Shown: positions 1 through 64,000 of the stretch, in pieces
How positions within the stretch are numbered: the stretch's first letter is position 1
Layout of the letters: each line of letters begins with the position of its first letter
Source of the DNA: Psammoneis japonica
Taxonomy: Eukaryota
Direction: 5' to 3'
DNA: 64,000 nt
Assembly: GCA_008632985.1 (NCBI GenBank)
Contig: QPGO01000060.1
Location: 1-64,000 of the forward strand
Translations under genes and position numbers: made by a program
The notes under the pieces: model-generated
The model's database searches: none
The model's input: only the letters and a program-made list of their open reading frames with translations
What the model was told of the DNA's origin: nothing

Positions 1-74
1 GAGACTCATCTGCATTTAGACAGCAGTAAGGAGTTGTTGTTTGAATTCTTGCCATTTGCCTTCAATTTCTGTCA
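1..74 (+). repeat. 3' end of the 5' LTR
   Basis: gagactcatctgcatttagacagcagtaag...ttctgtca aligns to 6820-6894 with a few substitutions and one indel. Confidence 0.92.
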
Positions 75-1022
75 GATTAACAGTCTTGCTCATTGTCAAC
101 CCATTGAGCAACCGCCATCGTCGTCGTTGATTTACCAACGACGCCACCTCAATTCTGCGTGGACCTCCGTGTGCACTCTACATACATCGGCAAGTCTGCG
201 CGCATTCAATGCCAGGGCATTGGCAGGAAGTTAACGTCACCGTCAAGTCTCCTTGCCGCTGGACATCTGGATTGATTGTGCTGCCTTTGATCGCTGAAGA
301 CACACATTCAACGGTCATGTCCAAGTCCATCCTTGATCCTCATCCCTTGACACACCTGTTCATCGGTTGACGGTCAAGAACCCTGCATGTTCAAGGATCT
401 TCGTCGCTGAAGACACACGCACACACACACATCTTCACGGCCAAGAACCTGCACCCACTCTTCGGACTGCGGTTTTGCTGCCACTCTGCAAGCACACCGA
501 GTCCATTGCACCTGATCTGCCCCGGACCACTGGTGCTCTGCAGTTCCACCAGGTCCACGAGGACGACTGTGAGAGCAAGCAACCGTGATCACAGCCTGTG
601 TTGGGGCGAGGGTGCTTTCCCGCGTTTGTTCGTTCGTCCACAGCGCCTGACGCCTGCGTCAACTGGCCAGCCTGATCGGGAAATCCAACCGACACAAAAT
701 GAGAATGGTTCGGGGGTCTTGTCCACCTCTGGTCAGCTTACCTGCAGGGGTTTACAACCCGCTACTCCGCTCGCAAGCAACCCAAAGCGCCACTGGCTGC
801 GGGTTCGGACGTGCCGGCACAACTCTACGGACCGGATAGGAAGTTTAGCACTTGACAACGAATGGGACAGCAAAGCCCGGCAACTTCTGATTTTAAGATA
901 GATCAAGATTTCAAGTCAAGTCCATTTCAAGTCAAGTCTATTCTCACCCAAGTTTCAAGTCTGCCTTCACTGCCTTCGCTTCCCAACAAGAATTGCTTGT
1001 CCTGACACCACTCTTGTCTACC

Positions 1023-4000
1023 ATGGTTCTCACTCGTCAGCAACAAACTGATGGTTTCAAGCATGTTGTTGGAACCATGCTTGCCCAAGGTGTTGGGAGC
1101 CCTCTTCGTTTGGCTTTGACCCAAGACGGCACGGACTCGCATCAAGAACTGTTCACGTTCATGCCGTCCCAGATCGATTCGCTTGAGTGCAACAACGGCA
1201 CTAATGTGATCCCTTTGCCCCGCGGTTATAAGAACATGTTGGCAGCTCCAATTGGTCTGCACATTGTCAAAGCACACGAAGGTCTTGACGTTGCCAATGA
1301 CTCCTCGTTGTTCACGCATGACGAGTTCCTTGCCTGCCGCCTCAGCCCCGACTGCATGTCTTCTGTGTCCGTCGGCAGCTCACCCCTTGCACCTCCGCAT
1401 GTCACCAACCCAACCAAGGCACGCGACCCGGTGCGAGACTTCAAGCGAGGCATCAAGCGTGACCCCACCGCTTTCACGGCTCTCAAATCCAACAAGCAGT
1501 GGCACACTTGGCACACCTCACTTGTGGCACAAGCCCGTGCCCAAGACGTCAAGTGCACCCTAGACTCGTCGTACAAACCGACCAGCCCCGAAAGACAAAC
1601 TGCTCTTTGCTGAACAGCAAAAGTGCATGTTCGCCGTCTTCGAATGCATTCTTCTCACCGACAAGGGCAAGGCTCTCATTCGCGAAAATGTGGGGTCTTC
1701 TGACGCCCAGACCGTCCACCGCGCCTTGTCTGAGCATGCGCTTGCCTCCACCCGCGCATCTGTCGAGTCCTCCACCTTGCTCACGTGCCTTGCCACCGCA
1801 CGTCTTGGTGATGGCACTTGGAAAGGTCCGACCCACGGGTTCATCCTTCATTGGCAAGATCAGTTGCGCAAGTGCGAGGCACTCATCCCCACCAGTGACC
1901 ACTTCTCTGAAGGACAGAAGCGCGTCATGCTTTGAGAATGCCGCACACCCTGTCGAGGAACTCCGTGCTGTCAAGAACCAAGCTGATCAGCATCGCACGC
2001 AGAGTGGCAAGAGCCTCACATGCGATCAACACTGTGGCTTGCTCCTCTCCGCGGCGGCTCAATGCGACAGCACGTTTCAACCCAAGACGACACCTCGAGC
2101 TCCCCGACGACTCCGAGGAACCGTCCGACGATGTGTTCTACGACATTGACAGCGACATTGACGTCCTTCAGGCCAATGCAGCCTGCGCCCGTGGTCCCAG
2201 CCTCGCCGGTGACCAATGGAAACGTCTCCCTCCCGACCACCAACGGATTTGGGATTCGTTGCCCCATTCCTCCAAGGCGATCATCCTTGAGCATTCTCGT
2301 CCGCCTCCCCGCAACCCGCGAGCCAGCAACCACCATGAGTCCATTACGGCCAACCTTCACGACCAACGCCTTGGGAGTGACGGTGATGTCAACTTGTCCA
2401 ACACGACTCCTGCTGACTCCGGTGACTCCGCTCCAAATGTGGACACCACTTCGGATGATCCCATCCTGGCGCACCTCACCAAGTGCAAGCCACTGCCACC
2501 CGGTGATCTGCAACGTCTGTTGTCCCCTAACCAAGCCCCCAATGCTAGTCGACCGGGGCCATCCACCGCTCCCTCTACCTCGCCAGCTTCTGCCGATGAC
2601 ATGGAACTTGACGGCCGCACTTGCCGCCGCATTAACAACCACAATGTCATTTGCTCTGCCTCTGCTCATCGCTCCACACGCACTGGCGCTCTAGTCGATC
2701 GTGGAGCCAACGGCGGCATTGCTGGCGACGACGTTCGCGTCATTGCACGCACCTCTCGCCAAGTCGACGTTCAAGGCATTGACGACCATCAATTGGTGGA
2801 CATCCCCATTGTCACCGCTGGTGCCGTCATTGAGACCCAGCGTGGTCCCGTCATCGCCATCCTCCATCAGTGCGCATGCACGGGGAAGGGCAAGACCATC
2901 CATTCCTGCGGCCAGCTCGAATGGCACAAACAGGATGTCAACGATCGCTCTGTCAAGGTGCCCAACGGCTTGCAACGCATTGCCACTCCTGATGGCCATG
3001 TAATCCCCATTGACATCAAGGCCGGCCTGCCTTGTGTTGCCATGCGACCTCACACTGACGCCGAATGGGACACCCTGCCCCATGTCATCCTCACCGGTGA
3101 TGACACATGGGATCCTTCCATCCTCGATCACTCTGTCACTGACGACGACCAGTGGTGAGACGCGATCTCTGACCTGCAGGACGATCCCACTGCCAACCTG
3201 TTTGATGAATGCGGCAACTACCGTCATCGTGTCGTTGTCAACGAGACCATCATGTCCACTTCCTTGTCTGCCGATCACGCGTCCGCCCTCGATGATCACC
3301 TCATTCCGAACGACGACGTGTTCTACGAGTGTCATCTACACGCGATTGACCCCAAGGACGACGACGTCCCACCCCCGGAGCGCACTGTACAGCCCAAGGA
3401 CCCGCCCTTCGAGTCTCTTCGGCCTTGCTTTGGCTTCCCACCTGCCGATGCGGTCCGTCGTACTTTTGACTGCACCATGCAGTGCGCCCGCATGCCCGCC
3501 GGCACACACCTCAGGAAGGCCTGCAAATCACCCAACCCCGCCCTTAATGTGCACCGCCGCAACGAGCCTGTCGCCACTGACACCGTTTGTGCCGACACCC
3601 CGGCCGTCGACTCTGGTTGCACCAGTGCCCAACTGTTTGTTGGCACCGAGTCTACCGTCACTGACGTCTACGGCACCAAGACGGACAAAGAGTTTGTCAA
3701 CACACTCGAGGATCAGATCCGTGAGCGTGGTGCCCCATCCAAACTCATTGGCGACCGTGCTCAAGTTGAGATCAGCAACAAAGTGCTCGGGATCCTACGG
3801 GCCCTCTTCATCTCCAGCTGGCAAAGTGAGCCTCACCAGCAACACCAAAACTTTGCCGAGCATCGACACCAGACCGTGAAGCGCATGGCGAACACTGTCA
3901 TGGATCGTTTTGGTTCGCCCGCCCACACATGGCTGCTGGCGCTCATGCATGTGTGCTTCATGCTCAACCATGCAGCGTCCCCACGTCTCCACTGGCACAC

Positions 4001-6671
4001 GCCCCTCGAGACTCTCACTGGCTCCACCCCGGACATCAGCCCATTGCTTCGCTTTCACTGGTGGGAACCCATGCACTTCCACCTCAATGACTCCGATTGG
4101 CCGTCCGAATCCCATGAGTTGCGTGGACGCTTTGTTGGCATTGCTGAGCACGTCGGCCACCAGATGACCTTCAAGATTCTCTCTGACGAGACTCAGAAGA
4201 TCCTCTGCCGGTCCAACGTACGCTCCGCTGCCACCGATCCTGCCGTTCGAAACCTGCGTCTTGATCCTCTTGATGGGGAGCCACCTGAACCCATCATAAA
4301 ATCTCGCCATGACGACAACCCCGTCGATTCTCCTGATGGGGAGATCAGGACACCCAAGATGCCAGTTTTCGATCCACAAGACATCATTGGACGTACCTTC
4401 CTCATGCAGCCACAAGAGGATGGACAACGCCACAGAGCTCGCATCGTCAAGGCCATCGAAGACCACGAATGGAAAGTGAACGGCAATCCCAAGCTCACTG
4501 AGTTCGTCTGCTCTGTCAACAACGACGAATACGAGGAAGTCCTTGCCTGCAATGACATCATGAATCACATTGAGCAAGAAGACGAAGACACTGCCATTTG
4601 GAAATTTCGACGCATCGTGTCACACGAAGGACCTCTGAAGCCTCACGACCCAACCTGGAAAGGCTCAAGCTGCAACATCATGCTTGAATGGGAAAGTGGG
4701 GAGATCACGTCCGAGCCTCTTGCCATCATGGCCAAGGACGACCCCGTCACCTGCACCATCTATGCACGAGAGAACGGACTCCTCGACACGGATGGCTGGA
4801 AGCGGTTCTGCACCATCGCGAGGCGCCAAAAGAAGCCATTTCGCATGGCCAACCAAGCCAAGCTTCGCTCCTTCTGCACTGCACCTCGCTGCAAGCACGG
4901 ATGCGAAGTTCCCCGGAACTGCAAACATGCCATGTCACCAGACGAACGCAACGGCAACCGCAAATGGGGAGATGCAACTAATCTCGAGATGGACCAACTC
5001 GACGAATACGAAGTCTTCCATGACTGCGGGCCCTTTGAGTCTTCCACTCCTCCTGCGGGACACAAGAAGATCCGAGTGCACCTGGTGTGCGACGTGAAAC
5101 ACGATGGTCGCCACAAGGCACGACTCGCAGCCGATGGGCACCTCACGGACGTACCCATCGACAGTGTCTGCTCCAGAGCAGTCTCCCTCCGTGGCCTTCG
5201 GCTGATGATTTTCTTGGCCGAACTCAACGAGTTGGAGACATGGGCCACCAACATTGGCAATGCCCACCTTGAAGCCACCACTGAGGAGAAGCTTTACATT
5301 GTAGCCGGGCCCGAATTTGGCAAACTCGAAGGACACATCCTTGTCATCCACAAGGCCCTGTGTGGACTGCGCAGCTCCGGTCTCCGCTGGCACGAGCGCT
5401 TCGCCGACTGCCTGCGAGCTGAAGGCTTCTTCCCCTGCCGCGCCGAACCCGACATTTGGATGCGCAGGAACGGCGACCACTGTGAATGCATTGCCGTTTA
5501 TGTGGATGACCTCGCCATTGCCATGAAGGACCCTCAATCTTTCGTCGACACTCTCACGGAAAAGTGCAAGTTCAAGCTCAAGGGTGCGGGACCCATTGAG
5601 TTCCATCTGGGTTGTGACTTTTCCCGGGATCCCGACGGAACCTTGTGCCTGTCTCCGCGCAAGTACATCGAGCGCATGGTCGACAGCTGCGCCCGACTGT
5701 TTGGGGAGAAACCTGCCACCAATGCCCTGTCACCTCTGGAGAAGGGTGACCACCCCGAACTGGACACTTCCGAACTGCTGGGACCCGATGGCATTCACAA
5801 GTTCCAGTCTCTTGTTGGTTCACTCCAATGGGCAGTGTCCCTTGGTCGAATTGACATTGCCACGGCCGTCATGTCACTCTCTAGCTTCCGAGCTGCGCCC
5901 CATCAAGGCCACTTGGATCATGCCAAACGCGTCTGTGGGTGCCTCTCCAAGATGCAACACGGTGCTCTCCGCGTTCGCACGGAAGAGCCCGATTGTTCGG
6001 ATCTCCCTGCTCCCGCCTGTGAATGGATGCATTCCGTGTGCGGCGAAGCAGAAGAGATGATCCTGAAGGATGCTCCACTGCCCCTTGGCAAGTTCGTCAC
6101 TGCCACCCACTGCGTCGATGCAAACTTGTGCCATTGCATGCTCACCGGACGCTCTGTCATGGGAATGCTCCACTTCCTCAACAAATTCCCGGCTGATTGG
6201 TTCTCTAAGAAGCAAGCCACCGTGGAGACTGCGACCTGCGGGTCTGAATTTGTTGCCGCAAGGACTTGTGTCGAGCAGATTGTTGACCTGCGCATCACCC
6301 TGCGCTGCCTTGGCATCCCGATCCATAATGTCAGTCACATGTTCGGTGACAACAAGTCGGTTGTAGACAGTGCCACCATCCCGCACTCCAAGTTACACAA
6401 GCAACACACCGCACCATCGTTCCACCATGTGCGTGAGGCAATTGCCTCTGGTCACCTTGAGTTCCACTTCATCGAAGGCTCCCGCAACCCTGCTGACATC
6501 CTCAGCAAGCATTGGGGTCACTCCCAAATCTGGGACCTTCTCCGCCCCCTCATGTTCTGGAACTTCATTTCATTCAAAGTCGAATCTGTTTCTGTGACTC
6601 CTCAAGCAAACTGGGGAGTGACAGGATTTGAACAGGATTTGGGTGCGCGCGAAATGTCGCGCGCTGTTTAG
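1023..6671 (+). pseudogene. copia gag-pol polyprotein, disrupted by frameshifts (~1610, ~1932) and an in-frame stop (3156-3158)
   Basis: Gag motif FKRGIKRDPTAF; protease ALVDRGANGG; integrase ATDTV...LIGDRAQ...SEPHQQHQNFAE; RT DVKHDGRHKARL, GLRSSGLRW, IAVYVDDL; RNase H VDANL, GSEFVAAR, MFGDNKSVV, NPADILSKHW. ORFs 1932..3158 and 3252..6671 are in the same frame. Confidence 0.93.
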
Positions 6672-6894
6672 CTTGCCGCGCACAGTTTTGTGTGCTTTAG
6701 TTCCGCGCGTTCGCGCGCGATGTAGTTTGCTTTCGAGCCACAAGGCTCACAAGAACAATGACAGTAGCCCGATTGTACCAACTTGCACGTCTTTCGGCTC
6801 CTGTGACGGTCTCTGAGTGGAGACTCATCTGCTGTTTAGACAGCAGTGAGGAGTCATTGTTTGAATTCTTGCCATTTGCCTTCATTTTCTGTCA
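6619..6894 (+). repeat. 3' LTR (276 bp) with TGACAG...CTGTCA terminal inverted repeat
   Basis: Starts tgacagg directly after the purine tract ggggag and ends ttctgtca. Its 3' end matches window bases 1-74. Confidence 0.92.
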
Positions 6895-9100
6895 TGCACA
6901 ACCATGAGTGTTGTTGCCGGGCTCTTAAAAAGTCACAACATTGACAATGTTTTTCCAACAGTCAAAGGAGTGCCCCCAGCACAGAGTGCAATTTGGCAGA
7001 TTCAAGTGAGTGCAAATTGAGGTTTTTGCTGAACCTCATTCAAGGATGTGCACTCAGGAGTGAGATCTCCATCAGTGATTTGTGGTTGAGAATGGGAGTG
7101 CAACACACACATTGCCTGCTCCAGTGACCCAAGTGAAGACCTGAACAGATGGAAGCACCGTTTAATTTTTCCTTCCAAGTCTTGTTCAGTTGAGAATGAC
7201 AAGACCAAGACCAGAGATCACCTTTGAAGGTGTTGAACAAACAACAAAGTGGCCTCATCAAGGGCATGTGTGTCATGCTCTCTGTCCAAGATAAGATCTG
7301 CCATGGTGGTGTCACCTTTGTGTCCCAAGTCAACAGACAATGGGGGTGGGGGACAGTTGGTGGCATCCCTTGTGCTTGCCCGAAGTGTTTCTGATTGCAT
7401 GGGTGGAGAGCCACGGCAACATCCTTAGAAGCATCAACGGTGATCCAATCCATGTGCTCTTTCAAGTGAATTGCCAGATTCCAAGAAACTTGAATGCTGT
7501 TGATGCCTGCACCTCATTGTGCTTTGCAACAAGCCACCCTTTGGAACAATTCAGTGGTTTCCTCTGCTTTGCAATGTTGTGAAGGATGGTGGCTTTCTTG
7601 CATGATGCTTTTGTTCCTTTGAGATCTAACTCTGCAATCTTGTCAGCCATTTTTTGTTTGCAATGCACAGTGCTCTCTGCTGTGACCTGCTCACATTCCT
7701 CCAAAGTCAATGGAGTCACAAAGAAGCCAGCGAGTTTAGAGAGTGTTTTTGTTGCATCTGAGCAACAGTGTGGTCCAAACGTGTGTGCATCATTGACAAA
7801 AAATGAGTGAGGGTGTAAACTCAGAGTGTGTCAAAGGTCAGCCAACTTGACAGACCGGTCAGGTTTGTGGTGCAAACAGCACTTTTTTGCAGCAGCTGAG
7901 GAAAATTGCAACAGGTCTCTGTCCAAGCATTTGGCCAACTCATGATCCGGGATGTCCAGCTCAAGAAGATGGGTTGATCTCTCTGACACTGTGCAGCTCT
8001 CCAGCACTGGGCCAATGACATTCAAGCAAGCTGTGACTTGTGGTTTGGAGGATGCTTGAACATCCTGAAAAGCTGCTCTGGGAAGGTCAACCATTGGGTC
8101 ACCAAACAGAAAGGCCTTGCATCCACCAAAGCCAGTGGCAGCCAAAGCACCAGGGGTGGCAAGAACACAGTCAAGTTGCTTGGAACCTCTGGTGCAGGTG
8201 GAAAAAGCTGCACCACCCATGAGGTGAAAGAGCACATGTGAAAGATTGCATTGTTGGGGCAAGAGCAGACAAGGAGTCTGCATCTGTGGCAAAATTGGTG
8301 TTGTCCTGGCTCTTCCTTCAGCTTCATTGACTTGAGCTTGTTCACACCAAACAGAGAGCCAAAACAGCAGATGAGCACAACTTGGTCATGACCAACTTGA
8401 AAACCACAGGCCCATGTGTTGGACTGTTGATGTGCTTTTGCATGTCACCATGCAAGGCAGCTCCAATTGAATTGAGAAAAAACTTGGCTCTGACCACAAC
8501 AATTTCTGTTGATTGCACTGGTTGCCATTCACAAGCAATTCTTGCATGTGATCCTGAATCCCTTGCAGGTCCAATGGGCTGCAATCCATCACAAGATTCA
8601 ACTCTTGAGGTGCCCAGTCATCACATCATTCATCTGGACATGGAATGCCAAGTCTGCACCACTCATGAGAAGATGCTTGCAAACAGAGTTGGCCCAACTG
8701 ATGAGAGTCACCTTGTTGTTCTTGTTGGTGTTGATTTTTGACTCCAAACCCTTGGTGCAACAAGACATGATCATCATTGAATGACTCCAAAATGATGGTC
8801 ATTGGCAGTGCAGACTGTGTGGCACAGCATTGATGTTGATGACTTTTGGACCACCAGTCCAAGCAATTGAAGAACAACCAACACAGTGGTTGTGCTTGAT
8901 TTGCCTCAAGAAGCCAAAGAGAAGCAACTTTGAGATCAACTTTCAGGCTCAATGCTGGAATTGTCTAATGTGTCATTCCCAAATGAGCCAGCTTCTGCAT
9001 TGCCAATGAGAGTGCCTCTTGATCCTGCTGAACAATCACTCATTTTGGAGGAAAATCAGAGGTTTTGCTTTGCATCAACTTGATGGACTCAATTCAAAGC
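6895..9100 (-). mobile_element. Decayed non-LTR retrotransposon (LINE) ORF fragment, interrupted by the copia element
   Basis: Minus-strand translations give GHSFDCWKNIVNVVTF*EPGN (next to the LTR), WKE...SGLHLGHW, NQKHFGQAQGMPPT and RGSKQLDCVLATPG. These resemble motifs I recognise from diatom LINE ORFs (RWxxIVNVMIxKEPGN, SPSGxHLGHYK, HFGQAQGTPFT, RGSxxIDYxL). The right boundary is approximate. Confidence 0.75.
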
Positions 9101-10040
9101 AATGATGACACTTGAGCTCACAACCATGGAAATGAGCTAAAATGGAGCAGCACAACAAGCTGAAGCAACAACAACTGTCTTGAGCTCAAAAAGCACCAGC
9201 AGCTGCTGCTTTCAAAAGCAATCCTGGTCCTCACAAATGTGAAAAATCCACAAGAAGTGAGAGAAGGATGGAGAAGGTCCCAAACGCACCCCCAAAAAAG
9301 TCAGCTGGAAAAAAGACAGTTTTCCATGCCATGTCCATGAAAGAAATGAAGGATGGACAATGACCAAGATGAAGCTGGTCATGGAGGACCAAAAAGGACC
9401 AAAATGACATGTCAGCAAACCTGATGGTCCATGAGTGGATGAGCAAGACCAAACCCTCACAAAATCTGATGGCAACATTGGCGTGCATCACAGATCACAA
9501 ACTCTCATCACTGGCAGAGGATGGCATTGTCACAGTGACCAAGGACATGGCAAAGGTGACGAGGCTGCTGGGAGGTGGCCTGTGTTGACTGACCTTTGCT
9601 GACCTGCACTCTGTGCTTGTTCATGCACATGATGAGTTTTTTGGCAATGTGCAAGGGAAAAAATCTGGCACTGAACTCTGGGCAGTGCAACAATCTTGCC
9701 AGGAATTGAGGCTGCTGTGACCCCACCTTGCAACAGCCGCAACTCTTCAGAGCAATCGACTCAGCAACACCACAAGACATGCAGCAGCAACCATGGGATG
9801 CACAAAAGGATTAAAGTACAAGAGGAAGAGCAATCATTGAGTTTCCACCATGCCAGAAAAGGAAGCTGGGGCCGAGAAGCATTGAAAGAACAATGGGTGT
9901 GCAGAAGTGACAACGAAAGGACTGCAGAGGTTTCTGCGCTGCAAAATCCACCATCAAATGCAAGCAGCAGATGCTCTGACACATCACTGCAAATGGCAAG
10001 CATCAGCACAGAACAGAAAACAAAACAGCATGTTGTAGTA
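9100..10040. repeat. Unclassified TpA/CpG-depleted decayed repeat sequence
   Basis: Same TG/CA-rich, TA/CG-poor composition as the adjacent LINE; no recognisable domain. Confidence 0.45.
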
Positions 10041-10087
10041 AAAGACATCCCTGCCCATTAAGTGCAAAAGTTACAAGGTCCTCAAAC

Positions 10088-13000
10088 TCAGCGAAGAATG
10101 TCCAAACCTCCCTCCTCGCGCGGAGATGTCCGAACAAATTCGATTTCTTTTTGCACCCATTCTAAAAGATCCCACTGTCTCTCTCCCATGTTCCATTTGA
10201 GTGACAAAAACAAAATGTCTTCAACATCATCTTCAACAAACCCTGCGAGAGATGGTTTCACCCTTTCTCCGTACAGGCGTTCAACTTGGGGAGCATTCAC
10301 CTTGTCACGAGCAACTCTGGGAAATTCATCAACAAAGCATATTGCTGAGGTTAGCATCAGGGCAACCTCATGCGATTCCTTTGTGACATCTATGCCAAAG
10401 TTAGTCTGATGGACAGCAGTCAACGCAAAATCTTTCCAGTCAAAGCTGTGCTGTTCACCGCGACAAAAGAGCACTGCGGTCTGTCCTTCTTGTGTGTGGG
10501 ATAGGTCCCGCACCACTACCAACTCCTTCACTTGTGGCAAAATTTCTCTCCATGTGCTTTCAATAACAGACGGGTCATACTCATCACCACCAAAATTGAT
10601 TGATTTCCTGCTGCGTCCAGCTATGGTCAGCTTATTCTCGGTAAAAAAGCCAACATCTCCAGTTTCATACCATCCCTCATCATCCAAAGGGGTATCGGTA
10701 CCGCTGTTAAGATATTCGATCATCATTTGGCTTGATCGGAGAATAATGCTTCCTAGTGTGGCGTTCACTTCTTTTCGCGAATTCGTGCCGGGGTTTTCGT
10801 CGAGCGGCTCTACTCGTACTTCAACACCGTCACACAGAGTAAGAGCATCAGCCTCGGTAACATCGCGGCTTCCGATAAGGTGCGCTTCACTCGATCCATA
10901 GGTTTCATATATCTTTACGTGTGTCCCGTCTTCGCGTGAAAAGGCAAGTATGGCTTCATCGATACATGCCGGTAGTAGCTTGGATCCAATAGTCAATATT
11001 GTCCGCATTGACTGCAACGTTAGTGTCAGGTCTTCTGGATCCATATTGCTTACTGCGTCTACAACTTTGTCTAGTTGATGAGGAGAAACAACTGCGGCTG
11101 TGGCATCATTTGCCAACAAATATTCAAGAAGCCCTTCTTTTTCGTCGTCTTCCTCCTCCTCATCTTCTTCTTCTTGGAACGACGAACGAAAAATGGTATC
11201 AAAGATTGGCATCACGCACGCACCGAAAATCAAAGATGGAACATACACGTTGTCAAGACCCGCAGAGTCATCCATGCCGAGAGGACAGACTATCTTTTCG
11301 CTAGGGTCGTGTGATAGTAACTTCTGGGAATTGGTAGCAGTGACAAATACAGCCTCATATGAGCTTGCAACAACCTTTGGCAACCCTGTCGATCCAGACG
11401 TGAACGTCAGAATCGCTTCCTTGCTAAGAGGGAACGTCTTCGGTGTGTAAGGCAGTGCTGATAAATACGACTTCCAAGGAATGTCTTCTTCGACCAGAAT
11501 CATATTCGGTACACCTGGCACGAAGTCCAACGCCAAAACTACTCGAGTCGTGTTGTGACTATTCATGACAGATGAATAGCTCTCACTGGTCAAGCCATCG
11601 AGCACTATAACTGCGGGGTCAATAATCTCGACTACCTCGGGGAACCGGGGGTGCCACATCTGTCGTGCAACATTTGCATACGTGAAAGCATTCTTGAAAC
11701 AGGCGAGCATGAGTACGTATACATCGTACTCGTATGTAGTTTCAGGGGTCACAGCGATCATCACTCTTCCATTTGACCTAGGTGGCATGTGATGACGGAT
11801 AATCGCAGCTGCACGGTCAGCGTCGGCGTGGAGCTGTGCGTGCGTTCGGACAGTATCTCTGTATTCCCCTGAGGACTTTCCAACAGATACCATTGCGGGG
11901 GAAACTGCGAAGTTCTTGTCTGGTGGGCCGTCCAAAATTACAGACGCAGCGTGGATTAAGGCTTGATGTGAAGCTGAAGCGGCTTGATTCGGTGTAACAT
12001 TCACTTTAGACGGTGTTCCCACGGATCCACCAATAATAACGTCTTGCTTCGTAATCAGGAACCGGACTACACGATTGCTCACTGAGACACCACCGGGCTG
12101 GATCAAGACGTGCAAAAAACAGAGAAAAACAGGCAACCACATGATGCTGCGAGTCGAGAAGTTCTTAAATTCTCCCGTGTTGTTGGAGATCGCGGCTCTT
12201 TCGCTACCAATCTTTTTCGACTTTAACACATCCATGATACCTGGCTTGTTCTGGCAGTCGCTCCCATTTAAATCTTTTAGGGCTGTCCTTGCTACTTTCA
12301 AATTCACAGGCTCTGCCCCAATGCCAGCCATATGAAACCCAGGCCCCATTGCTATGATGATGACGCTGCGGCTTTCCTCAGTTAATTCGTTCCACGCTTC
12401 TGATGCCATTCGTAAGACTGTGCTTGACGCCAAGTTCCCGCCATCTCTGAGGCTAGAACGCATCCGAGCTATAGATTTTTGAGAAATATCAACCGCGGTG
12501 TTCTTTTCCATAGCATCAACCATCTTGGATCCGCCTGGATGAATGACATGCGACACTGTGGTCATTGGTGCAGCCCCCATAGGAGACACAGAAGACCTCT
12601 CGCTTGTTTTGGCAGTAAGGTCCGCAGCAAATCCAGGCACGTGCTTCTCAACAACGTCACAGAGCTCTTTTGTAGTGACAAAGTGATATCCCATTTGGTC
12701 GTAGTCAAAGTAGGAGACATGAGTCACGTGAGGGACACACTCTTGTTTTCCCGCAAGCACACGAAGCCCGCAAGCTCCTTCATTCCCATGGACGGAGTGA
12801 ATGCTATCTCTCACGGAATGTCCGCCCCGCATCACGCAAGCAGAGGCACAATCGCCGAATAGAGCAGAATTGAGGAACACACTCATACCTTGCTTGTGGG
12901 GCCGGAAACCAAGGGAGCAGAACTCCAAAGAGAGGATGAGTACGTTCTGAGTAGGGTTTCCCAGCAGCAAAGTTAATGCCATATCTAGGGCCACCGCACT

Positions 13001-14224
13001 CGCAGCGCAACCCGCTTGTGTCACCATCGGCTTGCAGGTCTTCTTGAATGGCACAAGGTGCGTCAAGTAGTGATACAGATTTGGAAATGGATACGGCTGA
13101 TGTGTTGACACAATCACGTAGTCAATATCTTCAGCCGTCAACGCGGCCTCTTCGAGAGCTTTGGCGATAAGCCCATCGTCACCACACAGCTCACGCTGCG
13201 CAAGCTTGATGAATATATCGCGCTGCAACTGGGGAGTGATCTTCTGCGAAAGCTCTGGGAGGCCGTCAACAATAAGCTGATCACCTACTTTGAAAGGGGG
13301 GTTTTCCAAGGGAACAAGAAGAACGCCACTTTCAACAGAGGCGTGCTCGCCAGGCAGGACAAGCTCTTCGTTGTACTTTCCCGTAACTTTTTTCCAACTT
13401 TCATCGTGCAGAAGCACAGGAGGCTCAACTTTATTGTCGACCGATACGTTACCTGCCGAAGGCTCGTTTTTTTCTGTACGGAACAAAAGTGGGTGCACTT
13501 GCGCATCCATTCCTACCTTGATGGAGTTTTCAACATGCGGTTTGTGCTGGTGTGTCGAAGAACTGCTTGGTGATTCCTTGGATCCTCGTTCTTTGATTTC
13601 CCGCGACGCGTCTAACGCGTCAAAGCTGTTTGATCTCCCCACCGGTTCGACGACTCCTTCATCACGGTCACCAGTTGTTGGTTGAACTACTGTGAATCCA
13701 ACCCGACCAGTCAAGTTGATATCTTTTACGATGGCTTCCAACTTTCCCATCTCCCCCGAGTCTCCCAGCTCAAGTTCGACCAAGCTGATGCCGCCTGGTT
13801 CGCTAGTGAAGATGTTTGAACATTTCATGTAAAGCCCAAAGGCCGGACGCACAATGTGCCGCTTTTCAACTCCCATGGTATTGAAAATGATATGAGACGC
13901 TTGCTTCAGTGCCCCCTCAGGGTCATTTTGATAGTTTCGGAGGATGTGTGGAAGCTTAGTTTGGATTGCCAGTGCAAAATCCTTGTTAGAAACCACATGT
14001 TCCGGGAGCCAGACCGAGGGCTTGAACAAGACCGGGTCTTTCCAACAATCGTGTTCGTCAGACGCCTGCCTTGCGGCACTGTCTCTGTCGAAGTCTTCTG
14101 ATTTAGAGCCGTGGTCGTGAGTCTCAGCCTCGGGTTTGAAGGTTTTTTCCCTGAAGGTGGTTGACCGTCTGTTTTCCACTTGCGCTTCCGCCCCAAGGAC
14201 GTCTTTCCCGAAAAGCTTCTTCAT
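10088..14224 (-). CDS. Type III polyketide synthase (RppA/chalcone synthase-like) fused to a C-terminal ANL adenylation (acyl-CoA ligase-like) domain, ~1378 aa
   Basis: Uninterrupted ORF, probable start MKKLFG at 14224 (ORF open to 14584). PKS triad: AGCAAS (Cys ~13008), IHPGG (His ~12540), GGNLASS (Asn ~12435); also LEFCSL, ALFGDCASA, MGPGF. ANL motifs: FTSGSTGLPK, YETYGSSEA, WYETGDVG, IAGR, FPRVARDKV. Confidence 0.92.
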   Translation of the reverse strand: MKKLFGKDVLGAEAQVENRRSTTFREKTFKPEAETHDHGSKSEDFDRDSAARQASDEHDCWKDPVLFKPSVWLPEHVVSNKDFALAIQTKLPHILRNYQNDPEGALKQASHIIFNTMGVEKRHIVRPAFGLYMKCSNIFTSEPGGISLVELELGDSGEMGKLEAIVKDINLTGRVGFTVVQPTTGDRDEGVVEPVGRSNSFDALDASREIKERGSKESPSSSSTHQHKPHVENSIKVGMDAQVHPLLFRTEKNEPSAGNVSVDNKVEPPVLLHDESWKKVTGKYNEELVLPGEHASVESGVLLVPLENPPFKVGDQLIVDGLPELSQKITPQLQRDIFIKLAQRELCGDDGLIAKALEEAALTAEDIDYVIVSTHQPYPFPNLYHYLTHLVPFKKTCKPMVTQAGCAASAVALDMALTLLLGNPTQNVLILSLEFCSLGFRPHKQGMSVFLNSALFGDCASACVMRGGHSVRDSIHSVHGNEGACGLRVLAGKQECVPHVTHVSYFDYDQMGYHFVTTKELCDVVEKHVPGFAADLTAKTSERSSVSPMGAAPMTTVSHVIHPGGSKMVDAMEKNTAVDISQKSIARMRSSLRDGGNLASSTVLRMASEAWNELTEESRSVIIIAMGPGFHMAGIGAEPVNLKVARTALKDLNGSDCQNKPGIMDVLKSKKIGSERAAISNNTGEFKNFSTRSIMWLPVFLCFLHVLIQPGGVSVSNRVVRFLITKQDVIIGGSVGTPSKVNVTPNQAASASHQALIHAASVILDGPPDKNFAVSPAMVSVGKSSGEYRDTVRTHAQLHADADRAAAIIRHHMPPRSNGRVMIAVTPETTYEYDVYVLMLACFKNAFTYANVARQMWHPRFPEVVEIIDPAVIVLDGLTSESYSSVMNSHNTTRVVLALDFVPGVPNMILVEEDIPWKSYLSALPYTPKTFPLSKEAILTFTSGSTGLPKVVASSYEAVFVTATNSQKLLSHDPSEKIVCPLGMDDSAGLDNVYVPSLIFGACVMPIFDTIFRSSFQEEEDEEEEDDEKEGLLEYLLANDATAAVVSPHQLDKVVDAVSNMDPEDLTLTLQSMRTILTIGSKLLPACIDEAILAFSREDGTHVKIYETYGSSEAHLIGSRDVTEADALTLCDGVEVRVEPLDENPGTNSRKEVNATLGSIILRSSQMMIEYLNSGTDTPLDDEGWYETGDVGFFTENKLTIAGRSRKSINFGGDEYDPSVIESTWREILPQVKELVVVRDLSHTQEGQTAVLFCRGEQHSFDWKDFALTAVHQTNFGIDVTKESHEVALMLTSAICFVDEFPRVARDKVNAPQVERLYGERVKPSLAGFVEDDVEDILFLSLKWNMGERQWDLLEWVQKEIEFVRTSPREEGGLDILR

Positions 14225-15111
14225 GGAAGGCGTGCGAGAGAATGGGAGAGTCCACGAGTTTGTGAAATGAGGTCGCGATAAAAGAAATCTCGATGGAACC
14301 TGCAGGGAGTAAATGGTGGTGCAGTTGCAGACAATGTGTGTGAGTGATCGACGCGCAAGTGGAACAAACCAAGGCTCTCCCTCGAGACACAAGAGAGAAT
14401 ATGTCTGATGTTTGCCTTGTTTGGTGACATACCAGTACTGGTTGCTTTGAGCTGCACTGCTAAAACGAACGAATGAAATTTGGGAGAGGAAATAATTTTC
14501 AACGCGTGAATCTCCGAGTGCTTCCCGCCAAAACGAAAACGCATCCAGCCATGTTGACGAGATGGCACAGCTTTCAGCTTTCATGCCATCCGGCCGTTAT
14601 TAAATAAATAAAAACTGTATCGAGAATAAAGGACCTCTATCTTTTAAGTGGAGAGGGCCCAACTGACTCTATAATACAGCACATACTGCATAAATGTACA
14701 TTAGGTGCTGTGTTACTTACAGTAGGCCGCACTTGGGGAAACTTTCACACATACACTTCTCTATGCAATTATATGTATTCGTGTTCGAATAAAATAAAAA
14801 TTGGTGCGAAAATTTCACACATTTTTCGGCACGTGGCCTGATGATGCGTCAAAATTGGCTTTTGCTGACTCATAATAGAGTTGAAACACAATTTGATTGG
14901 CTGAAAATACAGCGCATGGGAACTGAACAACGGTCCACACAGCTTTTTCACTTCCTTGTTTTGCAAACTGTTTGTTGCGCAGAATTTCGCAATTAGAAAA
15001 ACCTGGACAACAGTGCAGCATTGCAAAAACCAGTGATGCACAGCAAGTGGACAGACTCCCAGCAACACTGAATTCACGTTCCCCATGATGACAACACTGT
15101 GCTGCCATCCA

Positions 15112-16340
15112 ATGAAATGGATGAGAAAGAAAGAGCCAACTGTTCCTTGCAGTTGTTCCACAAACTGAGACTCCTCCTGTTGCTGTTTGCGTTCTTTCTG
15201 GGTTGTCAAGGCATGATGACATCCTCACCTGCCATCTTTCCCCAGTCTCCGTCGGTCCAGGCAAAGAAAGAAAACAGCACTTCCACTCCCACTCGACTCT
15301 TGGTGGCCACCATTGTGGGAACCTCCAAGTTAGAAATGGCCCTGCACATTGAAGAATCCTGGCGGCAGTTCTTGGGTCCAAATGATGCACTTTGGACCGT
15401 TTGCGATGTTGGTTGTTCCAACATCGCAGGCAGCTCCGTGGTCGAAATGGATCCGGAATTAATCCATTCCGTTCGTCCAAACTTTGAAGAAAAAAACTGG
15501 GGATGCCAATTGGCACAACTCAAGTTTTGTCATGCCTTGATTTTGCAAGTGCAAGAATTTGCAAAAGACAGCAAACTGTCTCAGTGGACATTTGTCAAAG
15601 ATGACGACAACCATTTCCGTGCCGATCGATTGATGCAATTGGCGCAGAGGGAGTGGACTTTGCCAAGGAAAAAGCAAGTCTGGCAGGAGGGTGGCTTGGA
15701 CAAAGCACAGAAAGACAACATCCACCGGGGGATCATCTCTGTGGCCCTCCCAAAGGCTGTGGTTGGCCCTCGGGAGGTGCCGGATGGTTGGTCAGTCAAG
15801 CCATGGCACTGGAGTTGGCCACCCACCTGCAAGACCAAGTTTTTGATTTTATGTGACACAAACTGGAACAGTCCAAATGGGCCTTTCACTTTGACATGTG
15901 GCTTCCGGTTGTTGCCAATTGGGGTGGTGGGAAACTTCGCCATTCTCCTGCTTTGGTGCACTTGCAGCCGGGACAAACAACCTGTTTTGACCCGGGTGCG
16001 AATGCCACCTCCTTTGTTGCCCTGCACATCATGAAAGACTTTGTCAATGCACATGGTGGCACAGAAGAGGCTTTGAGGAGGATTGAAGACTGCATGTGGC
16101 TGCCCTTTGTGCCACCCATGGAATCACTGTGGGATTGGATGGCACAAACCAAAGGGCAAAATGCATCCATCGAGCATTGTGGGACTTCTTAACAAAAAAG
16201 AAAAACAAACCTCCATTCAACATTTCTCCCCTGACTTTTTTCATTGGTTGGCAAAAAAATTAGATGCTCATTCTTTGTCCCAAATGTTGCATCATGACAA
16301 AGTGGTTGCTCTAAGAGCTGCATCCAGGAAAGAGTTTTGA
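15112..16340 (+). pseudogene. Decayed Fringe/GT31-like glycosyltransferase gene
   Basis: N-terminal hydrophobic anchor (LRLLLLLFAFFLG) and WTFVKDDDNHF, resembling the WxxxxDDDxY motif of GT31/Fringe enzymes. The frame breaks after ~15650. The sequence is TA-depleted and the long ORF contains no Tyr. Confidence 0.5.
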
Positions 16341-17131
16341 GGGAGGTGCAGACAATGTGATCAGCCAAACAACACGTGCAAAAGCTGCCTGTGGCTCAGA
16401 ATTGCCACAAGGAGTCTAGCCAGCTAGTTGGCAAAGGGATGCAGTGCACATGAAAGCCAAGTCAAAGGCAAGAACATTGGAAGATGATGTTGGCAGCTCT
16501 CAGTTCTCAATCTCTGTTGCTTGCAAAGTGAGAGCCCTGGCAGCCCAGCTGGATTGAAATTTGAAACTGACGTCATTGGTGTCAAAAATCCAGTGCTTCA
16601 TGACATTTGCTCGGTTGCCACAACAAGAGCACAAGAAAACCAACAAGACTGAGTGAGTTGCTGTCTGTCTTGCATGACCCTTTGTAAAGTGAAGCTGATG
16701 ATTCTGATGACTCCCAGTGGCTTGTCAACCTTGTCACTTTGCCGTCATCAACTCTGGATGTGCAGCAATTGTTGTTTCTCAGTCAAGAACAAAAAATGTT
16801 CAAACCTTGTGATGACCAGATGGACCCTGCAGACCAGCAGCGCTGTGCAGCTGAGGCTGAAAGTGTCATGATTCTCATGGTGACTATGCTGCTGATGCCA
16901 AGGCCCTGGAAAATTCCAGCCAAACCCTTGTGTGCAGCTTAGAATTCCTTGCCGAGGCTGCCAATTCCCACTTTGGAAGACACGTGTTGCCACTTCCTTC
17001 CCACCACACTTGCCATGGCCGAAAATGATCCACAAGCAAAAAGGAGTCTCAAGGAGGCCAAATTTCCAGTTTTGCCTGAGGAAAAAAACCGGCAGACTGG
17101 CCAGCCAGCAGACACTCTGCTGGAGTGCTCA

Positions 17132-17351
17132 GAGCCAAGAGGGCAGGCCCAGCACAAGGAGAGGATGCCTTGTGGGTGGCTGAGCTCTTGGAGGAGTCAC
17201 CGTGCGACAGTGGCACGCAGCAGAAGGCAGGCAGACAGATGTGCGGACAACAACGAGAGGCCACCCCAGTTTCCCTCATTGTGTTTGGTGGACTGCCAGT
17301 GATGATGGGATCAGTTGCGTCAACCCAATGTGGGCCGACAATGCTGAAAAT
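17132..17351 (+). repeat. Split direct repeat A1
   Basis: gagccaag...cccagcacaaggagagga...gctgagctcttggaggagtcac...cccagtttccctcattg...gggccgacaa...ctgaaaat recurs at 25473-25708. Confidence 0.88.
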
Positions 17352-18620
17352 GTTGCTTCTGCCAAGTGGCATGCCTTGCACAATTGCCCACAAGCTGCAC
17401 ATGGTGCCAGTTGATCCATGGATTGGCTTGACCATCTTCAGAGCCTGCAAAACCATGATGAATCAGCCATCAACTTGAATCCGGTAATGTCCTGCAAGCC
17501 AAGTTGATTGTGCATGATGCCTGCATTGCTCTTGTTGCTTCTGAGTTGTTCTGTCAGAGTGCGAACAATGCAGTTTGGTGTTTTGTGTTGGCAGGTTGGG
17601 ATTGCTCCCATTGCCACAAATGCCCCTTTGATCATGTTGGATCCAGATGGTTTTCTGCAAGCCAACTGATCAGGATTGAATTGTGATCCACCTCGTTTTG
17701 TCTGATCTCACATCAGAATGTGAGTGCATTGTCCATGCATCCCATTGCTTTCCAAGCATGTCAACCTTCCGTTGATTGGCTGCTCTGCATCTGCCTTCTT
17801 TTCTCTCAATTGTGCTGAATCCGGACAACATCTACAAGCCGGTTAATCTGGATCACTGCCCTGATCCACCTCGTTTCATCTGATTTCAACCTCAGAACAT
17901 GAGCACATTGTCAATGCAGCCCAACATTGTTCAGGTCCACTGCCCTGCAATTGTCAGGTTGCTCTAAAAATTGGCCTCTGTGCCATGATTCTCTCTCCTT
18001 CCTTCACCCGCCATTGCAGTCACCAGATCTCACATCCATCTCATGTGTGTTCATGAACAGACTACATTCTGACCATTGCAATGGTTCCACATGAATCACT
18101 TTTGTGCTGTGACATGTTCTGAACACATTCTGTGTCAGAGTGTTCAAGCAAGGATGCTCCCCCACAAACATCTCAACAAAACCACTGATGCACAAAATCT
18201 GACACAAATTTGTGCACATTTTCAAACATGCCCCTCTGATCCAGGAATTTCTGCAAATGTTTGATTCCTGATGCACCTGGCAGATCATCTGTGCATTCTA
18301 TGGTGTTTGCATGAAAAATCGTGACCACAACTTTTGGAGATTTCAAATCTCTTGGGACAGACCTTTGGCTTCCCTCCATTTTCTTTCTGTTGGTCAAAAT
18401 TTCGACCTGCTCCACGTTGCTCTTGGTCTTGCAGTGCCTTGCAATTCTGATTCTGATTGTGTGAAGCAACTCCCTCTGAATTGCTCCGGTTTTCTGGTGC
18501 AATTTGTGCAGCATTCTACACCAAACTTTCCATCCAAAAACTTCATTTCTCTCCCACAAAACTTTGGTTTTGCCTTTTTGCACTTACCTTTCAAGCCTTC
18601 TCTTTGTCTCCCATCTTGCC

Positions 18621-20880
18621 ATGGCTGCCAACATTCTTGCTGCTGTTGAGCATGGCAAGAAAGCTTCTCCCATCAAGCGCTGTTCCCAGTCGGGAACACA
18701 GACCGAGTTTGCTCCTAAGCAGTCCAAGCTGGTCCTTCACTGTGACATCAACGGTGCTCTTGCCAACCATGTCTGCGGTCAATTTGATCAATTCTTGATG
18801 TTCTGCAAAGGCTGCATCATCCCTGTTCCTTTCATCAACAGTGGGAACCAAGTCAAGTTCTTGTCAAACTCTTCCGATGATGTCAGAGAAGTTGTCCCCA
18901 TGTTGGGCACTCACCAATGTTTCCAAGGACACTTTGTGACTCCAACCCCAATCCCAACCCTTGTGCATTGTGCTGACATTGTTGTGTTCAACCTGCCTTG
19001 AGCTGAGACTCCTCCAGATGATGTTGAAGGTCCACTTCTAACGGACGGCAATCAAGATGCGGCACCTTTCAAATGTCTCCATTTCAGTGACCCCACTGCT
19101 CAGGATGATCAACCTGTCATTGCTGCTCCTCCGATGGCATTCCCTGCACCTCCAGGCTGTTCCCACCCATTGGATTTTATTCCTGGAGGAAACTGCCCTA
19201 CAATGGCGGCCAATTTTCCTGCACTTGACATGTGGCAGAAAGGCATCACTCACATCCAGCAGCATGATGCCAGCTGCTCTCTCAAGGAAGGCAGACCTCT
19301 TTTTGACCAAGCTGTGGATGGTCTCCAAGTTGTTGATGACTATGTTGGTTTTAACATCTGCAACTTCTGCAACAATGATTTTCAGGCAGTTGCACCTTTC
19401 TCGGACAACTGCCGTCATGTCCAAACTGCCATCAAGACATTTTTGGATGCAACCTGGCAGGTGCCAGGTGCCACAATTCCAGTGGGCCAATGGGCCAATC
19501 CCGGAAATGGTGCCCAAGCTCACGGAGCCACCACTCACACTCCCCTTGCTGTCCAAGTCAAGGCCCCTGAATCCAAGAAGAACAAGGACCTCAAGAAGAG
19601 GGCTGGTGACATTCATGCCCATTTTTTGCTCATGTTCAGTCACAAGGTGGTTGAATCTGACACTGTTGCACTTCGAGAGCTCCAACAAGTTTTTGTTGAA
19701 GCCCTCCAAGAGTCTGGTGACACTGAATGGGCTCGCCTTGTCAACAAGATTGTTGCTGCGGCCATTGATGGTGTCAAGTCTGTGGACATCTTTGACCAAG
19801 CAGTGGCTCTTTGTCCTGCTTGCATCAACAAGGCTTTCACAGACGGAATCCATTGTTTCAAGTTTGTGGGTCAACCACTGAACACATCTGTCACTGCCTT
19901 TTTATCAAAGATCAACCTTCTGAACTTCCTCACCCCCCATGTGGACACCTCAGAATGCATCAAGATTGCCAAGGAAGGTCAGGAGCACAGCAGCCATTCT
20001 GTGAATGCTGACTCTAAGACCACAACTGCTGAGTCAATCAAGAAGTCAACCCCACACACTCATGGCCATGCTCAAGATTCCTTGGATGTTGTTGCAGCCT
20101 TGAGCAACTTCAGGCTTGCGTTCAGTGCTCTCATTGAGAATTTCGATGATGATTTTGTCTGGCAACAGCCAAATTGTTGCTGTGCGGTTGCTTTTGGTGA
20201 GATTGGAAAGCAATGGATCACGAGTGATTGAAATTCTCACAAGATTGCCGCCAATGTGCTCAATGACATTCAAACCATCATTTGCACCTTTGCTCAGCTT
20301 GGAAGCATCCCTCAGTGCCGCGAGGTGATTTGCACATCCCAAGATGTCAGTGTCAGGGCTCTGGATGTCTCTGAGCATCTCACAAACCAATCCATTCAGG
20401 ATTTGGAGGCCAACATTGGTCATGGTCCTCCCAGAACCTTTGGGAGCAAGTGTGCACTCTGCCAGCTTGCCAAGAAATCCAACACTGCTCCTGCGACTGC
20501 CAAACGTGCACTGGACTCTCCTGCTTCAATCACGTCTCTGGCCAAGAAGCCAAAGTTGCCTCCAACTTTGACGGCAGACGAAATTGAAGTCTGCAAGAAG
20601 CTGGGAATGCTTGTTGTCTCTGGCAACCCTCGTCAGCCCCCTGTTGTCCCTGTTTTGGCAAAGAAGGGACCCGACTCCAACACCAAGGAATGTTTGTTTT
20701 CCTTCTTCTTGATTCGTGGGTTTGGCTGCAACCATTCCAAGTGCAAGAAGCCTCATGTGGCAAACTTGCGCAGCCTTCCGGAGTCAAAGCACAAGGAGTT
20801 GATTGACTTTGTTGAGAAGTCCAATGCTCTTTCCTTTGCTGAAGGAAAGGGCCCCAGTGGTGCATCTTCTTTGTTTTGTC
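18621..20880 (+). pseudogene. ORF1 (gag-like) of the YR retrotransposon, fragmented
   Basis: Consecutive long + ORF pieces (18504..19001, 19134..20231, 20256..) upstream of RT, ending in a Cys/His cluster (C...CNHSKCKKPH). Assignment is mainly positional. Confidence 0.5.
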
Positions 20881-21423
20881 ATCTGATGAACTGGGGCACT
20901 TGGTTTTTGATGTGCATCAGTGACTTGCATGTTTTCTTTGACCTTGCACCACCAGCAAAGATCATGGACTCCAGAGCTGCACACACAGGTGGCACACCCA
21001 ATGCCTTTTCTTCTGCCAGTGCTGATGCATTCATGGAGGATGACATCATCCTTCCTCTTGCGGTTGGCAATCTCAAAAATGCTTCTGCATCCCTGGGGCT
21101 GGCAGCTCAGGATGTCACTGATGCAGCTCCAGTTTTTGTCTGACAACGTTGAGGAGTTTTGCCCTGTTTTACCCCCAATGACAACATCAGGGCATTGTCC
21201 CGCCCCTGTTCCAACCATCAATGACTCTGTGAAAAAGGCTGAACGAAAAGCATTTGTTTGCAGCCATCTCTCTGACCATGTTCGGTCTCAGCTGGAAAAT
21301 CCATTTGGCAAGGATTGCATTCATCAACTGTTTGCTTCAGAGGCCACTTGTGTTGCTGCCAATTTGGAAGTCTGGTTTCTTGTCTTCTAGTGCCACTGGA
21401 GAGAGCTTGTCTGCATCCAAGGG

Positions 21424-23700
21424 ATGTGTTGTGAACTTGGACAACCTGTGTTGCATGGCCCCAGATGTTTGGGTGTCTTTGTTGTCTCCTTCGGGATTGT
21501 CAATTTTAATTCCTTGAAGGGATGTCCTCAAGGCTGGGAAGAAGAAACGGAACCAAACAAAGACCATGTCAACCAGACTGCAGCAGGGACATTGCACTTT
21601 GATGGCAACCTGGCATCATTGGTCAGATGGGTTGGCAGCCCGCAAGCCGGAGCACATCAGCATGTTTGTTGGATCATTTCCTTTTTGGAGGAGAAGGTGG
21701 ACCCGCAGGTCATGCAAACTCTACAGTGCATGTGTCTGGACAGGGTTCTGGCCCATTGCAATGGCCACAATGCTGAAGAGAACTTCCAGGCCCATTTTAA
21801 TTGTGGGAATCATCCATCAGTTGATCTTGACCTGGAGAAAATGTGCAAGACACTGGTCGAGGACTCCAAGAGAGGCTTTGTCCTTGTTTTCGACAAGCAA
21901 ATCATCCCCCACATCTTAAACTGCCACTTGTCTCCCCAGAGCCTGGTTGGCATCAACAAGTCATTCAAGAGCCCGCAAGCAGTGTCCGACAGTGCGTTCC
22001 AGCCCACTCCATCTTCCATGGCTGTCAACGATTTTTTGTTGCTTGAATTCAAACCTTCCCATGGCAGTGCTGCCGTCAAGATGGACATTGTGTGCAGGAT
22101 GCATGACACATGGATGATCTTTCATCCAACAGAAGACATCCACCCAGTGGATGATGATGCCATGGGGGTGCACAGGACAATGAAGCATCACCCGAACCTT
22201 GTGGCGATGCACACTTCTGTCCAGTGTGGGTGTGGTGTTGCTCAGACTGGCTGCAACTTTGGAGACACCCCCAACCCTCCCGACTGGGATGGGGGTTGGT
22301 CCCAGAGCCACCAGCAATTGGCCCAACATGCTTTCCACATTCTGAATGTCATCAAGATCATGCAGCCTTTTTGCCAGAATTTGAGTTCCCAGCTCCTCCT
22401 GTGGAGGATGACATCTCTTCATTTGCCCAAGCTCTGCCAGACACATTAAACCCTGGGGGTTTCCAGGGTGGCCTTTGCATCTCACCGACCTTCAAACACC
22501 ATGTCATTGATGATTTGCATGTGGACGTCCATGACATCCTGCTCTGGACAGTCTCTGCAAGTGTGCTTGCAATCCATGTTCTCCAAGGTTTTCCTTGCAC
22601 AGAAGTGCCAAATGCTTTGAGCTTGGAGAAGCTCAACCTCCTCCTTTGCTGGATTTGCAAGCCACTTGGGAGGCTGCATGACACCAGGAGTTTGACTGTC
22701 GGCATGCCTGACTGCAAACATGACAAGCTTCTGGCTGTCCTTCAAGATTGGATGGGCAAGGTCAATTGCATTCTTGGGGAGGTGGCCTCTTTGTTGGGAA
22801 CACTGGAGAACCACACCCAACACTTCCCTTGGGCTTGTTGCTGGTTTTTTCAACTTCAGAACAATCTTTGGGCAGATGTGATTGCCAGGCACCATGTTGC
22901 CCAGTGCGTGTTCGACAACTCTGGTCATCATAACCAAATTTTGTTCCAACTTTCCCCAAAGCTCCTCTGCCGTCTGGAACCTCTTCTTGCTGAAGAAAAA
23001 GCCCAGCTTGTGTGCCATCTCCACATCAAAATCACAGTTTCCATGTCACTTTGTTGGTCCTTGCAGTTTGTTTGACGATGTGTCGAGTCAACTCCCAACC
23101 CTTGGGAGGCCGAGATTGGAGCTGTCATCCTGCGTGATCCCCACTGTCAGGGGATTGGTGATGCCATCAGTCTTGGTGGTGGCGGATGCTGCCAAGAATT
23201 TCAATTTTGGTTTCTTGTGCTTTGGGGTCCTGAAATTCAAAGAGGGCTCCACCTGCGGTCAGACTCTCCGGGCTGTGTCTTGATGAACTCTCTGGAGTTC
23301 ATCATTTCCATTTTGGTCCTGGCCAACATTGTTGCTTTTGTGGAGTCTGTTGATGAACCACCAGACCCTGAATTGGTCTCAGCTCTCTTCTCTTCCATGC
23401 CATCCTGGAGAACTTGGTGGTCAAGATGCGGACCGACAATGTTGTCGACAATGGGTGGCAAAATGGACATGTGATGAGCTCTCTCCAAGGCCAGCAACTG
23501 CTGCCAATTTGGTGTGCACTTTGCATTCGTGCTCACCTTGGCCTCAACTCTGGAGGCGTCCACTGGTCAGGCAACCAAATGCAACTGGCAGATGACATGT
23601 CTCAACTGTCTGACCCTCACTTGCCTCATTCTGTTCATGTTGCCCAGCTGTGTCAGAAATGTCCTTTTCTGAGGACTTGGACCTTTTTTTCTCCCCAGTT
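21424..23700 (+). pseudogene. Reverse transcriptase/RNase H of the YR retrotransposon, fragmented
   Basis: CGNHPSV, HLSPQSLV, DDDAMGVHRTMKHHP, NFGDTPNPPDWD and HHVIDDL (decayed YVDD); RNase H-like GDAISLGGGG, NSLEFI, TDNVV, HWSGNQMQLADDMSQL. Confidence 0.75.
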
Positions 23701-23789
23701 GAGAGCTGCTGCAACTGCTCTTCTCTCATCTGTTCTCCGAACTGCTGCCAGCCCCTGTGGAGACCCTGCAGTGCTCAGGACAGCTTGCA

Positions 23790-24870
23790 CAAGATGCACC
23801 CACCATTTCAAATTCACCAAGGATGTGAAGTGGGATGTGGGTGACCCGGAAATGCTCGTGGAGAAGCTCTTGGAGCATCATTGCCAACTGCAACTCACCA
23901 TGCATGCCATGCATGTTGCAGAAGGGACTTCCATTTTTTGTGAGAAACTAAAAGCCAACACCACATTTACTTGTGCAAAGGATGTCATGTCATTCATCAA
24001 GTTGTTTGGACGCTGCCGCGACTGTTGGCATGACCACTCTGTTGACACTGAGTTGAGAAAGTTGTTCCAAGACACAAAGAAGGAACTCCAGTGATGCAAC
24101 GAAGCTCCTGAGTGTTGCAAAGGTTTTGGCTCCAAGATGCTCCAAGAATCTAAGGAGCAGGCTAACACTGTCTGTGCTTCCAACCCGGATGGGCTGCTCT
24201 GCTCCATTTCTGATTGGCGCCAAGTGCGCCCATTCTGTGGTGCCTGTCTCCAAGAGTGGGCACAGACAAAGAGCAGATCTGACCCAGCTCGTCCGGCAAT
24301 TGATTCCCAAGGTGGCACCCAAACTTGGCATCTCAATGACATTGAGGTCAAAACTGACAACTGCCAATGCACCTGAGGGGCACCGACATCTTGTCAGTGC
24401 CCATCTCTTTGATCTCCAAGATGTGGGTCATGTGGCTCACCCAAAAAAATGAGGACAACGGTGAGGAGAAACTTTTTACTCTGAACCTCCAGCAAGACAG
24501 GCTTGACTTGGTCAAACCAACACACCATGTCATTGAGTGGTTTGTCTGCATCCATGGCACAAAGATGATGCCACTGCCCCTCTGTCCATTTACAAAAAAG
24601 CAGGTGACAAGGCAAAGCTGATCACCTCTGTGGAAATTGAGGATGACGTGCATGAAGTTGCCTCAAAAATCTGTCGCCTGGACCCTGTTGAGGATGCAGA
24701 AGCACTTTTGCACTGGTCAGCCCACTCTCTCCATGTTGGAGATTGTGTGTTGCTCCACCAAATGAACCTTGGTGCACAGTCTGTCCAATGGCTGTTGCGA
24801 TGGAGGATTTGTGGTTTGCCTCAGGAACTCTGCTCTCTTGGCAGACCACCAGTGCAGAGCTCTTGACTGC
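23790..24870 (+). pseudogene. Tyrosine recombinase of the YR retrotransposon, fragmented
   Basis: GACLQEWAQ (box I R-x-x-E remnant), WLTQKNEDNGE (TQKNG-type motif), SAHSLHVGDCVLL (HSLRVGA) and WLLRWR (box II). Confidence 0.75.
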
Positions 24871-25250
24871 TCTGCAGCCATGCCCCACCTCTTGTAAGAA
24901 ATTTTGAAAATTTCAAAATTTCTGTGACATTTCATTTTGTGTGTGCCACATGTTGCATGTTTCATGTTCCTTTTTTCAAATTCAAACAAGTGCAATCTGG
25001 TTTGATTGTGTTGGTTTTCTCATGCTGTCACTTGCATCGGTTTTCACTGTGCCAATTTCTTTGAATGTTTTTTCTCCTGCACAGCACATTTCCCCATTTG
25101 GGGCCCATGCAATCCTGACCGTCCACCCTCTTGAGGGTGCTGACCTTCAGTTTAAATCCTGTTTTTTCTTTTTTCTGGCTGGCCATGTGTTGCCTCTGAT
25201 GACATGGGTGCATGCGCTCCACTTCATGCAATGCGTCAGCAGCCACATGG

Positions 25251-25947
25251 TCTGTTCACACAGTGTTGGGGAACAAAATGGATGGAACCAGATCTGCAGA
25301 TTTGCTCCCTGTTTTCCAGCTGCTGTCCAGCAGCACCACACGAACACACATGCTCCACACATTGGACACATTCATGCATTGATTGTTGCACCCATTTTTC
25401 GGCTTGCGCGCTGTGTCATGTCATCGGGGTTGCAGCTGAGCCAAGGCAGTGGCAAGGAATCTGCGATTCTTGGAGCCAAGACGGCGGGCCCAGCACAAGG
25501 AGAGGACACCTTTTGGGCGGCTGAGCTCTTGGAGGAGTCACTGCACAACAGCAGCACCCTGCAGAAGGCAGACAGACAGATGGACAACGATGAGAGGCCG
25601 CGGGCGGGCCGCGTGCCCCAGTTTCCCTCATTGTTTTTGGCAGACTGCCAGCAACGATGGGATCAGTTGCATCCACCCGATGCGGTGTGGGCCGACAACG
25701 CTGAAAATTCCCACCCAACCCAGACCTCTGTTCACTCAGTGTTGGGGAACAAAATGGACCGAACTGGATCTGTGGATTTGTTCCCTGTTTTCTAGCTGCT
25801 GTCTCAGCAGCACCACACGAATGTATGTGCTCCATACATTAGATATATTCGTGTATTGATTGTTTTGTCCATTCGGCAGCTTGCACTGTGTCATGTCATC
25901 GGGGTTGTAGCCAAGCCGAGGCGTGGCAGGGAATCTGCGATTCCTGG
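25251..25947 (+). repeat. Split direct repeats B1-A2-B2
   Basis: tctgttcac...gtgttggggaacaaaatgga...ggaatctgcgattc occurs at 25251-25472 and 25727-25947, flanking the A2 copy. Confidence 0.9.
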
Positions 25948-26344
25948 TCATTTTTTCATTCCTTGAATGGTCATTATTTCGATCTTGTGTCCCCATGACT
26001 TTTCATTTGGTGCCTCCATCGAATGATTTATGTCAAATGTCGCGATTTATGACAAAGGTCATAAACTCTGTTTTTCATATAAGCCGAGATTTATCGGTAA
26101 TCGTGCAAATTTCGCAGTGGTCATTATTTTATTCCAATCTGCGCGGTACTTCGTAGGCTTGTAATACGACGTTGCCTGGACATTTCGTTGTATCGAAAGG
26201 GTCACAAGTCAAAAAGCGCGGAGCTGCCGCCACCAAAACTGCACAACGCACAACACAACCACCGTCAAGCCTTTCATTCTGTGTGCAAGGTTGGTAGGAA
26301 CTAAAAGGACGACCGTCAAAAGGACCAGAATCATCATTCCCAAC

Positions 26345-29300
26345 ATGATTCTTAGAGTATTTGCCGTCACGTGTCTACTATGTCCGTCGGTGACGGCTCT
26401 CCGTGGGGGGAGAAAGGCTGCAGAGCGTCATCCTATCGACAACCACAACGACATCGAAGAATTTAGCTTTGAAGATGATCTTGAGATGGATCGTCTTGTC
26501 GAGCTTGACATAATTCAGGAAATGATGGAGAGCACTTTGCTCGGAAAGGAGGACGAGGAGAAGAGTAGTCTTGCTTCCAACTCGTCGTCATTCCCGCTTC
26601 AAGATGTAGTAGTACAAGCTCCCGTACAAGAAGCGCACCGCTCACTGGTGGCGGAACCTTCGTTTGCCCCTCTCGACTGCAACACTGCAGTCAGTCTCGA
26701 GACTCAACAGTGCACGACACCATGGTCTACGTATGTGGGTGCGAATTCCACTTTTGAAGAGGAAGTAGTGATTGGATGTGGTGATTGTGTGATCTTTGAT
26801 TATACTGGATCTGACATGCTCCTTCTGGACTTCAAGAGAGGCTTGGATATTCAAGGAAAGCTAGTTATACCTAATGCAACGAGGCTGCAAATCGAGACAA
26901 TCCATGTAAGAGTACAAGGATATCTCGAAATGACATCAAGAAAGATCGTGGACGGAGTGGAAGATATTAGGTACGCTGTGGCATGTTCTTGTTCTGTTTA
27001 TGCTCAAGTCACGTTGAAAACCTTCTTTCTCCTTACGGTTTTGGTTCATTTCGTGCTATTATATATTTCAGAATTATTCTCAAGGGAAAGTCCATATATA
27101 GGACAAAGTTTACACCCGCTGATAGTAACTCTGCTCTTGGTAGGCAGAGCCCAGGGAAGAAGCCGTTCATTGTTGCCGGAGGAAAAATTACCGTCCACGG
27201 CCTTCCCGAGGACACACCCACATGGGTAAATATACCTCTTGACGACAGCGTCTTTCGAACGTATGGCACCGCCCATGTTTTTCACACTCTTTGGTTTCTT
27301 TCCGTTCGCTTTCTAGCTACCCGTGCATGATGTGGTCACTGCAGATGTCGGCCCGGCACTTGATGTATCTCAGTTTCCTTCCTTCGATCCACCAGAACCA
27401 CACTGCCCGTCCGACGGAATTCTACTCAATGAAACGTTCGCTTCGGCTGGCACGGTCGACTCTTCCAGCGTCTTTGCGTGCCTCGGATCCGAGATTGAGC
27501 ACACTACAGCATCTACTGCGGACGGTGTCACCAATGTCGTTGTTTCAAAGGAGAGAACAAACAAACGCCATGGGCTTCAGATTGACCTCAAGAGGATTAA
27601 ATCCTGCCTCAAGGCTGGCGACACCATGATTTTGACTGCCAGAGTTAGACTCTCCGTGGACGGTTCTAATTCTACCAATGCGTTGACTACATGCGCCATG
27701 AGTGGAGATGGCTGTCTGGCTGTCATTTCGGAAGTCATGAGGGCTGACACTTACGTTTCCCGAAAGGAAAAGTACAAGGAAAGGCAGTCCTTCCAATTCA
27801 AGTATGACGAGTGGTTGGTTGTGTCTTCTGAGTTTATGTTTGAAGAGAGTGAAGTCGAGAGCGATGTAATTTTTCAAACGTTGCGCTTTGAAGGTCCACT
27901 AGAAGGTGTCAATATTGAGATCGACAATGTTGTTCTTAGGTATCCACCAAGAGAGGCCTTTCCTGATGGATCCACGGTGTGCCAAGATTTGGTCGGTACC
28001 AACGGAGACGCGCTCCAAGTTGGAGACTCGCCTTATCCATTCTACAAGAACTATGGCCCGATCAATCTACAAGTCAAGCAGGAAGCCGGCAACCCGTACT
28101 TTGCGGTGTCTGGACGTAAATACGCGTACTACAGAAGTGACATTGACAACGATTACCAATGGACTAGTATGGCGGTCGAGTTTCCCGTTGGATGCGTACC
28201 AAAGGGATCAAGGTTTCGGTAAGAACAACATTTTCTTTCGTTCGGCGCGTCTAGGTTTTCCTCTTCTCACCAAGGATGCATCGATTGCTTGTACCATGTT
28301 TCACTTGAACAGGTTCAGTATGAGGGTGCGAGTGCATCCGAATCAAGAGTATAGTAATCCGGAGGGGATATGGGTGTATATCAAGGGTTTTCACAACTAT
28401 CCATCGAAGGACAGAACTTATACGAAGGTTACCCAGTGCCCTAAGAGTAGCGGTGATTTTGTCTTTTGTGAGGCGGATTTCGAAGTCAAGGAGTCCATGA
28501 CAAAAAACGCCCCCTACAAATATGAACTATACTTCCAGACCGTTAATGCCCCTACCGTGGAGTACGACGTTGACGATCTTCAATTCGCCCGAACCTCTGG
28601 TCCTCTCTTCCAGGTGGTTGTCAACAACGAAGTAAAGAGCAAGTGGGGAGTTGGTGCCGAGGTGCTGGTAACTTCAAATACACTCGATTACGATGAACAG
28701 CAAGTGCGCACCATCACGAGTATCACGGACCACACCGACAGTGCTTTTGCTGTAGTGGCTCTCAATGATGTGATTACTCTTCCGTCCACAGTCGCCAAGA
28801 ATCCTGCGTATGCGTCCGAAATGGCATTATTGTCCCGAAACATAGTGCTGGAAGGAGCAAAAGATGACAATACAACGATTGGAGCGCATTTTATCGTGCA
28901 GGAGACTCCAAACGTGCCGCAAACTCTAGAAGGTGTTGAATTTCGGAACTTTGGCCAACAGAAAGAGCTCGCGCGCTATCCCATCAACATGCATATGTGC
29001 GGCGACGTTCCTGGGACTCGCATTACAAAGAATCTTATTCGCGAGTCTCATCAACGTTGCGTTGTCATTCAAGGTACCAATTTCGTCGAAGTTAGTGACA
29101 ACATTGCCTTTGATACTAGAGGTCACTGCTTCATGACGGAGGATGGCAGTGAGCATGACAATATGTTTATCGGAAATTTGGGCGCGCTGACTAGAAACAC
29201 TCCATCGAGTGGCCTCATCGTCCGAGAAACAGGAGATGGATCCGAAACTGACAACAACGCAGCAACGTTCTTTATCAATAGCGTTGCAAACACGTACATT

Positions 29301-32300
29301 GACAACGTTGCTGCAGGATCAGAGTCAGAAGTAAGTCACCTTGTGTTCAATCCTCATGTTGTCAAATGAATCGCCTCTCATTCTGATCAATGATTGCATT
29401 GTCTTCGTTCTTCAGGGGTTCTGGATTTACCTCTCCTCTAACGTACGAGGTCTTTCTAAAGCAGTTAGTCCGGGCTTGAACCCAAGAACGACACCGCTAC
29501 AGAAGTTTCGAAACAACGTTGCTCACAGCAACGGAGACGTAAGTTTTGTAATGTTGCCTCGGCGAATCCCAATCCTTGCGTCATCTAACGCTGCATTATT
29601 TTCCGATCGAAATTAGCATGGGCTGCGTATTCAAAGCTTTCAACCGACTGAACGGGCTATTTTTGAAGACACAAGGTCCTATAGAAATCGCGACGACGGT
29701 TGCTACATGAGTGGCTCTCGAAGACTTAGCCTCACCGGTGGCATCTTCGCCGACAACAAGGATTCACTTGATGTTTCGAGCTGTGAGGAAACCGTCGTGA
29801 GCGATTGCTCTATTATTAGCTTGTCACAAGAATTCCGCGACCTGATTGATCGAATGCCTGATAGTCGCAAGCACTGTGGATCGGGCTACTCGCTGGTGGG
29901 AATCCAAGCAAACACGTATCGTGCATCGAACAAGTATGCTTATGGAGTATCCATTCAAAACGTCAACATGAGTGACTTCACGAATGTCCCTGGTTGCGCG
30001 TCCGAAACCAGTCCGATACGTTTCGGTCCGAATATTCGTACCACCCACTTTGATTATTTCTCTTCCGTAACCAGTGTCGTTGGCAGTCCTGGTCAAAACG
30101 TCGTCGATCTTTGTACCGCCGCTAGCAACGAGGTCAAGGATGTCGTCATATCCGACTTGAACAGCAGCCTCCGTCCTCAAGGCACAGCATACACCGGAAC
30201 TTCCAGCATCGTAAGCAGTCAGAACTTCATGACCGGGTTAGTCGTCGATAGCTGCACCGATGTTCCAAGTCAATGCTACACTTATTGCAATGCTTGTTAT
30301 CGCACGATCACCGCCACCGTGAGCTCAGCAGACACGGAAAGCTACAGGCTCAAAGTGTGCGATGTCGCTAATTCGACCAAATGCATTTTCGCTCCTGGGT
30401 TGTACGACTACGAGTATATAGGAGAAGACTTGGACGCTGAGAAAAACCGTCAGTCCGACAAATTCCGCTATTTTTCGGCAGCTGTTCCTGCGGGAAACCA
30501 TGGTGCTGTGTTTGTGGATGAGACGGGCGCCGACGCGTGGCCGTCATTTGTCCTGACGCGCTATGAAGCAGCACAGTGCTCGCCAACTTGGAGCGAGGAC
30601 GACCTCGTTATTCACACACCGGCACTGAACCCTGGGCAGTGTGACAATCTTATCCGGAATGGAGATGCGGAAGACAATTCAACCGAACCGAGCGAATGGC
30701 TGCATCGATCCGGAGGAGTTCAAATAGCAGTGGGAGTCGGAGTCAACGCTTCAAATGCACTTACGAGCATTGATCACGACAACAGCAAATCTGACGCGTT
30801 TGCTCAGTATTTTGATAGCCGATGCCTCGAACTTGAGCAGCACTACGAAATCAATGCCTGGATAAAATTGGTTAGTCTGGACACCGGTGAGCCATATTTC
30901 TGCAATACCAATAATGTGTCCTGCCCCTTTGCTGGCCTGTTGCTTCAGACAGGAAGCGGCACTGTGACCAAGGAACCCATTGCTGAGACCACTTGGCACT
31001 ACGCCCCCGGACAGTACCAACTCATTCACGGCCTATTCCGTATTACCCAAGGTATGTTGAATATCTCCACGGTTGATTCACGCTGAGGTCAGAGCTAAAC
31101 CAACTTACCTGAATTACCTTTGTCTCTTTTTATTCAGAAATGATTGACGCTGATTCCGTGCTGTTTTTCATCGAGAAGAATATGAAAGGCTATCAAATGT
31201 TCCTTGATAATGTCGTCGTGTCTCCCCACAAGCCAGATGCCACCTGTGATCTTGTTTACAATGGGGACTTTAGCTCTGGTGTCGCAAGATTTTGGAATGA
31301 CCTTTATGGTGGTGATATTTTTTTGGTCTCCGGAGCCAACAGCGATGAAAACTATGCATTGTCGACCCACGACGGCTCTCCAATGCAGTATTTGAGATCA
31401 GGTTGTGTGAAAGAGGGAGAAATTTACGAGGTGCGTTTTCGTTCATGGTTGCTATCGACATTCTATCTTTCCTCGAAATCACAATGCTGACGCTGTGATG
31501 ATTGCGTTTCTTCTTTATTCAACTACAGACGAAGCTTAGGTATAAGCTCAAGAGTAGCACCGGTGATGATTTCGAGTGCGACGTAAAATGGTATGTTCGT
31601 TTCTGTGAACAGCGACCGCCGTATTCTCATGTACGTTGCGACTAACATTTGGCACCTCCTGCTCTTTTCCTTTGTCGCAGCCCAGTGGCTTCCTTGCGAT
31701 ATGTCAAATCAGATGGAAAATATGGTTACAAGACAATCGCAAGATCTGCGGGGTTTGCAGAAGCCGATGGGTGGAGTAATTTGTACGGCATGTTCGAGGT
31801 GACAGCCGACCAGGAAGATCCACAAAATCAGCTTCGATTTTACATGGGGAATTTGCTCGATAACACCGATCTCATCATTGACGACGTATCAATTACCGAG
31901 AAACAACGGCAGTGCGACGATTACATCACGGTCAACAACGACTTGGAACTTGGTTACAAAGGCTATTGGAGGCAGTCCGGAACAGGCGAATTTAGCAAGT
32001 ACGCGGCAGCGGATGGAGCAGGATTCCGATTTTCTCAACGGGCTGCATCTAATCACGGACCAGAGTATGAAGCTCGATTCTTTATGGACCTTCGGTGCAT
32101 AGAAGCAGGAAGTGTCTGGGAAGTGAATGCTGACTTCAAGCTGTTCCTGAACGGGACCGATACGGGCGCCGATTGCAGCATCACCACGACAAAGTCCGAC
32201 ACTGCCTGTCCAAGTGTCCGCATGTGGGTTTACAACAAAAGCGATACAAAAAAGTCTGTTTTCAGCAAGAGGATGTCAAGAGCCTACGCCAAACCATGGA

Positions 32301-35300
32301 ATCCAGATGGATTCAATCGCTTCAGGAGCTTCATAACCATCTCTGATGCTGTCGCAGATACAGGAAGGGTCGTTTTGATTGTGAGAGATTTCAACCCCAT
32401 GTTTGACGTTGCGGTTAAGCATTTCTCCATCAAGAAAGCAGCAGTCACTACGATGCCATCCTCTTCGCCCTCCAGTAGTCCATCCAGAGCTCCATCTGCG
32501 GCTCCTTCTGCAACCCCATCGCTTACCCTACAATTACACCCTCAGCGACGCCATCGCGTATGCCCACCACCCCAAGCCCCACGGGCTATGACAATCGCTG
32601 CCCTCCCATCGGTACCTCCCTCACGCTCGATTTCTTTGATCGGCCTTTTTTTGTTTCGGATGATCTCTGTATTCTCTCAAAGGTCCGCAAAGACCCTATT
32701 TTTCTGGATGAAGTGTTGGAGGTGATTCCTCTGGCTCGATCGTACAATGGAAATGACTGGGAAATCACGGCGGGCGACATTGCGCGGGAAACGTTTTCGT
32801 CCTCCGGGTTCAATTGCGTTGGCGGATTGTGCAGCACAACACTTCCGGAGCTCACCCCTCCCGAATATTATGAGCTGTCGTCTTATGCTCACTCACTTTC
32901 CTCCAACAATGACGTCCATGCGCGTTTGTTGGAAAGTGGAACTTTTGGAGTCCATCCTAGCGATCTTGACGGGAGTTATGCAAGCGAAGCGGCCTGGGTG
33001 GAGGAACAAATGAGCCTTCCGGCTACGAGCCATCGAGAGTATTGGAGAAAGAGGGCGAGTCCTAGGGTAAGTGCTGTTGGCAGCCATAAGCGCTGTTCGT
33101 CTACTTCCTGTTGTTGTTTGTGTACTTCGCAATGATGAGTGAGGTAGTTCGTTTTTCTGTTGATTGGATAGTGGGTGCTCCGTGTCACAGATCTGCGCGG
33201 GTTCTCACAGTTCGCTCGCATCGCATCGCGCTCCGGCGAGTGTTTTCATCTTTCATTCTGATTCTGGCGCGGTGATCGCGGCGCATGCAGAATGCACCAT
33301 GTTCACCGCAACAAAACTGCTTCTCTGCTGGTTCGCACGATGCTAATCTCTTCTTCTCTTCCTACCCTTTCTTTGTGATGTAGTGGCAATTCAGTCAGAA
33401 CGTCGGTCGATCGAACCATCCCTGTGATGTCAAGTCACGATGGCGGCGTTTCAGTGTTACCACGAAAGACCGACAGAAAGAGTCAGACCATCCAGCTGGG
33501 TACTTGTATTTTGTCAACATGACTGTTGGTAGCGACGGTTCTCCACAAGGACCATACATTCTCAAGATTGATAACCACCCTCGCACAGTTATCCCCTCTC
33601 TCACCTGGAAGGACGCTGACGTCAACGCTGATTTTCCTTATTTCGATCCAAACCACGGATACAAACTCTGCTCTACATACGATTACACGAGAGCACGACT
33701 GTCGATTGAAACAAAGAATGGCGACTGTAAAGAGATATCAAGAGACATTGGGAATCCGCCTGTTGACTTTGGAGGATTCGAATCTCACGCTCAGTTCGTG
33801 TTTCAGCTCGATCGCTCCTCTGTATTGACCGTCGTAGATGAATGGAAGGATCGGGGAACGACCAAGGGGGATGATCTGTATTTGCTGAATGGCGGTATAA
33901 CGGACCCGCTTTGCGACCAACTTTCTGAGCAATCCGAAGATTACGACGTACCTATATTCCTAAAGCACGAGGATTTGGGTTGGCTGCAGTGGGATCCATA
34001 CCTAAAGCTGGAAAAGAATACACCAGGCGACCCTATTAGAGACGGAGGCTTTGCCACTGAAATCGCAACGGCAGGCGAAACGTTGTGTTCCAATGTCCCT
34101 CGAAATAGGTTCAATGCCGACGCATGTGTGCTTTCTTCTGCAGACGCCGCGTGTGGCCCTGTCGCCTCGCCCGACATTACGATTGAGCTTAACAGCACCA
34201 ACATTCTTACGTTGAGTGCCTTGACAGGAAGATATGTCTACGCAATTACGGGACTGAAAGTGAGGAATGTTCTGGAAGAGGTGGATCATCCTTGCACCTT
34301 TGGCCATCGAAGTCGGTGGGAGAGAATCACGGAAACTGCTCTAATCCAACGCCCTTACAATCACAAACCGCACAGACTCTCACCACACTGCTTTCGGATT
34401 CAAGCGATGATAATCCCACATTCGTGACATTACATTCTCTGCGGGCCTTTCTTGCGACAGTGCCGATACGGAAGTGGAGATTGAGTTACAGGTTGGGGAC
34501 GAATGTTTCAAGCATGTCCATCCCGAGCATCTGTCTGTGTTCGATTTTACGTACTGGACGCTGCCGAATACGCATCCTGGCAACAAGATTGCTGCAATGA
34601 ATAATCGCCCCAACCCAATCAAGAAATGGTTCGATAATGGAAGCCATATTCTTGAATATCCGTCGACGCACCCTACAAATTCAAACCGAGATCATCCTAC
34701 TTCGAGGTGGGACAATAACCATCTCATGTTTGAGTATATGGCCGGTTCGGTGACCTGAAAGAGTACCGCGACTTGCCAAACGAGCTTCGACTTGATCAAG
34801 TGGTATCGCACTTTGGTGTACCAGTCACTTCAGAAGGGAGCGCCGTCGTGTTGTGTGGCAGTGTAGGGGAGATTGCGAATGACGCAGAGATTGGTGATTT
34901 CTTCGACCTTACTTCTGTAATGGACCGGGATACGACAGGAAAACCCGTACTGGCTCGCCAGCGGGAGGTTGTTTGGACAATGGTAGCTCTTTATGGAATA
35001 GATCAACTACGCCAACGGATGGCGTGGGCGCTCAGTCAGGTTCTTGCCATTGCTAAGACCTCTATCGGAGCAAACGACAGGGTTACCGAGCCGTTCCTGC
35101 AGTACTACGATATACTAGTTCGCAACGCATTTGGATCGTATCTTGATATTCTGAAAGAGGTTAGCTTCAGTCCAATGATGGCCGAAAATCTTTCGTACCT
35201 GGAATCTAAGTCAAGTGCGTACGTCTGGGAGAAGGACAAGCGCGTTGAATTCGCAGACGAGAACTTTGCGCGAGAGATCATGCAGCTCTTTACAACTGGA

Positions 35301-38300
35301 TTGTTGCTTCTCAATGCGGACGGAAGCCCAAAGCTTGACGCGTACGGCAAGACTCAACAGGTTTACACTAACGAAGACATTCGATCTTTCTCCCGAGTTT
35401 GGACTGGTTTCCGCCGACAAGGAATGCGAGGCAACATTGAAGCTAGTGACAACAGAAACAGGATTGACCCGTTACGAATTGAGCCTGAATGGCATGACCG
35501 TTTCCCAAAATCAAACCTCTACGGTGGTTTTATCGGCGATGGATATCCTTTGTGCGTTGACTTGCCGGAAAAGCAGTTCCTGAGGAAGGGGGCCAAATAC
35601 AGATTGCTCGGCAGTTCTCCATTGCCGGAGCTCCAAACCGACGACTCGCGTTACACAAGGAGGTTCGTCCTCGAAAGCTCATCCGACCTTTACTCACGGC
35701 TATGCGGAATGGAAGGTGGAGAATGCCAGTACCCTACGGAGGTGACTCTGGACACCAATCTCGATTGCGACAATGACGAATGCAAAGTGGATACGGTCCG
35801 TGTCGTGCAGGTCTACCCAGGTGTATTTTATGAATACATTCGCCCTGCTTGTGTCGAACTTAGCTTCATCAACAATGCGATGAAGCTCAACAGAAAGCGC
35901 TCCATTCATGACGCAGTTTGCGGAAACCCCTTGTTGCCCGTCGCAACTTCTGCTTGCTGCGAGGAGCCCGATTCGTACACCGATGCCATTTCAGATAACT
36001 TGTACGAGATGGAGAGAATGACATTTGCAACGCAAGATGCGCGATGTCAAAATCTGGGTAGGGAATCATGTGAATATTCCAGGGTGGACAAAAACGAGCC
36101 GTCATATGTTGCGCATGATGTCTGGCACTGGGCGCACACAAGTTGTAAGATTCAGTTGAAAGTCAACGCGGAAGGAGAGGTCGCAATTATTCACGACGTG
36201 GCTGTTGAAGGAAATAAAGTGGGACACGTCGATGAAAGTACAACAAATTTCTTTCAGGTTGGGTGGGAAAATGGACTTTATCCCACGGTAGCGGACGGAA
36301 ATTGCGGCGTATGCTCCGTCTACGGAATCAATTGTTTGTGTAACACGACTGTTCAAGATACGGCAGTGTTTGGTACCGACCCGTCAAGTGCCGAATCAGT
36401 TCTTTCGTCTCTACATGTTGGCGCGCCGGATCCTGCTTCGTTTAACGCAAGCACGTACTCCACAAGCATCGGCTCTGAATTCAAAAAGCACACACGAGTT
36501 GGTGGCGATCCTATGGAAACCATTTTCGAGGTTACAGATGGTGTTGGCAGGAAGCGCTTTTTGAAGAATGCAAAGTCGATTGTAGCAGTAGATGGCGGAT
36601 CATTTTCCTTCCGTAACCCCGTCCAATTCATGAGTCTTATCCCCTCGGAGACAAACGCTCGGGATGTGGTCTACGAGACTGAGGCGTTGCTTGAGCATCT
36701 TTTTTATCATTCCAACACGGGTACGTTGTTCTTGTATCCGTTGGATCTCCCTTGTACAGCTAATTAAGCATCATCTCACCCACCCATCCTTTTTTCGTCG
36801 CTTGACAGGTCCCTTCTTGTGCATTCGTTTCATCCAACGATTTGGAATATCCAACCCAAGTCCGAGGTACATTTCTGAGTGTTCCAACGCCTTCCGGAAG
36901 GGCGAGTATGAATCCGACGGCATTCTGTTTGGAAGTGGAAAATATGGCGATCTGAAAGCCACTGTGGCGGCTATTCTGCTTGACAGAGAAGCGCGGTCGG
37001 AAGTTCTTGACGTGGATCCTTCTCAAGGATCCATTCGAGAACCTCTTATTCGAGTTATCAGCTTGATGCGGAACTTAGACTTCCAGCCCGTCGAAAGTGC
37101 TCCGATGGTTATATTCAACGACATGGACCAAAAAATCGGCCAAATGGCCCACGAACAAGAAACAGTTTTTTCGTTTTTTCTAAGCGAATTTCAGCCCAAT
37201 GGTCGGGTGTCGTCAGCTTCTCTTGTCGCTCCCGAAGCACAGCTCTTGGATGTAAGTGCCACACTGTTCGAAAAAAGCCTTTCGTGATGAAAGCCACTCA
37301 CATCTCTTGTTGATGTCAATTCCACACCACCAAAGATGCCCCACACCATTGACCTGTTGAACGGGGTGCTTTCTATGGTGAAATTTGGACTGACAAGCTG
37401 CGGCAGCAATGGTTACGGCTTTGGTTTTGACTTACCCGGCTCGTCTGGTAGCTGCAAGGACGATGGCTCTTTCCATAGGGCAACAGGAGTGCTGCAATAT
37501 CAAGCCGGGGCCACGACAACAGCCGAAATTGTCGATGAGCTCTGTACACTGCTTACGGCTGGTCGCCTTGATTACAAGAGTCGCCAGGCAGTTATCGCTG
37601 CATACGATGACGCTCTTGTGGAGGTTGACGCTGCCGCTGCACTGCGAACTGCAGAGGCGATGATTCTTCTCAGTCCTGAATTCCACACGACCAACACGGT
37701 AAAGTTCAGTGGGAAGCCAGTCGAAGAACCGAAACTTGCAATAAAAGCTAGAGGGGTAGGTTACAAGGCTGTGGTTATGCTCATGTTCGCAGGTGGGTGT
37801 GACTCCTTCAATATGATCATACCGAGGGATTGTTCTGCCACTCCGGGTGGCACGGATGCCTACTCAAGCTATAGAGCAGCGCGAGATCCTGTTCATCTGT
37901 CGAAGAACCAGACGCTTCCTATTCAGGTTACAAATCAGGTGGGGTGCAGCACGTTTGGCGTGCATCCATCTCTTCCAGTATTGCAGCAGCTCTACAACGA
38001 AAACAGATTGGTGTTCTTTTCCAACACTGGCGTGTTGGGGCGAGAATCGAGCAAGGAAAATTACCGTGAGGACACTCCTATACAGCTCTTTGCTCACAAT
38101 ACCATGCAGCTGAATGGTAAGACATTAGACGTATTCGAAGAGGAGGTTGGCACCGGTGTGTTAGGTCGTCTGGCAACGGCGTTGACGCTAGGCGCGGATA
38201 AGCTCGCAGTAAGTTCCATAGCCATCGATACCACCTCGATTGCTTTGGTTGGTAAACCGGGGGTATCAGAAGCACCGATTAGCGTTGGAAGCGGCGGTTC

Positions 38301-39226
38301 AATTAATCACTTTGATCCTGAAACAGCGACAATGACCCGAGAATCCATGAGTAAGTCAAGATTTGACCACCCGCGCGCGATCAATCGCGATTGCACTCAC
38401 GTTTATCTCGCTTTCACTCTTTGATTTAACTCCATTTTCAGTCAAAACCATTGGGGATTTGAACAATGCGACTAATGCTGATAGTGGTTTCATGGCATCA
38501 ACATGGAGTGAATCTCTTTTCACCTCTATTCTTCAGAACGATAATCTGCATTCAACTCTTGCCGGAACGACTGTCGACCACGACTTTGGGACCTCGGATC
38601 TTGGGAAGAAGCTCGCAGTTGTCGCGAAGATGATCAAGACTCGCGAGACACGAGACAAAAATCTAGATGTTTTCTATGTCCAGTTTGGTGGCTGGGACCA
38701 CCATTCGAATTTGCTAGAGAACCTGGAGAATCGATTCGCACAAGTCAATGAGGCAATTTCTGCTTTTGTCGCCGAGTTGAAGGATGAAGGAGTCTGGAAT
38801 CAAACCACTGTAATCCAGACAAGTGATTTCGCTCGCACCTTGAATCCCAATTCGGGAGGTGGATCGGATCATGGCTGGGGTAAGTGTCTTCCACTTGTGC
38901 CATCCAAACTGGGTGCCGTCAATTTCAAATTGCCTCTGTGAGCTCACTGTTCCTTGTCCCCCCTTTTCCTTGCAGGCGGCAATTACTTTCTCTTTGGAGG
39001 CTCTGTGAAGGGTGGAAAGATTTTGGGTACATACCCGGAAGATCTCACTGACGCAAGTCCGCTAAACTTAGGACGAGGAAGAATGCTGCCTACGACGAGC
39101 TGGACTCAAGTGTTTCCAGCTATCGCTGAGTGGAGTGGAGTGGACGACGAAACCATGCTTGATTATGTGTGCCCGAATCGCGACGTCTTTCCGACAACTT
39201 TTAGCAAGAATGACTTGTTTGAATAG
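26345..39226 (+). CDS. Very large secreted multidomain protein (~3,800 aa, ~14 exons): G8-like + carbohydrate-binding-like repeats + parallel beta-helix + Ser/Pro linker + DUF1800 + DUF1501
   Basis: Signal peptide MILRVFAVTCLLCPSVTA. G8-like GLDIQGKLVI...KPFIVAGGKITVHG. TMEM2/fibrocystin-like ALLSRNIVLEG, NFGQQKELARYPINMH, RCVVIQGT, GHCFMTEDGSE. CBM-like NLIRNGDAE and LVYNGDF. DUF1800-like DQLRQRMAWALSQ, ADENFAREIMQLFTTG, SIREPLIR. DUF1501-like MFAGGCDSFN, QLFAHNTMQ, GGWDHH, SDFARTLNPN, SDHGWG. GT-AG introns at about 26971-27070, 27226-27317, 28219-28312, 29331-29415, 29539-29616, 31052-31137, 31431-31528, 31591-31680, 33067-33384, 36721-36809, 37252-37335, 38351-38441, 38880-38975. About four 1-bp frameshifts lie between 32520 and 34740. 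Confidence 0.85.
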
Positions 39227-39411
39227 TGTGCATTAACCCGATGCTTCCATTCAAATTATAATTTACTCTTCTATCTCCTGTACCGTCTGTAGCTTTTATC
39301 GTGCCTTGCCCAATGAAGGCCACTGAATAGCATCGACATACACACATCTCGAAATTTGGCGTGTCATAATCTCAGTTCTTCTGAGTTTCTTCTTTCTCCC
39401 ATGCATCCACC

Positions 39412-42400
39412 AAGTCGCGAGGGATCTTATCAGGATGAAGGAAGCATTTCAGCTGCCGAGGCTGTGGCAAAATAGAAGTAGAACAGGAAGAGATGAGAAG
39501 TGTGGTGCAATGACCCTGTTTACCGTTTGTCAATTGAGAATGGAACTCACCTCATTTGAGGACCGCTGGCCTGTTGTACAACACCACATCTGTGGAATGC
39601 CTTCGCCTTTGTCAGAACATGGCATTCAATGCCAAAGGCTGATTACTGCAGTTGTTGAAACACCCGTGGTTGTGTGGCCCATGTGGTCAAAATCTGCTTT
39701 TTCACATCCGGTTGCTCCAGGCTGTCTTCCTGTGCCTTGGAAGCATCTTCTGGCTTCAATGCATTGCCAGCATGATCACTGGCAATGGTCAGTTGCAGTG
39801 TCAGATGTGACAAAGGACCTTTTTGGCAATTTTGAAAAAAGAGTGCAATGGTGGTGGACTGGTGGATGCAGTGTGCTGCACACAATTGTTGTGGTGCCGC
39901 AAAATGGCGCCATTTTTGGGTCGACCGCTGCACAAAGAATCAAGTCAAGACTGATTGACAGTGCAATTGCCCTTCCAATGGGGTTGCACTGTGTTTTTTT
40001 CTGTGCCATGGTTGCCTTCAAGGCATTTGAAAAGCTGCTCAAATCATTGGGTGGCAAACTCACCAACTTTTTTCAGTGCCAACACTTGGCAATCAAGTGC
40101 ACCCAAAAGAGGAGGAATGGTGAGCCCCATTTCTCACATGCCATGAAGCAGTGGCAGAGTCCCACAAGTGAGCCACAGATTGCAAAAATGAACCTCAACC
40201 ATTTTTGCCAAAGAAGTCAAACATGATGCCATGCAGCTCAGCAATGAGTTTTTAAAGAGCTTGCAGTGACCCAGAACAACTCAGCAAAAATGGTGAATCT
40301 GCATTGGGCTTTCACCATTCACCAGTCACATTGCACACATTGACAAATCTTCTGCATGGTTTGCTTTTTTTCTTGCCATGTTGTCATTGGCTTGGCCTGG
40401 CTGCAGCAGTTGGCAGCATAAAAGCAACTTTTAAGAATGACAGGCAGTGCAGTCTTGCACCTCCCACCATTGCAGAGTCAAGAAAACCATTTCCAATGAT
40501 CAAGTTCACATCTTGAACAAGCATGGGTTGACTGTTGTTCAGAATTTGCACTCATGCAGTTGTCCCAGAAATGCAAGTTGTGCAACCAATTGACCAAAGT
40601 GTCCTGCATGCTTTTGTTTGCCCAGCTCTTCTGCATCTTCATCCACCTGATTTGGCTCTTCTGCTGTGGGGATTGACAGTGTTGGGGCAGACCAATGGCC
40701 TGCCTCTCCACAAGCACATCTTTCAACAACTCTTCTGGAGTGTGAGCCAAAATCTTCTGTGCATGGCTGCCCAACCTGCTTGCACTTTGCCTCCAGTTTC
40801 TCTGCCTCTTCTGCAGTGGCTTCCTCTGCAACAAGAATTGTGTGCACCTTGTCAGCAGCGCACATTGTGGCAATTGTGCATCACCCCAAATCTTTGCTGC
40901 CTTCCTCTTCTTCTTTGTTGGTCCATCCATCAGAGTCCATGCATTCCTGTGACAAAACACCAACTCTTTTTCTGGCTCATGGAGGATGCAGCTGAGAGGC
41001 ACGTGTTGCCAACTTTTTGTGGTCCTCTTTGGTGGGACCTTGCACTCTTGCAAACAACAGTGTTGCCGCCCACCTCACCTCTGCGCCTGCACTGTTTTGC
41101 AAAAAAGTGGGTTTCCAACCAACTTGCAAAATGTCTTGGCATGTCTCTCCTCCAGCACTTCTTTGGCATCTGCACCCACTTGTTGCAGGTCAGGACCAGC
41201 CAGGCTTCTTGTGTGCACACTCAACAGCTTGGCTGGTGTCTCTCTTGTCAGCTGGTTTGCAAAGTCCAACATCCTTGCCTGCAGCAACCATGTCATTTCA
41301 CTTGCCTTGGTTTCTGTGTCCTCCATCACCATCTCCTGCTGCCTTTTCTTCTGGATCTGACATCTTTCATTCCTGCCTCTTTGCTCTCTTCATTCCTTTC
41401 TACAACATCATGTGTGTGCTGTCAGCAATCCAGCCCTCAAGTGAAAATGTTTGGTGAGTTTGGCAAGTGAGGCACTTGCACGGTGCATGACCTGCAGATG
41501 AAAAAGTCTGGTTGCACATGACTCACCACATCTTTGCAAAGCCACTGTTCCTTTCCAGCACCTGGCGGTCCTGTGCATCATCCAGAACAACCATTGGAGT
41601 CAAACCTGTGCCCCTGCTGCTTCCGCCTTGGTGGTCTCTCTTGCCACAATGTCATGCTCTGCATGGGTTGGCAATTTGATTGTCCCAACCCACATTGCAG
41701 GGAAAGCCTGATGGGACAACTTTTTTCATCCCAACAGATGTTCTCTTTCCCATTGCAGCCCACAGAGTTTGGCACAATGTCAGCTGCTTCTCATTGTTAA
41801 AGTTGTGAGGGATCTTGTCAGGATGAAGAAAGCATTTTTGCCACCATGCGGCTACAAAATAGAACAGGCTGGAAATGAGAAGTGTGGACGCAACCCTGAT
41901 GAATGACTGTCAACAGATGATGAAGCTCACCTCGTTTGAGGACTGCTGGATTGTTGGACAACTACACACCTGTGGAATGACTTGTGCTTGTCAAAGCATT
42001 TGTGGGGTTCAATGCCAAAGGCTGGATTGGCCTTTCCATGGTTGTTGAAATGCTGGTGGTTGCACAGGCCCTGTGGTCAAAATGTGCTTTTTCACATCTG
42101 GTTGCTCCAAGCTTTTTCCTTGGAAGCATCTTCAGGCTTCAATGCATTGCCAGATTGAGCATTGGCAATGGATGGCTGCTGTGTCTGAGATGATGATGGA
42201 CCTTTTTGGCAATTTTGAGAAGAGTGCAATGGTGGCAGACTGGCAGATGTGGCAGGCTCATGCTGTGTGTGGACGTTTTTGGCGATTTTGAGAAGAGTGC
42301 AATGGTGGCGGACTGGCAGATGTGGCAGGCTCATGCTGTGTGTGGACCTTTTTGGCAATTTTGAGAAGAGTGCAATGGTGGTTGACAGGCAGTTGTGGCA

Positions 42401-44340
42401 GGCTCATGCTGTGTGTGATGTCATTTTTGACAAATGGTGCCATTTTTGCTTGGCTGCTGCACACTGTAAGAACAAGTCAAGATTGATCCACGTTGTAACT
42501 GTTTTTGTTTTTTTTTTCTGTGCCATGGTGGCTGCCTTCAAGTCATTTAGAAAGCACTCAAATCCTTGCTTGGGTGATGATTGTGAGAGGGGCACCAAAG
42601 AGCAAACTGCAAAACTCACAGACTTGTTTCAGTGCCAGTGCTTGGCAATCAAGTGTGCCCAAGAGAGGAGTGGTGAATCCCTTTTTTTGCATGAAGTGGT
42701 GGAGCCACACAAGTGAGCCACACAAAGATCACAAAAATGCACCTTGACCTTTTTGCCAAAGAAGTCAACCAGGGCATCACAGCAAAGACTCAATTTGGCA
42801 TGAAGTGAGTTGCAAAATTCAAATGTGGACTCATCGTCTTTGCCAAGTTGTGCTGCAGTTGCCTCCCTCTAGCCCCAACAACGACTGGGTGTGATGCAAA
42901 CTGGCACACTTCTTTGTGGACTGCACCAGCAGCCATTTTTTGCACTGCACTGTGTGCCAAGACAATGAGCTCTGCTGATGCTGCCACTTTTTCTTGGAGG
43001 CTTCTGATGTGGACATTCAGGTGGACAAAAGGAGCATCAAAGTGACAACTGAAGAGTGGAAATGAGTCACAGGTTGCTCTTCTGCACAAAGCGCCAGAGC
43101 ACTGTCTTGTCAGAAATGAAAAGCCACACCCTGCATTGTCAAAGGAGCTCAAAGCATCTTGTCCAAAGGATGTTTTGTCCAACTCAGCTCAGTTGGCAAC
43201 AAGCACAAGCAACAAATCAGGCAAATGAGAGCCAAACAAGCCTCTTTGACAATGCAAGATGTGTGAACCTCAAATGCAAAAAGCAACTTGTCCCATGACA
43301 AATTCAGAACTCAGTGCATGCATGTGTCACCACATGTCAAGGTGCAAGAGCCCATCAAAGTCACACTCTCCAGCTCTGGGTGGGAATTTTTGGGACAATT
43401 GTCCCACAAAATTCTGTGTGCGACTCTGTGGCTTGCAGCGCGCCAGGCACAGTGAGTGTGTGGTGTGTGCATGTTGTGTCTTTGACGTCTTAACAAATGG
43501 CCACTTTTGTGGCACCATTGCACCTCCTCTTCATGCTCAAAACTTTTGAAAATCTGCACGCATGTCTGCATTCTGCAGGCATCACAGAGAGTGCAGCTCT
43601 GCACAAAAAAACACATTGAAAGCTGCCCTGTGGATTGCCCAAAAAATTGCTTCACAAATCAGCCCAAAACCAACCCTCATTTTAGTCTTTTGAACATGCA
43701 CCTCACTGCCCTCTGCTGCTCTTCATCAAGCCTCTCCTTGATGAGGGCTTTGAGCACTCCCTTGTCAAAGTTCGTTTTTTGGATTCATCAGCTCCAGCAG
43801 GGAGACCAAAAAAAGACAAAAGAGGATTTGAGAAGGGTGCGCAAAACAGCTCCTGCTGCGTGCATGGTTTATTTTGTGAGTGCTTGTCAGTCATCAGATC
43901 CATGTTGTTTTTTGGCATTTGTGTTCCTTGCACCGCCTGTGAGTGCATGGGTTTCTGGCATCGTCTTGCAAATCAGCTCGCCTTGCTGTGTCACAGCTGG
44001 TTGCACAGCAGGGGGCGGGTCGCAGAGGAGTGCAAGGTGCTCGCTGTCCCAGCATCAAAGGATTTGAGGATGAGCAAAAACCCAACACCAAAAGGGAGAG
44101 TGTGAACAAGCTCTGTCAGGTGGGAGACAAAGCAGTGAAGCACAGCACACTTGCAGCTGGCAAATGGACAAAAACTGAGCACAGACTGCAGCAAGCGAGA
44201 GCCGCTGCTTTTTGCAATGCTGCTGGTGGCTTCTCTCCGGTTTTCGTGACACGGCAACTCCACATAAAAACAAACGATTGATTGGGGAAACATGCATGCC
44301 AAAGAAGGATGACATCACATCTTTGGAATTTTTTTGCAAG
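39412..44340. mobile_element. Unclassified decayed repeat island with long direct repeats
   Basis: TA/CG-depleted. 39412-40220 is repeated at 41800-42768. No recognisable protein domain. Confidence 0.6.
42199..42418 (+). repeat. Tandem repeat, 3 copies of ~73 bp
   Basis: ggacctttttggcaattttgagaagagtgcaatggtggcagactggcagatgtggcaggctcatgctgtgtgt repeated three times with variants; there is a single related unit in the upstream copy (~39816). Confidence 0.88.
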
Positions 44341-44570
44341 AGGTAAAGGGAGCAGTGCAACACGTGTCGGAAGGTCATTGCCGCGTGTCAAAAATTCTGC
44401 GCCAACGAAACATTCGTTGTACTAAAACTCTGTAGAATCCTACGTAAAAGATGCGTGCCTCCTCGGCATTTTGAGGCGAACTTATCTTGGAATTTCCCCT
44501 CGCTCATTCATCTTCATTCTTCATCTCACTCTCGCTGTGTTGTTCCTCCATTGCAGGCAGTGAAGCAGAG

Positions 44571-47072
44571 ATGATGCGCACAAGTATGAAGGAAGACTGC
44601 AGTCTAGCAAAAACGCAAGACACCAACATTGCCTCCGCTCACGATAATGAAGATTTCGATGACGAAGAAGTTGAAGTCGACGTTAGCGACATCACAGGTA
44701 GCTGCAAAGAAGAAGGACAGCAAGAACAGCAAGAAGAGACACATCACTCATCTGTCCGCAGTTCTTTTGAGAAGCATCAAGGCGAGAAGCTCTCGTGGTC
44801 GAATATGAACATGGTATTGGTAAGTAGCGTTCGTTAGAGAAACAACGTCTTCTTATCGCCTGTGAAATGAAAAACTGACACGAATCTCTGTTTCGAGTCC
44901 TGCAGAGAGCAAAGGGGAAAGAACCTGAGCGATACATTCTTCGAGATGTCTGGGGAGAGGCGTGCCCTGGAGAAATTACGGCGCTCATGGGGCCAAGTGG
45001 AGCGGGGAAAACTTCTCTCTTAAACATTCTTGCAGGAAGGGCCAAGTCTACCAAGCGCATCTCTCTCGAATCAAAAGTAACGTTGGGCGGACATGCGTTA
45101 GATGTTTCAAAGCTTAGCACCATTCGTGAAAAGATTGCTTTTGTAGCTCAGGAGGACTCGCTCCATGAAGCTTCCACACCCAGGGAAGCTATCCAGTTTT
45201 CAGCAAGACTGCGACTCCCGAGGACCTCTAGCGATGAAGATATAGATGAAACTGTCTCATCTTACATCAAAGAGCTCGGTTTGGAATCCTGTGCAGACAC
45301 GATCATTGGGGGAGGCTTGAATAAGGGAATTTCTGGTGGTGAGAAGAAACGCACGAGCATCGGTGTGGAGCTTGTGGTTCTGCCTTCGATTGTTTTTCTA
45401 GACGAGCCCACCAGGTAAGAGATTGGGGTCATTACATGAAATTTCAGGTGCAGCATGGAATGCCTCACAAATTTTGTCAAGTGGCCTAGATTCGTTTTCT
45501 GCTGAACAGGTATGCAAGGTGTTGAAGCGAGTGGCATCGGCAGGAACATCTGTTCTATTCACGATCCATCAACCCTCTCCCGATGTCTTTGAATCTTTTG
45601 ATAAGGTTAGTTTTGAACGGCCTTCCCCAAAATTGAATTGGTCAATGTCGTTTATGCTCCTTCTAACATTGAACTATGCCATGATAAGGTTATACTTATC
45701 AGACAAGGCCGGGTCATGTTCCAAGGACCGGTCAGTCGAGTTGAACCTGACTTTGAGAACAACGGCTATCCTATCCCGCCCCACTTTAATCCTGCCGACT
45801 GGATGCTGGTAAGTGGAATGAAGCTGTTCCCAGGCGCTCTGTATGCTTTTCTTGCTAACTTTCTTTTGTTTATGCCGCTTCATTAATTATTCAGCGGGTA
45901 GCACAGGGAACCCCCGAGAATGAACTGGAGCAAAATGGGTTCTATCCAATCGATAAGCGTCCGGCTGAAGCCACAACGGCCGCCCAAAAGAAGCCTAAAG
46001 TGCAAAGTGAACGTGTGCGATTTCGAACGGAGCTGTATCTTCTTTTCGTGCGCGAGAAGAGGAGCCTGGTGCGAAAGCCTATTGGATTTATTATCAACAT
46101 GGTCATTACGGGTTTCCTAGCGTTTCTCTATGGAATTTTCTTCTTGGATGTCGGCGAACTGGACCGAACAAACCCAACGGTAAGCCAGTGCAACTGATCA
46201 CAGAATGATGCCACGACGTGTTTCACTCATTCAATGGCTGGTATTTTTCTTCCAGGACACTCAAGCACAGCTCGGTGCAATTGTTAACGTCCTGATATCT
46301 ACCATGATGGGACAGGCACAGGGGTCGCTCACAACCTTCCCCACTGAACGTCCATTGTTTCTAAGAGAATACGCTACAAACCATTACTCGGTTCTGCCGT
46401 ATTTTCTGTCCAAATTTGCTACTGAGCTCTTTAACGCGTTCTTCGCGATGATGCTGCAGGTACGCGAGCTCATCGATGTCACACCTTTTACTTTTCATGC
46501 CCATCTCATCCCTCTTTCCTCTGTGTTCTCATTTAGTCTCTTATTGTGTATTACATGATCAAGTTCAGTCTGGGATTTGGTGTCTTCTTCTTCATCAACT
46601 TCTCCCTCGCGCTGACGAGTACAGCAGTAGCGGTTCTACTCGGCAGTGCTTTGTCGGATCCTGCAGCGGCACCACAGTTTTTTACTCTCATGGTCGTGCC
46701 TCAGTTTTACTTTTCTGGCGTGTTTATACCGATCGACTTAATCCCCAGCTTCGTGCGGTGAGTTAGATTCTTCCAATGCTTCGTTCAAACCTGATTAGGT
46801 CGCCATTGTGGTCTCATTCTCTCTTGGTGTTTAATCTCGGTAGCTGGGCTCAATATCTATGTTCCTTGAGGTATGCATCTGGACTTTCAATGATTTACGA
46901 GTTTTCGGATTGCGAGCCAGGACTTGAGCAACTCAATTGTGACAATATCTTGGAGCGCAACAACGTCAGCTCTGATGACTCGTGGTGGTTTTGGCTTGCT
47001 CTGTGGGGTCTGTTTCTGGCATTCCGACTCGGTGCCTTGGGATTGTTGAGGAAAAGAGCAAACTTTGCCTAG
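44571..47072 (+). CDS. ABCG (White-family) half-transporter, ~8 exons
   Basis: Walker A GPSGAGKT, Q-loop FVAQED, signature ISGGEKKR, Walker B IVFLDEPT, TIHQP, NPADW, then a TM domain with FPTERPLFLREY. GT-AG introns at ~44820-44905, 45414-45481, 45606-45688, 45809-45894, 46180-46255, 46460-46536, 46758-46843. Confidence 0.93.
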
Positions 47073-47597
47073 CTCTTGTGTCCAACTACTTGTGTGCGTG
47101 CATTCTCCGCTACGACCTAATTAGTCTGATTGCCTATGGTGTTGCACCCAATCAAGGGGGCAGCAAGGAGGATGCCACGTTTTTGTTGAAGAGTGTCGAA
47201 TGGAAAGCAAAGCAAACTCTTGTTGATTAGAACAGATCTATTTGAGATTGCACATATTTTAGTTCTCATGTAGCATAAGTCTAGTACGAAACCGGTAAAG
47301 AGGGCAAGACTACATATTGAATATTCAATGTCTCGAGTGCCTTGACCCTCTAGACAACCATTCCATTCAGGGGAAATGGGAGCGAGTTCTCAGCAGTGTC
47401 ATTCAAACAACAAAAGCTCATCTCTGCGTAGCAATTTTTTGAAGTGCCTACAGCACTCTCTGTCTTCCTTTTTCTTGCAACAATACAACACCCGTAGTGG
47501 TAATTCTACTTCTATTCGAAACTTATCGACGCTACATGTTTGGTCTTCTTTAACTTCTCATCTAGAGATGTGCACCCTCTTTGTCGCTATTTCTACC

Positions 47598-48650
47598 TCA
47601 CTGTGTGGAAAGTTTACAGCTCTTTCTCCTCCTCTTTGTCTGCTCGAGCATCAGAACTTCGTCAGGGACACAATCTTCATGTTCTTCTAGCAACAGACCG
47701 ACTGTGTGAATGAATGACTGCCGAATGCTTGATGCCCGACGTCCAATGCTCGAGTCAGCAATTGACTGTCGAAACGACTTTCGGCCGTTTGCTGGCAAGG
47801 AATGTTCGGTCCTCTTGACGTGACGCTCTTCACCTGCCTCCTGAAATGCCCTGGCGGCTGCATTTACTTTCATGATAGTTTTAGCCTTGCTCCACAGTTT
47901 TTGAGCTGGTAGTGGACGTCTCTTGACGTTTGCAAGTTCTGTCCCAAAGGCGCGATCGAGAATAGGCATAAAGTCGGCGTAGTTTCCGTGCCGATAACAG
48001 TGGTGATCGTCGTGATGCTGGTTATCATACACCACAACATTCACCATTGGAATCACAATTTTGAATTCGCGTCCGAGATGATTTACAAATATGCCAAATA
48101 GGCCAAGGAACAAGACGTACACAAAGACTCCGAAAATATGAGGCCGAAAGGGAAGCATCCAAATTGGAACAAAAATGACAAACATTCCAATCACTGAATC
48201 GCCGAGGTAGCCATAGATTCCATCAAAAGTGTTACTTGGGTAAGGTATTCGATGATGACCCTGGTGTATATGTGTGTAAAGGAGCTTGGAATGAACAAGT
48301 CGATGTACCCAGTAATTCATGAACTCGCGAACGACAAAACAGCCGACGATTGGAGCAGAGACAGACCACATGTTGGCCTCTTGCAGAGACCACATGACGT
48401 GATTCCCAGCTGCCGCCAAGTGAAGCATTGTCCCAGTCGAAGCTCCAATGACAAGCAAAGCACGAGCAACGTTCAACGTGTAGTCATGGGGCAGCTCGCC
48501 TTTCTGCGACAAATGGTGATTGATCGATCGCCGTCGTTTGAGACTGTTTGCCAACGGGATCATCACGACCGGCAACAACAACAAAAGAGCACATCCCACA
48601 GATACTCCGTGCCACCAAGAGGTGGCTAAAGAGGACCGAACGGCGTCCAT
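47598..48650 (-). CDS. Fatty acid hydroxylase / sterol desaturase superfamily membrane enzyme
   Basis: Histidine boxes YWVHRLVH, IHQGHH, NH and HHDDHH, followed by GNYA...DRAFGT; several hydrophobic segments. Confidence 0.9.
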   Translation of the reverse strand: MDAVRSSLATSWWHGVSVGCALLLLLPVVMIPLANSLKRRRSINHHLSQKGELPHDYTLNVARALLVIGASTGTMLHLAAAGNHVMWSLQEANMWSVSAPIVGCFVVREFMNYWVHRLVHSKLLYTHIHQGHHRIPYPSNTFDGIYGYLGDSVIGMFVIFVPIWMLPFRPHIFGVFVYVLFLGLFGIFVNHLGREFKIVIPMVNVVVYDNQHHDDHHCYRHGNYADFMPILDRAFGTELANVKRRPLPAQKLWSKAKTIMKVNAAARAFQEAGEERHVKRTEHSLPANGRKSFRQSIADSSIGRRASSIRQSFIHTVGLLLEEHEDCVPDEVLMLEQTKRRRKSCKLSTQ

Positions 48651-48829
48651 TGTCTTGGTTCAACAAGGTATCATCAAATACTGCAGTCACCCACCGTGCC
48701 GAATTGTTGCAGCATCTCTCAACAGCGGATTCATCACGTCGTGTCGTCGTGGCGTGTGCGCGGTTGGTCGCGCTTGCGACATTCGAATGTCAGATCCCGC
48801 GCGTTTGACCTCGGGCCACTAAAAAACAT

Positions 48830-49480
48830 GTTCACTTTTTATGGCTGGAGTGGAGATGGCTCCACTGGTGCTGAAGATGCCTTCTCCCAAAACCCAAGTT
48901 GGATGGCAGGGCCAGAGGGTCGGAGACGTGGTCTCTCGCTTCTCGCGCTTCTTCTGCTTTTCTTGAGGAGCGGCCAAAGGCAAGGAGAAAACAGTTGACG
49001 GCGCACTCAACAATGTGATGCACACACAATTCAGACAGGCAGTGGGTTACCTTGGTGCTTCAACTTCTTGAGGCCAATGACCTGCTGCATCGCTTTTCTC
49101 TGTTTCTCTCTGTGCTTGCGATGCGCTGCTTGAGCGTTGCTGTGAACCCCCACGTGCTCAACACCTTGGGTGCAGCAAAACATGCACACTTTGCTTTTTT
49201 AAAAGACAGAGTGGAAATGGCTGCTGCTCTGTGCCAAAGTGTGCCAAGACCTCCTGGCTCTTTTTGTGCTTTGTGCCGGTGCCGAGAGGAGCTGCGTGTG
49301 GCCCACCCCTTGTCGTCAACGAAAGAGCGGGGAGTGCGTGAAGAATCCAGCTCCACAAACTTGCAACTGCAGCCCTTGTTACAAGAACAACACTGCTTCT
49401 CCACTCTAGAGAAGTGACTGCTTCATCCAAAGCCAGCAGAGCCACGGACAGCCACAGCAAACATACAAACGCAAGCAAAT
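48830..49480. repeat. Small TpA-depleted island, probable TE remnant
   Basis: Abrupt local scarcity of TA and excess of TG/CA between normal-composition flanks; no domain recognised. Confidence 0.4.
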
Positions 49481-50315
49481 AAAGGCGCCTTCGTCCCAGT
49501 CCGTCCGTCCGCAGGCCGTCGTAAATGTCAGCGTCCGTCCGCCGCTCGATGCATGCTCGCTGTTTGCACTCTTTGCAACCTCACCGCACTCTTTCGCTCT
49601 TGTTGCTGCCTCTTTACCATGAGCAACGCTGGCGGCGCCGCCATTTCTTCGGAGCAACTCAAGGCGAGGTATATTGGGACCGGCCATGCTGATATGACGA
49701 AATAGTATGTTCAGAAAAATCTCCGTGGTAAACCACAGTCAAATTATGTTGTGCCGGTTGCTTCGAGTTGTTGCTTACTTCGCTGCGCGCTGCTTGTTTC
49801 CTTCGGTACTTTCTTGACAGTGAATGGTTAACCAACCAACATCGCGACACCTATGCTAGTCATGTTGGACACTATGACCATCTTTCGTACTACGCTGCAG
49901 CACAGAATGAGAGTGTTGGTCGAGTAAGGAGTCAGATGCTGGAGGTAGGCTGCGTACTGTTTGTCAAATTTGCACTTTGCACGTTGGTGTAGAACTTCTC
50001 TAATGCTTCTTCTCCGTCTTTGTTTTTCTTTGTCAGAAAATGTTGCAGCCTTGTGGACCGTAAGTACATTAGAATGACTCAAACTGCTTCGCACCGGTAC
50101 TTATTTCTAACCCTCCGTGGGATTCGTGTTTGTTTGCCTCGTTTTCCAGGCCACCCAAACCAAAGAAGCCATCCGAGGAGTAAAAGAACCAAGAAAACGA
50201 GATGAAATTGATGATTAAAGGAGCGCGATAAGATGTTTGAACATAGATACGCGATATTGATGTGGTAGCTGGTAAATTCAATCCACCCCCTTATATTGCT
50301 ACCTACCAAGATCAC

Positions 50316-51070
50316 TCATGCTTTTTGCTTTTCTACACCTCTTCGACACCACTTTGAGCTCCCTCGGATACTTTCTGATGAAAGTGTAAGCGCAGATTTG
50401 CTGCATCTTTTCCAGTTGGACTTGGCGTCTTCGTTTGCAAATTGACACGGTGTTTCTTTCGTGAGCCGTTTTTCAAAGCACGGGACCTTGCTTTTTAAAA
50501 TTTGATTCATCGTTAATTCCGTGTCGACTCCCGCTTCTTGCATCAATTGCTTGACAGTCGCACTCGACGAGAAAATAGGATGCGGTTTGATTGCTGTCCT
50601 GACAGCAAGGTGGAGGATGGATTGGCCATCATCGATCATCGAAAGGAGAGACTAGGGATTCGCCTCGAGGGGCATCTTCAACTTGGCCGTTGACACATGA
50701 CGACTACACACAACGTGAATCTGTAGCCAACCAATGCGATCCCTAATCGCCGCCGCTCCTTGAACGCGTTCGATAATGAACTTTGCAAAATATTTTGATG
50801 TGTAGTTAGTGAAAGCAATGTGGAGCGGCGTGCATTTCGACACACTGCCTTCAACGAGAAGAGCTGCTGGATAAGCTTCAATCATTGCAAAAGGCAAAAG
50901 CTCCTTGCTGGCATTGTCCACTTTCATGTTGCTTTGTAAAATCAAGTGAAAGTGGCAAGAGCCATACCTGGTATCCTTTTCTCACCATGATGACGGATGC
51001 GCCTGCAATCTTAAAGACACCGAAGGCAAGGTTCTTTCGAGCCTCCGTAGCTTCATCCTCTGAGGAAATT
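50316..51070 (-). pseudogene. Fragmented ankyrin-repeat-like gene
   Basis: EAYPAALLVEG...CTPLHIAF, RDRIGWLQIHVVC...LEANP, DGQSILHLAV are split over different frames and stops. Confidence 0.55.
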
Positions 51071-51981
51071 ACTTGATGCTATCTACGTAGGTGCAAAACG
51101 GCATGTATTACTCGGTGAATCGGATGAAGGGTAGCGACATGTTCCTTCAAAGAGCGTATTCATTGTGGGTACTTACACTGTGAAAGTGATGTGGTTGGAC
51201 ATTCGCATAGGTGAAGTGACAAGAACGTGATTACTTGGGATGCGTTGTAAAACACCCGTCCAGTCGCATGCTTTGCATAGCGGCAACATTTTTTTTCAAA
51301 ATCTTCACTAAGCGTGTCCCAAGATGACGTTTGTTGTAAATATTTTGCGGACGATGCAACAAAGTGGAGTTTCGCTGGGGTGCCCAATAGTCTCCTTTTC
51401 ACTTGGGGTGCTATGGAATTGTGCATGCTTTCGCTGTCGCCAATTGCAGAAAGTGTCAGCGCGAAACAAAGCTTTGTCCCGCCTTTTTCTCCATGATTTA
51501 TGCCACCAACAGGTGTACAAATTTCGCCCTCTCTTTGGCAATCAAAAAGCGTTTTCGGCTTGTCCAAGTCTCGTTGACTCTCTTACCATGGTCAACGCAC
51601 TCCCATCGTCAACTCTTACTGACGCATGCTTCGACACATTTGTCTTTCAGACCAAATAGTCTTCCTAAGTGTTGGTCAACCGAAAGAGCCACTTAAGATG
51701 CACTTTCGCTGACACGCGACAGAGGTTTTGGCGCGTTTTTCACAAGCTAGAAATTTCGGTCGTCAGTCGCAAAAGGGACTGACTTGCTGAAGGACGAGCT
51801 TTGGAACAAGGCAAAAAGTGAGGGAGGTGTTTTTATGTAATAAGGAAACTGTACTGAGCCCTTTATGGGTGGCAGAGGGACAGAAACATTATATGACCTA
51901 ACATATCACAGTAGTAGGACCTACGTACAACACCAATTCCCCATCTCATCCATCAACCAACAGCACATGGCGCACCCGAGC

Positions 51982-53673
51982 TCAAAAGCGTCGTGCATTG
52001 TAATGTGGAGCCGACGAGGGCGCATAGTGACTCCCTTGTGCATAATAGCCATTGTGATGCGGAGTTGCTTCTCCTTCTCTTTCTTCCTCCTCGGATTCTT
52101 CATCCTCCTCATCGGAGGAAGGAACCCTCTTGAGCTGACCGGGCGATCTTCTCGTGCCGCCAGGACGAGACTCCCACACAAATTCAATCGAGTTTAATTT
52201 GGCAATTCTTTCTGGGTTCAATGATACCTTTTCTCCCTTCAAAAGTCTCTTGTACAGTCTTCGCTGCCGGTGCACAAACTCGCCAAGTTTCGGACACTTT
52301 TGAGGTACATGGCTGTGCCCATTCTCCTTGTAGTAGGCCTCCAGTTCCGCAAAGCGCTCTTCCCATGACCGCGGTTCCTTTCTGTTTTCTGGCTGAAATG
52401 GCGCAGTCCATACAAAGCCAAGCTCTGTCAATTTGTCGAACTGTTCTGCTGTGACATTCGTGGGCTTCCCTTGCTTCATCGCCGCATATTTTTCTCTCAT
52501 GAGGGAGACCCATCTACCGGAAGGGTGTCTACAAGGTGGATCGTTTCCGTTGTTATCCAGGCGGTACTTGATCCATCGGTCGAGACTTTCCTCAAATGTC
52601 AGCCTCTTTCTCATGCTAAAAACAAATCCAATGTCTGTTAGTCTCTGCATCTTGTTCGCATCGAGTTTCGATGGTTCGCCGCGTTGCAACTTGGTGTACT
52701 CCTTACGCTGCATCTCAACCCAAGAGCGCAAAGGATGCTTGTCGGGTACCTTGGTGTGATCGTTCTCGTCCTTGTACGCTTTAATTTCTTGAAAACGTTT
52801 CTCCCACCTCGCATCGGCATTCTTTTTCTTGGCCTGAATCCGTTCCTCGGTGTCTTCGCGAACTGCGGCGTCGGCCTTGCGTTTTCTCCCCCGCTTGGGT
52901 GCCAACTCCAGTCCCAGATCAACAAGCCGCTGTATGCGTTCTTGTGTCATTATCGGATCAGGTGTCGTGGCGGCTTTTCGAGCCATGGAGCGCGCTTTGG
53001 CTACCCAAGCGCCCAAACCCTTGAACTCTTCCTCTTCCATGAGGTTGTCATTCACGAGAACATTGCAGTGTCCATGCTTGTCTCGATATCGCCGAAGTAA
53101 TTTGAAGTTTTCTTCCCATTTGAGTTCTTTCTTTGTCAATCGCCTCTCAAACACAAAACCAAGTTCCCTTAGCAATTTTATCTTGTCTTCGTTCATGGTG
53201 CTCTCGCGCCCCAGCCGGCCCTCGAGAATGTCAATGAATCTTGTGTACTCCATGTGCTGTTGTTCCACCCAATTATAGAGAGATGACGAATCAACGGGTA
53301 TGTTGAAATGGTCATTGACTCGCTTAAACTCGGCAAGCTCAGAGTATTTCTTCTTCCAGTCTCGCTCAATCAGTCGGGAAATCGTCGGCAGTTCAGCCAT
53401 TGCTGCGGCAGAAAAATCGCTCTTCTTAGTGGCAGCTTCCTTCTTAGCTTCCTCCTTTGTCTTTGTTGCTGCTGCTTTTGCGACAATCTGGGCCACGACA
53501 GCTTCCATGGCAATTGTGTTGGGTGTCTTCGCTGGAGCAGTTGATGCGCCGGCCGGTTCAGCGGTAGGTGGCGTTGTTGTTGCAGCTGTTGCTGTCACTG
53601 CTGTCGTTTCGACTTCTTCTTCTTCTTCTGTTCGAGTGGCAGAGCTGCTGGGTGCAGACGTTGTTGACGACAT
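51982..53673 (-). CDS. Helicase-associated (HA) repeat protein, about 5 HA domains
   Basis: Repeated W-x-x-x-F/Y-x-x-L-x-x-Y/F-x(4)-H...L-x-x-WV-x-x-QR...L-x-x-LGF-x-W/F units (e.g. WEERFAELEAYYKENGHSHVP...LNSIEFVW). ATG at 53673. Confidence 0.9.
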   Translation of the reverse strand: MSSTTSAPSSSATRTEEEEEVETTAVTATAATTTPPTAEPAGASTAPAKTPNTIAMEAVVAQIVAKAAATKTKEEAKKEAATKKSDFSAAAMAELPTISRLIERDWKKKYSELAEFKRVNDHFNIPVDSSSLYNWVEQQHMEYTRFIDILEGRLGRESTMNEDKIKLLRELGFVFERRLTKKELKWEENFKLLRRYRDKHGHCNVLVNDNLMEEEEFKGLGAWVAKARSMARKAATTPDPIMTQERIQRLVDLGLELAPKRGRKRKADAAVREDTEERIQAKKKNADARWEKRFQEIKAYKDENDHTKVPDKHPLRSWVEMQRKEYTKLQRGEPSKLDANKMQRLTDIGFVFSMRKRLTFEESLDRWIKYRLDNNGNDPPCRHPSGRWVSLMREKYAAMKQGKPTNVTAEQFDKLTELGFVWTAPFQPENRKEPRSWEERFAELEAYYKENGHSHVPQKCPKLGEFVHRQRRLYKRLLKGEKVSLNPERIAKLNSIEFVWESRPGGTRRSPGQLKRVPSSDEEDEESEEEEREGEATPHHNGYYAQGSHYAPSSAPHYNARRF

Positions 53674-53879
53674 GATTACTGCTAAAGGGAGAGCAAAGAG
53701 AGACAGTTTCGACAAGATCTATCCGGAGCAGCAGAGCGTCATCGTGTTGGAGTGTGTCGTCGTTCGTCATGTGATGCGTCGCTGTTGCGTTTTGTTGCGG
53801 TGTGTCGTCATCTCACTTGGGCGATTGTGCTTCCGAAACAAGAGCGAACAAGCTGGCTGAGCAACTTTTTCCCTTTGAT

Positions 53880-56300
53880 TCTCTTCATCATGATGTGGAA
53901 CAGTTGAAAATGGCAATTGTCAATGCAGTTGCAGTTGCTGTCAAGAAGCTCAAGAGCCACAAGGAGGAGAAAACATGCACATGAGTGTTCGCTCTTCGCT
54001 CGCAAGACACCCTGGACCATCACTTTTTCTTCTTTTTTCGTCCTTTTCAAAAGTGAAGTCCTTGGATTGCTTGTGGATTGTTGCAATTGTGCAAGTTGCA
54101 TGTCTGCTTCAAGTGTGCCTGCTGTCAGCCACTCTAGAGATTAGAGAGGCAAGGCAGCATCATTGGCTCCACAACAACCCACTCACCAGGCCACAAAACA
54201 ACAAACGGGAAGAAGGCGGGTTCATCCCATGTCAGGTTGCACACAAAAAAGCTCACTTGCACTGTTGTCATGCCTCCATCATCAGCACAAGCAACATCCA
54301 ACCTGTTGGAAGGTGCTGGATGTGAAACTACAGTCTTCAGACATGTGGGTGTGATGCGCAGTTGACTGTCACAGCCCATCTCTCACAATCCTTTCCCACC
54401 CGCCCATTTGCCATTTTTTGTTGGGTCTCCTGAGAAAGCATGGTGAAGGGTGTTGTTGATTGTAGACCACAGCAATGCTCTGCATGTGTTGCAGTCACAC
54501 CACCAAAATGTCAGCTGTCAGATTCCCATGAAGAGTGCCGATGGCCTCAGTTCTTGTTGGGTCATTTTCCCAACAGAGAGTTCCCCGATGAACACTTGCG
54601 GTGTGTGGTGGTGTTCATGGTTTTTCTTCTCCTCAACAAAGCTCAAACCACATTTTTGGTTTCAATTTTGTGGTGACCCTCAAAATGACAGAAGCAAGTT
54701 GGAACATGAGCTTGACCCTTGAGAAGTCACAGATGACAAGGCAGGTGCACTCGCTCACAGGGTCACACAGAAAAAGGAGAATGAGTTCTCTTTGATGATG
54801 AAAAGTCCAAAGATGGCAGAGGAGATGAGCTTGACCTGAACAATGTGGGTGATTTGGTGAGACTTCTTGCATCTCATCATGCCAAGCACAACTCACAACC
54901 ATGCCAACTGGCAGCAGCACAGCTGGCATGGTGCAGGTGCTGCAAAACCTTGGAGATGCCACCTCAGCAAGTGAGTGTGCAAGCCCAGAGAGTGCCAAGC
55001 CTCCAGAGTGACAAACGGGACAATCAAAGCATTCCTCTCACAATGGGGAAAACCACAATCCAAGCTCACAACAAGCATGTCATGGGATGTTAAGTGGCAC
55101 ACCCAGTGCATGGCATGTGCATTTTTGAGCCCACCAAGCAGCCCAACAACCCCATGAGTGCTGGTGCACAAGGTGCCCTTGTGAGTTGTTTGGTGGCTTG
55201 CAACATTGCAGCTGTGGTTTGCTTTTGTAAGCAACTGGTGCAGTGGCCATGCAGCGCATTGCCCCTGCAATTTTGGCATGCCTTGTTCCCAGCTTCTGTG
55301 CTGGCTTTCCTTTTTTCCTTTTCTTCTTTGGCTTTTTTTGGTCAAGCAATCTGAAGGCATTCACACACAACCAAGCACACAGCCAAGTGCTGGGTGTTGA
55401 GCATCATTGACGAGGCTCTCCCAGGTGGTGGGGTGCTTTCTGTTTCCATCTGCAGCCCAAGCAACAGGAAAGAAGATTGGATTTCTTTTTGACAAAAGGG
55501 TCTGCACACATGCAGTGAGAGTGACAAGTTGCTGTGTGGAGCATCAGTGCTGCCAGTCATTGCGGAGTTGTTTGTGGCAGCAGCTGGTGGTGAGTGGCAA
55601 CAGCCACCCCAGTGGGATGACTGAAGGAGGTTGGGGTTGCTTTTTTTCTCAGCAGAGCAGTGCACACCAGAGCCATCGAGACGACCTTTGCATGGACACA
55701 GAGGCAAAGATTTGAGTGGAGAGCGGGCATCTGGCAGAGCAGCTTCCCAAAACAAGCACCTTGAGAATTGCCAGCCAATGGACGGTGTCTTGGCAATGAA
55801 AATTAGCCCAGGCAAGAGGAGCAGAGCTTCACACCATGGCTTGACACCCTCGGCATGCAACAGCCCGATGCCCAGCTGCAGAGTGCTGAGCCGCTGTGTG
55901 TCGGAAATTTTGACAATGTCAAAGCTGTGTCACAAAACCACAGCACCCAATGTGCCAGAGGATCACAGCACAAAAAAATTGGCAGCCATTGACAGGAGGA
56001 TGCACCACCACACCACTGCCAATGAGTTGCAGGGTGTGCTCAAGGAGCTCCACACAGACTGCTCCCATCCACCACATGCTCCTTGTTCGGCACACCAGGT
56101 GGTGCTTCCAGCTCTTGGAGAGCAGCACACCTCAAAACAGTCCCACAGGAGATTGGTCCACTGCATGAAGAGGCTGAGTGTCACCAGGAGAGCTTCTTGT
56201 GGGTGAGGAGGAGTTGCTGCAACATGACACACACTGCAAAAGTTCTGGTTGGGCAGAACACGGGAGGTCACTCGTCTGCGTTGTCGGTTTGTCGGGGGGC
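53880..56300. repeat. Unclassified TpA/CpG-depleted decayed repeat island
   Basis: Near absence of TA and CG, many overlapping Cys/His/Gln-rich spurious ORFs, no recognisable domain. Confidence 0.55.
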
Positions 56301-56481
56301 CTGTGATGTACATCATCCATCTGAGCCTGTGTCCTGTTGGTGTCTCCATGTAAAAAAGTTCGTCCTGAAGTTGGTTCCCGTGCAAAGTGGATCGAGCACC
56401 ACCGAATCTGTCTGCGCTTCGAATTCCGGCGCGATGCGCGGTGCAACAAAACTGTGCAGAAAGGCAGAAATCTCTTTGTTC

Positions 56482-59400
56482 ATGACCATGTCGCCGTCCA
56501 AACGCCAGGAGCAGAGCAGCGTTGCTGCCTCCCCAAGAAAGCAACCGCCTACCTCTACCGGTAGTATCAAACCAAAGAGAAGGGTTGGTTCATCCAGCAA
56601 GAAGAAGCGACGACAATTGGGAAGCATTCTGGATCAGCCGCAACACGCTGCCAATGCGATAAGTGATCGTGCTGCTCATCCATACAGCGGCAATCCGGAC
56701 GACTCTGATAGCATGAGTCAGAGTCTTGTAAGATCTTCTCCACGCAAGAGTGTTGGATCAACAGCGTCAAAAAGGAGCGCCACTACTTATTCTACTTCGA
56801 GTCCAAAGAAGCAACAGAAAAGTACCGTTCCCACGAAAATTGCAGAAAGATCGCATGTTGCTCAAGAGCACGGCGGTATTTACAATGATCCACCCGATAG
56901 CAGCCATAATTCATCCATACCACCAACGAAACGAAGCAAGTTGCCCTTACAGTCTTTCAATGAGTCCACAAAGCGAAGAAAAAAGCGCGTAGCACACAAG
57001 TCTGTCCTTACAACAAAAGTCGTTGCAAAGGAAAGCACAAATTCTCCCGCAATGAAAAAGGCACGCACCTCACTCGATTCTACGGCTTTCACCAAATCAG
57101 CGTCACATGCGAAGCCAATCTTGACGATTGAGGATGATGATTCAAGCGACGAGGAAGACGAGGATACTTTTTCTCCTGAGCGAGCTCGTCTCGCCTTGCA
57201 TGCGTCAAGCCCAATCAAACGAAAACGATCAAGCACGAGCCCCGTCAAGAACTCACGTATCCCATCCAGTCCTGCAAGAGAAGCAGAAGCGCCAAGTCCC
57301 AAGAAGCTACGCTCGCCTGTCAAAGTGAACAGGAGTATCGCTAGCCCGAAAAAGCCACGGACTCCCGCAAGAACCAAGCAGGAGGAAACAAGGCATAAAC
57401 GCGCAAGTCCCAAGAAACTCGTATTGCCACCAAAGCAAAAATCTATACTGCAAGACGAATCTGAGACGGTTTCTTTACACCAACTAAAGTCGTACTGTTG
57501 GTCCTGTCACGTTTCGCTCAAGCAAGAGCCTGGTTCGTACAACGCCATGCACACCCACCCGCTCCTGGAAGTACCCACGTGCTGCGTATGCTGTGACGCC
57601 GTTTATCAAATCGACTCGGACTCACACTGCAGCGGCTGTGGCGTTGCGGACGACGAGGATACTCTCTTGTTTTATTTGTGTGACTCGTGTCCACGAGCCT
57701 TTTGCGAGACTTGTGTCGCGCAGGCACACAATGCCACGACTCCTACCAGCCGCGCCGCATTCTTGTCGTCCCTCCAACACAGCACGGAGGAGTGGTCTTG
57801 TATTCATTGCGCCGTTCCGCCTGGCTTGAAGCAATTGCAGCAGGTACTGGCCGATGCCAATGAAAATGAAACGGACGAGCCAAAAGCATTAGTGACTATT
57901 TTGGATGAGCTTCAGTCGGCAGAAGAGGAGCTTGAACGTTGTGAATCTACCGACACGCCAGAATTTTCAAACAAGAAGCGGGAAGAAATCAGAAAAGAAG
58001 TCGCGCCCAACCATCCAGTCGAGGATGTGGAGGATATTGTAGATGAAGAATTGGAACGCTTTGAAAAGCTCTGGTCGGACCATCACGCTCGTGTTGCCGA
58101 CTATGTCTTGGCACTTCAAGAGACTGTCGATGCGCGACTACATGAGGAATGTGGCAAGACCTTGTTGGAATTCTACAAGGCTCGTTCAGGATCTCAAGAG
58201 AGCCAGATTGAGCCCGAATGGAAAGCAAAGGCTGATCAAGAATTGGATGCACAAGACAAGGAACTCGGTCGAGAAAAGGGCAAGGTTCCGGGCGGTATGA
58301 CGCAGTCGAACTCGAATATCTATGAACAGGATGTAGATGATCAAGAGTCTATTGAAGATATTTGTACATTGGAGGAATCTCTCGATGTTGTCAAAGATGG
58401 AGGGGCTCCAAACCAGTGGCGGAGCCAAGCGGTAGCACCCGAATCATACGACAGTCGCGTCAAGAGCATTCGGCGCGCGTTGCATTGCGAAGATCAAATG
58501 CTAAAGGAACTCAAGATTGGAGTCCGAGAACGAAAAGACACTGCTGATGCCGCCGAGGAGCAAAGGGAGCAACGACGCAGCGTCTCGGGAGGAGTTCGAC
58601 GAGATGAAATGTTGCTACTGCGACAACTTCGCAAGGCTCGAGAGTCAACCACTACGGTTGCTCATGCAAGGGCTAGTAGTGGGGGGGAGCACGGGTCAGT
58701 TACAATGTCTGAAAGCCCCGCTCGACAAAGTGTGTCTACTGCTAGTAGCAAGTCTCCAGCACGTGAAAAGAAGCGCATCGAACCAGAGATGGTCTCAGCT
58801 GGTAGAAAGGAAACCACTATGACTGCATCTGCGAGGTTAGCTCACAATGAACAGGGAATGTGCGACGGCGAGTCTGATTTAGTCTTGACTCCACCCAATG
58901 GGAAGCGAATCGTTTCTGTGCACTCGGATTTAGCGAAGCAAATGAAGGAGGTAAGAACTTCGCATCGTATGCTGCACTGCTATATCCCGAAATCCTAGTT
59001 TTCCTCACTCGAAAGAACTGTTTTGATTATGTTTCTCTCATTTCAGCACCAAATAGATGGGATCAAATTCATGTGGGACAACGTTTGCTGTGACTTTTCT
59101 GCAATGTCCGAAGATGAACTAACAGAGGCAAAGGCAGACGGCAATGAAGCCTCGGTTGGCGGATGTATCCTTGCACACAGTATGGGACTTGGCAAGAGTC
59201 TCCAAGCCATTGCGTTGCTTCATACCTTACTTCATCACCCTTCTTTGACGGTGTCCGATACCCCTCTGATTCGAACCGCGCTTCTCGTTGTCCCAACCAA
59301 TACCGTACGTATCACCCAATCGGGTCGACTATTGCTTTGCTGCCCACGATCTACTTTCTTATGCATTGTCCTATTCTTGTTCTTTGCGCTAGTTGTCAAA

Positions 59401-62256
59401 TTGGGAGAGCGAATTCCGAAAGTGGGTGGGATCTCTCCGGCCCGGCACAAGCCCTTTCAATTTGAATGACGTGAACAAGTCTTCTCGTGCTAAAACGATC
59501 TCAGATTGGCACAACAGAGGTGGTGTGCTTCTTGTGAGTAAACTCTACCTACTTTGAAACCGCTCTTGTCTATGTTCTTCTCACGAATGTGACTATTATA
59601 TGCCAGGTGACGAATAAGCTCTATTCGGGAATAGTTCACTCACCGAATAAAATCATCAAGGAGGGTAAGCTTTTGTCTATCGTCGCATAGTCTAGCGTAA
59701 TTGATATGCTCATGCTAACGATTCTGAATGCATCGGCGCCTCCAGCTCTTCAATCTCCTGGACCTGACATCGTGGTTTTAGACGAAGCTCATCAGATGAT
59801 AAGGAGCTCTACTACAAAAATTTACAAGGGGCTGAAAGCGATCAAGACGAAGCGCCGCATCGCGCTCACCGGGACGCCAGTCCAGAACAACTTACTTGAG
59901 TACTATCACATGGCCTCTTGGGTGCGTCCGGGCTGTCTTGGTAATGAATCATCAGCCTTTATAAGAGAGTTTGCTGAGCCCATCAAACATGGAATGGCGT
60001 CTGACGCTACTGCGATCGCCAAACATTATCAACAGAGACAATCGAAAGTGTTGCACGACAAGTTATCGCACTTTGTGCACCGGCGAGATAACTCCGCTCT
60101 GAAAAAAGCCCTTCCATTTATGCAGCAAGCTGTCATTCACGTCCGCCAAACGAAACTGCAGGCAAGGCTCTTTCGGACCTTCAACCGCTCTAGAAAGTCC
60201 AAATCCTTTTTGGACGCTTATGCCAAGCTCAAACCTGTTCTCAATCATCCCGGATGTTTATTGATGCGTGGGGCCGAAGCCAGGAAAGGGAGTCCTAAGC
60301 CTGCAGCAGTCGTCGCACAGCCCAGTGAAGTGGCTGAAGCGAAGACTGAACGGGCCACATCGCCCACAAACCAGACCCTCGATACTAGTGATACTCATAC
60401 CAGTATCCCCGTGATTGACCTACTCAGCGATTCAGAGGAGGACATTGTACAGAATGAGCCGTGTATTCCCAAGACCGATAGGGCGTTTGGCGCAGGTGCT
60501 AGTAGTGACAGCGAAAAGGACGAATGCGGGGCTCATTGGTGGGACAACGTGGCAGCGGAAAAAGGACGGACAGACATGCTGAAGGTGGAACACGGATACA
60601 AAGTTGTTCTCCTTCTTAATATTTTGTCACATGCAGAGGAAATCGGAGAAAAGGTTGTCGTTTTCAGCAAATGCTTGAAAACGCTTGACTATTTGGAGAC
60701 GGTGTTGCAGGATGAATGGGAATTCCGTGGAAAGACTCACGGTGGCTGGCGGAAAAACAAGGAATACTTGAGAATCGACGGTAAGCTATTGTGCGATCGC
60801 AAACTTCTGTTGCACTTCGGTGTTCTGTCTAACGTTTTATCGCACTTGCCCCAATTATTAGGCGCCGTGGATGCAACTGAACGTGGCACCCTTGTCGATT
60901 CCTTCAATGATTCCAATGATGTGATCAGCACCAGCAAAGTTTTTCTTATCTCAATTGATGCCGGTGGTGTGGGAATCACCCTGACGGCGGCCAACAGAGT
61001 AGTGCTTATAGATGCCCACTGGAATCCGGCCGTCATGTCACAAGCGCTGCATCGGTGTTATCGATACGGACAGACTCGACCCGTTTTTGTGTACCGTTTC
61101 ATCACTGAAGGCTCCATTGAGGAGAAAATATACTCACGATCGGTGAACAAAGGTTGTTTGGCAGCAAGGGTGATTGATCAACATAACCCCGATAACTCCT
61201 TCTCAGAACGAGAACTATATATTCAATTACAGAACGATCTATGGGTTTGTTGCGACGACTGCAACAAATGGCGAATGCTCCCTCCCTCAGATGCAGCCGA
61301 AGAGGAGGGAAATTTACCCGAGAAGTGGTATTGTCGCTTGAACCCGGACAAGGTAAATTGAGAGTTTTTTTTTTATCCTGTTTATCCTTTCATTTTATTC
61401 TAAGACTGCCGGTTCGTCGCTTTTGCTTGTAAAGGCGAACTCGACTTGCGACGCGGAGGAGAGGCCGCAAGCTTGGTATGCTCACCATTTTGCTGGAAAC
61501 CTTGACTGCAATGAAAATGGGACAGAACCTTCGGATACGCCCGCTGCAATGTCGGACGAGAAGAAGAATTCGTTAGTGGAACGTGACGAGATTCTAAGCC
61601 GCCTACTTTCATTTGGTAGTGGCGGAGGTGCGAACGAAGAACGGCATCGATCAATGATTGCCAAGCACTACTTTCACGATGCTCTTCTAGAAGATCGAGG
61701 CAACCAGAACGATGATGATATCAAGCCAAGATCGACTCCAAACGGTGCTAAGCCTGCCGTTGCGACAACCACTCTTGAGTCGTCGAATGAATTTGATGTC
61801 GACAATGAAAGCACAGACGTCGCAAACGTGACTGAAGCGACAATGTTGGAGACAGATGACTCGCTCTCCGCTCCACAACTCAACGCCACTTCTAATAAAT
61901 CCGGCCATACCGGTGTCACAGATGTTTTCAAAGCGGAATCGGATGGCTCTGGTTACGACTCGTCTCGCCCTTCGGGACCCCGCCTGCGAGAAAACACTGA
62001 CATGAAACAAGAAAACGTGACGCCAGAGTCGGACAGCACAACCGCAGCGCGAGGTCTTCTTCAGATTCCCGGCGAAGCAACAACCTCAAAAACTGCAGAC
62101 AGCAGTGCCACTGTTTGTGAAGAAACAACTGCTGCGTCTCACAAGAATCTCGCATCGGATGATCATGAGGAGCAGACGAAGCAAGAAAACCATCTACCAC
62201 CAAGTGGCTCCGAGGAGTGCCCCATTGTAGTCCTCTCGGATTCTGACTCTGATTGA
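56482..62256 (+). CDS. ATRX: ATRX-like SNF2 chromatin remodeller with ADD domain and C-terminal CW zinc finger, ~7 exons
   Basis: ADD-like CWSC...HPLLEVPTCCVC...CSGC...LCDSCPRAFCETC...WSCIHC. SNF2 motifs HQIDGIKFMWDN, GCILAHSMGLGKS, VVLDEAH, RIALTGTPVQNNLLEY, KVVVFS, YLRIDG, GITLTAANRVV, WNPA...RCYRYGQ. CW finger WVCCDDCNKWR...PEKWYC...CDAEE. Introns at ~58951-59046, 59305-59392, 59535-59606, 59665-59745, 60782-60861, 61353-61434. Confidence 0.9.
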
Positions 62257-62556
62257 ATGAAACAATGAAATGACGGATGAAGCTGCGTGGACGGGACTCT
62301 CTGTGTGGTGCTGACTTGTGACGCGCTTCTATTATTCTAAGGAAAAACATAGTACGTAGCATCGCCTTCGGGCAATCAAAAACACAAAGCGCCTTCAGAT
62401 TACCAAAAAATTGTTTCAAAGTACCGTCGTCTATGAACTGTCTTTGCACTAACAGCCGCGTTGAACTAGATGGAGTTCACTCCCATCCTGAAAGGTAGAT
62501 CTTAGTCTCATACTCTACAATGTGACCCAACTTCGGAGGAAGCGACCATTATGCAC

Positions 62557-64000
62557 CTACTTGTTGTAGGGCTTTACACTAGTACGTCGAAAGCAAAAGG
62601 AAAACTTGAATGAGCAAAAATGACACGTTTTTAGGCAGCCTTAACTGCATCCAAGGAAAAGACATCAGCGAGTGTCACGTACTCGACGATTTTGTGGTCA
62701 ATAACATGGTTCGTCTCTTTTAAGGCACTGTCGGCATCACATGGGTTCTTATAGAAAACAAATCCAAAGCCACGACCATGCATGACGTATACTGAGTTCA
62801 GTGGCCCAAACTGTTTGAAGTAAGACCTCATGCTATCCTCCGTGGTTTGCCACGCTAATCCGCCAACAAATAACTTGCCGTTGTGATGTTTTTCTCCACT
62901 AACATGGCCGCCCGATGAAGAGGAAGTAACTGAAGCATCTGCCGTCTCCTGACGCACCAGCTTGCTTTGGAACCTCGTAGGTAACACAGTCGTCCAGTCC
63001 CCTTCTTTGGCAGCAACATTGGGCTTTAGTACGGCCAAACCAGAGTACGTCAATCGCACGTAAGATTCAAGCGACAAACCCACGGCTCTATCATCCCGAT
63101 CCTTAACTTTGATCACAGGCTTATCCGGCGCTGAGAGGTTGCGCCTTCCCCATTCTATGAAGTTTTTCTGTGTTGCTAAGGTACGGATATCCTGATAGCT
63201 CTTGCGATCTTTCGCTCCAACCTTTTCATAAAAATTATGAGCCATGTTCGCCTCGTCAGCCCAGCTCGAGTAGACACTAATGCCTTCAACAACATTGCGA
63301 TACTGAGCATTCAACACTACACTGCAAAATAAGGCAAACTTCCCACGAGTCTGAAGGTCCGGCTGCTTTACAACCACTTTGGACTCATCATACTCTTGCT
63401 TTGTAGTAGCTGAACTATCCTCCCTTTCCTCAGCCGATGGAGTTGAAATGCTATCATCCTCCTCATCGTGACTTCCTGGTGGCCCGCCAAGAACATCGAA
63501 CTCCAAGACATGACAACGTTTGCATTGTCAATCAGGACTTTCGCAACCACATCAGGGCGATAAATGATGACGGTAAATACACCGATGTCCCGCAGACGTG
63601 CCAACGCGTAACTATAATCACCGTCCGATGTGATCAAAACCACACACGCCTTCTCTCCTCTAGCCGCACGTTCCCACGCAAAGCAGAGAACATCCACGAT
63701 TAATTTCTTGTCGAGAGTTTCTTTTCGATTCCGACTCGGACAATCAACCAGCGTGAATCCGCTTAGATCGAGATCTGAGCGCGGTGCAGATAATTCAGCA
63801 GGCTGTCTTGAGTCATAGTACAGTCTTTTCTCCACGATTCGTCCGTATTTCGCTACCTTGCTACGGATGCTCTCTGACGCTGTCGTTGCTGGGCACCAAA
63901 CTGGGATTCTCACATTTTCAAAGTCCCAAAAAACAGCAACGTCGGCTGATCCGACAGATGGAAAGTCCGTGGCATTGAAAGGCTGTGATATCTGCTGTAT
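62557..64000 (-). CDS. NYN-domain (LabA/Limkain-b1/MARF1-like) ribonuclease with C-terminal RRM; 5' end outside window
   Basis: NYN motifs VAVFWDFENVRIP, KETLDKKLIVD, VVLITSDGDYSYALARLR. RRM motifs KLFVGGL and RGFGFV. Intron ~62682-62580 gives ...IVDVKPYNK*. A 1-bp frameshift lies near 63505. Confidence 0.85.

Follow-up and report, generated by a model that had tools for sequence, protein, structure and literature searches.

Loss of TpA to TpG and CpA in silent islands of a diatom-like genome suggests a DNA-level mutator

Introduction

The closest described system to the one reported here is the TpA-to-TpG/CpA hypermutation seen in mutation-accumulation lines of Bigelowiella natans (Mettrop et al., 2026, bioRxiv 10.64898/2026.01.13.699255). 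According to the main text of that preprint, two viral inserts gathered 231 mutations, 230 of them A-to-G or T-to-C and every one of these 230 at TpA, at a rate of about 6e-7 per site per generation, and the authors name an ADAT2-like candidate. The window analysed here (the whole stretch of DNA under study, 64 kb long) carries the same signature, with A:T-to-G:C changes that are restricted to TpA and yield TpG or CpA depending on the strand, in foreign or silent DNA; the preprint likewise describes 124 clusters poor in TpA and rich in CpA and TpG, with RT and DDE domains enriched among TpA-poor coding sequences. The two cases differ in host, a chlorarachniophyte (Rhizaria) there and a diatom-like organism here, and in targets, which in the main text for B. 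natans are NCLDV and virophage inserts, partly depleted (Rho 0.45), as against LTR retrotransposons and unclassified islands with an O/E of 0.06-0.19 in the window. They also differ in the kind of evidence, as the rate in B. natans was measured directly and found to be episodic and raised about 1,000-fold, whereas the signature here is known from sequence alone. An initial annotation of this DNA had called the process undescribed, a claim that no longer holds given the signature measured in B. natans. Our literature search for TpA loss in diatoms or other algae returned only this preprint and no diatom report. Within the preprint's main text, to which the word search was confined (supplements excluded), CpG, LTR, retrotransposon, 'context' and 'flanking' have no match.

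Fungal RIP resembles the present case in that repeated or foreign DNA is hypermutated while genes stay intact, in a dinucleotide-specific manner and on both strands, and TE proteins are ruined. RIP turns CpA into TpA, raises TpA and makes many stop codons, whereas here the direction is opposite, new stops are none and homology dependence is not seen. Sequences subject to RIP are recognised by TpA/ApT >0.89 and (CpA+TpG)/(ApC+GpT) <1.03; the corresponding indices are 0.10 and 1.79 in the islands described below and 0.60 and 1.23 in the background. The island values are the inverse of RIP, and fungal RIP was rejected as the process.

Adenine deaminases of the ADAR, ADAT2-ADAT3 and TadA types share with the window that a deaminated A is read as G and that U or T stands just before the target A. 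They act on RNA, or on single-stranded DNA in special settings, whereas here the substrate is duplex genomic DNA, altered on both strands, within domain limits and seen through its sequence record. DNA editing by ADAT2 has been reported for amphioxus and trypanosomes (cited in 10.64898/2026.01.13.699255). APOBEC enzymes have likewise left a record of deaminase hypermutation in retroelements, namely in vertebrate LTR retrotransposons (PMC4866542), but as described there they convert C to U on minus-strand cDNA, visible as G-to-A on one strand, whereas the change here is A:T to G:C, on both strands and after insertion.

TA-poor islands in the window

Island calling with a two-state Poisson HMM on 100-bp bins across the whole window yielded six sharply bounded TA-poor islands, 29.3 kb in total:

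201-700 plus 901-10000: TA-poor island; TA O/E 0.12, CpG O/E 0.67 (values for 901-10000)
15001-25800, forward strand: TA-poor island with LTR-like direct repeats at 17132-17351 and 25473-25708 (78% alike); TA O/E 0.06, CpG O/E 0.26
39601-44400: unclassified TA-poor island with an internal repeat (39412-40223 / 41800-42771) and a short tandem repeat (42197-42433); TA O/E 0.06, CpG O/E 0.18
48701-49400: small TA-poor island between two host genes, 5 TA in 700 bp; TA O/E 0.13, CpG O/E 0.72
53501-56500: unclassified TA-poor island whose CpG-poor core is narrower, about 53850-56260; TA O/E 0.07, CpG O/E 0.36

Segments of the window outside the islands have a TA O/E of 0.51-0.58 and a CpG O/E of 0.86-1.02. 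If 1-10040 is counted as a single island, 155 TA remain in 29,340 bp of island DNA, against 1,095 expected from the background density of 1,293 TA in 34,660 bp (Poisson P about 1e-278), which confirms that the depletion is real and far beyond chance. The hand counts of the initial annotation (3 TA in 7021-7620, 4 in 4621-5220 and 31 in 28321-28920) proved exact, and its island coordinates lie no more than a few hundred bases from the HMM limits. The transition at the island edges takes up only tens of bases, and adjacent genes are spared. When the HMM islands are set against the genes of the window, depletion is confined to TE or silent islands and host genes are normal.

The left end of the window contains the following elements, the first of which sits inserted within an older island:

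1-6894, forward strand: Copia-type LTR retrotransposon, its 5' LTR cut by the window start; TA O/E 0.19, CpG O/E 0.87
1911-6671, forward strand: Copia polyprotein frame, open but for one in-frame TGA at 3156-3158
6820-6894, forward strand: 3' LTR end; TA opposite TG and TG opposite CA when aligned with the 5' LTR end at 1-74
6895-10040: unclassified island, no Pfam match, ending about 50 bp from the stop of a PKS gene; TA O/E 0.06, CpG O/E 0.10

The Copia was identified by a Pfam match to RVT_2 (E 2.8e-23) and has at least 120 homologues among the matches listed, at about 65% identity. The remaining islands proved harder to classify: a Pfam search with 111 island ORFs of at least 90 aa outside the Copia gave no credible match (one at E 0.0077 was below cut-off), and blastx of five non-Copia island stretches against 120 Copia homologues gave no match. 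One further ORF has relatives:

19002-20228, forward strand: decayed coding remnant of an unnamed family of ~760-aa proteins (62 matches, best E 8.5e-26)

For six members of this family (P0241), Pfam returned only zf-CCCH on one of them; a word-based search with P0241 returned only P0241 itself, and viral contigs scanned with it contained no relative. Among the matches listed for 10001-20000, none is an RNA record. The initial annotation had also listed a copy of a host gene among the affected sequences, but tblastn of 22 host ORFs against the window revealed no island paralogue, the only match being the island's own internal repeat.

Direction, strands and sequence context of the change

Dinucleotide losses and gains in the islands balance, with 61.3 TA+CG lost and 61.8 TG+CA gained per kb, and the balance also holds for each island separately. 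Strong depletion is limited to TA and CG, and the excess is largest for TG and CA (O/E 1.3-1.9); shifts in AA, GC and AT are milder, and AA, AT and TT are not depleted.

The same direction is visible in the protein encoded by the Copia. Tyr makes up 0.8% of the ORF at 3159-6671, compared with 3.3-5.1% in all 120 homologues listed. At the 32 columns with Tyr in at least 80% of 30 Copia homologues, the window carries Cys 15 times, His 7 times, Tyr 6 times, Phe 3 times and Trp once; in the same alignment the remaining 19 residue types are kept at 73-100%. Further changes that fit are Ile to Met (ATG), Leu to Pro (CCA) and Val to Ala (GCA), each found twice, and Arg to His (CAT) occurs five times. 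The ORF at 19002-20228 has 0.2% Tyr against 1.7% in its homologues and 1.5% Arg against 5.6%, with Arg kept at one of four conserved columns. At the nucleotide level, four repeat pairs in the window differ by 32 CA/TG double mismatches, where shuffling gives 2.4 (and no more than 10 in any of 2,000 shuffles); the same pairs contain no CG/TA double mismatch.

In five of the six islands TG and CA occur in nearly equal numbers (P 0.05-0.78), with TG:CA ratios of 353:363, 1189:1093, 571:523 and 323:331 in four of them. The Copia has CA in excess (548:655, P 0.002), and Tyr to Cys against Tyr to His stands at 15:7 (P 0.13). The Tyr columns, the repeat-pair mismatches and the mass balance, along with the LTR and edge copies discussed below, bear out the earlier proposal that the lost TA became TG or CA, and the near equality of TG and CA together with the Cys:His ratio bears out that both strands were struck. 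They support a conversion of TpA to TpG or CpA, that is of A:T to G:C, which would operate on the DNA level in the islands and spare the genes.

Survival of TA varies strongly with its flanks. Relative to host DNA as a baseline it is 0 for ATAT, 0.02 for ATAC and 0.66 for TTAA (chi-square 97, P 6e-17), and relative to 22 TA-normal relatives it is 0.05, 0.04 and 0.64, respectively (P 3e-7), in data that do not separate a -2 from a +1 flank effect.

CpG is nearly gone in four of six islands (O/E 0.10-0.36), which the initial annotation had not mentioned. Depletion of TA only, with a CpG O/E of 0.72-0.87, is found in the Copia, in 48701-49400 and in three metagenome contigs of other records (L035, L031 and L014), and loss of CpG only in 8 of 50 metagenomic Copia relatives; these cases make CpG loss separable from TA loss. 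In the older islands it is probably the ordinary CpG-to-TpG/CpA decay expected of methylated repeats, methylation of TEs being documented in diatoms (PMC9998398). Decay of 5mC would account for the CpG loss of the four islands and for Arg to His, Cys or Gln, but is unable to remove TpA, and as the cause of TpA loss it is contradicted by the TA-only cases. The initial annotation had kept the process apart from 5mC decay and from RIP, and both distinctions stand, the former on these TA-only losses and the latter on the inverse indices.

A candidate mutator and its chemistry

As far as counts and alignments in the window can show, the change has a defined direction, dinucleotide specificity and flank preference, acts on both strands and after insertion, has sharp limits and is separable from CpG loss. 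The reading that we favour, at a probability of about 60%, is a local DNA-level mutator that changes A:T to G:C at 5'-TA-3' only in silenced domains, through adenine deamination and chromatin recruitment, as a form of genome defence. A hit on the A of one strand would turn TA into TG, and a hit on the opposite A would give CA. Targets would be a Copia retrotransposon of very high abundance, an element with flanking LTRs and several islands that defy classification, and the mutator would act after insertion, separately in each copy and almost to completion, fastest at ATA/TAT flanks and slowest at TTAA. The chemistry may be enzymatic deamination of adenine to inosine in DNA, the candidate enzyme being a deaminase that naturally acts on an A preceded by U (ADAT2/TadA type), and recruitment would follow the chromatin state of silent DNA and not repeat homology. 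A second, separable process would strip CpG in older islands, both losses yielding TG and CA. In a defence role, the mutator would destroy all codons for Tyr and many of those for Ile, Leu and Val; it would create no new stop triplet, as TAA to TGA merely keeps one. Neither tRNA anticodon loops nor ADAR are known to favour an A at -2 or a T at +1, which counts against a deaminase.

The main rival to adenine deamination, in our view unlikely but deserving serious attention, is oxidation of thymine: a TET/JBP-type dioxygenase would make 5-hydroxymethyl- or 5-formyl-uracil at TpA in silent DNA, which mispairs with G and so turns T into C. Both routes have the same outcome and are not distinguishable from sequence by itself, and 5hmU and 5fU would have to be mutagenic enough for thymine oxidation to work, as they may well be. 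In dinoflagellates, which are a further SAR lineage, TET/JBP makes 5hmU as a base-level mark of TEs that is enriched in repeats and whose inhibition de-represses marked TEs, as described in PMC11572971, which also cites older work in which T was replaced preferentially in TA and TC. The option is absent from the text of the B. natans preprint ('hydroxymethyl', 0 matches). However, the islands show no clear shortage of TC (O/E 0.92-1.10, background 1.15), a base-resolution map in Breviolum is described as lacking a sequence motif for 5hmU (PMC11071213), and dinoflagellate 5hmU is treated in these sources as an epigenetic mark, with no mutational signature reported there.

Both enzymatic routes have to be set beside a regional bias of passive origin (for example GC-biased gene conversion, relaxed selection or a heterochromatin repair defect), which would suit an AT-to-GC change limited to non-genic, probably heterochromatic DNA. 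We know of no passive bias that singles out one dinucleotide and follows a flank rule at the tetranucleotide level, nor of one that removes more than 90% of sites within sharp limits. The islands display all of these properties, and AA, AT and TT remain undepleted in them; in B. natans, moreover, rates are 1,000-fold above background in some lines only, according to the preprint's main text (10.64898/2026.01.13.699255), which leaves passive bias a slim chance.

Island limits, repeat units and the timing of the change

The LTR ends of the Copia, 1-74 and 6820-6894, align with each other, and other copies of the family diverge beyond 6894. The mismatches between the two ends are, judging by this alignment, changes made after insertion. 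A similar comparison can be made at the right edge of the second island:

25716-25955, forward strand: repeat unit X' across the island edge, aligned with an inner copy X (25240-25480)

At 8 places X' still reads TA, whereas X reads CA at seven of them and TG at one. In two repeats, the island edge cuts through the repeat unit and leaves its outer part unmutated. Furthermore, 9339-10005 and 15342-16675 are TA-depleted and single-copy at 80% likeness in the contigs of a second assembly (run X1), a threshold past which older repeats could have diverged. Edges through repeat units, together with single-copy depleted stretches, point to a chromatin domain rather than homology sensing, and the terms 'repeat-restricted' and 'RIP-like' that had been applied to the process are not supported. 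Sparing of the edge copies could also arise from selection on promoter-proximal DNA instead of a chromatin limit.

These observations bear directly on the possibility that retroelement RNA was edited A-to-I by an ADAR- or ADAT-like enzyme, with U before A, and then reverse-transcribed and inserted. The best-characterised target is indeed a retrotransposon, and RNA editors prefer U 5' of A, as noted in the Discussion of the B. natans preprint (10.64898/2026.01.13.699255). Yet T-to-C changes on the sense strand are frequent (Tyr replaced by His at 7 of 22 sites, TG roughly matching CA in most islands), and signature changes separate the two LTRs of a single inserted copy. Depletion is just as strong in islands that lack RT and are single-copy at 80% likeness, and island limits fall inside repeat units. 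The B. natans target is described as a single-copy viral insert, silent in transcription, that acquires its mutations while the cells grow vegetatively (10.64898/2026.01.13.699255). RNA editing is thus highly improbable, and the LTR-pair differences, the RT-less islands and the sense T-to-C changes vindicate the earlier preference for a DNA-level process.

Relatives and a second assembly

Low TA is not an inherent trait of the family: TA O/E is at least 0.5 in 47 of 50 metagenomic Copia relatives, with a median of 0.73. The mix of Cys and His at shared Tyr columns differs among the window, L035, L031 and L014, which indicates that they were hit independently, and the controls L001 and L003 have Tyr at 18 of 20 and 20 of 20 columns, respectively. 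Compared with its relatives, the window Copia has shifted in base composition by -4.9 points in A, -2.4 in T, +6.1 in C and +1.3 in G, which a simple two-way model does not fit. The best-supported private differences between the window Copia and the rest of the family number 8, none at TpA and 4 at CpG, with 895 further variable places outside this set, and the share of TA loss that predates amplification is not separable on this basis. The family is present at on the order of a thousand copy-equivalents despite its ruined polyprotein, an observation that counts against our best explanation.

If there were no mutator, the islands would be foreign or old DNA that is intrinsically poor in TA and CpG. 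Dinucleotide signatures do vary between genomes, and four islands have no identifiable relatives; against this stand the conserved Tyr turned Cys or His, the TA-normal state of 47 of 50 relatives, the excess of CA/TG double mismatches, the TA kept in edge and LTR copies and the exact mass balance. On these alignments, intrinsic composition is already contradicted for the Copia and for the island at 15-26 kb, and we regard its overall chance as negligible.

Contigs of X1, which derive from one run that may be the very sample behind the window's assembly, have an even word depth of about 60 and reproduce 6895-14907 with 14 and 14879-17171 with 7 letter differences. The window and an X1 contig are also separated by 33 small gaps in 8 kb, which suggests that the window stems from a long-read assembly. 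In single-copy islands, 13 of 14 differences between window and X1 are transitions, few of them at TpA because little TpA is left. Modified bases produce systematic miscalls. A sequencing or assembly artefact, in which modified bases in repeats of a long-read assembly were miscalled into the consensus, nevertheless has next to no chance, as the X1 contigs carry the same TA-free sequence, three metagenome contigs of other records share the Tyr-to-Cys/His pattern, and the B. natans mutations were, by the preprint's account, called from Illumina data and differ between lines (10.64898/2026.01.13.699255).

Wider occurrence and significance

Returning to the DNA-level mutator, four aspects are new with respect to B. 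natans: near-saturated LTR retrotransposons, a strong flank preference, separable CpG decay and edges that cut repeats. We put forward, as a tentative proposal that may well turn out otherwise, that diatoms and chlorarachniophytes have in common an enzyme-based editor of duplex DNA that is targeted through chromatin, prefers ATA/TAT and changes TpA from A:T to G:C in mobile and viral DNA under silencing, and that this editor is widespread in SAR algae. A second lineage beyond one chlorarachniophyte suggests a wider defence among these algae and not a one-species curiosity. For diatoms, CRISPR knockouts, methylomes and chromatin maps exist, which makes them a tractable host group in which the enzyme could be identified. 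The search for it is narrowed, with regard to both candidate enzymes and targeting routes, by the flank rule (ATAT erased, TTAA spared), the separability of CpG loss and the domain-like edges.

A natural editor of adenine or thymine in chromatin DNA would be of interest to the base-editing field. Should the shared SAR editor exist, it would constitute a natural 'inverse RIP' and possibly a natural dsDNA adenine base editor, and it would shape repeat landscapes and inflate predicted gene sets with stop-poor ORFs. TAA and TAG triplets in TA-free DNA amount to 7 per kb, both strands included, compared with 32 in the background, and this scarcity results in long false ORFs that gene finders may call.

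Extent and composition of the TA-poor islands

Across the whole window TA is depleted (observed/expected (O/E) 0.35) while TG and CA are in excess (1.41 and 1.37), with CG at 0.71. A two-state Poisson hidden Markov model (HMM) applied to 100-bp bins divided the sequence into normal segments, with TA O/E 0.51-0.58 and CpG O/E 0.86-1.02, and the following islands.

TA-poor islands assigned by the HMM
201-700 and 901-10000: TA O/E 0.12, CpG O/E 0.67 (values for 901-10000)
15001-25800: TA O/E 0.06, CpG O/E 0.26
39601-44400: TA O/E 0.06, CpG O/E 0.18
48701-49400: TA O/E 0.13, CpG O/E 0.72
53501-56500: TA O/E 0.07, CpG O/E 0.36

With 1-10040 taken as a single island, the pooled islands contain 155 TA in 29,340 bp against 1,095 predicted from the background density of 1,293 TA in 34,660 bp (Poisson P ~1e-278). 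This confirms the division into TA-poor islands and normal genes made in the initial annotation, whose hand counts of 3, 4 and 31 TA proved exact on recount. In the islands, strong depletion among the 16 dinucleotides is confined to TA and CG, and the excess is greatest for TG and CA; the combined deficit of 61.3 per kb is matched by a surplus of 61.8 per kb, and the balance also closes within individual islands (84.4 lost against 82.4 gained for 6895-10040, 35.3 against 36.2 for 48701-49400). Island limits resolve to within tens of bases: at one edge, for example, the final sparse TA lies at 25793 and TA is dense from 25824 onwards.

Between the islands lie host genes of normal composition. 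Besides those encoding a fatty-acid hydroxylase, an HA-domain protein and an RRM protein, they include:

10088-14596, minus strand: type III PKS (chalcone/stilbene synthase N and C domains) fused to an AMP-binding (acyl-activating) domain, in one 1,502-aa ORF
26165-38941, plus strand: run of long ORFs that looks like a very large few-intron gene, with a CEMIP beta-helix (E 2.1e-41) and DUF1800
56026-62256, plus strand: ATRX-like SNF2 helicase with a zf-CW reader domain, beginning at a TA-poor island edge

The initial ~300 bp (56026-56309) of the upstream ORF of the SNF2 gene lie within TA-poor sequence. For the SNF2 ORF, the best named matches come from diatoms (Asterionellopsis 48%, Conticribra weissflogii 40%), and the next named ones, from plants, animals and fungi, reach at most 33% at comparable coverage.

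Counted on both strands, TAA and TAG together occur 7 times per kb in islands versus 32 in the background, and ORFs of at least 100 aa number 38 versus 24 per 10 kb. DNA that lacks TA can hardly contain TAA or TAG, which explains the many long empty ORFs of the islands; gene prediction may take these for genes. The change itself creates no new stops. Such ORFs were seen on both strands of 6895-10040, 15001-25800, 39601-44400 and 53501-56500.

Direction of the change

The Copia element at 1-6894 has alignable LTR ends (1-74 and 6820-6894) and a frame (1911-6671) that is open save for a single TGA, within which ORF 3159-6671 encodes RVT_2 (E 2.8e-23). Database relatives of this ORF at E <=1e-10 number 2,105, and the best 120 are mostly polyproteins of ~1,900 aa with ~65% identity. 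Of 30 homologues, at least 80% agree at 602 columns. At these the 19 non-Tyr residue types are retained at 73-100%, whereas conserved Tyr is retained at only 6 of 32 positions, the others having Cys (TGY, 15), His (CAY, 7), Phe (3) or Trp (1). Further replacements consistent with the same rule are Ile to Met (ATG), Leu to Pro (CCA) and Val to Ala (GCA), each found twice, and five changes of Arg to His (CAT) record some CpG loss. Tyr makes up 0.8% of the Copia ORF versus 3.3-5.1% in each of the best 120 of the 2,105 homologues, and Cys 3.6% versus a homologue mean of 0.9%.

Among 50 metagenomic loci related to this Copia, 47 have a TA O/E of at least 0.5 in the matched region (median 0.73), and the explanation that the islands are TA-poor by intrinsic composition is disfavoured. 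The three TA-depleted relatives (L035, 0.15; L031, 0.26; L014, 0.35) all have raised GC and retained CpG. In these environmental loci TA loss is accompanied by Tyr-to-Cys/His replacement as in the window. L014, which retains 10 of 18 Tyr, is intermediate; of the TA-normal controls, L001 retains 18 of 20 and L003 all 20. In the C-terminal region, where 24 Tyr columns are conserved, the window and the three depleted loci differ in their mixes of Cys, His and Tyr (in the order window, L035, L031, L014, these are C, C, H, Y at one column and H, H, C, Y at another), and the TA changes appear to be independent in each copy.

In four repeat pairs within the window, CA versus TG is the commonest dinucleotide difference (n = 32; mean 2.4 and maximum 10 in 2,000 column shuffles), with no case of CG versus TA; a fifth, self-overlapping tandem pair was excluded and added no CA-versus-TG case. 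The Copia LTR ends differ by TA versus TG and TG versus CA within 74 bases, and these differences arose after insertion, because both ends were identical at insertion; RNA editing followed by reverse transcription is disfavoured. Repeat unit X' (25716-25955) spans an island edge and has TA at eight places where the inner unit X (25240-25480) has CA (seven) or TG (one). Similarly, copy A of an internal repeat (39412-40223) keeps TA once and CG seven times in its edge portion at 39.4-39.6 kb, at places where copy B (41800-42771) mostly has TG.

Flanking bases, strands and CpG

TG and CA counts are nearly equal in five of the six islands, Copia alone being CA-rich (TG:CA 548:655, P 0.002). Surviving TA was tabulated by strand-symmetric tetranucleotide against two baselines, the host background and 22 TA-normal relatives of the Copia gene, and the effect of the flanking bases is strong against both (chi-square 97, P 6e-17 and P 3e-7, respectively). 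A passive regional bias is disfavoured.

TA survival by tetranucleotide (host baseline; relatives baseline)
ATAT: 0 (0 against 97); 0.05
ATAC/GTAT: 0.02; 0.04
CTAA: 0.30; 0.63
TTAA: 0.66; 0.64

The change is promoted by an A preceding TA or, equivalently, a T after it; survival does not separate position -2 from +1.

TA alone has been lost in Copia, island 48701-49400, L035, L031 and L014, and both TA and CpG in the older islands. Eight of the 50 relatives (L009, L026, L033, L043, L046-L049) have lost CpG only (CpG O/E 0.07-0.25, TA 0.52-0.78); other hosts thus show CpG decay in the absence of the TpA process. Copia is nested in the older island 6895-10040, which has also lost CpG; with a young element inside an old island, either TA loss may be faster than CpG loss or this Copia copy may be unmethylated.

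The Copia family and the remaining islands

In sequencing run X1, summed word depth over Copia is 65,000-120,000 versus ~60 in flanking single-copy DNA, which would put the family in the order of magnitude of a thousand copy-equivalents, summed depth not being copy number. None of the eight best-supported private differences of this copy lies at TpA and four lie at CpG, besides 895 further variable places. An abundant family with a Tyr-depleted polyprotein could reflect either per-copy mutation after insertion or amplification of a mutated copy, in trans or by duplication. Within the TA-poor Copia, a 200-bp patch at 701-900 has normal TA density (8 TA, O/E 0.81).

Island 15001-25800 has LTR-like direct repeats (17132-17351 and 25473-25708, 78% alike) and a sole recognisable coding remnant, ORF 19002-20228 on the plus strand. 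The latter has 62 matches in a representative library of 1.84 billion proteins (best E 8.5e-26), all unnamed proteins of ~760 aa. Apart from a C-terminal zf-CCCH in a single one of the six that were scanned, these are without Pfam domain. In ORF 19002-20228 conserved Tyr is kept at none of four positions (His 2, Cys 1, Phe 1) and conserved Arg at one of four (the others Cys, Gln and His), with an Arg share of 1.5% versus 5.6% in homologues; on these small numbers it appears to bear both TpA and CpG signatures. Pfam searches of 111 ORFs of at least 90 aa from the remaining islands gave no credible match. Island 39601-44400 contains a short tandem duplication at 42197-42433 (period ~73 bp, 91% alike).

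Precedent and mechanism

The initial annotation had called the signature undescribed, yet it is already reported in a preprint on Bigelowiella natans, the sole description found in a full-text literature search (bioRxiv 10.64898/2026.01.13.699255). In 15 mutation-accumulation lines, an integrated NCLDV and a virophage region received 231 of the 302 nuclear mutations; A-to-G or T-to-C changes, all at TpA, made up 230 of the 231 and arose at ~6e-7 per site per generation, in some lines only; the genome has 124 TpA-poor, CpA- and TpG-rich clusters, TpA-poor CDS are enriched in RT and DDE domains, and the authors propose adenine deamination with an ADAT2-like candidate (10.64898/2026.01.13.699255). 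CpG, LTR, retrotransposon, 'context', 'flanking' and 'hydroxymethyl' are absent from its main text. For diatoms, TE methylation and RID-related DNMT4 genes are described, with nothing on TpA in the text available (PMC9998398), and the search found no report tying TpA loss to them. Whereas the preprint concerns B. natans, the host here is diatom-like, and this is the first case found in such a host of a very recently recognised TpA hypermutation. It adds to the precedent the near-saturation of LTR retrotransposons, the flank rule, the separation from CpG decay and domain-like limits.

We put at about 0.9 the probability that the process is real, acts on DNA after insertion, is limited to domains and is specific for TpA with a flank rule. 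The initial interpretation was right in substance. As the chemistry we tentatively prefer adenine deamination to inosine at TpA. In tRNA the target of ADAT2/TadA, A34, is, as far as is known, always preceded by U33. Deamination is preferred because its outcome fits and because DNA editing by ADAT2 enzymes is cited in the preprint (10.64898/2026.01.13.699255). The main rival, thymine oxidation at TpA by a TET/JBP enzyme, seems unlikely: in dinoflagellates such an enzyme makes 5hmU, repeats are enriched in it, inhibition activates marked TEs, and older work cited there gives a TA/TC preference (PMC11572971), but TC is without clear depletion in the islands and the available account of Breviolum 5hmU reports no motif (PMC11071213).

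The proposed RIP-like dependence on repeats found no clear support. In run X1, at 80% likeness, the stretches 9339-10005 and 15342-16675 have a single copy each, and targeting by chromatin state rather than homology is suggested, because single-copy islands are depleted, the loss is co-located with CpG decay and edges cut repeat units, although selection on promoter-proximal DNA could mimic such edges.

X1 contigs of even word depth ~60 match 6895-14907 (an 8,038-base contig, with 14 letter differences and 33 small gaps) and 14879-17171 (7 letter differences); the differences from the 8,038-base contig could be alleles, strain differences or leftover long-read indel errors. This support is limited because the run may be the source sample and its platform is not on record. 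The L035, L031 and L014 contigs and the Illumina-based mutation calls of the preprint are independent of the window assembly, and a sequencing or assembly artefact is disfavoured.

What the first reader, a model, noticed from the sequence alone, without database searches (positions are those of the whole stretch)
2860..6530. Copia Pol has conserved tyrosines systematically replaced by Cys or His while CpG is intact
Seen: QCACTGKG, DTVCADTP, KGSSCNI, APRCKHG, DSVCS, IGNAHLEA, KALCGL, HCECIAVYVDD, VCGCLSK, EEPDCSD, HCVDANLCH, TATCGSEF, LRCLG, HWGHSQ. Known copia/CoDi consensus has Tyr at these sites (GNAYLEA, KALYGL, TATYGSEF, LRYLG). TAY->TGY gives Cys and TAY->CAY gives His. Likely GTA->GCA (LAADGH for LVADGH) and CTA->CCA (APSFH for ALSFH) changes also fit. 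In 4621-5220 I count ~4 TA but ~44 CG, so TpA loss is uncoupled from CpG decay and, by inference, precedes it. By eye Cys outnumbers His roughly 2:1, hinting at strand asymmetry, though this depends on the inferred consensus.
Basis: partly seen in the sequence, partly recalled or inferred. Interest (0 to 1): 0.85.

Follow-up and report, generated by a model that had tools for sequence, protein, structure and literature searches.

The report
TpA-erasing hypermutation of a diatom retrotransposon
A dead copia-type jumping gene in what looks like a diatom genome has had most of its T-A steps rewritten to T-G or C-A, turning tyrosines into cysteines and histidines; the same DNA-editing signature was reported in 2026 in one unrelated alga.

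Summary
The copia Pol has 0.63% Tyr, against 3.86% on average in 120 homologs. Of 41 conserved Tyr columns, 8 are kept, 18 are Cys (TGY) and 8 are His (CAY); other conserved residues are kept in 682 of 776 columns. TA o/e is 0.16 and CG o/e 0.85.

Contigs of other copies of the family read TA where this copy reads TG or CA. The two LTR ends differ at such sites. The change is therefore TpA->TpG/CpA, on both strands and at the DNA level.

It is not limited to this element. Four further blocks, about 21 kb, have lost both TA (o/e 0.06) and CG (0.21), while the host genes between them are normal.

The signature matches the TpA-only A:T->G:C hypermutation of integrated foreign DNA measured in Bigelowiella natans (2026 preprint). 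The host here is most likely a diatom, so this would be a second, distant lineage. New points:
- loss of TA is near saturation;
- the surviving sites fit a TAY > TAG >> TAA context model;
- TA loss is separable from CpG decay.

The enzyme, proposed to be an adenine deaminase, is inferred. The strand asymmetry is weak and may be a context effect.

The parts
1..74 (+). 3' end of the 5' LTR; the rest is cut off by the window start
   Evidence: Direct repeat of 6820-6894 (92% over 75 columns). The differences include TAAGG/TGAGG and TTGTTG/TCATTG, that is TG against CA.
1020..6590 (+). gag-pol of a copia-type LTR retrotransposon, dead and TpA-depleted
   Evidence: tblastn of three homologs covers 1023-6593, with frame breaks near 1589-1603 and 1931. 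Other copies lack one base at 1591 and 1932/1933 (table 4). TA o/e is 0.16.
3156..3158 (+). the only in-frame stop (TGA) in the Pol frame 1911-6671
   Evidence: Homologs have Phe (18) or Tyr (15) at this column.
5052..5687 (+). RVT_2 reverse-transcriptase domain
   Evidence: Pfam PF07727, E = 4.4e-23, residues 1048-1259 of P0001.
6613..6618 (+). polypurine tract (GGGGAG) just before the 3' LTR
   Evidence: Read from the sequence; its function is inferred from position.
6619..6894 (+). 3' LTR, 276 bp, with ends TGACAG...CTGTCA
   Evidence: Six-base inverted ends. The end is fixed by the repeat with 1-74. Summed contig depth is about twice that of the interior in bins 1-337 and 6404-7077.
6895..9999 (.). 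Older relic block with both TA and CG nearly erased (8001-9000 has TA 1, CG 0)
   Evidence: A contig of run X1 (8038 nt, depth 60) carries it with 7 other letters and 23 gaps (table 8).
14800..25799 (.). Older relic block with TA and CG erased
19002..21140 (+). Degraded ORF inside the erased block; relic of a family of about 770-aa proteins
   Evidence: 160 library hits, best E = 4e-50. Tyr 0.14% against 1.99% and Arg 1.96% against 5.43% in 39 homologs. At conserved columns 0 of 5 Tyr and 2 of 5 Arg are kept, replaced by His, Cys and others.
39500..44399 (.). Older relic block with TA and CG erased; contains internal repeats
53800..56299 (.). Older relic block with TA and CG erased

Best explanation
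This is a dead copy of a very abundant copia-type LTR retrotransposon in a genome that is most likely a diatom's. After integration, its DNA was hit by a process that turns A:T into G:C almost only at the dinucleotide TpA. TpA is its own complement, so a hit on one strand gives TpG and a hit on the other gives CpA. In the reading frame this turns Tyr (TAY) into Cys (TGY) or His (CAY). It cannot create a stop codon, which is why the frame stays open.

The process is confined to mobile-element DNA. Older relics in the same window have lost about 89% of TA and, more slowly, about 78% of CG. The CpG loss is the ordinary decay expected of methylated CpG. Host genes a few hundred bases away are untouched.

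The signature is the same as the TpA-only hypermutation of integrated foreign DNA measured in Bigelowiella natans. The most likely chemistry is enzymatic deamination of adenine to hypoxanthine, which is read as G, in silenced foreign DNA, by a deaminase that wants a T before the A and, on the pattern seen here, a pyrimidine after it.

Shown here: the direction, context and both-strand nature of the changes, their post-integration timing, their confinement to mobile DNA, and their separability from CpG loss. Inferred: the enzyme, the targeting signal and a defensive role.
For: Direction and context:
- Of 41 conserved Tyr columns, 26 became TGY or CAY, while other residues are kept in 682 of 776 columns.
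- At 530 columns that are at least 90% conserved, the 57 replacements split as TA>TG 17, TA>CA 9, CpG>CA 12, CpG>TG 4, other single-base 8 and multi-base 7.
- A at codon position 2 changed to G at 18 of 41 sites after T. The figures after other bases are about 5 of 69 after A, 0 of 54 after C and 2 of 102 after G (from the table).

Other copies of the family:
- 13,918 contigs of run X1 lie on the element. Places with other letters are 409 transitions against 47 transversions.
- Of the 40 displayed rows, 16 show TA in other copies where the window has TG or CA (share 0.13-0.89), and 2 show the reverse.

Both strands and after integration:
- Both TG and CA outcomes occur.
- The two LTR ends differ at TA/TG and at TG/CA.
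- In four repeat pairs inside the erased blocks, 33 of 87 adjacent double mismatches are CA against TG.

Confinement:
- The composition switches within 100-200 bp at gene borders. For example, 14600-14799 has 24 TA, and the erased block begins just beyond it, near 14800.
- The intact PKS gene at 10088-14596 lies between two erased blocks.

Not a base-calling artefact: a depth-60 contig from run X1 carries the erased block. X1 is from the same sample, so this is not independent support.

Precedent: in mutation-accumulation lines of B. natans, 230 of 231 mutations in two viral inserts were A->G or T->C, all at TpA, and low-TpA CDS were enriched in reverse-transcriptase and DDE domains (sections read).

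Context model: surviving TA in 20.6 kb of erased DNA is TTAA 16, CTAA 20, GTAA 13, ATAA 7, CTAC 10, CTAG 5, ATAG 4, GTAC 1, ATAC 0 and ATAT 0. An additive model fitted on the three palindromes that still have survivors (TTAA, CTAG, GTAC) predicts 23.4, 11.8 and 5.8 for CTAA, GTAA and CTAC, against 20, 13 and 10 observed.
Against: - No enzyme or genome-wide map could be examined, because the window's own genome is not held.
- Only 74 bp of LTR pair are available, so post-integration timing rests on few sites.
- The ancestral state outside conserved codons comes from only the 40 displayed rows of 464; 424 rows were not shown.
- The read runs come from one sample, which may be the source of the assembly.
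- The context model cannot by itself tell a +1 preference from a -2 preference. The Tyr data that favour +1 are few: 10:2 against 5:4, with T-preceded codons at 3:2, which does not fit well.
- Tyr->Cys outnumbers Tyr->His 18:8, and Arg->His/Gln outnumbers Arg->Cys/Trp 6:0 (p = 0.007 pooled). A strand effect is therefore not excluded.
- The 'normal' DNA used as baseline is host genes, not the relics' ancestors.
Confidence: 0.75

Rival explanations
1. RNA editing before integration. An ADAR- or ADAT-like enzyme edits A to I in the element's RNA at UpA, and reverse transcription fixes the changes in each new copy.
For: U before the edited A is the usual preference of such enzymes, as stated in the preprint's discussion. 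A>G on the sense strand is the larger class at Tyr codons (18 of 26).
Against: - T->C on the sense strand makes up 8 of 26 Tyr changes and 9 of 26 TA-type replacements. Family-level counts are symmetric, 108 against 112 and 94 against 95.
- The LTR ends of this one copy differ at TA-derived sites.
- Low-copy relics and local duplicates show the same CA/TG differences.
- In B. natans a single-copy, transcriptionally silent insert mutates during clonal growth.
Confidence: 0.07
2. Collateral damage from error-prone repair. T:G mismatches from deaminated 5-methyl-CpG in silenced DNA trigger long-patch repair by a Pol-eta-like polymerase, which miscopies T in WA motifs.
For: TA loss and CpG loss occur in the same blocks. 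It would explain TA loss with CpG preserved in the young element. The WA hotspot of Pol eta is recalled knowledge, not from any call.
Against: AA is not depleted: o/e is 1.08 in the element and 1.23 in the erased blocks, against 1.15 in host DNA. Lys->Arg occurs at only 4 of 43 columns, against Tyr->Cys at 18 of 41. A metagenomic relative has strong CpG loss (0.24) with normal TA (0.60).
Confidence: 0.07
3. Thymine modification. A TET/JBP-type oxidase converts T in TpA to 5-hydroxymethyl- or 5-formyl-uracil, which mispairs with G and gives T->C.
For: It gives the same palindromic outcome. Known thymine hypermodifications favour TpA; this is recalled and was not checked in any call.
Against: No evidence from this window. 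No such mutational footprint was found in the literature searches.
Confidence: 0.04
4. Native composition or selection. The family evolved to avoid UpA (and the relics CpG) in its RNA, and Cys/His are tolerated replacements.
For: UpA and CpG avoidance is common in RNA viruses (recalled knowledge).
Against: - The changed Tyr columns include 10 that are invariant, Tyr in every homolog with a residue there (8 at 60 of 60, 2 at 49 of 49).
- The copy has two frame breaks and a stop.
- Other copies keep TA at the same sites.
- None of the 120 homologs has low Tyr; the minimum is 2.86%.
Confidence: 0.02
5. Sequencing or assembly artefact, for example modified bases miscalled in long reads.
For: Methylated sites can be miscalled as the transition product (recalled knowledge). 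There are 23 small gaps between the window and the X1 contig.
Against: - A de Bruijn contig of 8 kb at depth 60 reproduces the erased block with 7 other letters.
- TG and CA outcomes alternate within 6 bp (4890 TGC, 4896 CAC), which strand-coverage artefacts would not give.
- The relics are also degraded in other ways.
Confidence: 0.02

Closest known systems
TpA-targeted hypermutation of integrated giant-virus and virophage DNA in Bigelowiella natans (Mettrop et al., bioRxiv 2026, doi 10.64898/2026.01.13.699255; abstract, Results and Discussion read)
   Same: Almost exclusively A->G and T->C changes, only at TpA, giving TpG or CpA. The changes are confined to foreign or mobile DNA. The long-term footprint is TpA depletion with CpA+TpG enrichment in clustered 1-kb windows. 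Low-TpA CDS are enriched in reverse-transcriptase domains.
   Different: - The host here is most likely a diatom (stramenopile), not a chlorarachniophyte (rhizarian). The preprint's text has no occurrence of 'diatom', 'stramenopile' or 'CpG'.
- The target here is a retrotransposon family on which 13,918 contigs lie, plus old relics.
- Depletion is far deeper: o/e is 0.16 and 0.06, against Rho 0.45 for their viral insert.
- It co-occurs with, but is separable from, CpG decay.
- A flanking-base pattern is seen here (TTAA spared; ATAT, ATAC and GTAC erased).
- No rate was measured here.
Repeat-induced point mutation (RIP) of fungi
   Same: A dinucleotide-specific transition hypermutation that inactivates mobile DNA and leaves neighbouring genes alone.
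   Different: The direction is opposite. RIP makes TpA from CpA; here TpA is destroyed. TpA/ApT is 0.19 and 0.07 here, against a RIP criterion of at least 0.89. (CpA+TpG)/(ApC+GpT) is 1.38 and 1.97, against a criterion of at most 1.03. Values are; the criteria are as quoted in PMC7884421. Dependence on duplication was not tested.
APOBEC (C->U on cDNA) and ADAR (A->I on dsRNA) editing of retroelements in animals (PMC4866542, seen only as a search listing and abstract)
   Same: Deamination-type hypermutation recorded in integrated retroelement copies.
   Different: Those act before integration and on one strand. Here both strands are hit and the LTR ends differ. The context is TpA rather than the APOBEC or ADAR motifs.
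CpG methylation of diatom transposable elements (Hoguin et al. 2023, PMC9998398; passages read)
   Same: The CpG->TpG/CpA loss in the relic blocks is what methylated elements are expected to show.
   Different: It does not explain TpA loss. The passages read report no RIP-like mutation in diatoms and call the function of the RID-related DNMT4 unknown.
CoDi (Ty1/copia-like elements of diatoms; Maumus et al. 2009, PMC2806351; passages read)
   Same: A copia-type RT (RVT_2) in a probable diatom host, with short LTRs that have inverted ends.
   Different: No CoDi reference sequence was available in the tools, so assignment to a CoDi group was not tested.

Membership tests
TpA-targeted hypermutation of foreign DNA (B. 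natans type) | Mutations are almost only A:T->G:C transitions | tested here: met
   In the element, 26 of the 57 replacements at conserved columns are TA>TG/CA and 16 are CpG transitions, a second process. Among family copies, 409 places are transitions against 47 transversions.
TpA-targeted hypermutation of foreign DNA (B. natans type) | Restricted to TpA, giving TpG or CpA depending on strand | tested here: met
   Tyr->Cys 18 and Tyr->His 8 of 41 columns. A->G is rare after A, C or G: about 5 of 69, 0 of 54 and 2 of 102. AA, GA and CA are not depleted.
TpA-targeted hypermutation of foreign DNA (B. natans type) | Confined to foreign or mobile DNA, with host genes spared | tested here: met
   Borders are sharp within 100-200 bp. 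Host genes have TA o/e 0.54, against 0.19 and 0.06.
TpA-targeted hypermutation of foreign DNA (B. natans type) | [quoted passage not shown] | tested here: met
   The relic blocks have TA 0.06 and TG/CA 1.76. The copia element has TA 0.19 but TG/CA 1.42, just under the second cut-off.
TpA-targeted hypermutation of foreign DNA (B. natans type) | Ongoing, line-specific elevated mutation rate (about 1e-7 per site per generation) | not testable with these tools
   This needs mutation-accumulation lines or resequenced isolates.
TpA-targeted hypermutation of foreign DNA (B. natans type) | ADAT2/TadA-like DNA adenine deaminase as the agent (a hypothesis in the preprint too) | not testable with these tools
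   The window's own genome is not held.
Fungal RIP | C->T at CpA, giving TpA enrichment and CpA/TpG depletion | tested here: not met
   TpA/ApT is 0.19 and 0.07, and (CpA+TpG)/(ApC+GpT) is 1.38 and 1.97. The direction is opposite.
Pre-integration RNA or cDNA editing (ADAR / APOBEC type) | Changes of one kind on one strand, shared by both LTRs | tested here: not met
   Both A->G and T->C occur on the sense strand (18 and 8). The 74-bp LTR pair differs at TA/TG and TG/CA. The sample is small.
Ty1/copia LTR retrotransposon | RVT_2-type reverse transcriptase within a gag-pol polyprotein flanked by LTRs | tested here: met
   PF07727, E = 4.4e-23. Full-length alignment to polyproteins of about 1,900 aa. 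The LTR repeat 1-74 / 6820-6894 has TGACAG...CTGTCA ends. No integrase Pfam family reached E = 0.01, so the domain order was not shown directly.
CoDi groups of diatom copia elements | Clustering of the RT domain with CoDi1-7 reference elements | not tested
   No reference sequences were available. A diatom host is inferred only from the best named hits of a neighbouring SNF2 gene: an 'Asterio...' MMETSP transcriptome at 48% and Conticribra weissflogii at 40%.

The most novel reading that the evidence does not exclude
Diatoms have an active, targeted DNA adenine-editing defence that erases TpA (preferring TAY) from silenced mobile DNA. It is independent of CpG methylation and is shared with chlorarachniophytes. 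That would make it an ancient genome-immunity mechanism of SAR-clade algae and a natural counterpart of laboratory adenine base editors. It would also mean that divergence-based dating of diatom LTR elements is systematically biased.
Probability: 0.45. Interest if true: 0.85.

Novelty: new member of a known kind. Interest (0 to 1): 0.72.

Why it matters
Until 2026 no eukaryote was known to hypermutate foreign DNA at A:T pairs. In the library searched, the only report is a preprint on one chlorarachniophyte.

Finding the same footprint in a probable diatom has several consequences:
- It argues that the mechanism is widespread among major marine phytoplankton, because it is close to saturation here and acts on a retrotransposon family with thousands of contig fragments.
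- It offers a system with abundant natural substrates in which targeting, sequence motif and the link to methylation can be worked out.
- A cellular enzyme that edits A in double-stranded genomic DNA with TpA specificity would interest base-editing research.
- TpA erasure removes TAA and TAG stops and inflates transitions. It therefore creates long false ORFs in all frames and distorts age estimates of diatom elements that assume a uniform substitution rate.

Tried and rejected
- The window's own genome is not held, so no family-wide alignment or search for a deaminase was possible.
- The metagenome locus scan returned 2 loci, only one of them a real relative (47% identity), so no close DNA relatives were obtained that way.
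- The protein atlas gave no usable taxonomy for a host gene.
- Pfam found nothing at E <= 0.01 in 67 ORFs of at least 110 aa from the erased blocks, nor at E <= 0.001 in their ORFs of at least 200 aa. Only the full-library search identified one relic.
- No RNA holder was listed among the sequencing runs, so expression could not be addressed.
- A runs test by hand on the order of Cys and His outcomes gave 12 runs against about 12 expected, so there is no sign of strand-coordinated clusters.
- The earlier-findings look-ups returned nothing on this genome or sequence, and the word search returned only unrelated entries from other genomes.
- Literature searches for a diatom report gave none. One search was rejected for a term-syntax error. 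The preprint's supplementary tables were not opened, so a flanking-base preference may already be recorded there.
- Considered and set aside: biased gene conversion (it would not be TpA-specific and would not lower CpG) and UV TA photoproducts (they would not be confined to mobile DNA). Both are arguments, not computations.

Full report
WHAT IS THERE

Frame 1 of 1911-6671 is a copia-type polyprotein. It carries RVT_2 (E = 4.4e-23) and has 58-69% identity over 89-100% of residues 480-1560 to the 120 listed of 1,400 database proteins; those near full length have about 1,850-1,950 aa. With homologs as probes, the coding part runs from about 1020 to 6590, with frame breaks near 1589-1603 and 1931 and one in-frame TGA at 3156.

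The 3' LTR is 6619-6894. It is 276 bp long, has TGACAG...CTGTCA ends and follows a GGGGAG tract. The window begins inside the 5' LTR, so only its last 74 bp are present.

The host is most likely a diatom. The best named relatives of a neighbouring SNF2/zf-CW gene are an 'Asterio...' MMETSP transcriptome (48%) and Conticribra weissflogii (40%). Host genes are long uninterrupted ORFs.

- Across 2860-6530, TA o/e is 0.16, CG 0.85, TG 1.62 and CA 1.28. Gene-bearing DNA of the window has TA 0.54 and CG 0.97.
- Tyr is 0.63% of the protein, against 3.86% on average and 2.86% at the lowest in 120 homologs. Cys and His both exceed every homolog.
- In an alignment with the 60 best homologs there are 41 columns with at least 70% Tyr. 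The query keeps 8 and has Cys at 18, His at 8, Phe at 4 and another residue at 3. Every Cys is TGY and every His is CAY. Other consensus residues are kept in 682 of 776 columns (p = 1.5e-21).
- At the 530 columns that are at least 90% conserved, the query differs at 57. These split as TA>TG 17, TA>CA 9, CpG>CpA 12, CpG>TpG 4, other single-base changes 8 and multi-base changes 7.
- CpG is therefore mostly intact, not fully intact.

DIRECTION, STRANDS AND TIMING

Distant homologs fix TA as ancestral at the Tyr codons. The same follows within the family. Contigs of four runs from one sample were laid at 80% likeness or more, and 13,918 contigs of run X1 fell on the element. Summed depth was 56,000-199,000 there, against 60-160 on the adjacent low-copy DNA. 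The tool warns that this figure is not a copy number.

Places with other letters were A>G 108, T>C 112, C>T 95 and G>A 94, against 47 transversions. Only 40 of 464 rows were displayed. Of those 40:
- 16 show TA in other copies where the window has TG (9) or CA (7);
- 2 show the reverse;
- 10 show CG in other copies where the window has TG or CA;
- 1 shows the window with CG where others have TG;
- 11 are other changes.

Both strands are hit. The 74-bp LTR pair differs at TAAGG/TGAGG and at TTGTTG/TCATTG. The second is what an ancestral TA gives when it is hit on opposite strands in the two LTRs. This points to a process acting on integrated double-stranded DNA rather than on the RNA genome, although the LTR sample is small.

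THE PROCESS IS NOT LIMITED TO THIS ELEMENT

The window falls into three compositional states:

| State | Where | TA o/e | CG o/e | TG o/e |
|---|---|---|---|---|
| Host genes | rest of the window | 0.54 | 0.97 | 1.17 |
| Copia element | 1-6894 | 0.19 | 0.85 | 1.42 |
| Four erased blocks, about 21 kb | 6895-9999, 14800-25799, 39500-44399, 53800-56299 | 0.06 | 0.21 | 1.76 |

One kilobase (8001-9000) has a single TA and no CG. Borders are sharp: 14600-14799 holds 24 TA, and the next block begins just beyond it, near 14800. An intact type III PKS/AMP-binding gene sits between two blocks.

The blocks gave no Pfam hit in 67 ORFs. However, 19002-21140 is a relic of a family of about 770-aa proteins, with 160 hits and a best E-value of 4e-50. 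One member carries a CCCH zinc finger. The relic has Tyr 0.14% against 1.99% and Arg 1.96% against 5.43% in 39 homologs. It keeps 0 of 5 conserved Tyr and 2 of 5 conserved Arg, the rest being His, Cys and others.

Repeat pairs inside the blocks carry 33 CA-against-TG differences among 87 adjacent double mismatches.

A depth-60 contig of run X1 reproduces 6895-10100 with 7 other letters and 23 gaps. A base-calling artefact is therefore unlikely, though the run is from the same sample.

TpA LOSS AND CpG LOSS ARE SEPARABLE

- In the copia copy about 76% of conserved Tyr TA sites are gone (26 of 34), but only about 11% of CGN Arg codons (6 of about 52).
- In the old blocks the losses relative to host DNA are 89% and 78%.
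- A metagenomic relative shows CpG decay (0.24) with ordinary TA (0.60).
- One database homolog of the relic family, P0133, has Cys at 3 and Phe at 2 of 5 conserved Tyr columns and keeps 6 of 7 Arg.

The simplest reading is a fast, targeted TpA process plus slow ordinary decay of methylated CpG. This order is inferred, not shown.

FLANKING-BASE PATTERN

In 20.6 kb of erased DNA, 76 TA survive: TTAA 16, CTAA 20, GTAA 13, ATAA 7, CTAC 10, CTAG 5, ATAG 4, GTAC 1, ATAC 0 and ATAT 0. Host DNA (34 kb) has 38, 115, 176, 166, 180, 51, 138, 94, 177 and 94 respectively.

I tested a model in which each strand's A is hit at a rate set by its 3' neighbour. It was fitted only on the three palindromes that still have survivors (TTAA, CTAG, GTAC) and gives rates A 0.18, G 0.91 and C 2.02, with T higher still. 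It predicts 23.4, 11.8 and 5.8 survivors for CTAA, GTAA and CTAC, against 20, 13 and 10 observed.

By symmetry, a preference at -2 fits equally well. The Tyr codons tip the balance towards +1. The sense-strand A of TAY always has a pyrimidine after it, and Cys outnumbers His 18:8. The excess sits in codons preceded by C (10:2) rather than by a purine (5:4). T-preceded codons (3:2) do not fit well, and the numbers are small. It also agrees with the strand-symmetric family counts. A residual strand effect cannot be excluded: Arg->His/Gln 6 against Arg->Cys/Trp 0, and pooled purine changes 24 of 32 (p = 0.007).

WHAT IT IS LIKE

Six literature searches found nothing on diatoms. Passages of three diatom papers do not mention it.

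A seventh search found a 2026 preprint on Bigelowiella natans. I read its abstract, Results and Discussion. In mutation-accumulation lines, two integrated viral regions mutate about 1000 times faster than the rest of the genome. Of 231 mutations there, 230 are A->G or T->C, and all of these are at TpA. Only some lines show the effect. TpA-poor, CpA+TpG-rich 1-kb windows cluster, and low-TpA CDS are enriched in reverse-transcriptase and DDE domains. The authors propose a DNA adenine deaminase and name an ADAT2 homolog.

The window's signature meets every sequence-level feature of that system. The measured rate and the enzyme cannot be tested here.

It is the mirror image of fungal RIP: the RIP indices here are 0.19 and 0.07, and 1.38 and 1.97. 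It fails the one-strand, pre-integration pattern of ADAR- or APOBEC-edited retroelements.

The preprint's text does not mention diatoms, stramenopiles or CpG. An eighth search found no other report. Its supplements were not opened.

VERDICT

It is a new, much more saturated instance, in a second distant algal lineage, of a hypermutation process described once, in 2026.

- Shown: context, direction, both-strand action, confinement to mobile DNA, and separability from CpG decay.
- Inferred: post-integration enzymatic adenine deamination, the TAY motif, the targeting signal and a defensive role.

Noticed in passing
window 10088-14596 (-): An intact 1,502-aa ORF fuses type III polyketide synthase domains (Chal_sti_synt_N/C) with an AMP-binding enzyme domain. 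It has normal composition and lies between two TA/CG-erased blocks.
   Followed up: no
window 19002-24094 (+): A run of consecutive degraded ORFs. The first 713 aa belong to a family of about 770-aa proteins with no Pfam family apart from a C-terminal CCCH zinc finger in one member. It is probably ORF1 of an unclassified mobile element.
   Followed up: partly
protein P0133 (database homolog of 19002-21140): It has Tyr 0.53% and Cys 3.68%, with Cys at 3 and Phe at 2 of 5 conserved Tyr columns, but keeps 6 of 7 conserved Arg. It may be another TpA-hypermutated copy elsewhere. Its source could not be looked up.
   Followed up: partly
L001 (metagenome contig, 2352 nt): A copia relative at 47% identity with CG o/e 0.24 but TA o/e 0.60, that is CpG decay without TpA loss.
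   Followed up: partly
window 42197-42433: Tandem copies with a period of about 73 bp (91% alike) inside an erased block. The copies differ at CA/CG sites.
   Followed up: no
window 1-7000 and the erased blocks, all six frames: TA loss removes TAA and TAG, so long spurious ORFs appear on both strands and in several frames (for example 3795-4619 on the minus strand, 274 aa). This is a trap for gene callers.
   Followed up: no
window 6895-10100: The X1 contig differs from the window by 23 small gaps, including a 21-nt insertion after 7159. This is either a second haplotype or indel errors in the assembly.
   Followed up: no
window 51982-53718 (-) and 59691-61361 (+): Host genes: a protein with four helicase-associated (HA) domains, and an SNF2 helicase with a CW-type zinc finger whose best named relatives are diatoms.
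   Followed up: partly

Follow-up and report, generated by a model that had tools for sequence, protein, structure and literature searches.

Type III polyketide synthases (PKSs) require an activated starter, and adenylating enzymes of the ANL family are known to partner them as independent proteins, as 4CL does for CHS. The Steely proteins of Dictyostelium carry their type III PKS at the C-terminus, where it is supplied with the acyl chain by a multidomain type I synthase (FAS/PKS) with an ACP. In Myxococcus xanthus, a fatty acyl-AMP ligase and a type III PKS reportedly yield alkylresorcylic acid (Hayashi et al. 2011).

In the window considered here, that is, the whole stretch of 64,000 nucleotides of Psammoneis japonica DNA that was analysed, the acid-activating partner, separate in all relatives found, is joined to the polyketide-building enzyme. 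The explanation that we favour, with moderate confidence, is a genuine lineage-specific gene fusion encoding a bifunctional enzyme able to activate the acid that serves as its starter.

Reading Frame and Sequence Context

The longest ORF listed at the locus lies on the minus strand, as do all gene features described below, and extends over 10088..14584 (1498 aa counted to the farthest ATG). Its first 120 residues (14225..14584) form an open 5' stretch that is probably non-coding: no coding signal is detected (log-ratio -0.006 in frame 0 vs 0.000 in frame 1), and the contig of sequencing run X1 carries a 1-nt deletion at 14452. From Met121 onward, the frame 0 codon-usage log-ratio is positive in all eight segments. 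The whole CDS, from Met121 to the stop, spans 10088..14224 (1378 aa), position 14224 being the first base of the Met121 ATG ('MKKLFGKD') and 10088-10090 the stop codon, and comprises PKS, linker, hydrophobic segment and ANL enzyme. The first-pass annotation, which did not give the strand, had described one ORF free of introns, carrying the two domains with their core motifs intact; the ORF listing, Pfam and the motif alignment agree with it.

The gene is flanked by CpG- and TpA-depleted blocks, downstream at 7001..10060, ending some 30 nt short of the stop codon, and upstream at 15001..25500, with a TA-rich stretch (14601-14800) between the upstream block and the gene. The observed/expected ratios are 0.78-0.99 (CpG) and 0.44-0.65 (TpA) over 10001-15000, and 0.00-0.43 and 0.01-0.11, respectively, in blocks 7001-10000 and 15001-25000. 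The earlier picture of a normal-composition island between repeat blocks therefore holds for composition; as to repeats, only one LTR pair was found within 1-20000.

The Polyketide Synthase Half

The type III PKS core (residues 442-757, 12314..13261) contains the catalytic triad, the LFGD Phe and the GPG loop. Pfam assigns Chal_sti_synt_N to residues 438-585 (36.7 bits) and Chal_sti_synt_C to residues 613-754 (32.3 bits), both with a cut-off of 27. Cys526, His682 and Asn717 (codons 13007-13009, 12539-12541 and 12434-12436) align with the GCAAG, HAGG and GNIAS positions of 1u0m, and the triad is invariant in all nine aligned members of the PKS clade. In the AF2 model, the block-mean pLDDT of the core is mostly 65-95, and Foldseek matches its fold to 4jap (PKS11), 1u0m (THNS) and 8ysp (CylI) with TM(target) of 0.63-0.73. 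The catalytic triad and the fold are intact.

The N-terminal segment of the PKS, 'VLFKPSVWLPEHVV...KRHIVRP' (residues 185-247, 13844..14032), where the string quoted in the first-pass annotation is found, matches residues 12-64 of 1u0m and 8-71 of the relative P0003. It is preceded by a hydrophilic region without a hydrophobic leader (residues 121-184, 14033..14224; AF2 pLDDT <50). A lineage-specific in-frame insert of 194 codons (13262..13843), previously overlooked, separates this segment from the core. None of the four aligned relatives with sequence at this site (P0003, P0004, P0006 and P0020) has the insert, residues 71 and 72 of P0003 flanking it exactly; four further rows of alignment A1 begin downstream. 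Its codon signal is coding-like (+0.18 per codon), and a stop-free frame survives shuffling in a fraction of 5e-5 (20000 shuffles). It has no Pfam or Atlas match, and its AF2 pLDDT is <50. Since the insert directly follows the KRHIVRP strand, and the equivalent region of CHS presumably supplies CoA-binding residues, it could impair CoA use by the PKS.

The best solved PKS match is 1u0m (THNS/RppA), with 82.7 bits for the single sequence and 159.7 bits with the clade profile, vs about 70-95 bits for plant enzymes. With the clade profile, PKS11 (4jao/4jap) reaches 148.3 bits and CylI (8ysp) 115.8. As had been proposed, the PKS half is thus closest to bacterial-type enzymes, in sequence and fold to THNS, M. 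tuberculosis PKS11 and CylI. The preference for an RppA-like over a CHS-like enzyme stands by score, but an RppA orthologue is ruled out: the clade has motifs of its own and the PKS reaches no NCBIfam equivalog, the best model being DpgA (60 bits vs a cut-off of 425).

The ANL Half

The adenylating enzyme (10157..11977) is collinear with residues 32-640 of P0002, a stand-alone protein of 660 aa, up to the very C-terminus, with 38% identity and a tblastn E of 1.5e-125 (alignments A2 and A3). Pfam AMP-binding covers residues 909-1292 (68.8 bits, cut-off 29.9). The core motifs A3 (P-loop TSGSTGLPK, residues 1062-1070, 11375..11401), A5 (YGSSE, residues 1229-1233, 10886..10900) and A7 (YETGD, residues 1306-1310) are intact. 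The region from A7 to A8 (GRSRKSINFGGDEYDP) occupies 10571..10669, and in the alignment to 3a9u and 9bhy the A8 motif is without the Lys present at the 4CL position. An acidic low-complexity run in the N-domain (QEEEDEEEEDDEKE, 11135..11176) is shorter or absent in P0002; the repeat at 11133-11179 was skipped in the run-contig alignment. The C-terminal part (10091..10321) combines an A10-like PRVARDKV motif (Lys1428) with a family-specific extension (LKWN..W..LLEW) common to P0002 and P0011. The P-loop, YGSSE and TGD motifs listed in the first-pass annotation are all present; its terminal Lys is assigned by motif resemblance only, since AMP-binding_C is undetected by Pfam in the C-terminal subdomain even at E<=10. 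The AF2 model of this half has a mean pLDDT of 39, too low for use.

Among solved structures, the ANL half matches the 4CL chains 3a9u (E 3.5e-8) and 5bsw (E 8e-8), and 3tsy (E 1.9e-6), a 979-aa '4-coumarate--CoA ligase 1, Resveratrol synthase' fusion that we take to be an engineered construct. Assignment as a 4CL orthologue was rejected because no NCBIfam equivalog is reached; the FAAL model NF006624 scores 36.6 bits vs a cut-off of 600. Pfam detects no carrier (PP-binding) domain in the ORF.

Relatives and Origin

No fused relative appears among the best 150 of 2126 HMMER matches from 1.84 billion representatives, none of which spans both halves, nor at 823-2622 aa among 5.8 billion proteins searched with length matching, nor in the published literature searched; the architecture is uncommon in databases, as anticipated. 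Each half falls into a small divergent clade (about 40% identity) of stand-alone members, a membership overlooked in the first-pass annotation, and every relative with visible ends is a stand-alone protein. The PKS core nests in a 14-row clade (SH-aLRT 100) in which no other member is fused to an ANL enzyme. Of its weakly supported sister, P0007 (SH-aLRT 83), only a fragment is available, which leaves the C-terminal end uncovered. L001 and L002 each comprise a full ORF of ~410 aa that closes with a hydrophobic tail and a stop, followed by 3' flank; the 5'-truncated L003 has the same ending, and P0003 also ends in a hydrophobic tail. The ANL relatives open with stretches resembling a signal peptide or an anchor, after which acidic residues follow. 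From these sequences, the fusion looks rare and derived from stand-alone ancestors.

Of the possible bacterial origin by horizontal transfer suggested earlier, a recent event finds no support, as the clades are small and without a close prokaryotic member on either side, and the PKS clade sits on a long stem (1.75 changes per site). A diatom-like nuclear genome is a plausible host.

Assembly Support and Sequence Variation

Two sequencing runs on one sample, possibly the sample of the assembly itself, each supply a contig that crosses the junction without joints: an X1 contig of 8038 nt, covering 9000 to 14907, and an X2 contig of 4227 nt, covering 10078-14300. Both bridge the whole ORF and show no sign of misassembly. 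An assembly artefact or contamination that brought together an unrelated ANL gene and a bacterial or other foreign PKS could draw on the shared sample origin of these runs and on the similarity of the PKS to bacterial solved structures; it is nevertheless extremely unlikely, because the X1 contig continues from the gene for ~1 kb into the depleted block typical of the host, the X2 contig spans the gene as well, neither half has a close prokaryotic relative, and the relatives, transcript-like contigs and proteins, have eukaryote-style leaders and tails.

From Met121 to the stop, the run contigs differ from the window by seven substitutions and one net 3-nt in-frame deletion. Four variants fall in the insert, three of them non-synonymous, which suggests weak constraint on the insert. 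Outside it, apart from residues 144-145, which differ next to the 3-nt indel, only the synonymous V1166V is found. These data bear on the very unlikely possibility that the fusion is recent, neutral or decaying, one or both halves losing function so that no working bifunctional enzyme results. The large, variable insert of low pLDDT points in this direction, as do the divergent A8 motif and ANL C-terminal subdomain and the position between heavily mutated blocks; moreover, the fusion is found in one genome only, so that conservation lends it no support. However, 1378 codons run without stop or frameshift in the window and in both run contigs, the triad and the core ANL motifs are all intact, the only variant outside the insert, residues 144-145 apart, is synonymous, and the gene retains a normal CpG/TpA content that its flanks do not.

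The Junction

The halves are connected by an open inter-domain linker of 57 aa (residues 758-814, 12143..12313) without a Pfam match. Its coding signal is weak, the weakest of any segment in the gene (+0.06 in frame 0 vs -0.60 and -0.16 in the other frames). It is followed by a hydrophobic segment from Met815, 'MWLPVFLCFLHVLIQPGGVSV' (12080..12142), overlooked so far; residues 817-835 are the highest 19-residue Kyte-Doolittle window of the protein (1.74). Met815 and this stretch coincide with the N-termini, likewise hydrophobic, of P0002, P0009 and P0018, the three stand-alone ANL relatives in which this end is visible.

The exact alignment of Met815 with the initiator Met and leader of these proteins raises the fairly unlikely alternative of one locus with two products: besides or instead of the fusion, an internal start of transcription or translation at Met815 would give a leader-bearing stand-alone ANL enzyme like P0002 and the upstream PKS would act alone, the read-through frame having little functional meaning. 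The weak linker signal and the separateness of all relatives with visible ends are consistent with this. A separate PKS, however, requires a stop, and no in-frame stop occurs before 10088; residues 740-900 contain no strong GT..AG candidate able to introduce one, and the other two frames of the linker hold no remnant of a tail anchor. An open linker is also unlikely by chance, a stop-free frame over residues 758-880 being retained in a fraction of 1e-3 of 20000 shuffles.

The hydropathy maximum also allows a real fusion without channelling, in which the segment is a membrane anchor, PKS and ANL lie on opposite faces or serve different steps, and the fusion provides co-localisation or co-regulation only. 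If residues 815-835 spanned a membrane, the two halves would be on opposite sides and share no diffusible acyl-CoA, the PKS half remaining cytosolic given its leaderless N-terminus. The leaders of the ANL relatives and the hydrophobic tails of P0003 and L001-L003 indicate that both parent families appear membrane-associated. This arrangement is distinctly unlikely, as the strongly hydrophobic run is only ~13 residues long, with His and Pro among these and basic residues after it, which would make it marginal as a transmembrane helix.

Proposed Function and Comparison with Known Systems

For the favoured bifunctional enzyme, two formerly stand-alone genes, one for a type III PKS upstream and one for an ANL enzyme downstream, would have been brought into one reading frame, the start Met and hydrophobic leader of the ANL parent being taken into it. 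The ANL half may adenylate a carboxylic acid with ATP and transfer it to free CoA; the acyl-CoA would be used locally as starter by the dimeric PKS half, which would extend it with malonyl-CoA and cyclise the chain to a pyrone or resorcinol-type product. Self-priming by the fused ANL half is what we infer from the sequence. The most likely guess for the starter, by analogy, is a lipophilic medium- or long-chain fatty acid, because the closest PKS relatives have hydrophobic C-terminal tails and the nearest solved structures include PKS11 and CylI, whose PDB entry titles are alkylpyrone-related and read 'in complex with resorcinol product', respectively.

The stand-alone relatives P0003, P0171 and L001-L003 (PKS) and P0002 (ANL) show 34-43% identity to the matching half. 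The former share SHxPYPFP, SLGFRPHK and YDxxGYHF with the PKS half, the latter THAQLHADA, GRSRKSINF, FPRVARDKVNA and the LKWN..W tail with the ANL half; they differ in being separate proteins, the PKS ending in a hydrophobic tail and stop and the ANL enzyme opening with a hydrophobic leader. THNS, PKS11 and CylI are the best sequence and fold matches (Foldseek E 3e-20 to 4e-19) and have the same Cys-His-Asn triad, but they share only about 19-24% identity with the PKS half in Foldseek and have nothing that corresponds to the insert or the fusion, and where 1u0m has the 'SCTG' stretch the PKS half reads 'STHQPYPFP'.

Plant 4CL with CHS/STS likewise combines an acid-activating ANL enzyme with an extending type III PKS, whereas the PKS of the fusion is of bacterial rather than CHS type and its ANL half is not a 4CL orthologue. 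Unlike in the 4CL-stilbene synthase fusion protein 3tsy, the order here is PKS to ANL, with the 57-aa linker and the hydrophobic segment at the junction. The Myxococcus xanthus system is similar in that a bacterial-type type III PKS draws on an adenylating enzyme to make a lipidic aromatic product, but its proteins are separate and an ACP reportedly carries the acyl group between them, and the fusion ORF has no PP-binding domain and reaches no FAAL model. Steely1/2 (2h84), for which the clade profile gives 103 bits and the fold comparison E 1.5e-16, is likewise a natural covalent fusion supplying the starter to a type III PKS; in the present protein, by contrast, the PKS is N-terminal and its partner is a single ANL enzyme without a carrier.

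Reading Frame and Assembly Support

The ORF listing gives a single ORF on the minus strand at 10088..14584, encoding 1498 aa (P0001, to which all residue numbers refer). The interval 10088-14224 proposed in the first-pass annotation proved to be the same frame begun at Met121 ('MKKLFGKD'). This methionine is a better start than the farthest ATG, because the 120 codons upstream of it carry no coding signal (codon-usage log-ratio of -0.006 in frame 0 vs 0.000 in frame 1); from residue 121 onward, frame 0 is favored by codon usage in every segment. An open frame of such length is not due to chance; when each stretch was shuffled 20000 times, the fraction that stayed free of stops was 5e-5 for the insert found within the PKS and 1e-3 for residues 758-880. 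No strong intron candidate emerged from a crude screen covering 336 GT..AG pairs.

Coverage of the locus was taken from Logan contigs of two runs, X1 and X2, belonging to one sample with three runs in all, of unrecorded kind. A contig of 8038 nt from X1 spans 9000-14907 and one of 4227 nt from X2 spans 10078-14300. Neither has a joint within the gene, which answers the misassembly check raised in the first-pass annotation, with the qualification that the assembly may itself have been built from the two runs, which are hence not independent of it. In the contigs, the gene is also continuous with about 1 kb of the adjoining block depleted in CpG and TpA. From Met121 to the stop codon, the contigs show 7 substitutions relative to the window and have lost a net 3 nt, in frame, at 14151-14153; upstream of Met121, one run contig shows a 1-nt deletion at 14452. 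An origin of the fused frame as an assembly artefact is disfavored because of these spanning contigs and the eukaryote-style relatives of the protein. A fusion already in decay is disfavored as well, since the frame is intact in the window and in both run contigs and the motifs are conserved.

The X2 contig starts 10 nt past the stop codon and stops 76 nt upstream of Met121, with a word depth of 78, so that its limits nearly coincide with those of the gene; the run totals 30 million letters of contigs, and contigs cannot reveal transcript ends.

Type III PKS Half

The first half of the product belongs to the type III PKS superfamily, as both CHS/STS domains exceed their Pfam gathering scores: Chal_sti_synt_N (PF00195) at residues 438-585 with 36.7 bits, and Chal_sti_synt_C (PF02797) at residues 613-754 with 32.3 bits, each vs a cut-off of 27. 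The N-terminal string and the Cys526/His682/Asn717 triad on which the first-pass annotation relied are all present, and the three catalytic residues align with those of 1u0m (THNS) and are invariant in all nine sequences of the PKS clade alignment (A1). In the AF2 model, the PKS core has block-mean pLDDT values mostly of 65-95, while the mean of the whole model is just 57 because of the insert. The best Foldseek matches are 4jap, 1u0m, and 8ysp (TM(target) 0.63-0.73, probability 1.00), and the predicted fold of the core is of thiolase type and can be superposed on solved type III PKS structures. Residues 185-247 align to 1u0m 12-64 and to residues 8-71 of the PKS relative P0003, and the core restarts at residue 442, equivalent to P0003 72. 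The 'SCTG' stretch of 1u0m corresponds to 'STHQPYPFP' in the aligned PKS half.

Between residues 247 and 442, the N-terminal segment of the PKS is separated from its core by an insert of 582 nt or 194 codons (13262-13843, minus strand). It is missing from all four aligned relatives that cover the site (P0003, P0004, P0006, and P0020), the remaining four rows of A1 beginning downstream of it. Its interpretation as an intron was rejected: the 5' edge lacks GT, the sequence is coding-like in frame 0 (+0.18 per codon), and the other frames contain 7 and 13 stops. The insert gives no Pfam match at E<=10 and no Atlas match, and is modeled with pLDDT <50. Four of the seven substitutions fall within it, three of them non-synonymous. 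Its position directly after the KRHIVRP strand presumably places it beside the region corresponding to the CoA-binding region of CHS. The string 'LGDSGEM' within the insert resembles a carrier motif by eye and was discarded for lack of PP-binding support.

Hydrophobic Junction and ANL Half

The PKS core is followed by a linker of 57 aa and then by a hydrophobic segment, MWLPVFLCFLHVLIQPGGVSV, at residues 815-835, which has the highest hydropathy in the protein (1.74 in a 19-residue window). The hydrophobic leaders of the ANL relative P0002 and of the N-terminal ANL fragments P0009 and P0018 align with this internal segment from Met815. Internal initiation at Met815 would yield two proteins from one locus, but the PKS would then be left without a stop codon, and this alternative is disfavored for that reason. 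Two further readings of the linker were rejected in favor of the continuous fused frame. A GT(12240)..AG(12098) intron would measure 143 nt, which is not divisible by 3, and would delete Met815 together with the hydrophobic segment; a frameshift reading showed no tail-anchor remnant in either other frame. A transmembrane junction, if real, would set the PKS and ANL domains apart.

The second half is assigned to the ANL superfamily, with an AMP-binding domain (PF00501) at residues 909-1292 that passes the gathering score (68.8 bits vs a cut-off of 29.9, Pfam) and with motifs A3 (the P-loop, TSGSTGLPK), A5 (YGSSE), and A7 (YETGD). These strings had been listed in the first-pass annotation and were all recovered, along with PRVARDKV, whose resemblance to A10 is by eye only. 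The ANL half follows P0002, a stand-alone protein of 660 aa, in collinear order (38% identity over 634 columns, E 1.5e-125) up to and including the family-specific C-terminal extension. Pfam did not detect PF13193, and a separate scan limited to the C-terminal 209 aa at E<=10 also lacked it. Alignments with PDB entries extend through A8, where Asn occupies the position of the Lys of 4CL. The AF2 model of this half has a mean pLDDT of 39, and an acidic run lies shortly past the P-loop at residues 1137-1150.

Regarding the type of ANL enzyme, there is no match at FAAL level (NF006624, 36.6 bits vs a cut-off of 600; MbtM NF004510, 52 vs 621), and the matches to these models cover only residues ~1251-1365. 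Neither is the protein an equivalog-level MenE (TIGR01923, 67.6 bits vs a cut-off of 330.15) or an equivalog-level 4CL, since the matches of 4CL chains (E 3.5e-8) cover only ~100 residues.

Relatives and Ancestry

An exhaustive HMMER search of 1.84 billion representatives with residues 181-1380 as the query returned 2126 matches at E<=1e-3. The rarity of the PKS and ANL combination anticipated in the first-pass annotation is consistent with the outcome: none of the best 150 of the 2126 matches is a fused relative, as the best stretch of each is confined to one half, and none was encountered in a word-limited search of 5.8 billion proteins for candidates of 823-2622 aa. Within the best 150, the top ANL match is P0002, and the top PKS matches are proteins of 270-466 aa with 32-44% identity. 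Only two proteins in this set, P0017 (3462 aa) and P0038 (1671 aa), have a length compatible with a fusion; they were rejected as multi-A-domain proteins without a PKS domain. Profile searches identified as close relatives only P0002 for the ANL half, and P0004 and P0171 for the PKS half.

In the metagenome contigs, the ANL alignment gave 312 pattern matches and 0 relatives, and the PKS alignment gave 277 pattern matches that led to five loci encoding PKS clade members, all of <=1.6 kb and too short to show neighboring genes. In L001 and L002, a complete ORF of ~410 aa ends in a hydrophobic tail, a stop codon, and 3' flank; L003 is 5'-truncated and has the same ending, and L004 breaks off where its contig does. 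In viral contigs, 39 and 77 pattern matches gave 0 relatives. In the fifth metagenome locus (L005:338-1570), an ankyrin-like region (Ank_3, E 6e-4, under the Pfam cut-off) follows the PKS core and runs up to the contig end, and the PKS relative P0020 (618 aa) is extended at its C-terminus by ~200 aa, in which a Rossmann-like glycine motif can be made out by eye. Such C-terminal additions may be a recurring feature of algal type III PKSs.

In a 36-row quick maximum-likelihood tree with an arbitrary outgroup, the PKS core lies within a 14-row clade (SH-aLRT 100, stem length 1.75), of which P0004 and P0010 are the first branches. Because the core nests in this clade with P0004 and P0010 branching first, the fusion looks derived. 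This view is tempered by the arbitrary outgroup and by the sister of the core, P0007, which is weakly supported (SH-aLRT 83) and a fragment not informative on its C-terminal state. The clade profile scored 159.7 bits against 1u0m, 148.3 against 4jao (M. tuberculosis PKS11), 115.8 against 8ysp (CylI), 103.3 against 2h84 (Steely1), 99.9 against 4b0n (the Ectocarpus PKS), and about 70-95 against various plant enzymes. Foldseek agrees that bacterial-type enzymes are nearest to the clade.

The PKS had been described as RppA-like and bacterial-like. This holds insofar as 1u0m is the best PDB match, but no RppA model matched, and the best NCBIfam PKS model is DpgA at 60.1 bits vs a cut-off of 425; moreover, the Foldseek identity of the PKS half to 1u0m is only 22%, and the clade is set off by its long stem. 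The accompanying proposal of bacterial HGT fared less well, as a recent transfer is unsupported: in 185,579 prokaryote species, one genome each, the PKS family motifs gave 47 pattern matches and 0 relatives, and the ANL search gave 127 pattern matches leading only to 9 generic matches (best segment 21-40% identity). According to PMC7284882, some diatom transcriptomes contain homologues of type III PKSs; the paper also cites an ancient bacterial transfer into stramenopiles.

Genomic Surroundings

The window is eukaryotic and diatom-like, judging from its gene content. The nearest Atlas clusters of a four-HA-domain protein are 100% eukaryotic and most often from Bacillariophyta (score 0.84, a lead only), and SNF2 with zf-CW and RRM genes are also encoded. 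A Copia-type LTR retrotransposon occupies 15-6894, with an 1139-aa RVT_2 ORF between direct repeats at 15-74 and 6835-6894 that are 93% identical and 6820 nt apart. Over this stretch, GC is higher (0.52-0.59) and TpA o/e is only 0.12-0.28, but CpG is near normal, which indicates a state different from that of the fully depleted blocks.

These blocks, at 7001-10000, 15001-25500, 39500-44000, and 54000-56000, have lost CpG and TpA in favor of TpG/CpA. CpG o/e is 0.00-0.28 in most 1-kb windows and <=0.5 at the edges, TpA o/e is 0.01-0.11 (0.17 at one edge), TpG/CpA is enriched 1.6-1.9, and GC is unchanged. Methylation-driven deamination would fit if only CpG had been lost, but TpA has gone in parallel. 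Between the blocks, gene islands have a normal composition, and the first-pass portrayal of the PKS-ANL gene as a normal-composition island was borne out, with CpG and TpA normal over its 5 kb and depleted in the neighboring blocks. The downstream block ends ~30 nt past the stop codon. No tandem repeats were found in 6000-20000.

Within a depleted block, 19038-25795 holds many ORFs of 274-365 aa on both strands with no Pfam match; TA depletion, by taking away TAA and TAG stops, has probably produced them as artefacts. In a normal-composition island, a run of same-strand ORFs at 26291-38424 (plus strand), including CEMIP beta-helix (E 2e-41) and DUF1800 (E 3e-26) matches, may be one large multi-exon gene. 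A fatty acid hydroxylase superfamily ORF (PF04116, E 6.5e-20) lies at 47598-48650 on the minus strand, ~33 kb from the PKS-ANL gene.

Proposed Mechanism and Comparison with Known Systems

The PKS active site and fold are intact, the ANL N-domain motifs are present, and all lie in one reading frame. The ANL half would adenylate an acid and then form the acyl-CoA, which the PKS half would take as its starter. Free CoA would be the simplest shuttle between the halves, as Pfam detects no PP-binding domain. Several features weaken this scheme: the C-terminal ANL subdomain that Pfam misses, the Asn in A8, the poor AF2 model of the ANL half, the insert beside the presumed CoA-binding region, and the junction, should it cross a membrane. 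A lipophilic starter is suggested by analogy, given that the stand-alone relatives carry hydrophobic tails or leaders and that PKS11 and CylI are among the nearest structures. The hydrophobic junction, together with the anchored stand-alone relatives, suggests a membrane-associated pathway.

It is unlikely that the fusion merely co-localizes the two activities with no channeling. A membrane-tethered, self-priming PKS, whose own ANL half passes the starter on without free acyl-CoA, either from the acyl-adenylate or with the insert, next to the CoA-tunnel strand, as a dock or non-canonical carrier, is also considered unlikely; if true, natural type III PKS fusions would comprise a second class next to Steely, with a lipidic pyrone or resorcinol as the product. 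Setting the routes of starter transfer aside, the ANL is the likely activating enzyme of the orphan algal PKS clade, and the genetic linkage would show which acid-activating enzyme serves this clade. The fusion would also open a way to the polyketide chemistry of diatoms, whose type III PKSs are to date recorded in silico only, according to PMC7284882 and PMC8329260. No natural type III PKS-ANL fusion was found in the accessible parts of the literature, and the domain-architecture supplement of PMC12820801 could hold such proteins.

The PKS-ANL fusion, seen in one genome, would be surprising from the standpoint of type III PKS enzymology. Type III PKSs are stand-alone homodimers to which separate enzymes supply starter thioesters. 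The functional precedents are separate proteins, 4CL with CHS and, reportedly, the pairing of a FAAL and a type III PKS in Myxococcus. To our knowledge, Steely, in which a type I synthase is joined to a type III PKS, is the sole natural type III PKS fusion. Steely (2h84) is a precedent as a type I/type III fusion in which FAS/PKS domains of type I (KS, AT, ACP, and others) precede the type III PKS, whereas no Steely-type domain was detected in the 1498-aa ORF (Pfam, E<=0.1). The precedent for a ligase-synthase fusion protein is 3tsy; engineered fusions of this kind serve to raise flux, and a natural PKS-ANL fusion would be nature's counterpart of them.

Follow-up and report, generated by a model that had tools for sequence, protein, structure and literature searches.

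TA contexts and depleted islands in the window

What has removed nearly every TA dinucleotide from 9 kb of this DNA, and why do the few survivors occupy so narrow a range of contexts? The region in question (positions 16180-25200, 9021 bases) lies in a 64-kb window, the whole stretch of DNA analysed here, and holds 40 TA, with observed/expected (o/e) ratios of 0.07 for TA, 0.23 for CG, 1.66 for CA and 1.75 for TG. The survivors comprise 21 YTAR, 15 YTAY, 4 RTAR and 0 RTAY, close to the estimate in the initial annotation (~39 TA, as 21/14/4/0). The region's own NT and AN dinucleotide frequencies predict 12.5/11.1/8.7/7.7 in the same order (chi2 p=6e-4), with a binomial p of 1.9e-4 for the absence of RTAY, and the NTAN bias thus persists after correction for base composition. 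Non-island DNA of the window (33.5 kb) carries 1222 TA, as 201 YTAR, 378 YTAY, 280 RTAR and 363 RTAY, from which the contexts of the region differ at p=1.6e-9. In this unique genic DNA the bias is opposite to that of the island, RTAY exceeding YTAR; host genes have a TA o/e of ~0.4-0.8.

With ancestral contexts represented by proxies (host genes or family relatives) and not by the true ancestor, the element body (6022 bases) retains 21 TA against ~233 expected from same-family relatives, with RTAY at 0 of 65 expected and YTAR at 11 of 40.5. Half-site survival across the window, by the base 3' of A, is 0.08 for T, 0.19 for C, 0.41 for G and 0.79 for A, giving a loss order of T > C > G > A. A multiplicative half-site model fits TA survival (deviance 11.8 on 12 df, p=0.46), and uniform loss across contexts is rejected (p=3e-14). 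Some surviving TA in the window may have arisen newly rather than been spared.

TA loss is confined to mobile-element islands, of which the window contains four in addition to a Copia-type element (Table 1), with sharp edges resolved within ~250-500 bases. In 500-base steps the main island has a TA o/e of 0.00-0.16, a CG o/e of 0.08-0.47 and a CA+TG o/e of 1.55-1.88. No Pfam domain was found in 15 ORFs of the second island, in 30 ORFs of the third, which contains internal repeats (39412-40223 matching 41800-42771, and a tandem repeat at 42197-42433), or in the fourth. None of these three smaller islands (9-18 TA each) is individually significant against its own composition; pooled, their contexts (YTAR/YTAY/RTAR/RTAY 18/7/9/3) differ from background at p=2e-6. 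The annotation had seen the pattern of the main island repeated at 40200-44300, where the direction indeed agrees (16 TA, 7/4/5/0), but the segment is not significant alone (p=0.32 against own composition). Seven island frames contain 0-0.2% Tyr. Between paralogous repeats of the window, CA<->TG swaps at the same dinucleotide account for 36 of 139 adjacent double differences, and where one copy has TA and the other CA, a 5' purine stands on the TA copy in 7 of 8 cases. The Copia element, whose ends repeat (1-74 matching 6820-6894), has a TA o/e of 0.09-0.35 with a CG o/e of 0.70-1.05, and its open frame (3252-6671, 1139 aa) encodes 0.7% Tyr, 3.6% Cys, 5.4% His and 6.3% Arg.

Table 1. Features of the 64-kb window
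Feature	Coordinates	Strand	Remarks
Copia-type element	1..6894	+	RVT_2, E=2.7e-23; TA depleted, CpG intact
Second TA/CG-depleted island	7001..10000	.	10 TA: YTAR 7, YTAY 0, RTAR 2, RTAY 1
Main TA-/CG-depleted island	15001..25500	.	Includes 16180-25200
Probable terminal repeat of element	17132..17351	+	78% identity to 25473-25708 (self-BLAST and alignment)
ORF1 remnant	18873..20870	+	tblastn with ORF1 of relative L004: 25% identity over 716 aa, E=3.6e-30
ORF2 remnant, probable RT/RNase H	21118..23807	+	tblastn; ~950 aa in relatives
ORF3 remnant, tyrosine recombinase	23765..24894	+	tblastn
Right-end repeat block	25251..25947	+	25251-25473 matches 25727-25947 (83%); 25473-25708 matches 17132-17351
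Third TA/CG-depleted island	39501..44000	.	18 TA: YTAR 7, YTAY 6, RTAR 4, RTAY 1
Fourth TA/CG-depleted island	54001..56500	.	9 TA: YTAR 4, YTAY 1, RTAR 3, RTAY 1

The victim element

The 9-kb region holds the dead copy of a mobile element with three ORFs, set in a diatom-like genome, and this element appears to be a retroelement of the DIRS-like kind, with an ORF1 of no known domain, a probable RT/RNase H and a tyrosine recombinase. In relatives ORF1 is ~800 aa long, and no Pfam match was obtained for ORF1. ORF2 has 368 homologues at E<=1e-3 (best 39% identity, E=1.9e-61), and its probable identity as RT/RNase H, which we take as a lead only, comes from ESM feature matches: 18 of 30 named clusters share an RVT_1-carrying set and others carry RT_RNaseH, with RVT_1 present in 13-55% of the members of the three best clusters. 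ORF2 has no Pfam match and no PDB sequence match, and hhalign of ORF2 against Copia pol was not significant. A profile of 15 ORF3 relatives matched only Cre/Tre recombinases in the PDB (17 sequences, best E=0.01), over the HxxR...W...Y region, and Pfam Phage_integrase matches 4 of the 15 (best E=4.2e-5), supplying the tyrosine recombinase ORF by which DIRS-like elements are recognised.

The proteins of the element bear the mark of TA loss. Compared with its homologues, the island's ORF2 has 0% Tyr (3.0% in homologues), 5.4% Cys (1.6%), 7.1% His (3.8%) and 2.3% Arg (6.6%). None of five conserved Tyr columns retains Tyr, the island having three His, one Cys and one Phe, and the conserved Arg columns now read R4, Q4, H2, C1, K1, M1 and S1. 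In ORF3 the codon for the catalytic Tyr has become TGC (Cys, 24817-24819), and the HSLRVG box HSLHVG. With the conserved and catalytic Tyr residues destroyed, these proteins cannot work.

In run X1 the element body is at single-copy depth, with the repeat at 17132-17351 reaching a summed contig depth of ~340 over a baseline of ~60, and the right-end block ~520. GTAT, ATAC and ATAT survive in the outer copy of that block, their TA being replaced by CA or TG in the inner one. Run X1 may have been made from the sample that gave the window, and its contigs match the island to within 1-9 differences per 0.7-2.3 kb; TA changes do not dominate these differences, which give no sign of present activity.

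Mutated and retained TA in partly mutated relatives

Loss of TA can be scored directly in L040 and L056, two partly mutated copies of the same family from metagenome contigs, aligned to 11 and 9 unmutated relatives respectively. Of 149 sites at which TA is the majority state, 47 keep TA, 59 have become TG, 38 CA, 5 something else and none CG, so that 97 of the 102 changed sites ended as TG or CA. TA is kept at 16 of 25 YTAR, 7 of 14 RTAR, 23 of 82 YTAY and 1 of 28 RTAY sites, bearing out the annotation's claim that RTAY is a target on both strands and YTAR on neither. Counted as per-strand half-sites, A>G changes affect 74 of 152 TAY compared with 23 of 146 TAR (odds ratio 5.1, Fisher p=9e-10); this is the comparison that the annotation had proposed, of mutated with retained TA in alignments of elements to their consensus. 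The preference is graded, however, and not the clean purine/pyrimidine division first proposed, with rates of 0.55 for a 3' T, 0.45 for C, 0.18 for G (14/77) and 0.13 for A (p=2e-8); the base 3' of A is the sole significant flank, a +2 G being a trend (p=0.06-0.085). The survivors of the window and these two copies share the same flank order, from which it follows that both strands of RTAY are targets and neither strand of YTAR is.

The changes are specific to the dinucleotide. A>G occurs in L040 at 44 of 107 sites after T (41%) compared with 23 of 628 after other bases (3.7%), and T>C at 28 of 105 before A compared with 58 of 796 elsewhere; the corresponding values for L056 are 18/45 (40%) and 5/260 (1.9%), and 10/46 and 11/329. 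Per target, the two strands fare alike (TAY in L040: sense 41/81, antisense 16/32), and sites that became TG are intermingled with sites that became CA rather than clustered (38 runs, 33 expected). Control copies under the same treatment kept TA (60/75 in L033, 82/95 in L011), 76 of 80 fetched family relatives have an ordinary TA o/e of 0.51-0.86, and L040 keeps 114 of 163 CG. Across 77 loci TA o/e correlates weakly with the RTAY share (rho 0.29, p=0.01), a relation that GC confounds.

Proposed explanation and alternatives

We consider it probable that the dead three-ORF element decayed by TpA-targeted A:T>G:C hypermutation at 5'-TAY-3' together with a separate CpG decay, the agent of the former being a putative DNA-acting adenine deaminase. 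On this account the first process converts TA to TG or CA, one site at a time and as often per target on one DNA strand as on the other, at a rate set by the base 3' of the adenine (T at least as high as C, both well above G, and G above A), a dependence that makes 5'-TAY-3' the target. RTAY, struck from both strands, disappears first, and YTAR, above all TTAA, struck from neither, persists. The second process is ordinary CpG>TpG/CpA decay, presumably via cytosine methylation and later than the first, both converging on CA/TG. The two losses are separable, the Copia element being TA-depleted with normal CpG and L040 keeping most of its CG. Under the standard code, TA>TG/CA creates no in-frame stop, and long open 'ghost' frames are therefore kept whilst Tyr becomes Cys or His; such stop-free frames (e.g. 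the 1139-aa Copia frame) will deceive gene-calling programs and distort assessments of TE activity in genomes of this kind.

The data show the specificity for dinucleotide and flank, the direction of the changes, their occurrence on both strands, their restriction to mobile-element islands and the recurrence of the footprint in copies from other organisms. That an enzyme lies behind the tetranucleotide specificity, as the annotation suggested, is a reasonable inference rather than a demonstration. We infer as its agent an adenine deaminase that works on DNA, turning A into I (read as G), and that is directed against silenced or foreign DNA, akin to the agent suspected in the TpA hypermutation observed in real time in Bigelowiella natans. 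We know of no natural deaminase that edits DNA adenine as its main job, base editors having been evolved from TadA, and the responsible enzyme would thus be of interest well beyond algal genomics.

It is unlikely, though consistent with the footprint, that the altered base is instead the thymine of 5'-RTA-3', for example through oxidation or modification of T that mispairs with G to give T>C. The sequence data are symmetric here, T>C at RTA on one strand being A>G at TAY on the other, and do not distinguish the A of TAY named by the annotation from the T of RTA. This reading gains from 5-substituted uracils (5-formyluracil, 5-bromouracil), which mispair with G to produce A:T>G:C changes, and from dinoflagellate 5-hydroxymethyluracil, which occurs preferentially at TpA and TpC. 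However, thymine-modifying enzymes or modified T in this organism find no support here, and of the known routes to A>G deamination of A is the simpler, besides being what the B. natans preprint proposes (10.64898/2026.01.13.699255).

RNA-level A-to-I editing (ADAR- or ADAT-like) of a retroelement transcript, fixed by reverse transcription, is very unlikely. Whilst the victim appears to be a retroelement, and known RNA adenosine deaminases favour a 5' U (10.64898/2026.01.13.699255; PMC5630033), only sense RNA is copied into DNA, so that editing of RNA predicts A>G on the sense strand alone, whereas per-target rates in L040 are equal on both strands, with TG and CA interleaved. Furthermore, the repeats of a single copy have, since its integration, come to differ through CA/TG changes that occurred independently, and the B. 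natans targets are integrated DNA viruses (10.64898/2026.01.13.699255).

It is highly improbable that the surviving TA of the window are mostly new, from later C>T or G>A at CA/TG, with YTAR reflecting the context of TA creation. With 91-100% of original TA gone some survivors must be new, and L040 has 12 TA gains at 526 majority TG/CA sites, but precursor abundance fails to predict the survivors (strand-summed, 244 ATGT/ACAT to 0 ATAT, and 314 TTGA/TCAA to 32 TTAA), and the flank order is the same when the loss of TA already present is scored directly in L040 and L056. Barely credible is an intrinsic or selected TA avoidance (codon or dinucleotide usage, escape from a UA-cutting nuclease) or an artefact of assembly or base calling. 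Viruses do commonly have suppressed UpA and CpG with an excess of CpA/UpG, and the window may derive from long reads, but nearly all family relatives have ordinary TA, the Tyr losses leave proteins that cannot work, and the footprint recurs in contigs from unrelated metagenome projects and in those of run X1, even if the latter may be the window's own sample.

Returning to deamination, a more tentative extension is that a natural adenine deaminase acting on genomic DNA at 5'-TAY-3', and aimed at silenced mobile DNA, may serve as a genome defence common to SAR lineages that are only distantly related: diatom-like stramenopiles, a chlorarachniophyte and the organisms that carried the metagenome copies. 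If so, this defence would be the mirror image of fungal RIP, killing proteins by Tyr>Cys/His whilst frames stay open, and the TAY half-site footprint would offer a direct assay for finding the enzyme.

Comparison with known systems

Fungal RIP is likewise a transition hypermutation with a dinucleotide preference that disables mobile DNA in sharply bounded regions. RIP, however, is C>T, mostly at CpA, creating TpA and stop codons (PMC2621366, PMC7296669), whereas A>G at TpA destroys TpA and stops cannot arise. RIP was rejected as the source of the footprint, a TA o/e of 0.07 with CA/TG o/e of 1.66-1.75 being the opposite of TpA excess and CpA/TpG loss. The single-copy depth of the element body in run X1 means that a dependence on duplication, as in RIP, is not evident. 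Decay of CpG in methylated transposons resembles the CG o/e of 0.0-0.3 with TG/CA gain in the same islands, but cannot remove TA, which the Copia element and L040 lose with little or no CpG loss.

TadA and ADAT2-ADAT3 also convert A to I beside a 5' U/T. For TadA, TAC is a good substrate and Tyr>Cys a typical recoding, with editing of TACG in a loop and not of TAT (PMC5630033), and ADAT2 is able to deaminate DNA, the amphioxus enzyme, acting on E. coli DNA, preferring GAA as its A target and TCG as its C target (PMC10354150). Here a 5' T is required and a 3' C accepted (0.45), but TAT is struck at least as readily as TAC (3' T 0.55), unlike TadA, and +2 G is just a trend. The observed flank preference matches no characterised deaminase, TadA and amphioxus ADAT2 being those compared. 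ADARs are metazoan and favour a 3' G, whilst 3' G is disfavoured here (0.18); they act on RNA, whilst here both DNA strands are hit. ADAR-type editing fixed by reverse transcription was rejected, with the antisense rate equal to the sense rate and 3' G changed at only 14 of 77 half-sites. The likeness to ADARs lies in clustered A>G with a 5' U preference (10.64898/2026.01.13.699255, Discussion). Any candidate enzyme must account for the TAY rule, for equal action on the two strands and for changes made one site at a time, constraints that already speak against a straightforward redeployment of TadA- or ADAR-like specificity.

The closest likeness is to B. natans (Mettrop et al., bioRxiv 2026, 10.64898/2026.01.13.699255), in which integrated NCLDV and virophage DNA acquired 231 de novo mutations, 230 of them reported as A>G or T>C, with all GC-biased mutations at TpA and, in some lines, a per-generation rate of ~1e-7 to 1e-6 per site. 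Over the long term the process leaves TpA depleted and CpA+TpG raised, a signature enriched among sequences that carry RT and DDE domains (10.64898/2026.01.13.699255). Our data share with it A>G/T>C changes confined to TpA, yielding both TpG and CpA on either strand, in bounded foreign or mobile DNA. They differ in a diatom-like (stramenopile) rather than chlorarachniophyte host, in transposons rather than viral inserts as victims, in a far deeper depletion (TA o/e 0.07 compared with a Rho of 0.45 for the B. natans NCLDV region) and in the CpG decay superimposed on TpA loss. The words trinucleotide, tetranucleotide, flanking, context and CpG have no occurrence in the main text of the preprint, which thus holds no TAY half-site rule, and our literature search found no report of TpA>TpG/CpA hypermutation in diatoms. 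That 2026 preprint, on one rhizarian alga, is so far the sole report of TpA-directed hypermutation of foreign DNA; its main text gives no flank specificity, and it names no responsible enzyme. The same signature, far more advanced, recurs in transposons of a diatom-like genome and in copies of the element from metagenomes unrelated to one another, which points to a defence widespread among protist genomes and not to an isolated oddity.

Context of the surviving TA sites

The stretch 16180-25200 holds 40 TA dinucleotides (o/e 0.07), 121 CG (0.23), 906 CA (1.66), and 1005 TG (1.75). The initial annotation had listed ~39 TA there, 21 in YTAR, 14 in YTAY, 4 in RTAR, and none in RTAY context, and this observation is confirmed, with counts of 21, 15, 4, and 0 respectively, compared with 12.5, 11.1, 8.7, and 7.7 expected from the NT and AN frequencies of the stretch itself (chi2 p=6e-4; absence of RTAY, p=1.9e-4), such that the skew survives correction for composition. 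The same bias, looked for in the non-island DNA of the window, is reversed there (363 RTAY and 201 YTAR of 1222 TA); against this background, the skew of 16180-25200 has p=1.6e-9, that of the four depleted islands together (41/23/13/3, in the order YTAR/YTAY/RTAR/RTAY) p=9e-15, and that of the other three islands pooled (18/7/9/3) p=2e-6. The island at 40200-44300 had been said to show the same pattern, and does so in direction (7/4/5/0), but, taken by itself and tested against its own composition, falls short of significance (p=0.32).

Retention by tetranucleotide, strand-symmetrised and with background TA contexts scaled to island length, ranges from 0.69 for TTAA to 0 for ATAT. A Poisson model, in which both half-sites of a TA (the TAN read on each strand) give independent survival factors, fits these data (deviance 11.8, 12 df, p=0.46), with half-site survival in the window of 0.79, 0.41, 0.19, and 0.08 for A, G, C, and T 3' of the adenine, whilst uniform loss is rejected (p=3e-14).

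Retention of TA in the islands by tetranucleotide context
Context	Retention
TTAA	0.69
CTAA/TTAG	0.29
CTAG	0.16
GTAA/TTAC	0.14
CTAC/GTAG	0.09
ATAA/TTAT	0.07
GTAC	0.05
ATAG/CTAT	0.05
ATAC/GTAT	0
ATAT	0

A better ancestral proxy than the background is provided by the 76 family loci in which TA content is ordinary, against which the 6022-base gene body of the element retains 21 TA of ~233 expected, with retention of 0.27 for YTAR, 0.10 for YTAY, 0.03 for RTAR, and 0.00 for RTAY (0/65 expected; p=6e-5). YTAY and RTAR make up 40% and 15% of TA in these relatives, and the predominance of YTAY relative to RTAR in the survivors (15 vs 4) thus simply reflects the ancestral make-up of the sense strand.

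Mutated relatives on metagenome contigs

A scan of metagenome contigs, using an alignment of eight sequences as query, yielded 80 loci of the element family, of which 76 have a TA o/e of 0.51-0.86, two (L051 and L044) 0.48, and two, L040 and L056, 0.29 and 0.22. The last two hold a single RTAY among their 79 TA, and share 83-93% nucleotide identity with unmutated relatives. As no nucleotide match of the island to the 80 loci was found at E<=1e-5, L040 and L056 constitute an independent replicate in other hosts.

Alignments were made of L040 with 11 relatives and of L056 with 9, and scored at sites where the majority of relatives carry TA. The 149 such sites now read TA (47), TG (59), CA (38), or another dinucleotide (5), with no CG; since no site was hit twice, a T 5' of the adenine is required. 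Two unmutated relatives, treated identically, keep 60/75 and 82/95 of their TA. The initial annotation had placed the target at the adenine of 5'-TAY-3', with RTAY attacked from both strands and YTAR from neither, and these alignments of mutated copies to their relatives support that interpretation: A>G changes affect 74/152 TAY and 23/146 TAR half-sites (odds ratio 5.1, Fisher p=9e-10), and TA is kept at 16/25 YTAR, 7/14 RTAR, 23/82 YTAY, and 1/28 RTAY. By 3' base, the A>G rate is 0.55 for T, 0.45 for C, 0.18 for G, and 0.13 for A (p=2e-8); in these two loci the flanks at -4, -3, -2, and +3 have no effect, and G at +2 shows only a trend (p=0.06-0.085). A>G changes occur at 41% and 40% of adenines after T in L040 and L056, and at 3.7% and 1.9% after other bases, with CpG transitions only 2-3 times as frequent as those outside CpG. 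TA is removed by transitions, at a rate modulated by the 3' base.

Both DNA strands are struck equally, site by site. The per-target rate in L040 is alike on the sense (41/81) and antisense (16/32) strands, sites that became TG are interspersed with those that became CA (38 runs vs 33 expected), and a test for strand-coordinated clustering of outcomes found none.

Over 77 loci, TA o/e and the share of RTAY are weakly related, a relationship confounded by GC. L051, L052, and L023, which are 99.9% identical to one another, have a somewhat low share of RTAY (15-22%), and may be mildly edited. Two further loci, L016 and L017, are same-orientation copies of the element ~5.6 kb apart on one metagenome contig.

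Direction and timing of the changes

The remnant of ORF2 contains, relative to its homologues, less Tyr (0 vs 3.0%) and Arg (2.3 vs 6.6%), and more Cys (5.4 vs 1.6%), His (7.1 vs 3.8%), and Gln (6.8 vs 3.7%). Five columns with Tyr in most homologues read His (3), Cys (1), and Phe (1) in the island, and 14 conserved Arg columns read R4, Q4, H2, C1, K1, M1, and S1. The catalytic Tyr codon of ORF3 is now TGC (Cys, 24817-24819), its invariant HSLRVG box reads HSLHVG, and Tyr content across seven island frames is 0-0.2%. Of 139 adjacent double differences between window repeats, 36 are CA<->TG swaps at one dinucleotide, the outcome expected if an ancestral TA or CG decayed independently in each copy. 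The outermost and least affected repeat copy (25705-25970) keeps GTAT, ATAC, and ATAT at positions that read CA or TG in its twin. Taken together, the residue shifts, the swaps between repeats, and the TA kept by the outermost copy indicate, at the level of sequence, that TAY>TGY/CAY and CGN>TGN/CAN arose in situ once the element had integrated. Contigs of sequencing runs X1 and X2 show 40 listed differences from the window, of mixed types and with few at TA or CG; some are to paralogous contigs at 90% identity, and the set is therefore uninformative on ongoing mutation.

The mutated element

Three ORF remnants were located in the main island. A word-indexed search with the ORF1-like frame (19002-20228) returned no homologues. 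ORF2 is one of a ~950-aa protein family that numbers 368 members (E<=1e-3) in a library of 1.8 billion proteins (best 39% identity, E=1.9e-61); among 35 members tested, no significant Pfam domain was detected. The family adjoins RVT_1 and RT_RNaseH clusters in language-model features, its profile matches nothing in the PDB, and hhalign against the Copia pol gives a probability of 0.19, aligning only the C-terminal motif of RNase H; assignment as an RT/RNase H is a lead only. In the PDB, Cre/Tre are the only matches to the profile of ORF3 (15 relatives), over the HxxR...W...Y region (best E=0.01), and Pfam Phage_integrase is found in 4/15 relatives (best E=4.2e-5), which identifies it, by homology, as a tyrosine recombinase.

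The genes are flanked by repeats at 17132-17351 and 25251-25947. In run X1 contigs, the terminal repeats (16765-17415 and 25228-26500) reach a summed depth of 290-520 vs a baseline of ~60 (5-9x), and are therefore multi-copy in the genome, with the gene body at ~1-2x baseline. The three-ORF map, recombinase, flanking repeats, and depths thus point to a single, dead copy of what is probably a DIRS-like retroelement. Pfam searches gave no domain above threshold, either in the main island (94 frames, stop to stop; one match below threshold, DUF7658, E=0.0029, 17.4 bits vs a required 27) or in the three others (63 frames), and the islands contain no relatives of the Copia polyprotein.

Features of the window
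Feature	Position	Strand	Remarks
Copia-type element (RVT_2)	1-6894
Open frame of Copia-type element	3252-6671		1139 aa
TA/CG-depleted island	7001-10000
Type III polyketide synthase (chalcone/stilbene synthase N + C domains) fused to AMP-binding adenylation domain	10088-14584	-	intron-free ORF, 1498 aa
TA/CG-depleted island (main)	15001-25500
ORF1 remnant	18873-20870	+	tblastn, ORFs of related metagenome contigs
ORF2 remnant	21118-23807	+	tblastn, ORFs of related metagenome contigs
ORF3 remnant	23765-24894	+	tblastn, ORFs of related metagenome contigs
CEMIP beta-helix protein	27906-29369
DUF1800 (two adjacent frames), then DUF1501	34773-38941	+
TA/CG-depleted island	39501-44000
TA/CG-depleted island	54001-56500
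ATRX-like SNF2 helicase with zf-CW histone-reader finger	59706-61361	+	probably a piece of a longer gene
NYN-domain frame and RRM frame, near SNF2 helicase	62631-63913	-

Genomic setting and separation from CpG decay

The G+C content of the window is ~49%. The four sharply bounded islands have a TA o/e of 0.00-0.19, CG o/e of 0.00-0.5, and CA+TG o/e of 1.55-2.0, and the genic DNA between them a TA o/e of ~0.4-0.8 and CG o/e of ~1. TGCA and CATG are 2.9-fold and 2.35-fold above background in the islands. The host is diatom-like judging by its proteins, the top named matches lying in Thalassiothrix for the HA-domain protein (32% identity), and in Thalassiosira, Extubocellulus, Amphiprora, and Mayamaea for the SNF2 and zf-CW gene (36-44% identity). 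Gene pairs of DUF1800 and DUF1501 are typical of bacteria, and the pair found here is a possible horizontal acquisition.

The TA process is restricted to mobile-element DNA and separate from CpG decay. The Copia-type element has a TA o/e of 0.09-0.35 with normal CpG and Arg, and L040 keeps 114/163 CG; both show the two processes to be separable, and a single deaminase for TA>TG and CG>TG was set aside. The TA loss of the Copia-type element, with its normal CpG, suggests that TA editing runs ahead of CpG decay. Its long frame (Tyr 0.7%, Cys 3.6%, His 5.4%) has the appearance of a 'ghost ORF', free of stops, in an element that is TA-hypermutated and presumably dead. Under the standard code, TAA becomes TGA or CAA, TAG becomes TGG or CAG, and the other TA>TG/CA cases exchange sense for sense codons; no in-frame stop is created, which explains the long open frames of the islands and the Copia-type element.

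Short low-TA patches (o/e 0.00-0.31) with near-normal CpG lie at 48501-49500, 53501-54000, 14001-14250, and 10001-10500, some of them adjoining islands and overlapping host genes at their ends (the polyketide synthase fusion and the gene for the HA-domain protein), and may reflect leakage of the TA process past element borders. CG retention in the islands is highest in CCGG (0.49) and lowest in GCGA/TCGC and ACGC/GCGT (0.12), which hints at a context effect in CpG decay also.

Proposed mechanism and comparison with known systems

The probable agent is an adenine deaminase that acts on DNA and is targeted to chromatin that is silenced or foreign; TA editing would occur first, with methylation-driven CpG decay building up later. 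The altered base could equally be the thymine of RTA, as adenine and thymine origins are indistinguishable in sequence data. The flank preference matches no characterised deaminase. RIP acts in the opposite direction, and ADARs favour a 3' G, unlike the preference described here. TadA, which needs TACG and spares TAT (PMC5630033), and amphioxus ADAT2, which prefers GAA and TCG on DNA (PMC10354150), are likewise dissimilar in the flanks reported for them.

Searches of the literature on diatoms and other protists, for transposons depleted of TpA or hypermutated from A to G, returned nothing comparable beyond a 2026 preprint on Bigelowiella natans (10.64898/2026.01.13.699255), which reports that 230/231 de novo mutations in integrated NCLDV and virophage DNA of mutation-accumulation lines were A>G or T>C, with all GC-biased mutations at TpA. 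According to the same preprint, TpA-poor, CpA+TpG-rich clusters in which RT and DDE domains are overrepresented occur genome-wide, and a DNA deaminase resembling ADAT2 is suggested as the agent; flanks are not analysed, nor is CpG mentioned, in the main text (10.64898/2026.01.13.699255). B. natans thus follows, in real time, the dinucleotide rule of the window (10.64898/2026.01.13.699255). New relative to that report are the host lineage, transposons as victims, the near-complete erasure of TA and its coupling to CpG decay, and a half-site rule defined as TAY.

Follow-up and report, generated by a model that had tools for sequence, protein, structure and literature searches.

How does one copy of a repeat come to lack TA dinucleotides entirely when a second copy, lying next to it, retains several of them? 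The question is posed by a window of 64,000 nucleotides from the diatom Psammoneis japonica (contig QPGO01000060.1, positions 1 to 64,000, to which all coordinates below refer; blocks and repeats carry no strand assignment). The window alternates between gene islands and four TA-depleted blocks, and the two repeat copies, B1 (25251..25473) and B2 (25727..25947), are found where one of these blocks meets an island. We consider here the direction in which the copies have diverged, the regional setting of the changes and the kinds of process that might have produced them.

The B1/B2 repeat pair

B1 lies within 639 bp that do not contain a single TA and itself has 0 TA, 6 CG, 30 CA and 25 TG. B2, at the block edge, has 8 CG and 8 TAs, all of the latter between 25793 and 25908, so that the distal part of this copy (25793..25947) carries 51.6 TA per kb and its counterpart in B1 (25317-25473) carries none. 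The spacer that separates the copies (25474..25726; 0 TA, 14 CG) is a member of another repeated family, with raised depth and a 78%-identical copy at 17132-17351. The 5' end of B2 is shorter than the family: a contig from sequencing run X2, which represents a third family copy, runs on upstream of 25727 and there resembles the sequence upstream of B1.

When aligned over 224 columns (25251-25473 against 25727-25947), B1 and B2 are 82.6% identical and differ by 35 substitutions, 30 of them transitions. Changes among CA, TG, TA and CG account for 24 of the 35 (7 CA/TA, 1 TG/TA, 6 CA/TG doubles and 4 CA/CG), and opposite all eight TAs of B2 there is CA or TG in B1. The sequence-only reading that drew attention to the pair had compared two 41-nt strings, both of which are present, the B1 string starting at 25344 as given and the B2 string at 25821, one position beyond the 25820 reported. 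Its inventory of their 11 differences was accurate (six TA in B2 against CA or TG in B1, one CG against CA and two TG/CA doubles, all of them transitions at pyrimidine-purine, or YR, steps). The broader statement that the copies differ almost only at TA sites suits this excerpt and is a poorer fit to the whole unit, where 11 of the 35 substitutions lie outside the CA/TG/TA/CG changes. In 20,000 simulations that scattered 35 substitutions at random over B1, keeping the transition share as observed, the CA/TG doubles (6 observed, 0.96 expected; P=5e-5) and the YR-class substitutions as a whole (24 observed, 16.0 expected; P=0.0014) were in excess. The changes involving TA were ordinary in number when taken alone (8 observed, 6.35 expected; P=0.29), and the striking part is their one-sidedness, with eight TAs in B2 and none in B1.

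The B sequence is a dispersed repeat of high copy number, represented by numerous diverged copies in other parts of the genome. Matches at a likeness of at least 80% were found in 195 contigs of sequencing run X1, and over 25164..25963 the summed contig depth reaches ~2,900, compared with ~59-68 in the unique flanks. Frames over B had no Pfam match, and Rfam, tRNA and tandem-repeat scans around it gave nothing relevant. Run X2 supplied one further contig and run X3 none, and no RNA runs carrying 24500-27000 were listed. A search of metagenomes for further copies with a 19-nt pattern returned 25 loci, in which the blastn likeness spanned only 19-30 nt round the pattern; they were rejected as chance matches.

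Direction of change

The pair alone is unfit to polarise its own differences, and direction was drawn from further copies, namely one full contig from run X2 and 40 of the 136 rows with another letter in run X1. At 25765-66, 25773-74 and 25822-23, where B1 reads CA and B2 reads TG, the X2 contig has TA; it also shares TA with B2 at six further sites at which B1 has CA or TG. In the depth of run X1 on B2, A is found at 25766 in 76%, at 25774 in 84% and at 25823 in 54%. Among the rows listed there is no alternative to the T that precedes each of these positions, and the family majority is TA at 25765-66 and 25773-74.

B1, B2 and the X2 contig form a star-like tree, with 14, 10 and 8 private differences, respectively, over 146 columns. 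The three-way comparison yields 12 changes away from a TA node (eight TA>CA and one TA>TG in B1, three TA>TG in B2) against three apparent gains of TA, one at 25846 (CA>TA in B2, by parsimony) and two in the X2 contig, although the tree is unrooted and a root on the B1 branch would make up to nine of the 12 losses readable as gains on the stem shared by B2 and X2. The changes in B1 are biased towards CA (8:1) compared with those in B2 (0:3; Fisher P=0.018, on 12 sites only). Two CG>CA/TG events in B1 and one in B2 were polarised in the same way. At 25866-67 the X2 contig has CG, B1 has CA and B2 has TG, and the earlier suggestion that CG was the ancestor of some opposite-strand sites holds at this position. 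Judged from the three copies, sites at which CA faces TG would mostly be descended from TA and otherwise from CG.

The direction proposed from the pair, from TA to CA or TG, is thus supported beyond the pair by the X2 copy, by the X1 majority and by two protein-coding relics described below, and the outgroup or consensus comparison that the sequence-only reading had named beforehand favors TA, not CA/TG, as the ancestral state. The opposite proposal is that CA and TG are ancestral and that the TAs of B2 arose later through CpA>TpA changes of the classical C>T kind, like those of repeat-induced point mutation (RIP) in ascomycete fungi. This would accommodate the private change of B2 at 25846, the nine differences whose sense depends on a B1 root and the TA content of distal B2, which is above the island mean of 35-39 per kb; many diatoms also have DNMT4 enzymes that fall into one group with the RID of fungi (PMC9998398). 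The proposal is nevertheless very improbable in our judgment. Wherever the root is placed, the three sites that read CA in B1, TA in the X2 contig and TG in B2 require either a step away from TA or a passage through CG, and for two of the three the rows listed for X1 have TA in the majority. The 639 TA-free bp in which B1 lies, set in a block with a TA observed/expected ratio of ~0.05, are the opposite of a RIP product, and two relic genes have Cys or His in place of conserved tyrosines, where RIP would make TA and stop codons.

One might also suppose that the TA loss is an error of a long-read assembly, in which modified bases at TpA in silent chromatin were called wrongly. Run X1 may be the window's own source sample and so not independent, and the sequencing platform is without a record. 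Such an artefact has very little to recommend it, since contigs of X1 show 0-2 differences from the TA-free zone, one contig of 11,911 nt equals the flank exactly, and 90% of the sampled 31-letter words are present in that run. Contigs of up to 315 kb and a word depth of ~60 point to polymerase-based accurate reads, in which modified bases are read as the parent base, and TA, CA or TG occur at one and the same site in different family copies within a single run.

Loss of tyrosine codons in coding relics

Two relics of coding sequence bear on the direction of change. The first is a degenerate Copia-type LTR retrotransposon on the + strand (1..6894; LTR ends at 1-74 and 6820-6894), with 9 TA and 67 CG per kb, a GC of 0.56 and a CG observed/expected ratio of 0.8-0.96. 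A tblastn search with four Copia relatives found no further Copia fragments in the window outside 1023-6608. The element contains an open frame of 1170 aa with RVT_2 (3159..6671, + strand), which was examined at the 36 columns that have Tyr (codon TAY) in 70% or more of 80 relatives. Tyr remains at only 7 of these columns and has given way to Cys (TGY) at 17, to His (CAY) at 7, to Phe at 4 and to Trp at 1. For each of the other residue types, 71-100% of the columns conserved in these relatives still have the expected residue, and the Tyr content of the frame is 0.77%, compared with 2.86-4.97% in 120 relatives. The two LTR ends differ by five substitutions over 75 columns, including one TA/TG change and one TG/CA double; because the LTRs belong to one element, these changes arose after integration.

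The second relic is a decayed gene in the same block as B1 (18480..21140, + strand), a single frame with 2 internal stops that is kin to an uncharacterised family of ~760-aa proteins (62 relatives, best E=8.5e-26). It keeps none of six consensus tyrosines (2 are now His, 1 Cys, 2 Phe and 1 Leu), and it differs from its relatives in Tyr (0.23% vs 2.01%), Cys (3.95% vs 1.57%) and His (4.06% vs 2.56%). Both relics show change from TA to TG or CA in this genome, independently of the B repeats. Another frame, at 21391-22446, had no relative at E<=0.001, and 80 frames of at least 100 aa from the depleted blocks gave six weak Pfam matches, all below curated cut-offs.

TA- and CG-depleted blocks and their borders

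The block that contains B1 extends over 14909..25792, with 4.0 TA per kb compared with 35-39 in the islands. It largely coincides with a CG-depleted block (14848..25399; 14.8 CG per kb compared with 52-60 in the islands), the right border of which falls within B1, ~390 bp inside the TA border. The second block (6808..10091) is depleted of both TA and CG; the third (39645..44419) and fourth (53446..56549) TA-depleted blocks are accompanied by CG-depleted spans at 39419-44195 and 53846-56260, respectively. All borders were set by a two-state HMM, which places those of TA and CG 50-400 bp apart and puts the boundary of the TA state inside B2, at 25792/25793. The adjoining island, with its first long open frame at 26165..27229 (+ strand), is normal in TA and CG and has unique depth from ~25964.

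Blocks that are short of both dinucleotides have TA observed/expected ratios of 0.01-0.11 per kb (0.17 in the kilobase with the B repeats; about 0.05 for the 11-kb block around B1 as a whole), CG ratios of 0-0.43 (0.50 in the B-repeat kilobase) and CA/TG ratios of 1.6-1.9. The corresponding values for the gene islands are 0.37-0.76 for TA (about 0.55) and 0.6-1.2 for CG (about 1). Non-coding island DNA keeps its TA (observed/expected 0.59, compared with 0.54 in long ORFs), and the retention of TA in the islands is therefore not owed to selection on coding sequence.

The CpG deficit and TpG/CpA excess that mark methylated-CpG decay are both present in the blocks, and one could imagine that such decay acted alone, with the CA/TG doubles all derived from CG and the TA differences as noise. 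Decay of this kind does occur here, as the three polarised CG events and the CG kept by the X2 contig at 25866-67 illustrate; the deep blocks are strongly depleted, with only 5-15 CG per kb. Further evidence of it comes from another pair of repeat copies, in which the border copy (39412-39868) has CG where the deep copy (41800-42249) has TG at several sites. As the sole cause, methylated-CpG decay is already contradicted by the TA depletion of the blocks and the loss of Tyr from the Copia element, and there is next to no chance that it suffices: it is unable to remove TA, which stands at an observed/expected ratio of 0.01-0.1 in the blocks; the Copia element lost TA and kept CG; and the replacement of Tyr by Cys or His involves no CpG.

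The sequence-only reading also held that TA retention depends on position, over ~500 bp. This is plausible. The TA border does pass through the inside of B2, but this is one pair only, in which distance from the gene is confounded with distance from the edge of the repeated DNA (~25963). The pair at 39412-39868 and 41800-42249, which is 75% identical and has 6 TAs in the border copy and 3 in the deep copy, is too diverged to inform on TA, offering a single clean TA/TG site and another of the opposite sense. A change in the same direction might be targeted by homology or repetition, with the TAs of B2 spared through lying within ~40-170 bp of the end of repeated DNA and not through nearness to a gene. 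We regard this alternative as unlikely, but as one to be taken seriously. The multi-copy zone ends at ~25963, near the TAs that B2 has kept (25793-25908), more repeated DNA (the spacer family) lies beyond the homologous part of B1, and the recognisable content of the TA-depleted DNA consists of the Copia element and repeat families. On the other side, blocks end close to a gene at four other places, with the borders 10035/10091 at the 3' end of a gene at 10088-14596 and the borders 14848/14909 ~250-300 bp past its other end. The segment 25100-25163 is TA-poor at single-copy depth, from which it follows that targeting by present-day repetition is not established, although this is a weak objection because repeats diverged by more than 20% would escape the depth count.

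Context, strand and tempo of TA loss

Relative to the islands, TA survival in the blocks is 0.03 for TAT, 0.06 for TAC, 0.14 for TAG and 0.23 for TAA. ATAT, GTAT and ATAC are absent from the blocks and GTAC occurs once; the commonest surviving context is TTAA, with 16 of the 75 remaining TAs. Tyr codons gave no confirmation of the preference for TAY, the Cys:His ratio standing at 12:3 where a pyrimidine precedes the codon and at 5:4 where a purine does (Fisher P=0.36), and trinucleotide products do not separate a change of A in TAY from a change of T in RTA, CpG decay feeding both. Runs tests of CA against TG in the blocks (z=-1.4, +3.0, -0.04 and -2.9; overall between -2.9 and +3.1) gave no consistent clustering, and nothing in the blocks shows processive action on a single strand.

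Selection offers a different account, in which TA is purged from silent DNA as harmful, for instance as a source of cryptic TATA-like promoters or of targets for TA-specific transposases or nucleases. TA and TTAA are the insertion targets of mariner and piggyBac, respectively, and the TA-free state does remove both these and TATA-like motifs. We give selection scant credence nonetheless, in that acting on single dinucleotides in decaying non-coding repeats it could hardly clear 95-99% of sites, TTAA is the very context that survives best, and the elements' own conserved residues have been destroyed, as would be expected of mutation pressure.

In the younger parts of the depleted DNA, that is, the Copia element and the zone around the B repeats (25164-25792; TA 0, CG 36.6 per kb, GC 0.545), the loss of TA is ahead of the loss of CG. 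Because the Copia element has lost TA and kept CG, the TA process is separate from CpG decay and apparently the faster of the two.

A proposed explanation

What the sequence shows is the direction of change, the organisation into blocks, a bias of context and an origin of some of the changes after integration. These features are best accounted for, with a good measure of confidence, by a regional transition process from TA to CA or TG, the zone of which has a border running through B2. B1 and B2 are two copies of a ~223-bp segment of a dispersed diatom repeat and lie on the right margin of a gene-free block of 11 kb, and the four blocks and the Copia element would all have been subject to a context-specific process that converts TpA to CpA or TpG (A:T>G:C at TpA) on either strand, acting best at TAY/RTA. 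CpG>TpG/CpA decay would form a second, slower component in the older blocks. All ancestral TAs of B1 would have disappeared within the TA-free zone; the border of that zone would cross B2, leaving 8 TAs in its distal 155 bp and stripping the proximal part. Where one copy has CA and the other TG, an ancestral TA (mostly) or CG would have decayed independently on opposite strands.

From these properties we infer that the block represents silenced chromatin and that the change is driven by an enzyme. The most likely candidate cause is deamination of DNA adenine by a TadA/ADAT-like enzyme, and an alternative candidate is a TET/JBP-like enzyme that oxidises thymine to a base pairing with G. A more far-reaching possibility, to which we incline only tentatively and at somewhat less than even chances, is that the activity, a putative TadA-like adenine deaminase of T-A-Y or a thymine oxidase, is a dedicated DNA mutator of silent chromatin at TpA, faster than methylated-CpG decay and serving as an "anti-RIP" defence. 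Such a mutator would strip transposons of all their Tyr codons, TATA-like motifs and TA insertion targets, would raise GC and would never itself create TAA or TAG stops, and the B1/B2 pair would locate the end of its chromatin domain to ~100 bp.

A heritable, region-specific removal of TpA by A:T>G:C change would be a new mutational force in a eukaryotic genome and would point to an enzyme activity on DNA that is not yet known; to our knowledge, the hypermutation-based defences and the forms of decay described so far (RIP, APOBEC, methyl-CpG decay) all deaminate cytosine. A natural adenine-directed DNA editor would be of interest to base-editing technology. There are also practical consequences for diatom genomics, in that TA-depleted blocks hide transposon genes from homology searches, as the lack of any Pfam match at curated cut-offs in the 80 frames illustrates, and distort composition-based gene finding; because TAA and TAG are missing, long false open frames arise in the blocks. 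The particular value of B1 and B2 is that a domain border falls inside a sequence of which the ancestral state can be reconstructed.

Comparison with known systems

The literature searched yielded no description of TpA-destroying mutation in diatoms or other eukaryotes, and we compare the process with systems that share some of its features. Editing by APOBEC3 or ADAR before integration likewise produces retrotransposon copies hypermutated by context-specific transitions, but it marks one strand, leaves LTRs equal, spares DNA other than retroelements and would not stop at a block border within a repeat copy. Editing of A to I at the RNA level would affect the transcribed strand only and be fixed at integration; in the Copia frame both Tyr>Cys (17) and Tyr>His (7) are found, B1 has changed mostly to CA and B2 to TG, the LTRs differ and the border cuts a repeat copy.

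The A-to-I deaminases themselves (ADAR, ADAT and TadA) prefer a 5' U, the natural target of TadA being U-A-C-G in tRNA-Arg, and TadA has been engineered into DNA adenine base editors. They resemble the process described here in changing A to G after T (U), the depletion being strongest at TAY (TAT 0.03 and TAC 0.06, compared with TAA 0.23). They differ from it in being RNA enzymes, whereas the changes here are heritable, lie in DNA on both strands and come after integration, and we know of no natural eukaryotic DNA adenine deaminase. Hydroxylation of thymine by TET/JBP enzymes generates 5-hydroxymethyluracil in dinoflagellates and base J in kinetoplastids. It provides a precedent for regional modification of T, and G can pair with thymine in oxidised form, so that TA would become CA, or TG on the other strand. 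In the literature searched we found no report of a modified thymine of this type in diatoms, and we know of no case in which TET/JBP activity has left TA-free blocks.

Methylated-CpG decay, as in the silenced transposons of vertebrates and plants, shares with the blocks the loss of CG to TG and CA and a regional mutation bias tied to chromatin; it leaves TpA untouched, the reverse of what the Copia element displays. Diatom transposons are CpG-methylated, and the function of diatom DNMT4 is stated as unknown (PMC9998398).

RIP, which needs a RID/DNMT4-type enzyme and occurs before meiosis, offers a parallel and a contrast to the process described here. Both are dinucleotide-specific transition hypermutations of both strands, limited to repeated or silent DNA, and both leave blocks of skewed composition, with ruined transposon genes, beside normal genes. 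RIP changes C:G to T:A, mostly CpA>TpA, and its products are TA-rich, AT-rich and full of stop codons. Here, the 12 losses of TA against three apparent gains and the 24 of the 36 conserved Copia tyrosines that are now Cys or His run in the other direction, and the product has TA at 0.01-0.1 and CA/TG at 1.6-1.9 of expectation. As for the duplicated DNA on which RIP acts, recognising it by homology, the B family is multi-copy and Copia a transposon, and 25100-25163 is TA-poor at single-copy depth. With TA destroyed (A:T>G:C), GC raised (0.545-0.56 in the young parts) and TAA and TAG stops vanishing, the loss of TA from the blocks is the reverse of the mutation by which fungi kill their repeats.

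Dinucleotide Composition and Gene Content

The window is diatom DNA. For its protein with four helicase-associated (HA) domains, the relatives with an informative organism name are all from diatoms, two bacterial entries excepted (best identity 42-46%), and introns are few or absent in the window's genes. Segmentation by per-kilobase dinucleotide ratios and a two-state HMM yielded gene islands at 10036-14908, 25793-39644, 44420-53445 and 56550-64000, with 35-39 TA per kb (observed/expected, obs/exp, ~0.55), CG obs/exp ~1 and CA/TG obs/exp ~1.05-1.4, and TA-poor blocks at 6808-10091, 14909-25792, 39645-44419 and 53446-56549, with ~4 TA per kb (obs/exp 0.01-0.1), CG also depleted and CA/TG obs/exp 1.6-1.9. 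A Copia-type retrotransposon occupies 1-6894 and forms, at 1-6807, a segment of its own, with 9 TA per kb, an undepleted 67 CG per kb and CA/TG obs/exp ~1.3-1.5. The retention of TA in the islands is not a by-product of coding selection, since their non-coding DNA retains TA too (obs/exp 0.59 vs 0.54 in long frames). Selection against TA is an implausible explanation for the blocks, given the completeness of the loss in decaying repeats, and CpG decay alone, which has no means of removing TA, cannot account for them.

Island genes at 27903-29369, 34734-36767, 47598-48659, 51982-53718 and 59691-61361 encode a CEMIP-type beta-helix, DUF1800, a fatty acid hydroxylase, the four HA domains and an SNF2 helicase with a CW zinc finger. 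A 1502-aa open frame at 10088-14596 (-), in which a type III polyketide synthase (chalcone/stilbene synthase N and C domains) is fused with an AMP-binding enzyme domain, is closely adjoined by depleted blocks on both sides. Depleted blocks (15000-25800, 40000-44400) are themselves rich in long open frames on both strands (e.g. 19002-20228 and 21391-22446); with TA absent only TGA is left as a frame stop, so that such frames are a trap for gene finders. Within a depleted block there is also a tandem array (42197-42433, period ~73 bp, 91% identity between units) that is very TG-rich, with 28-29 TG vs 11-12 CA per unit pair, a local strand skew.

Differences Between Two Neighbouring Repeat Copies

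B1 (25251-25473), a repeat copy inside a TA-free zone, and B2 (25727-25947), its neighbour at the right edge of the TA-poor block, are true direct repeats of 82.6% identity, separated by a 253 bp spacer from another repeat family, a copy of which (78% identity) lies at 17132-17351. They differ by 35 substitutions in 224 aligned columns, 30 of them transitions; 24 are changes among the four pyrimidine-purine (YR) dinucleotides (7 CA/TA, 1 TG/TA, 6 CA/TG tandem doubles and 4 CA/CG) and 11 lie elsewhere. The sequence-only reading, in which the copies differ almost only at TA sites, thus describes its 41-nt excerpts well (11 of 11 differences at YR steps; letters exact, the B2 excerpt starting at 25821 rather than 25820) and the whole unit only in part. 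With 35 substitutions placed at random, at the observed transition share, in each of 20,000 simulations, CA/TG doubles averaged 0.96 vs 6 observed (P=5e-5) and YR-class substitutions 16.0 vs 24 (P=0.0014); TA-involving changes, 8 vs 6.35 simulated (P=0.29), are not unusual in number. What stands out is their one-sidedness: B1 has no TA and B2 has eight, each opposite CA or TG in B1.

Direction of Change

The pair by itself cannot be polarised; contigs from two public sequencing runs, X1 and X2, were aligned to 25100-26050 at a likeness of at least 80%. The repeat zone (25164-25963) is multi-copy, with 195 X1 contigs aligned and a summed depth of up to ~2,900 vs 59-68 in the unique flanks; X2 contributed one contig over 25727-25876, with 18 of its 19 differences listed. 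Over 146 columns B1, B2 and the X2 contig are nearly equidistant (14, 10 and 8 private differences, respectively), and distances so similar have the look of copies of one family. With the majority base of the three taken as the node state, B1 has undergone 8 TA>CA, 1 TA>TG and 2 CG>CA changes, B2 3 TA>TG, 1 CG>TG, one CA>TG double and one apparent CA>TA (25846), and the X2 contig two apparent TA gains. A root on B1's branch could turn up to nine of its 'losses' into gains on the stem of B2 and the X2 contig. At 25765-66, 25773-74 and 25822-23, however, B1 has CA, B2 TG and the X2 contig TA, which under any rooting requires at least one step away from TA, unless by a detour via CG; the CA/TG site at 25866-67 derives from a CG still present in the X2 contig.

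Where B2 has G, A is carried by 76% of the X1 depth at 25766 (6 contigs), 84% at 25774 (7 contigs) and 54% at 25823 (3 contigs), shares affected by the placing of each contig on whichever copy it most resembles; the T preceding these positions has no alternative in X1 among the 40 of 136 differences listed. TA is thus the commonest family state at 25765-66 and 25773-74 and accounts for about half of the depth at 25822-23. That modified bases produced an artefact in the assembly is unlikely: X1 may be the assembly's own sample, but its contigs show 0-2 differences from the TA-free zone, and TA, CA or TG are carried by different copies among them.

Because TAY codons alone encode tyrosine, conserved Tyr columns show what became of TA. 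For the Copia frame (3159-6671), 1214 relatives reach E<=0.001; aligned with the best 80 of these, the frame keeps 7 of 36 Tyr columns (Tyr in at least 70% of the 80), the others including 17 Cys (TGY), 7 His (CAY), 4 Phe and 1 Trp, whereas all other residue types are retained in 71-100% of the columns where they are conserved. Its Tyr content is 0.77% vs 2.86-4.97% in 120 of the 1214 relatives, with Cys at 3.59% (relatives' mean 0.94%) and His at 5.38% (3.54%). A second relic, at 18480-21140 (+), lies inside B1's own block in one frame with two stops and has 62 relatives (~760 aa, function not assigned; best E=8.5e-26). Aligned with 46 relatives (560 aa or longer; the 16 shorter ones were excluded), it retains none of the six consensus Tyr, which are now 2 His, 1 Cys, 2 Phe and 1 Leu, and also shows Arg>Cys/His and Leu>Pro, of the type expected of CG and CTA decay. 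Its family is without Pfam domains, one of five scanned relatives having a C-terminal CCCH zinc finger, and it may be the gene of an unclassified mobile element.

Judged from the Tyr fates in both relics, the change in this genome runs TA>TG/CA, and the CA/TG sites of B1 are its products. The direction proposed from the pair, which alone was insufficient, is borne out with outgroups added, by the CA/TA/TG sites, the X1 majority and the Tyr loss. The opposite account, in which B2 gained its TAs by classical repeat-induced point mutation (RIP) as in fungi, is contradicted by those three sites, the family majority, the TA-free block and Tyr>Cys/His.

Position Dependence

The HMM border for TA (25792/25793) falls within B2 and that for CG (25399/25400) within B1; TA is absent from 25154 to 25792. 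At the seven TA-node sites at or beyond 25793, B2 keeps six and loses one and B1 loses all seven (Fisher P=0.005), a difference that coincides with the HMM border. The TAs kept by B2 are near the gene island and also ~40-170 bp from the end of the repeated DNA, and a homology-dependent, RIP-like process with an edge effect would account for them equally well. The other border-straddling pair (39412-39868 vs 41800-42249), 75% identical and too diverged for a TA comparison, has CG at several sites of the border copy that read TG in the deep copy, so that CpG decay is linked to position here much as TA loss is in B1 and B2. As the 'internal control' for which they had been taken, B1 and B2 serve for direction, given outgroups; for position dependence they provide a first hint, real in itself but from one pair and with distance to the gene island confounded with distance to the repeat end.

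Timing, Target and Mechanism

The five substitutions between the LTR ends of the Copia element include one TA/TG and one TG/CA double; since the ends were identical at integration, the process acts, in part at least, on DNA already inserted. It affects both strands (17 Cys vs 7 His in Copia; CA for the most part in B1, TG in B2). Editing of retroelement RNA or cDNA before integration is, in its simple form, excluded by these post-integration differences and the involvement of both strands. Younger parts have lost TA, kept much CG and gained GC (Copia GC 0.56; zone 25164-25792 with 0 TA, 36.6 CG per kb and GC 0.545), and the deep block is depleted of both dinucleotides, so that TA loss, a process separate from CpG decay, seems to precede it. 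Per kilobase, GC in region 1-7000 is 0.52-0.59, compared with 0.45-0.52 for the rest, and TA but not CG has been lost there. Such a composition of the Copia element would follow from A:T>G:C at TpA as the first step, with CpG decay scarcely under way.

Survival relative to the islands is 0.03 for TAT, 0.06 for TAC, 0.14 for TAG and 0.23 for TAA. The blocks contain no ATAT, GTAT or ATAC and a single GTAC; TTAA, the rarest island context, is their commonest survivor (16 of 75). As ratios of context counts, survival is graded from ~0.005 for RTAY through ~0.08 with one favourable side to ~0.35 for YTAR. These contexts suggest a T-A-Y target preference (R-T-A on the other strand), as from a strand-specific activity; Tyr-codon fates lean in the predicted direction, not significantly (P=0.36), and runs tests on whole blocks detected no consistent strand-coordinated CA or TG runs. 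Within the third-copy overlap, lost TAs became CA in eight cases and TG in one in B1, and TG in 3 of 3 in B2 (Fisher P=0.018). Such a CA-biased B1 and TG-biased B2 could mean that in each copy one strand was the main target, although the block-wide tests are without such clustering.

A regional, TpA-specific A:T>G:C transition pressure has thus acted on both strands, after integration, in domains common with CpG decay. These domains would be silenced chromatin, in view of their CpG decay, their lack of genes, their transposon origin and the CpG methylation of diatom transposons (PMC9998398). We infer an enzyme because other causes would hardly remove 95-99% of one dinucleotide, and do so with a flanking-base preference. 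The preferred candidate would be a TadA/ADAT-like enzyme deaminating adenine in DNA; enzymes of this type naturally read U-A-C. Alternatively, a TET/JBP-type enzyme might oxidise thymine to a G-pairing base.

Comparison with Known Systems

A full-text literature search, mostly at the level of abstracts, found no account of a process that destroys TpA, whether in diatoms or in other organisms. The process resembles RIP in its context-specific transitions confined to repeated or silent DNA, but differs in base change and product composition, by which RIP is defined, and is therefore not a member of that class; the diatom DNMT4 enzymes group with fungal RID, their function being described as not known in PMC9998398. 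Methyl-CpG decay in its ordinary form coexists here with TpA loss, and A-to-I editing has a like outcome, but the change here is in DNA. We regard the process as a form of regional hypermutation of silent DNA, with a substantial chance of a categorically new enzyme activity as its cause.
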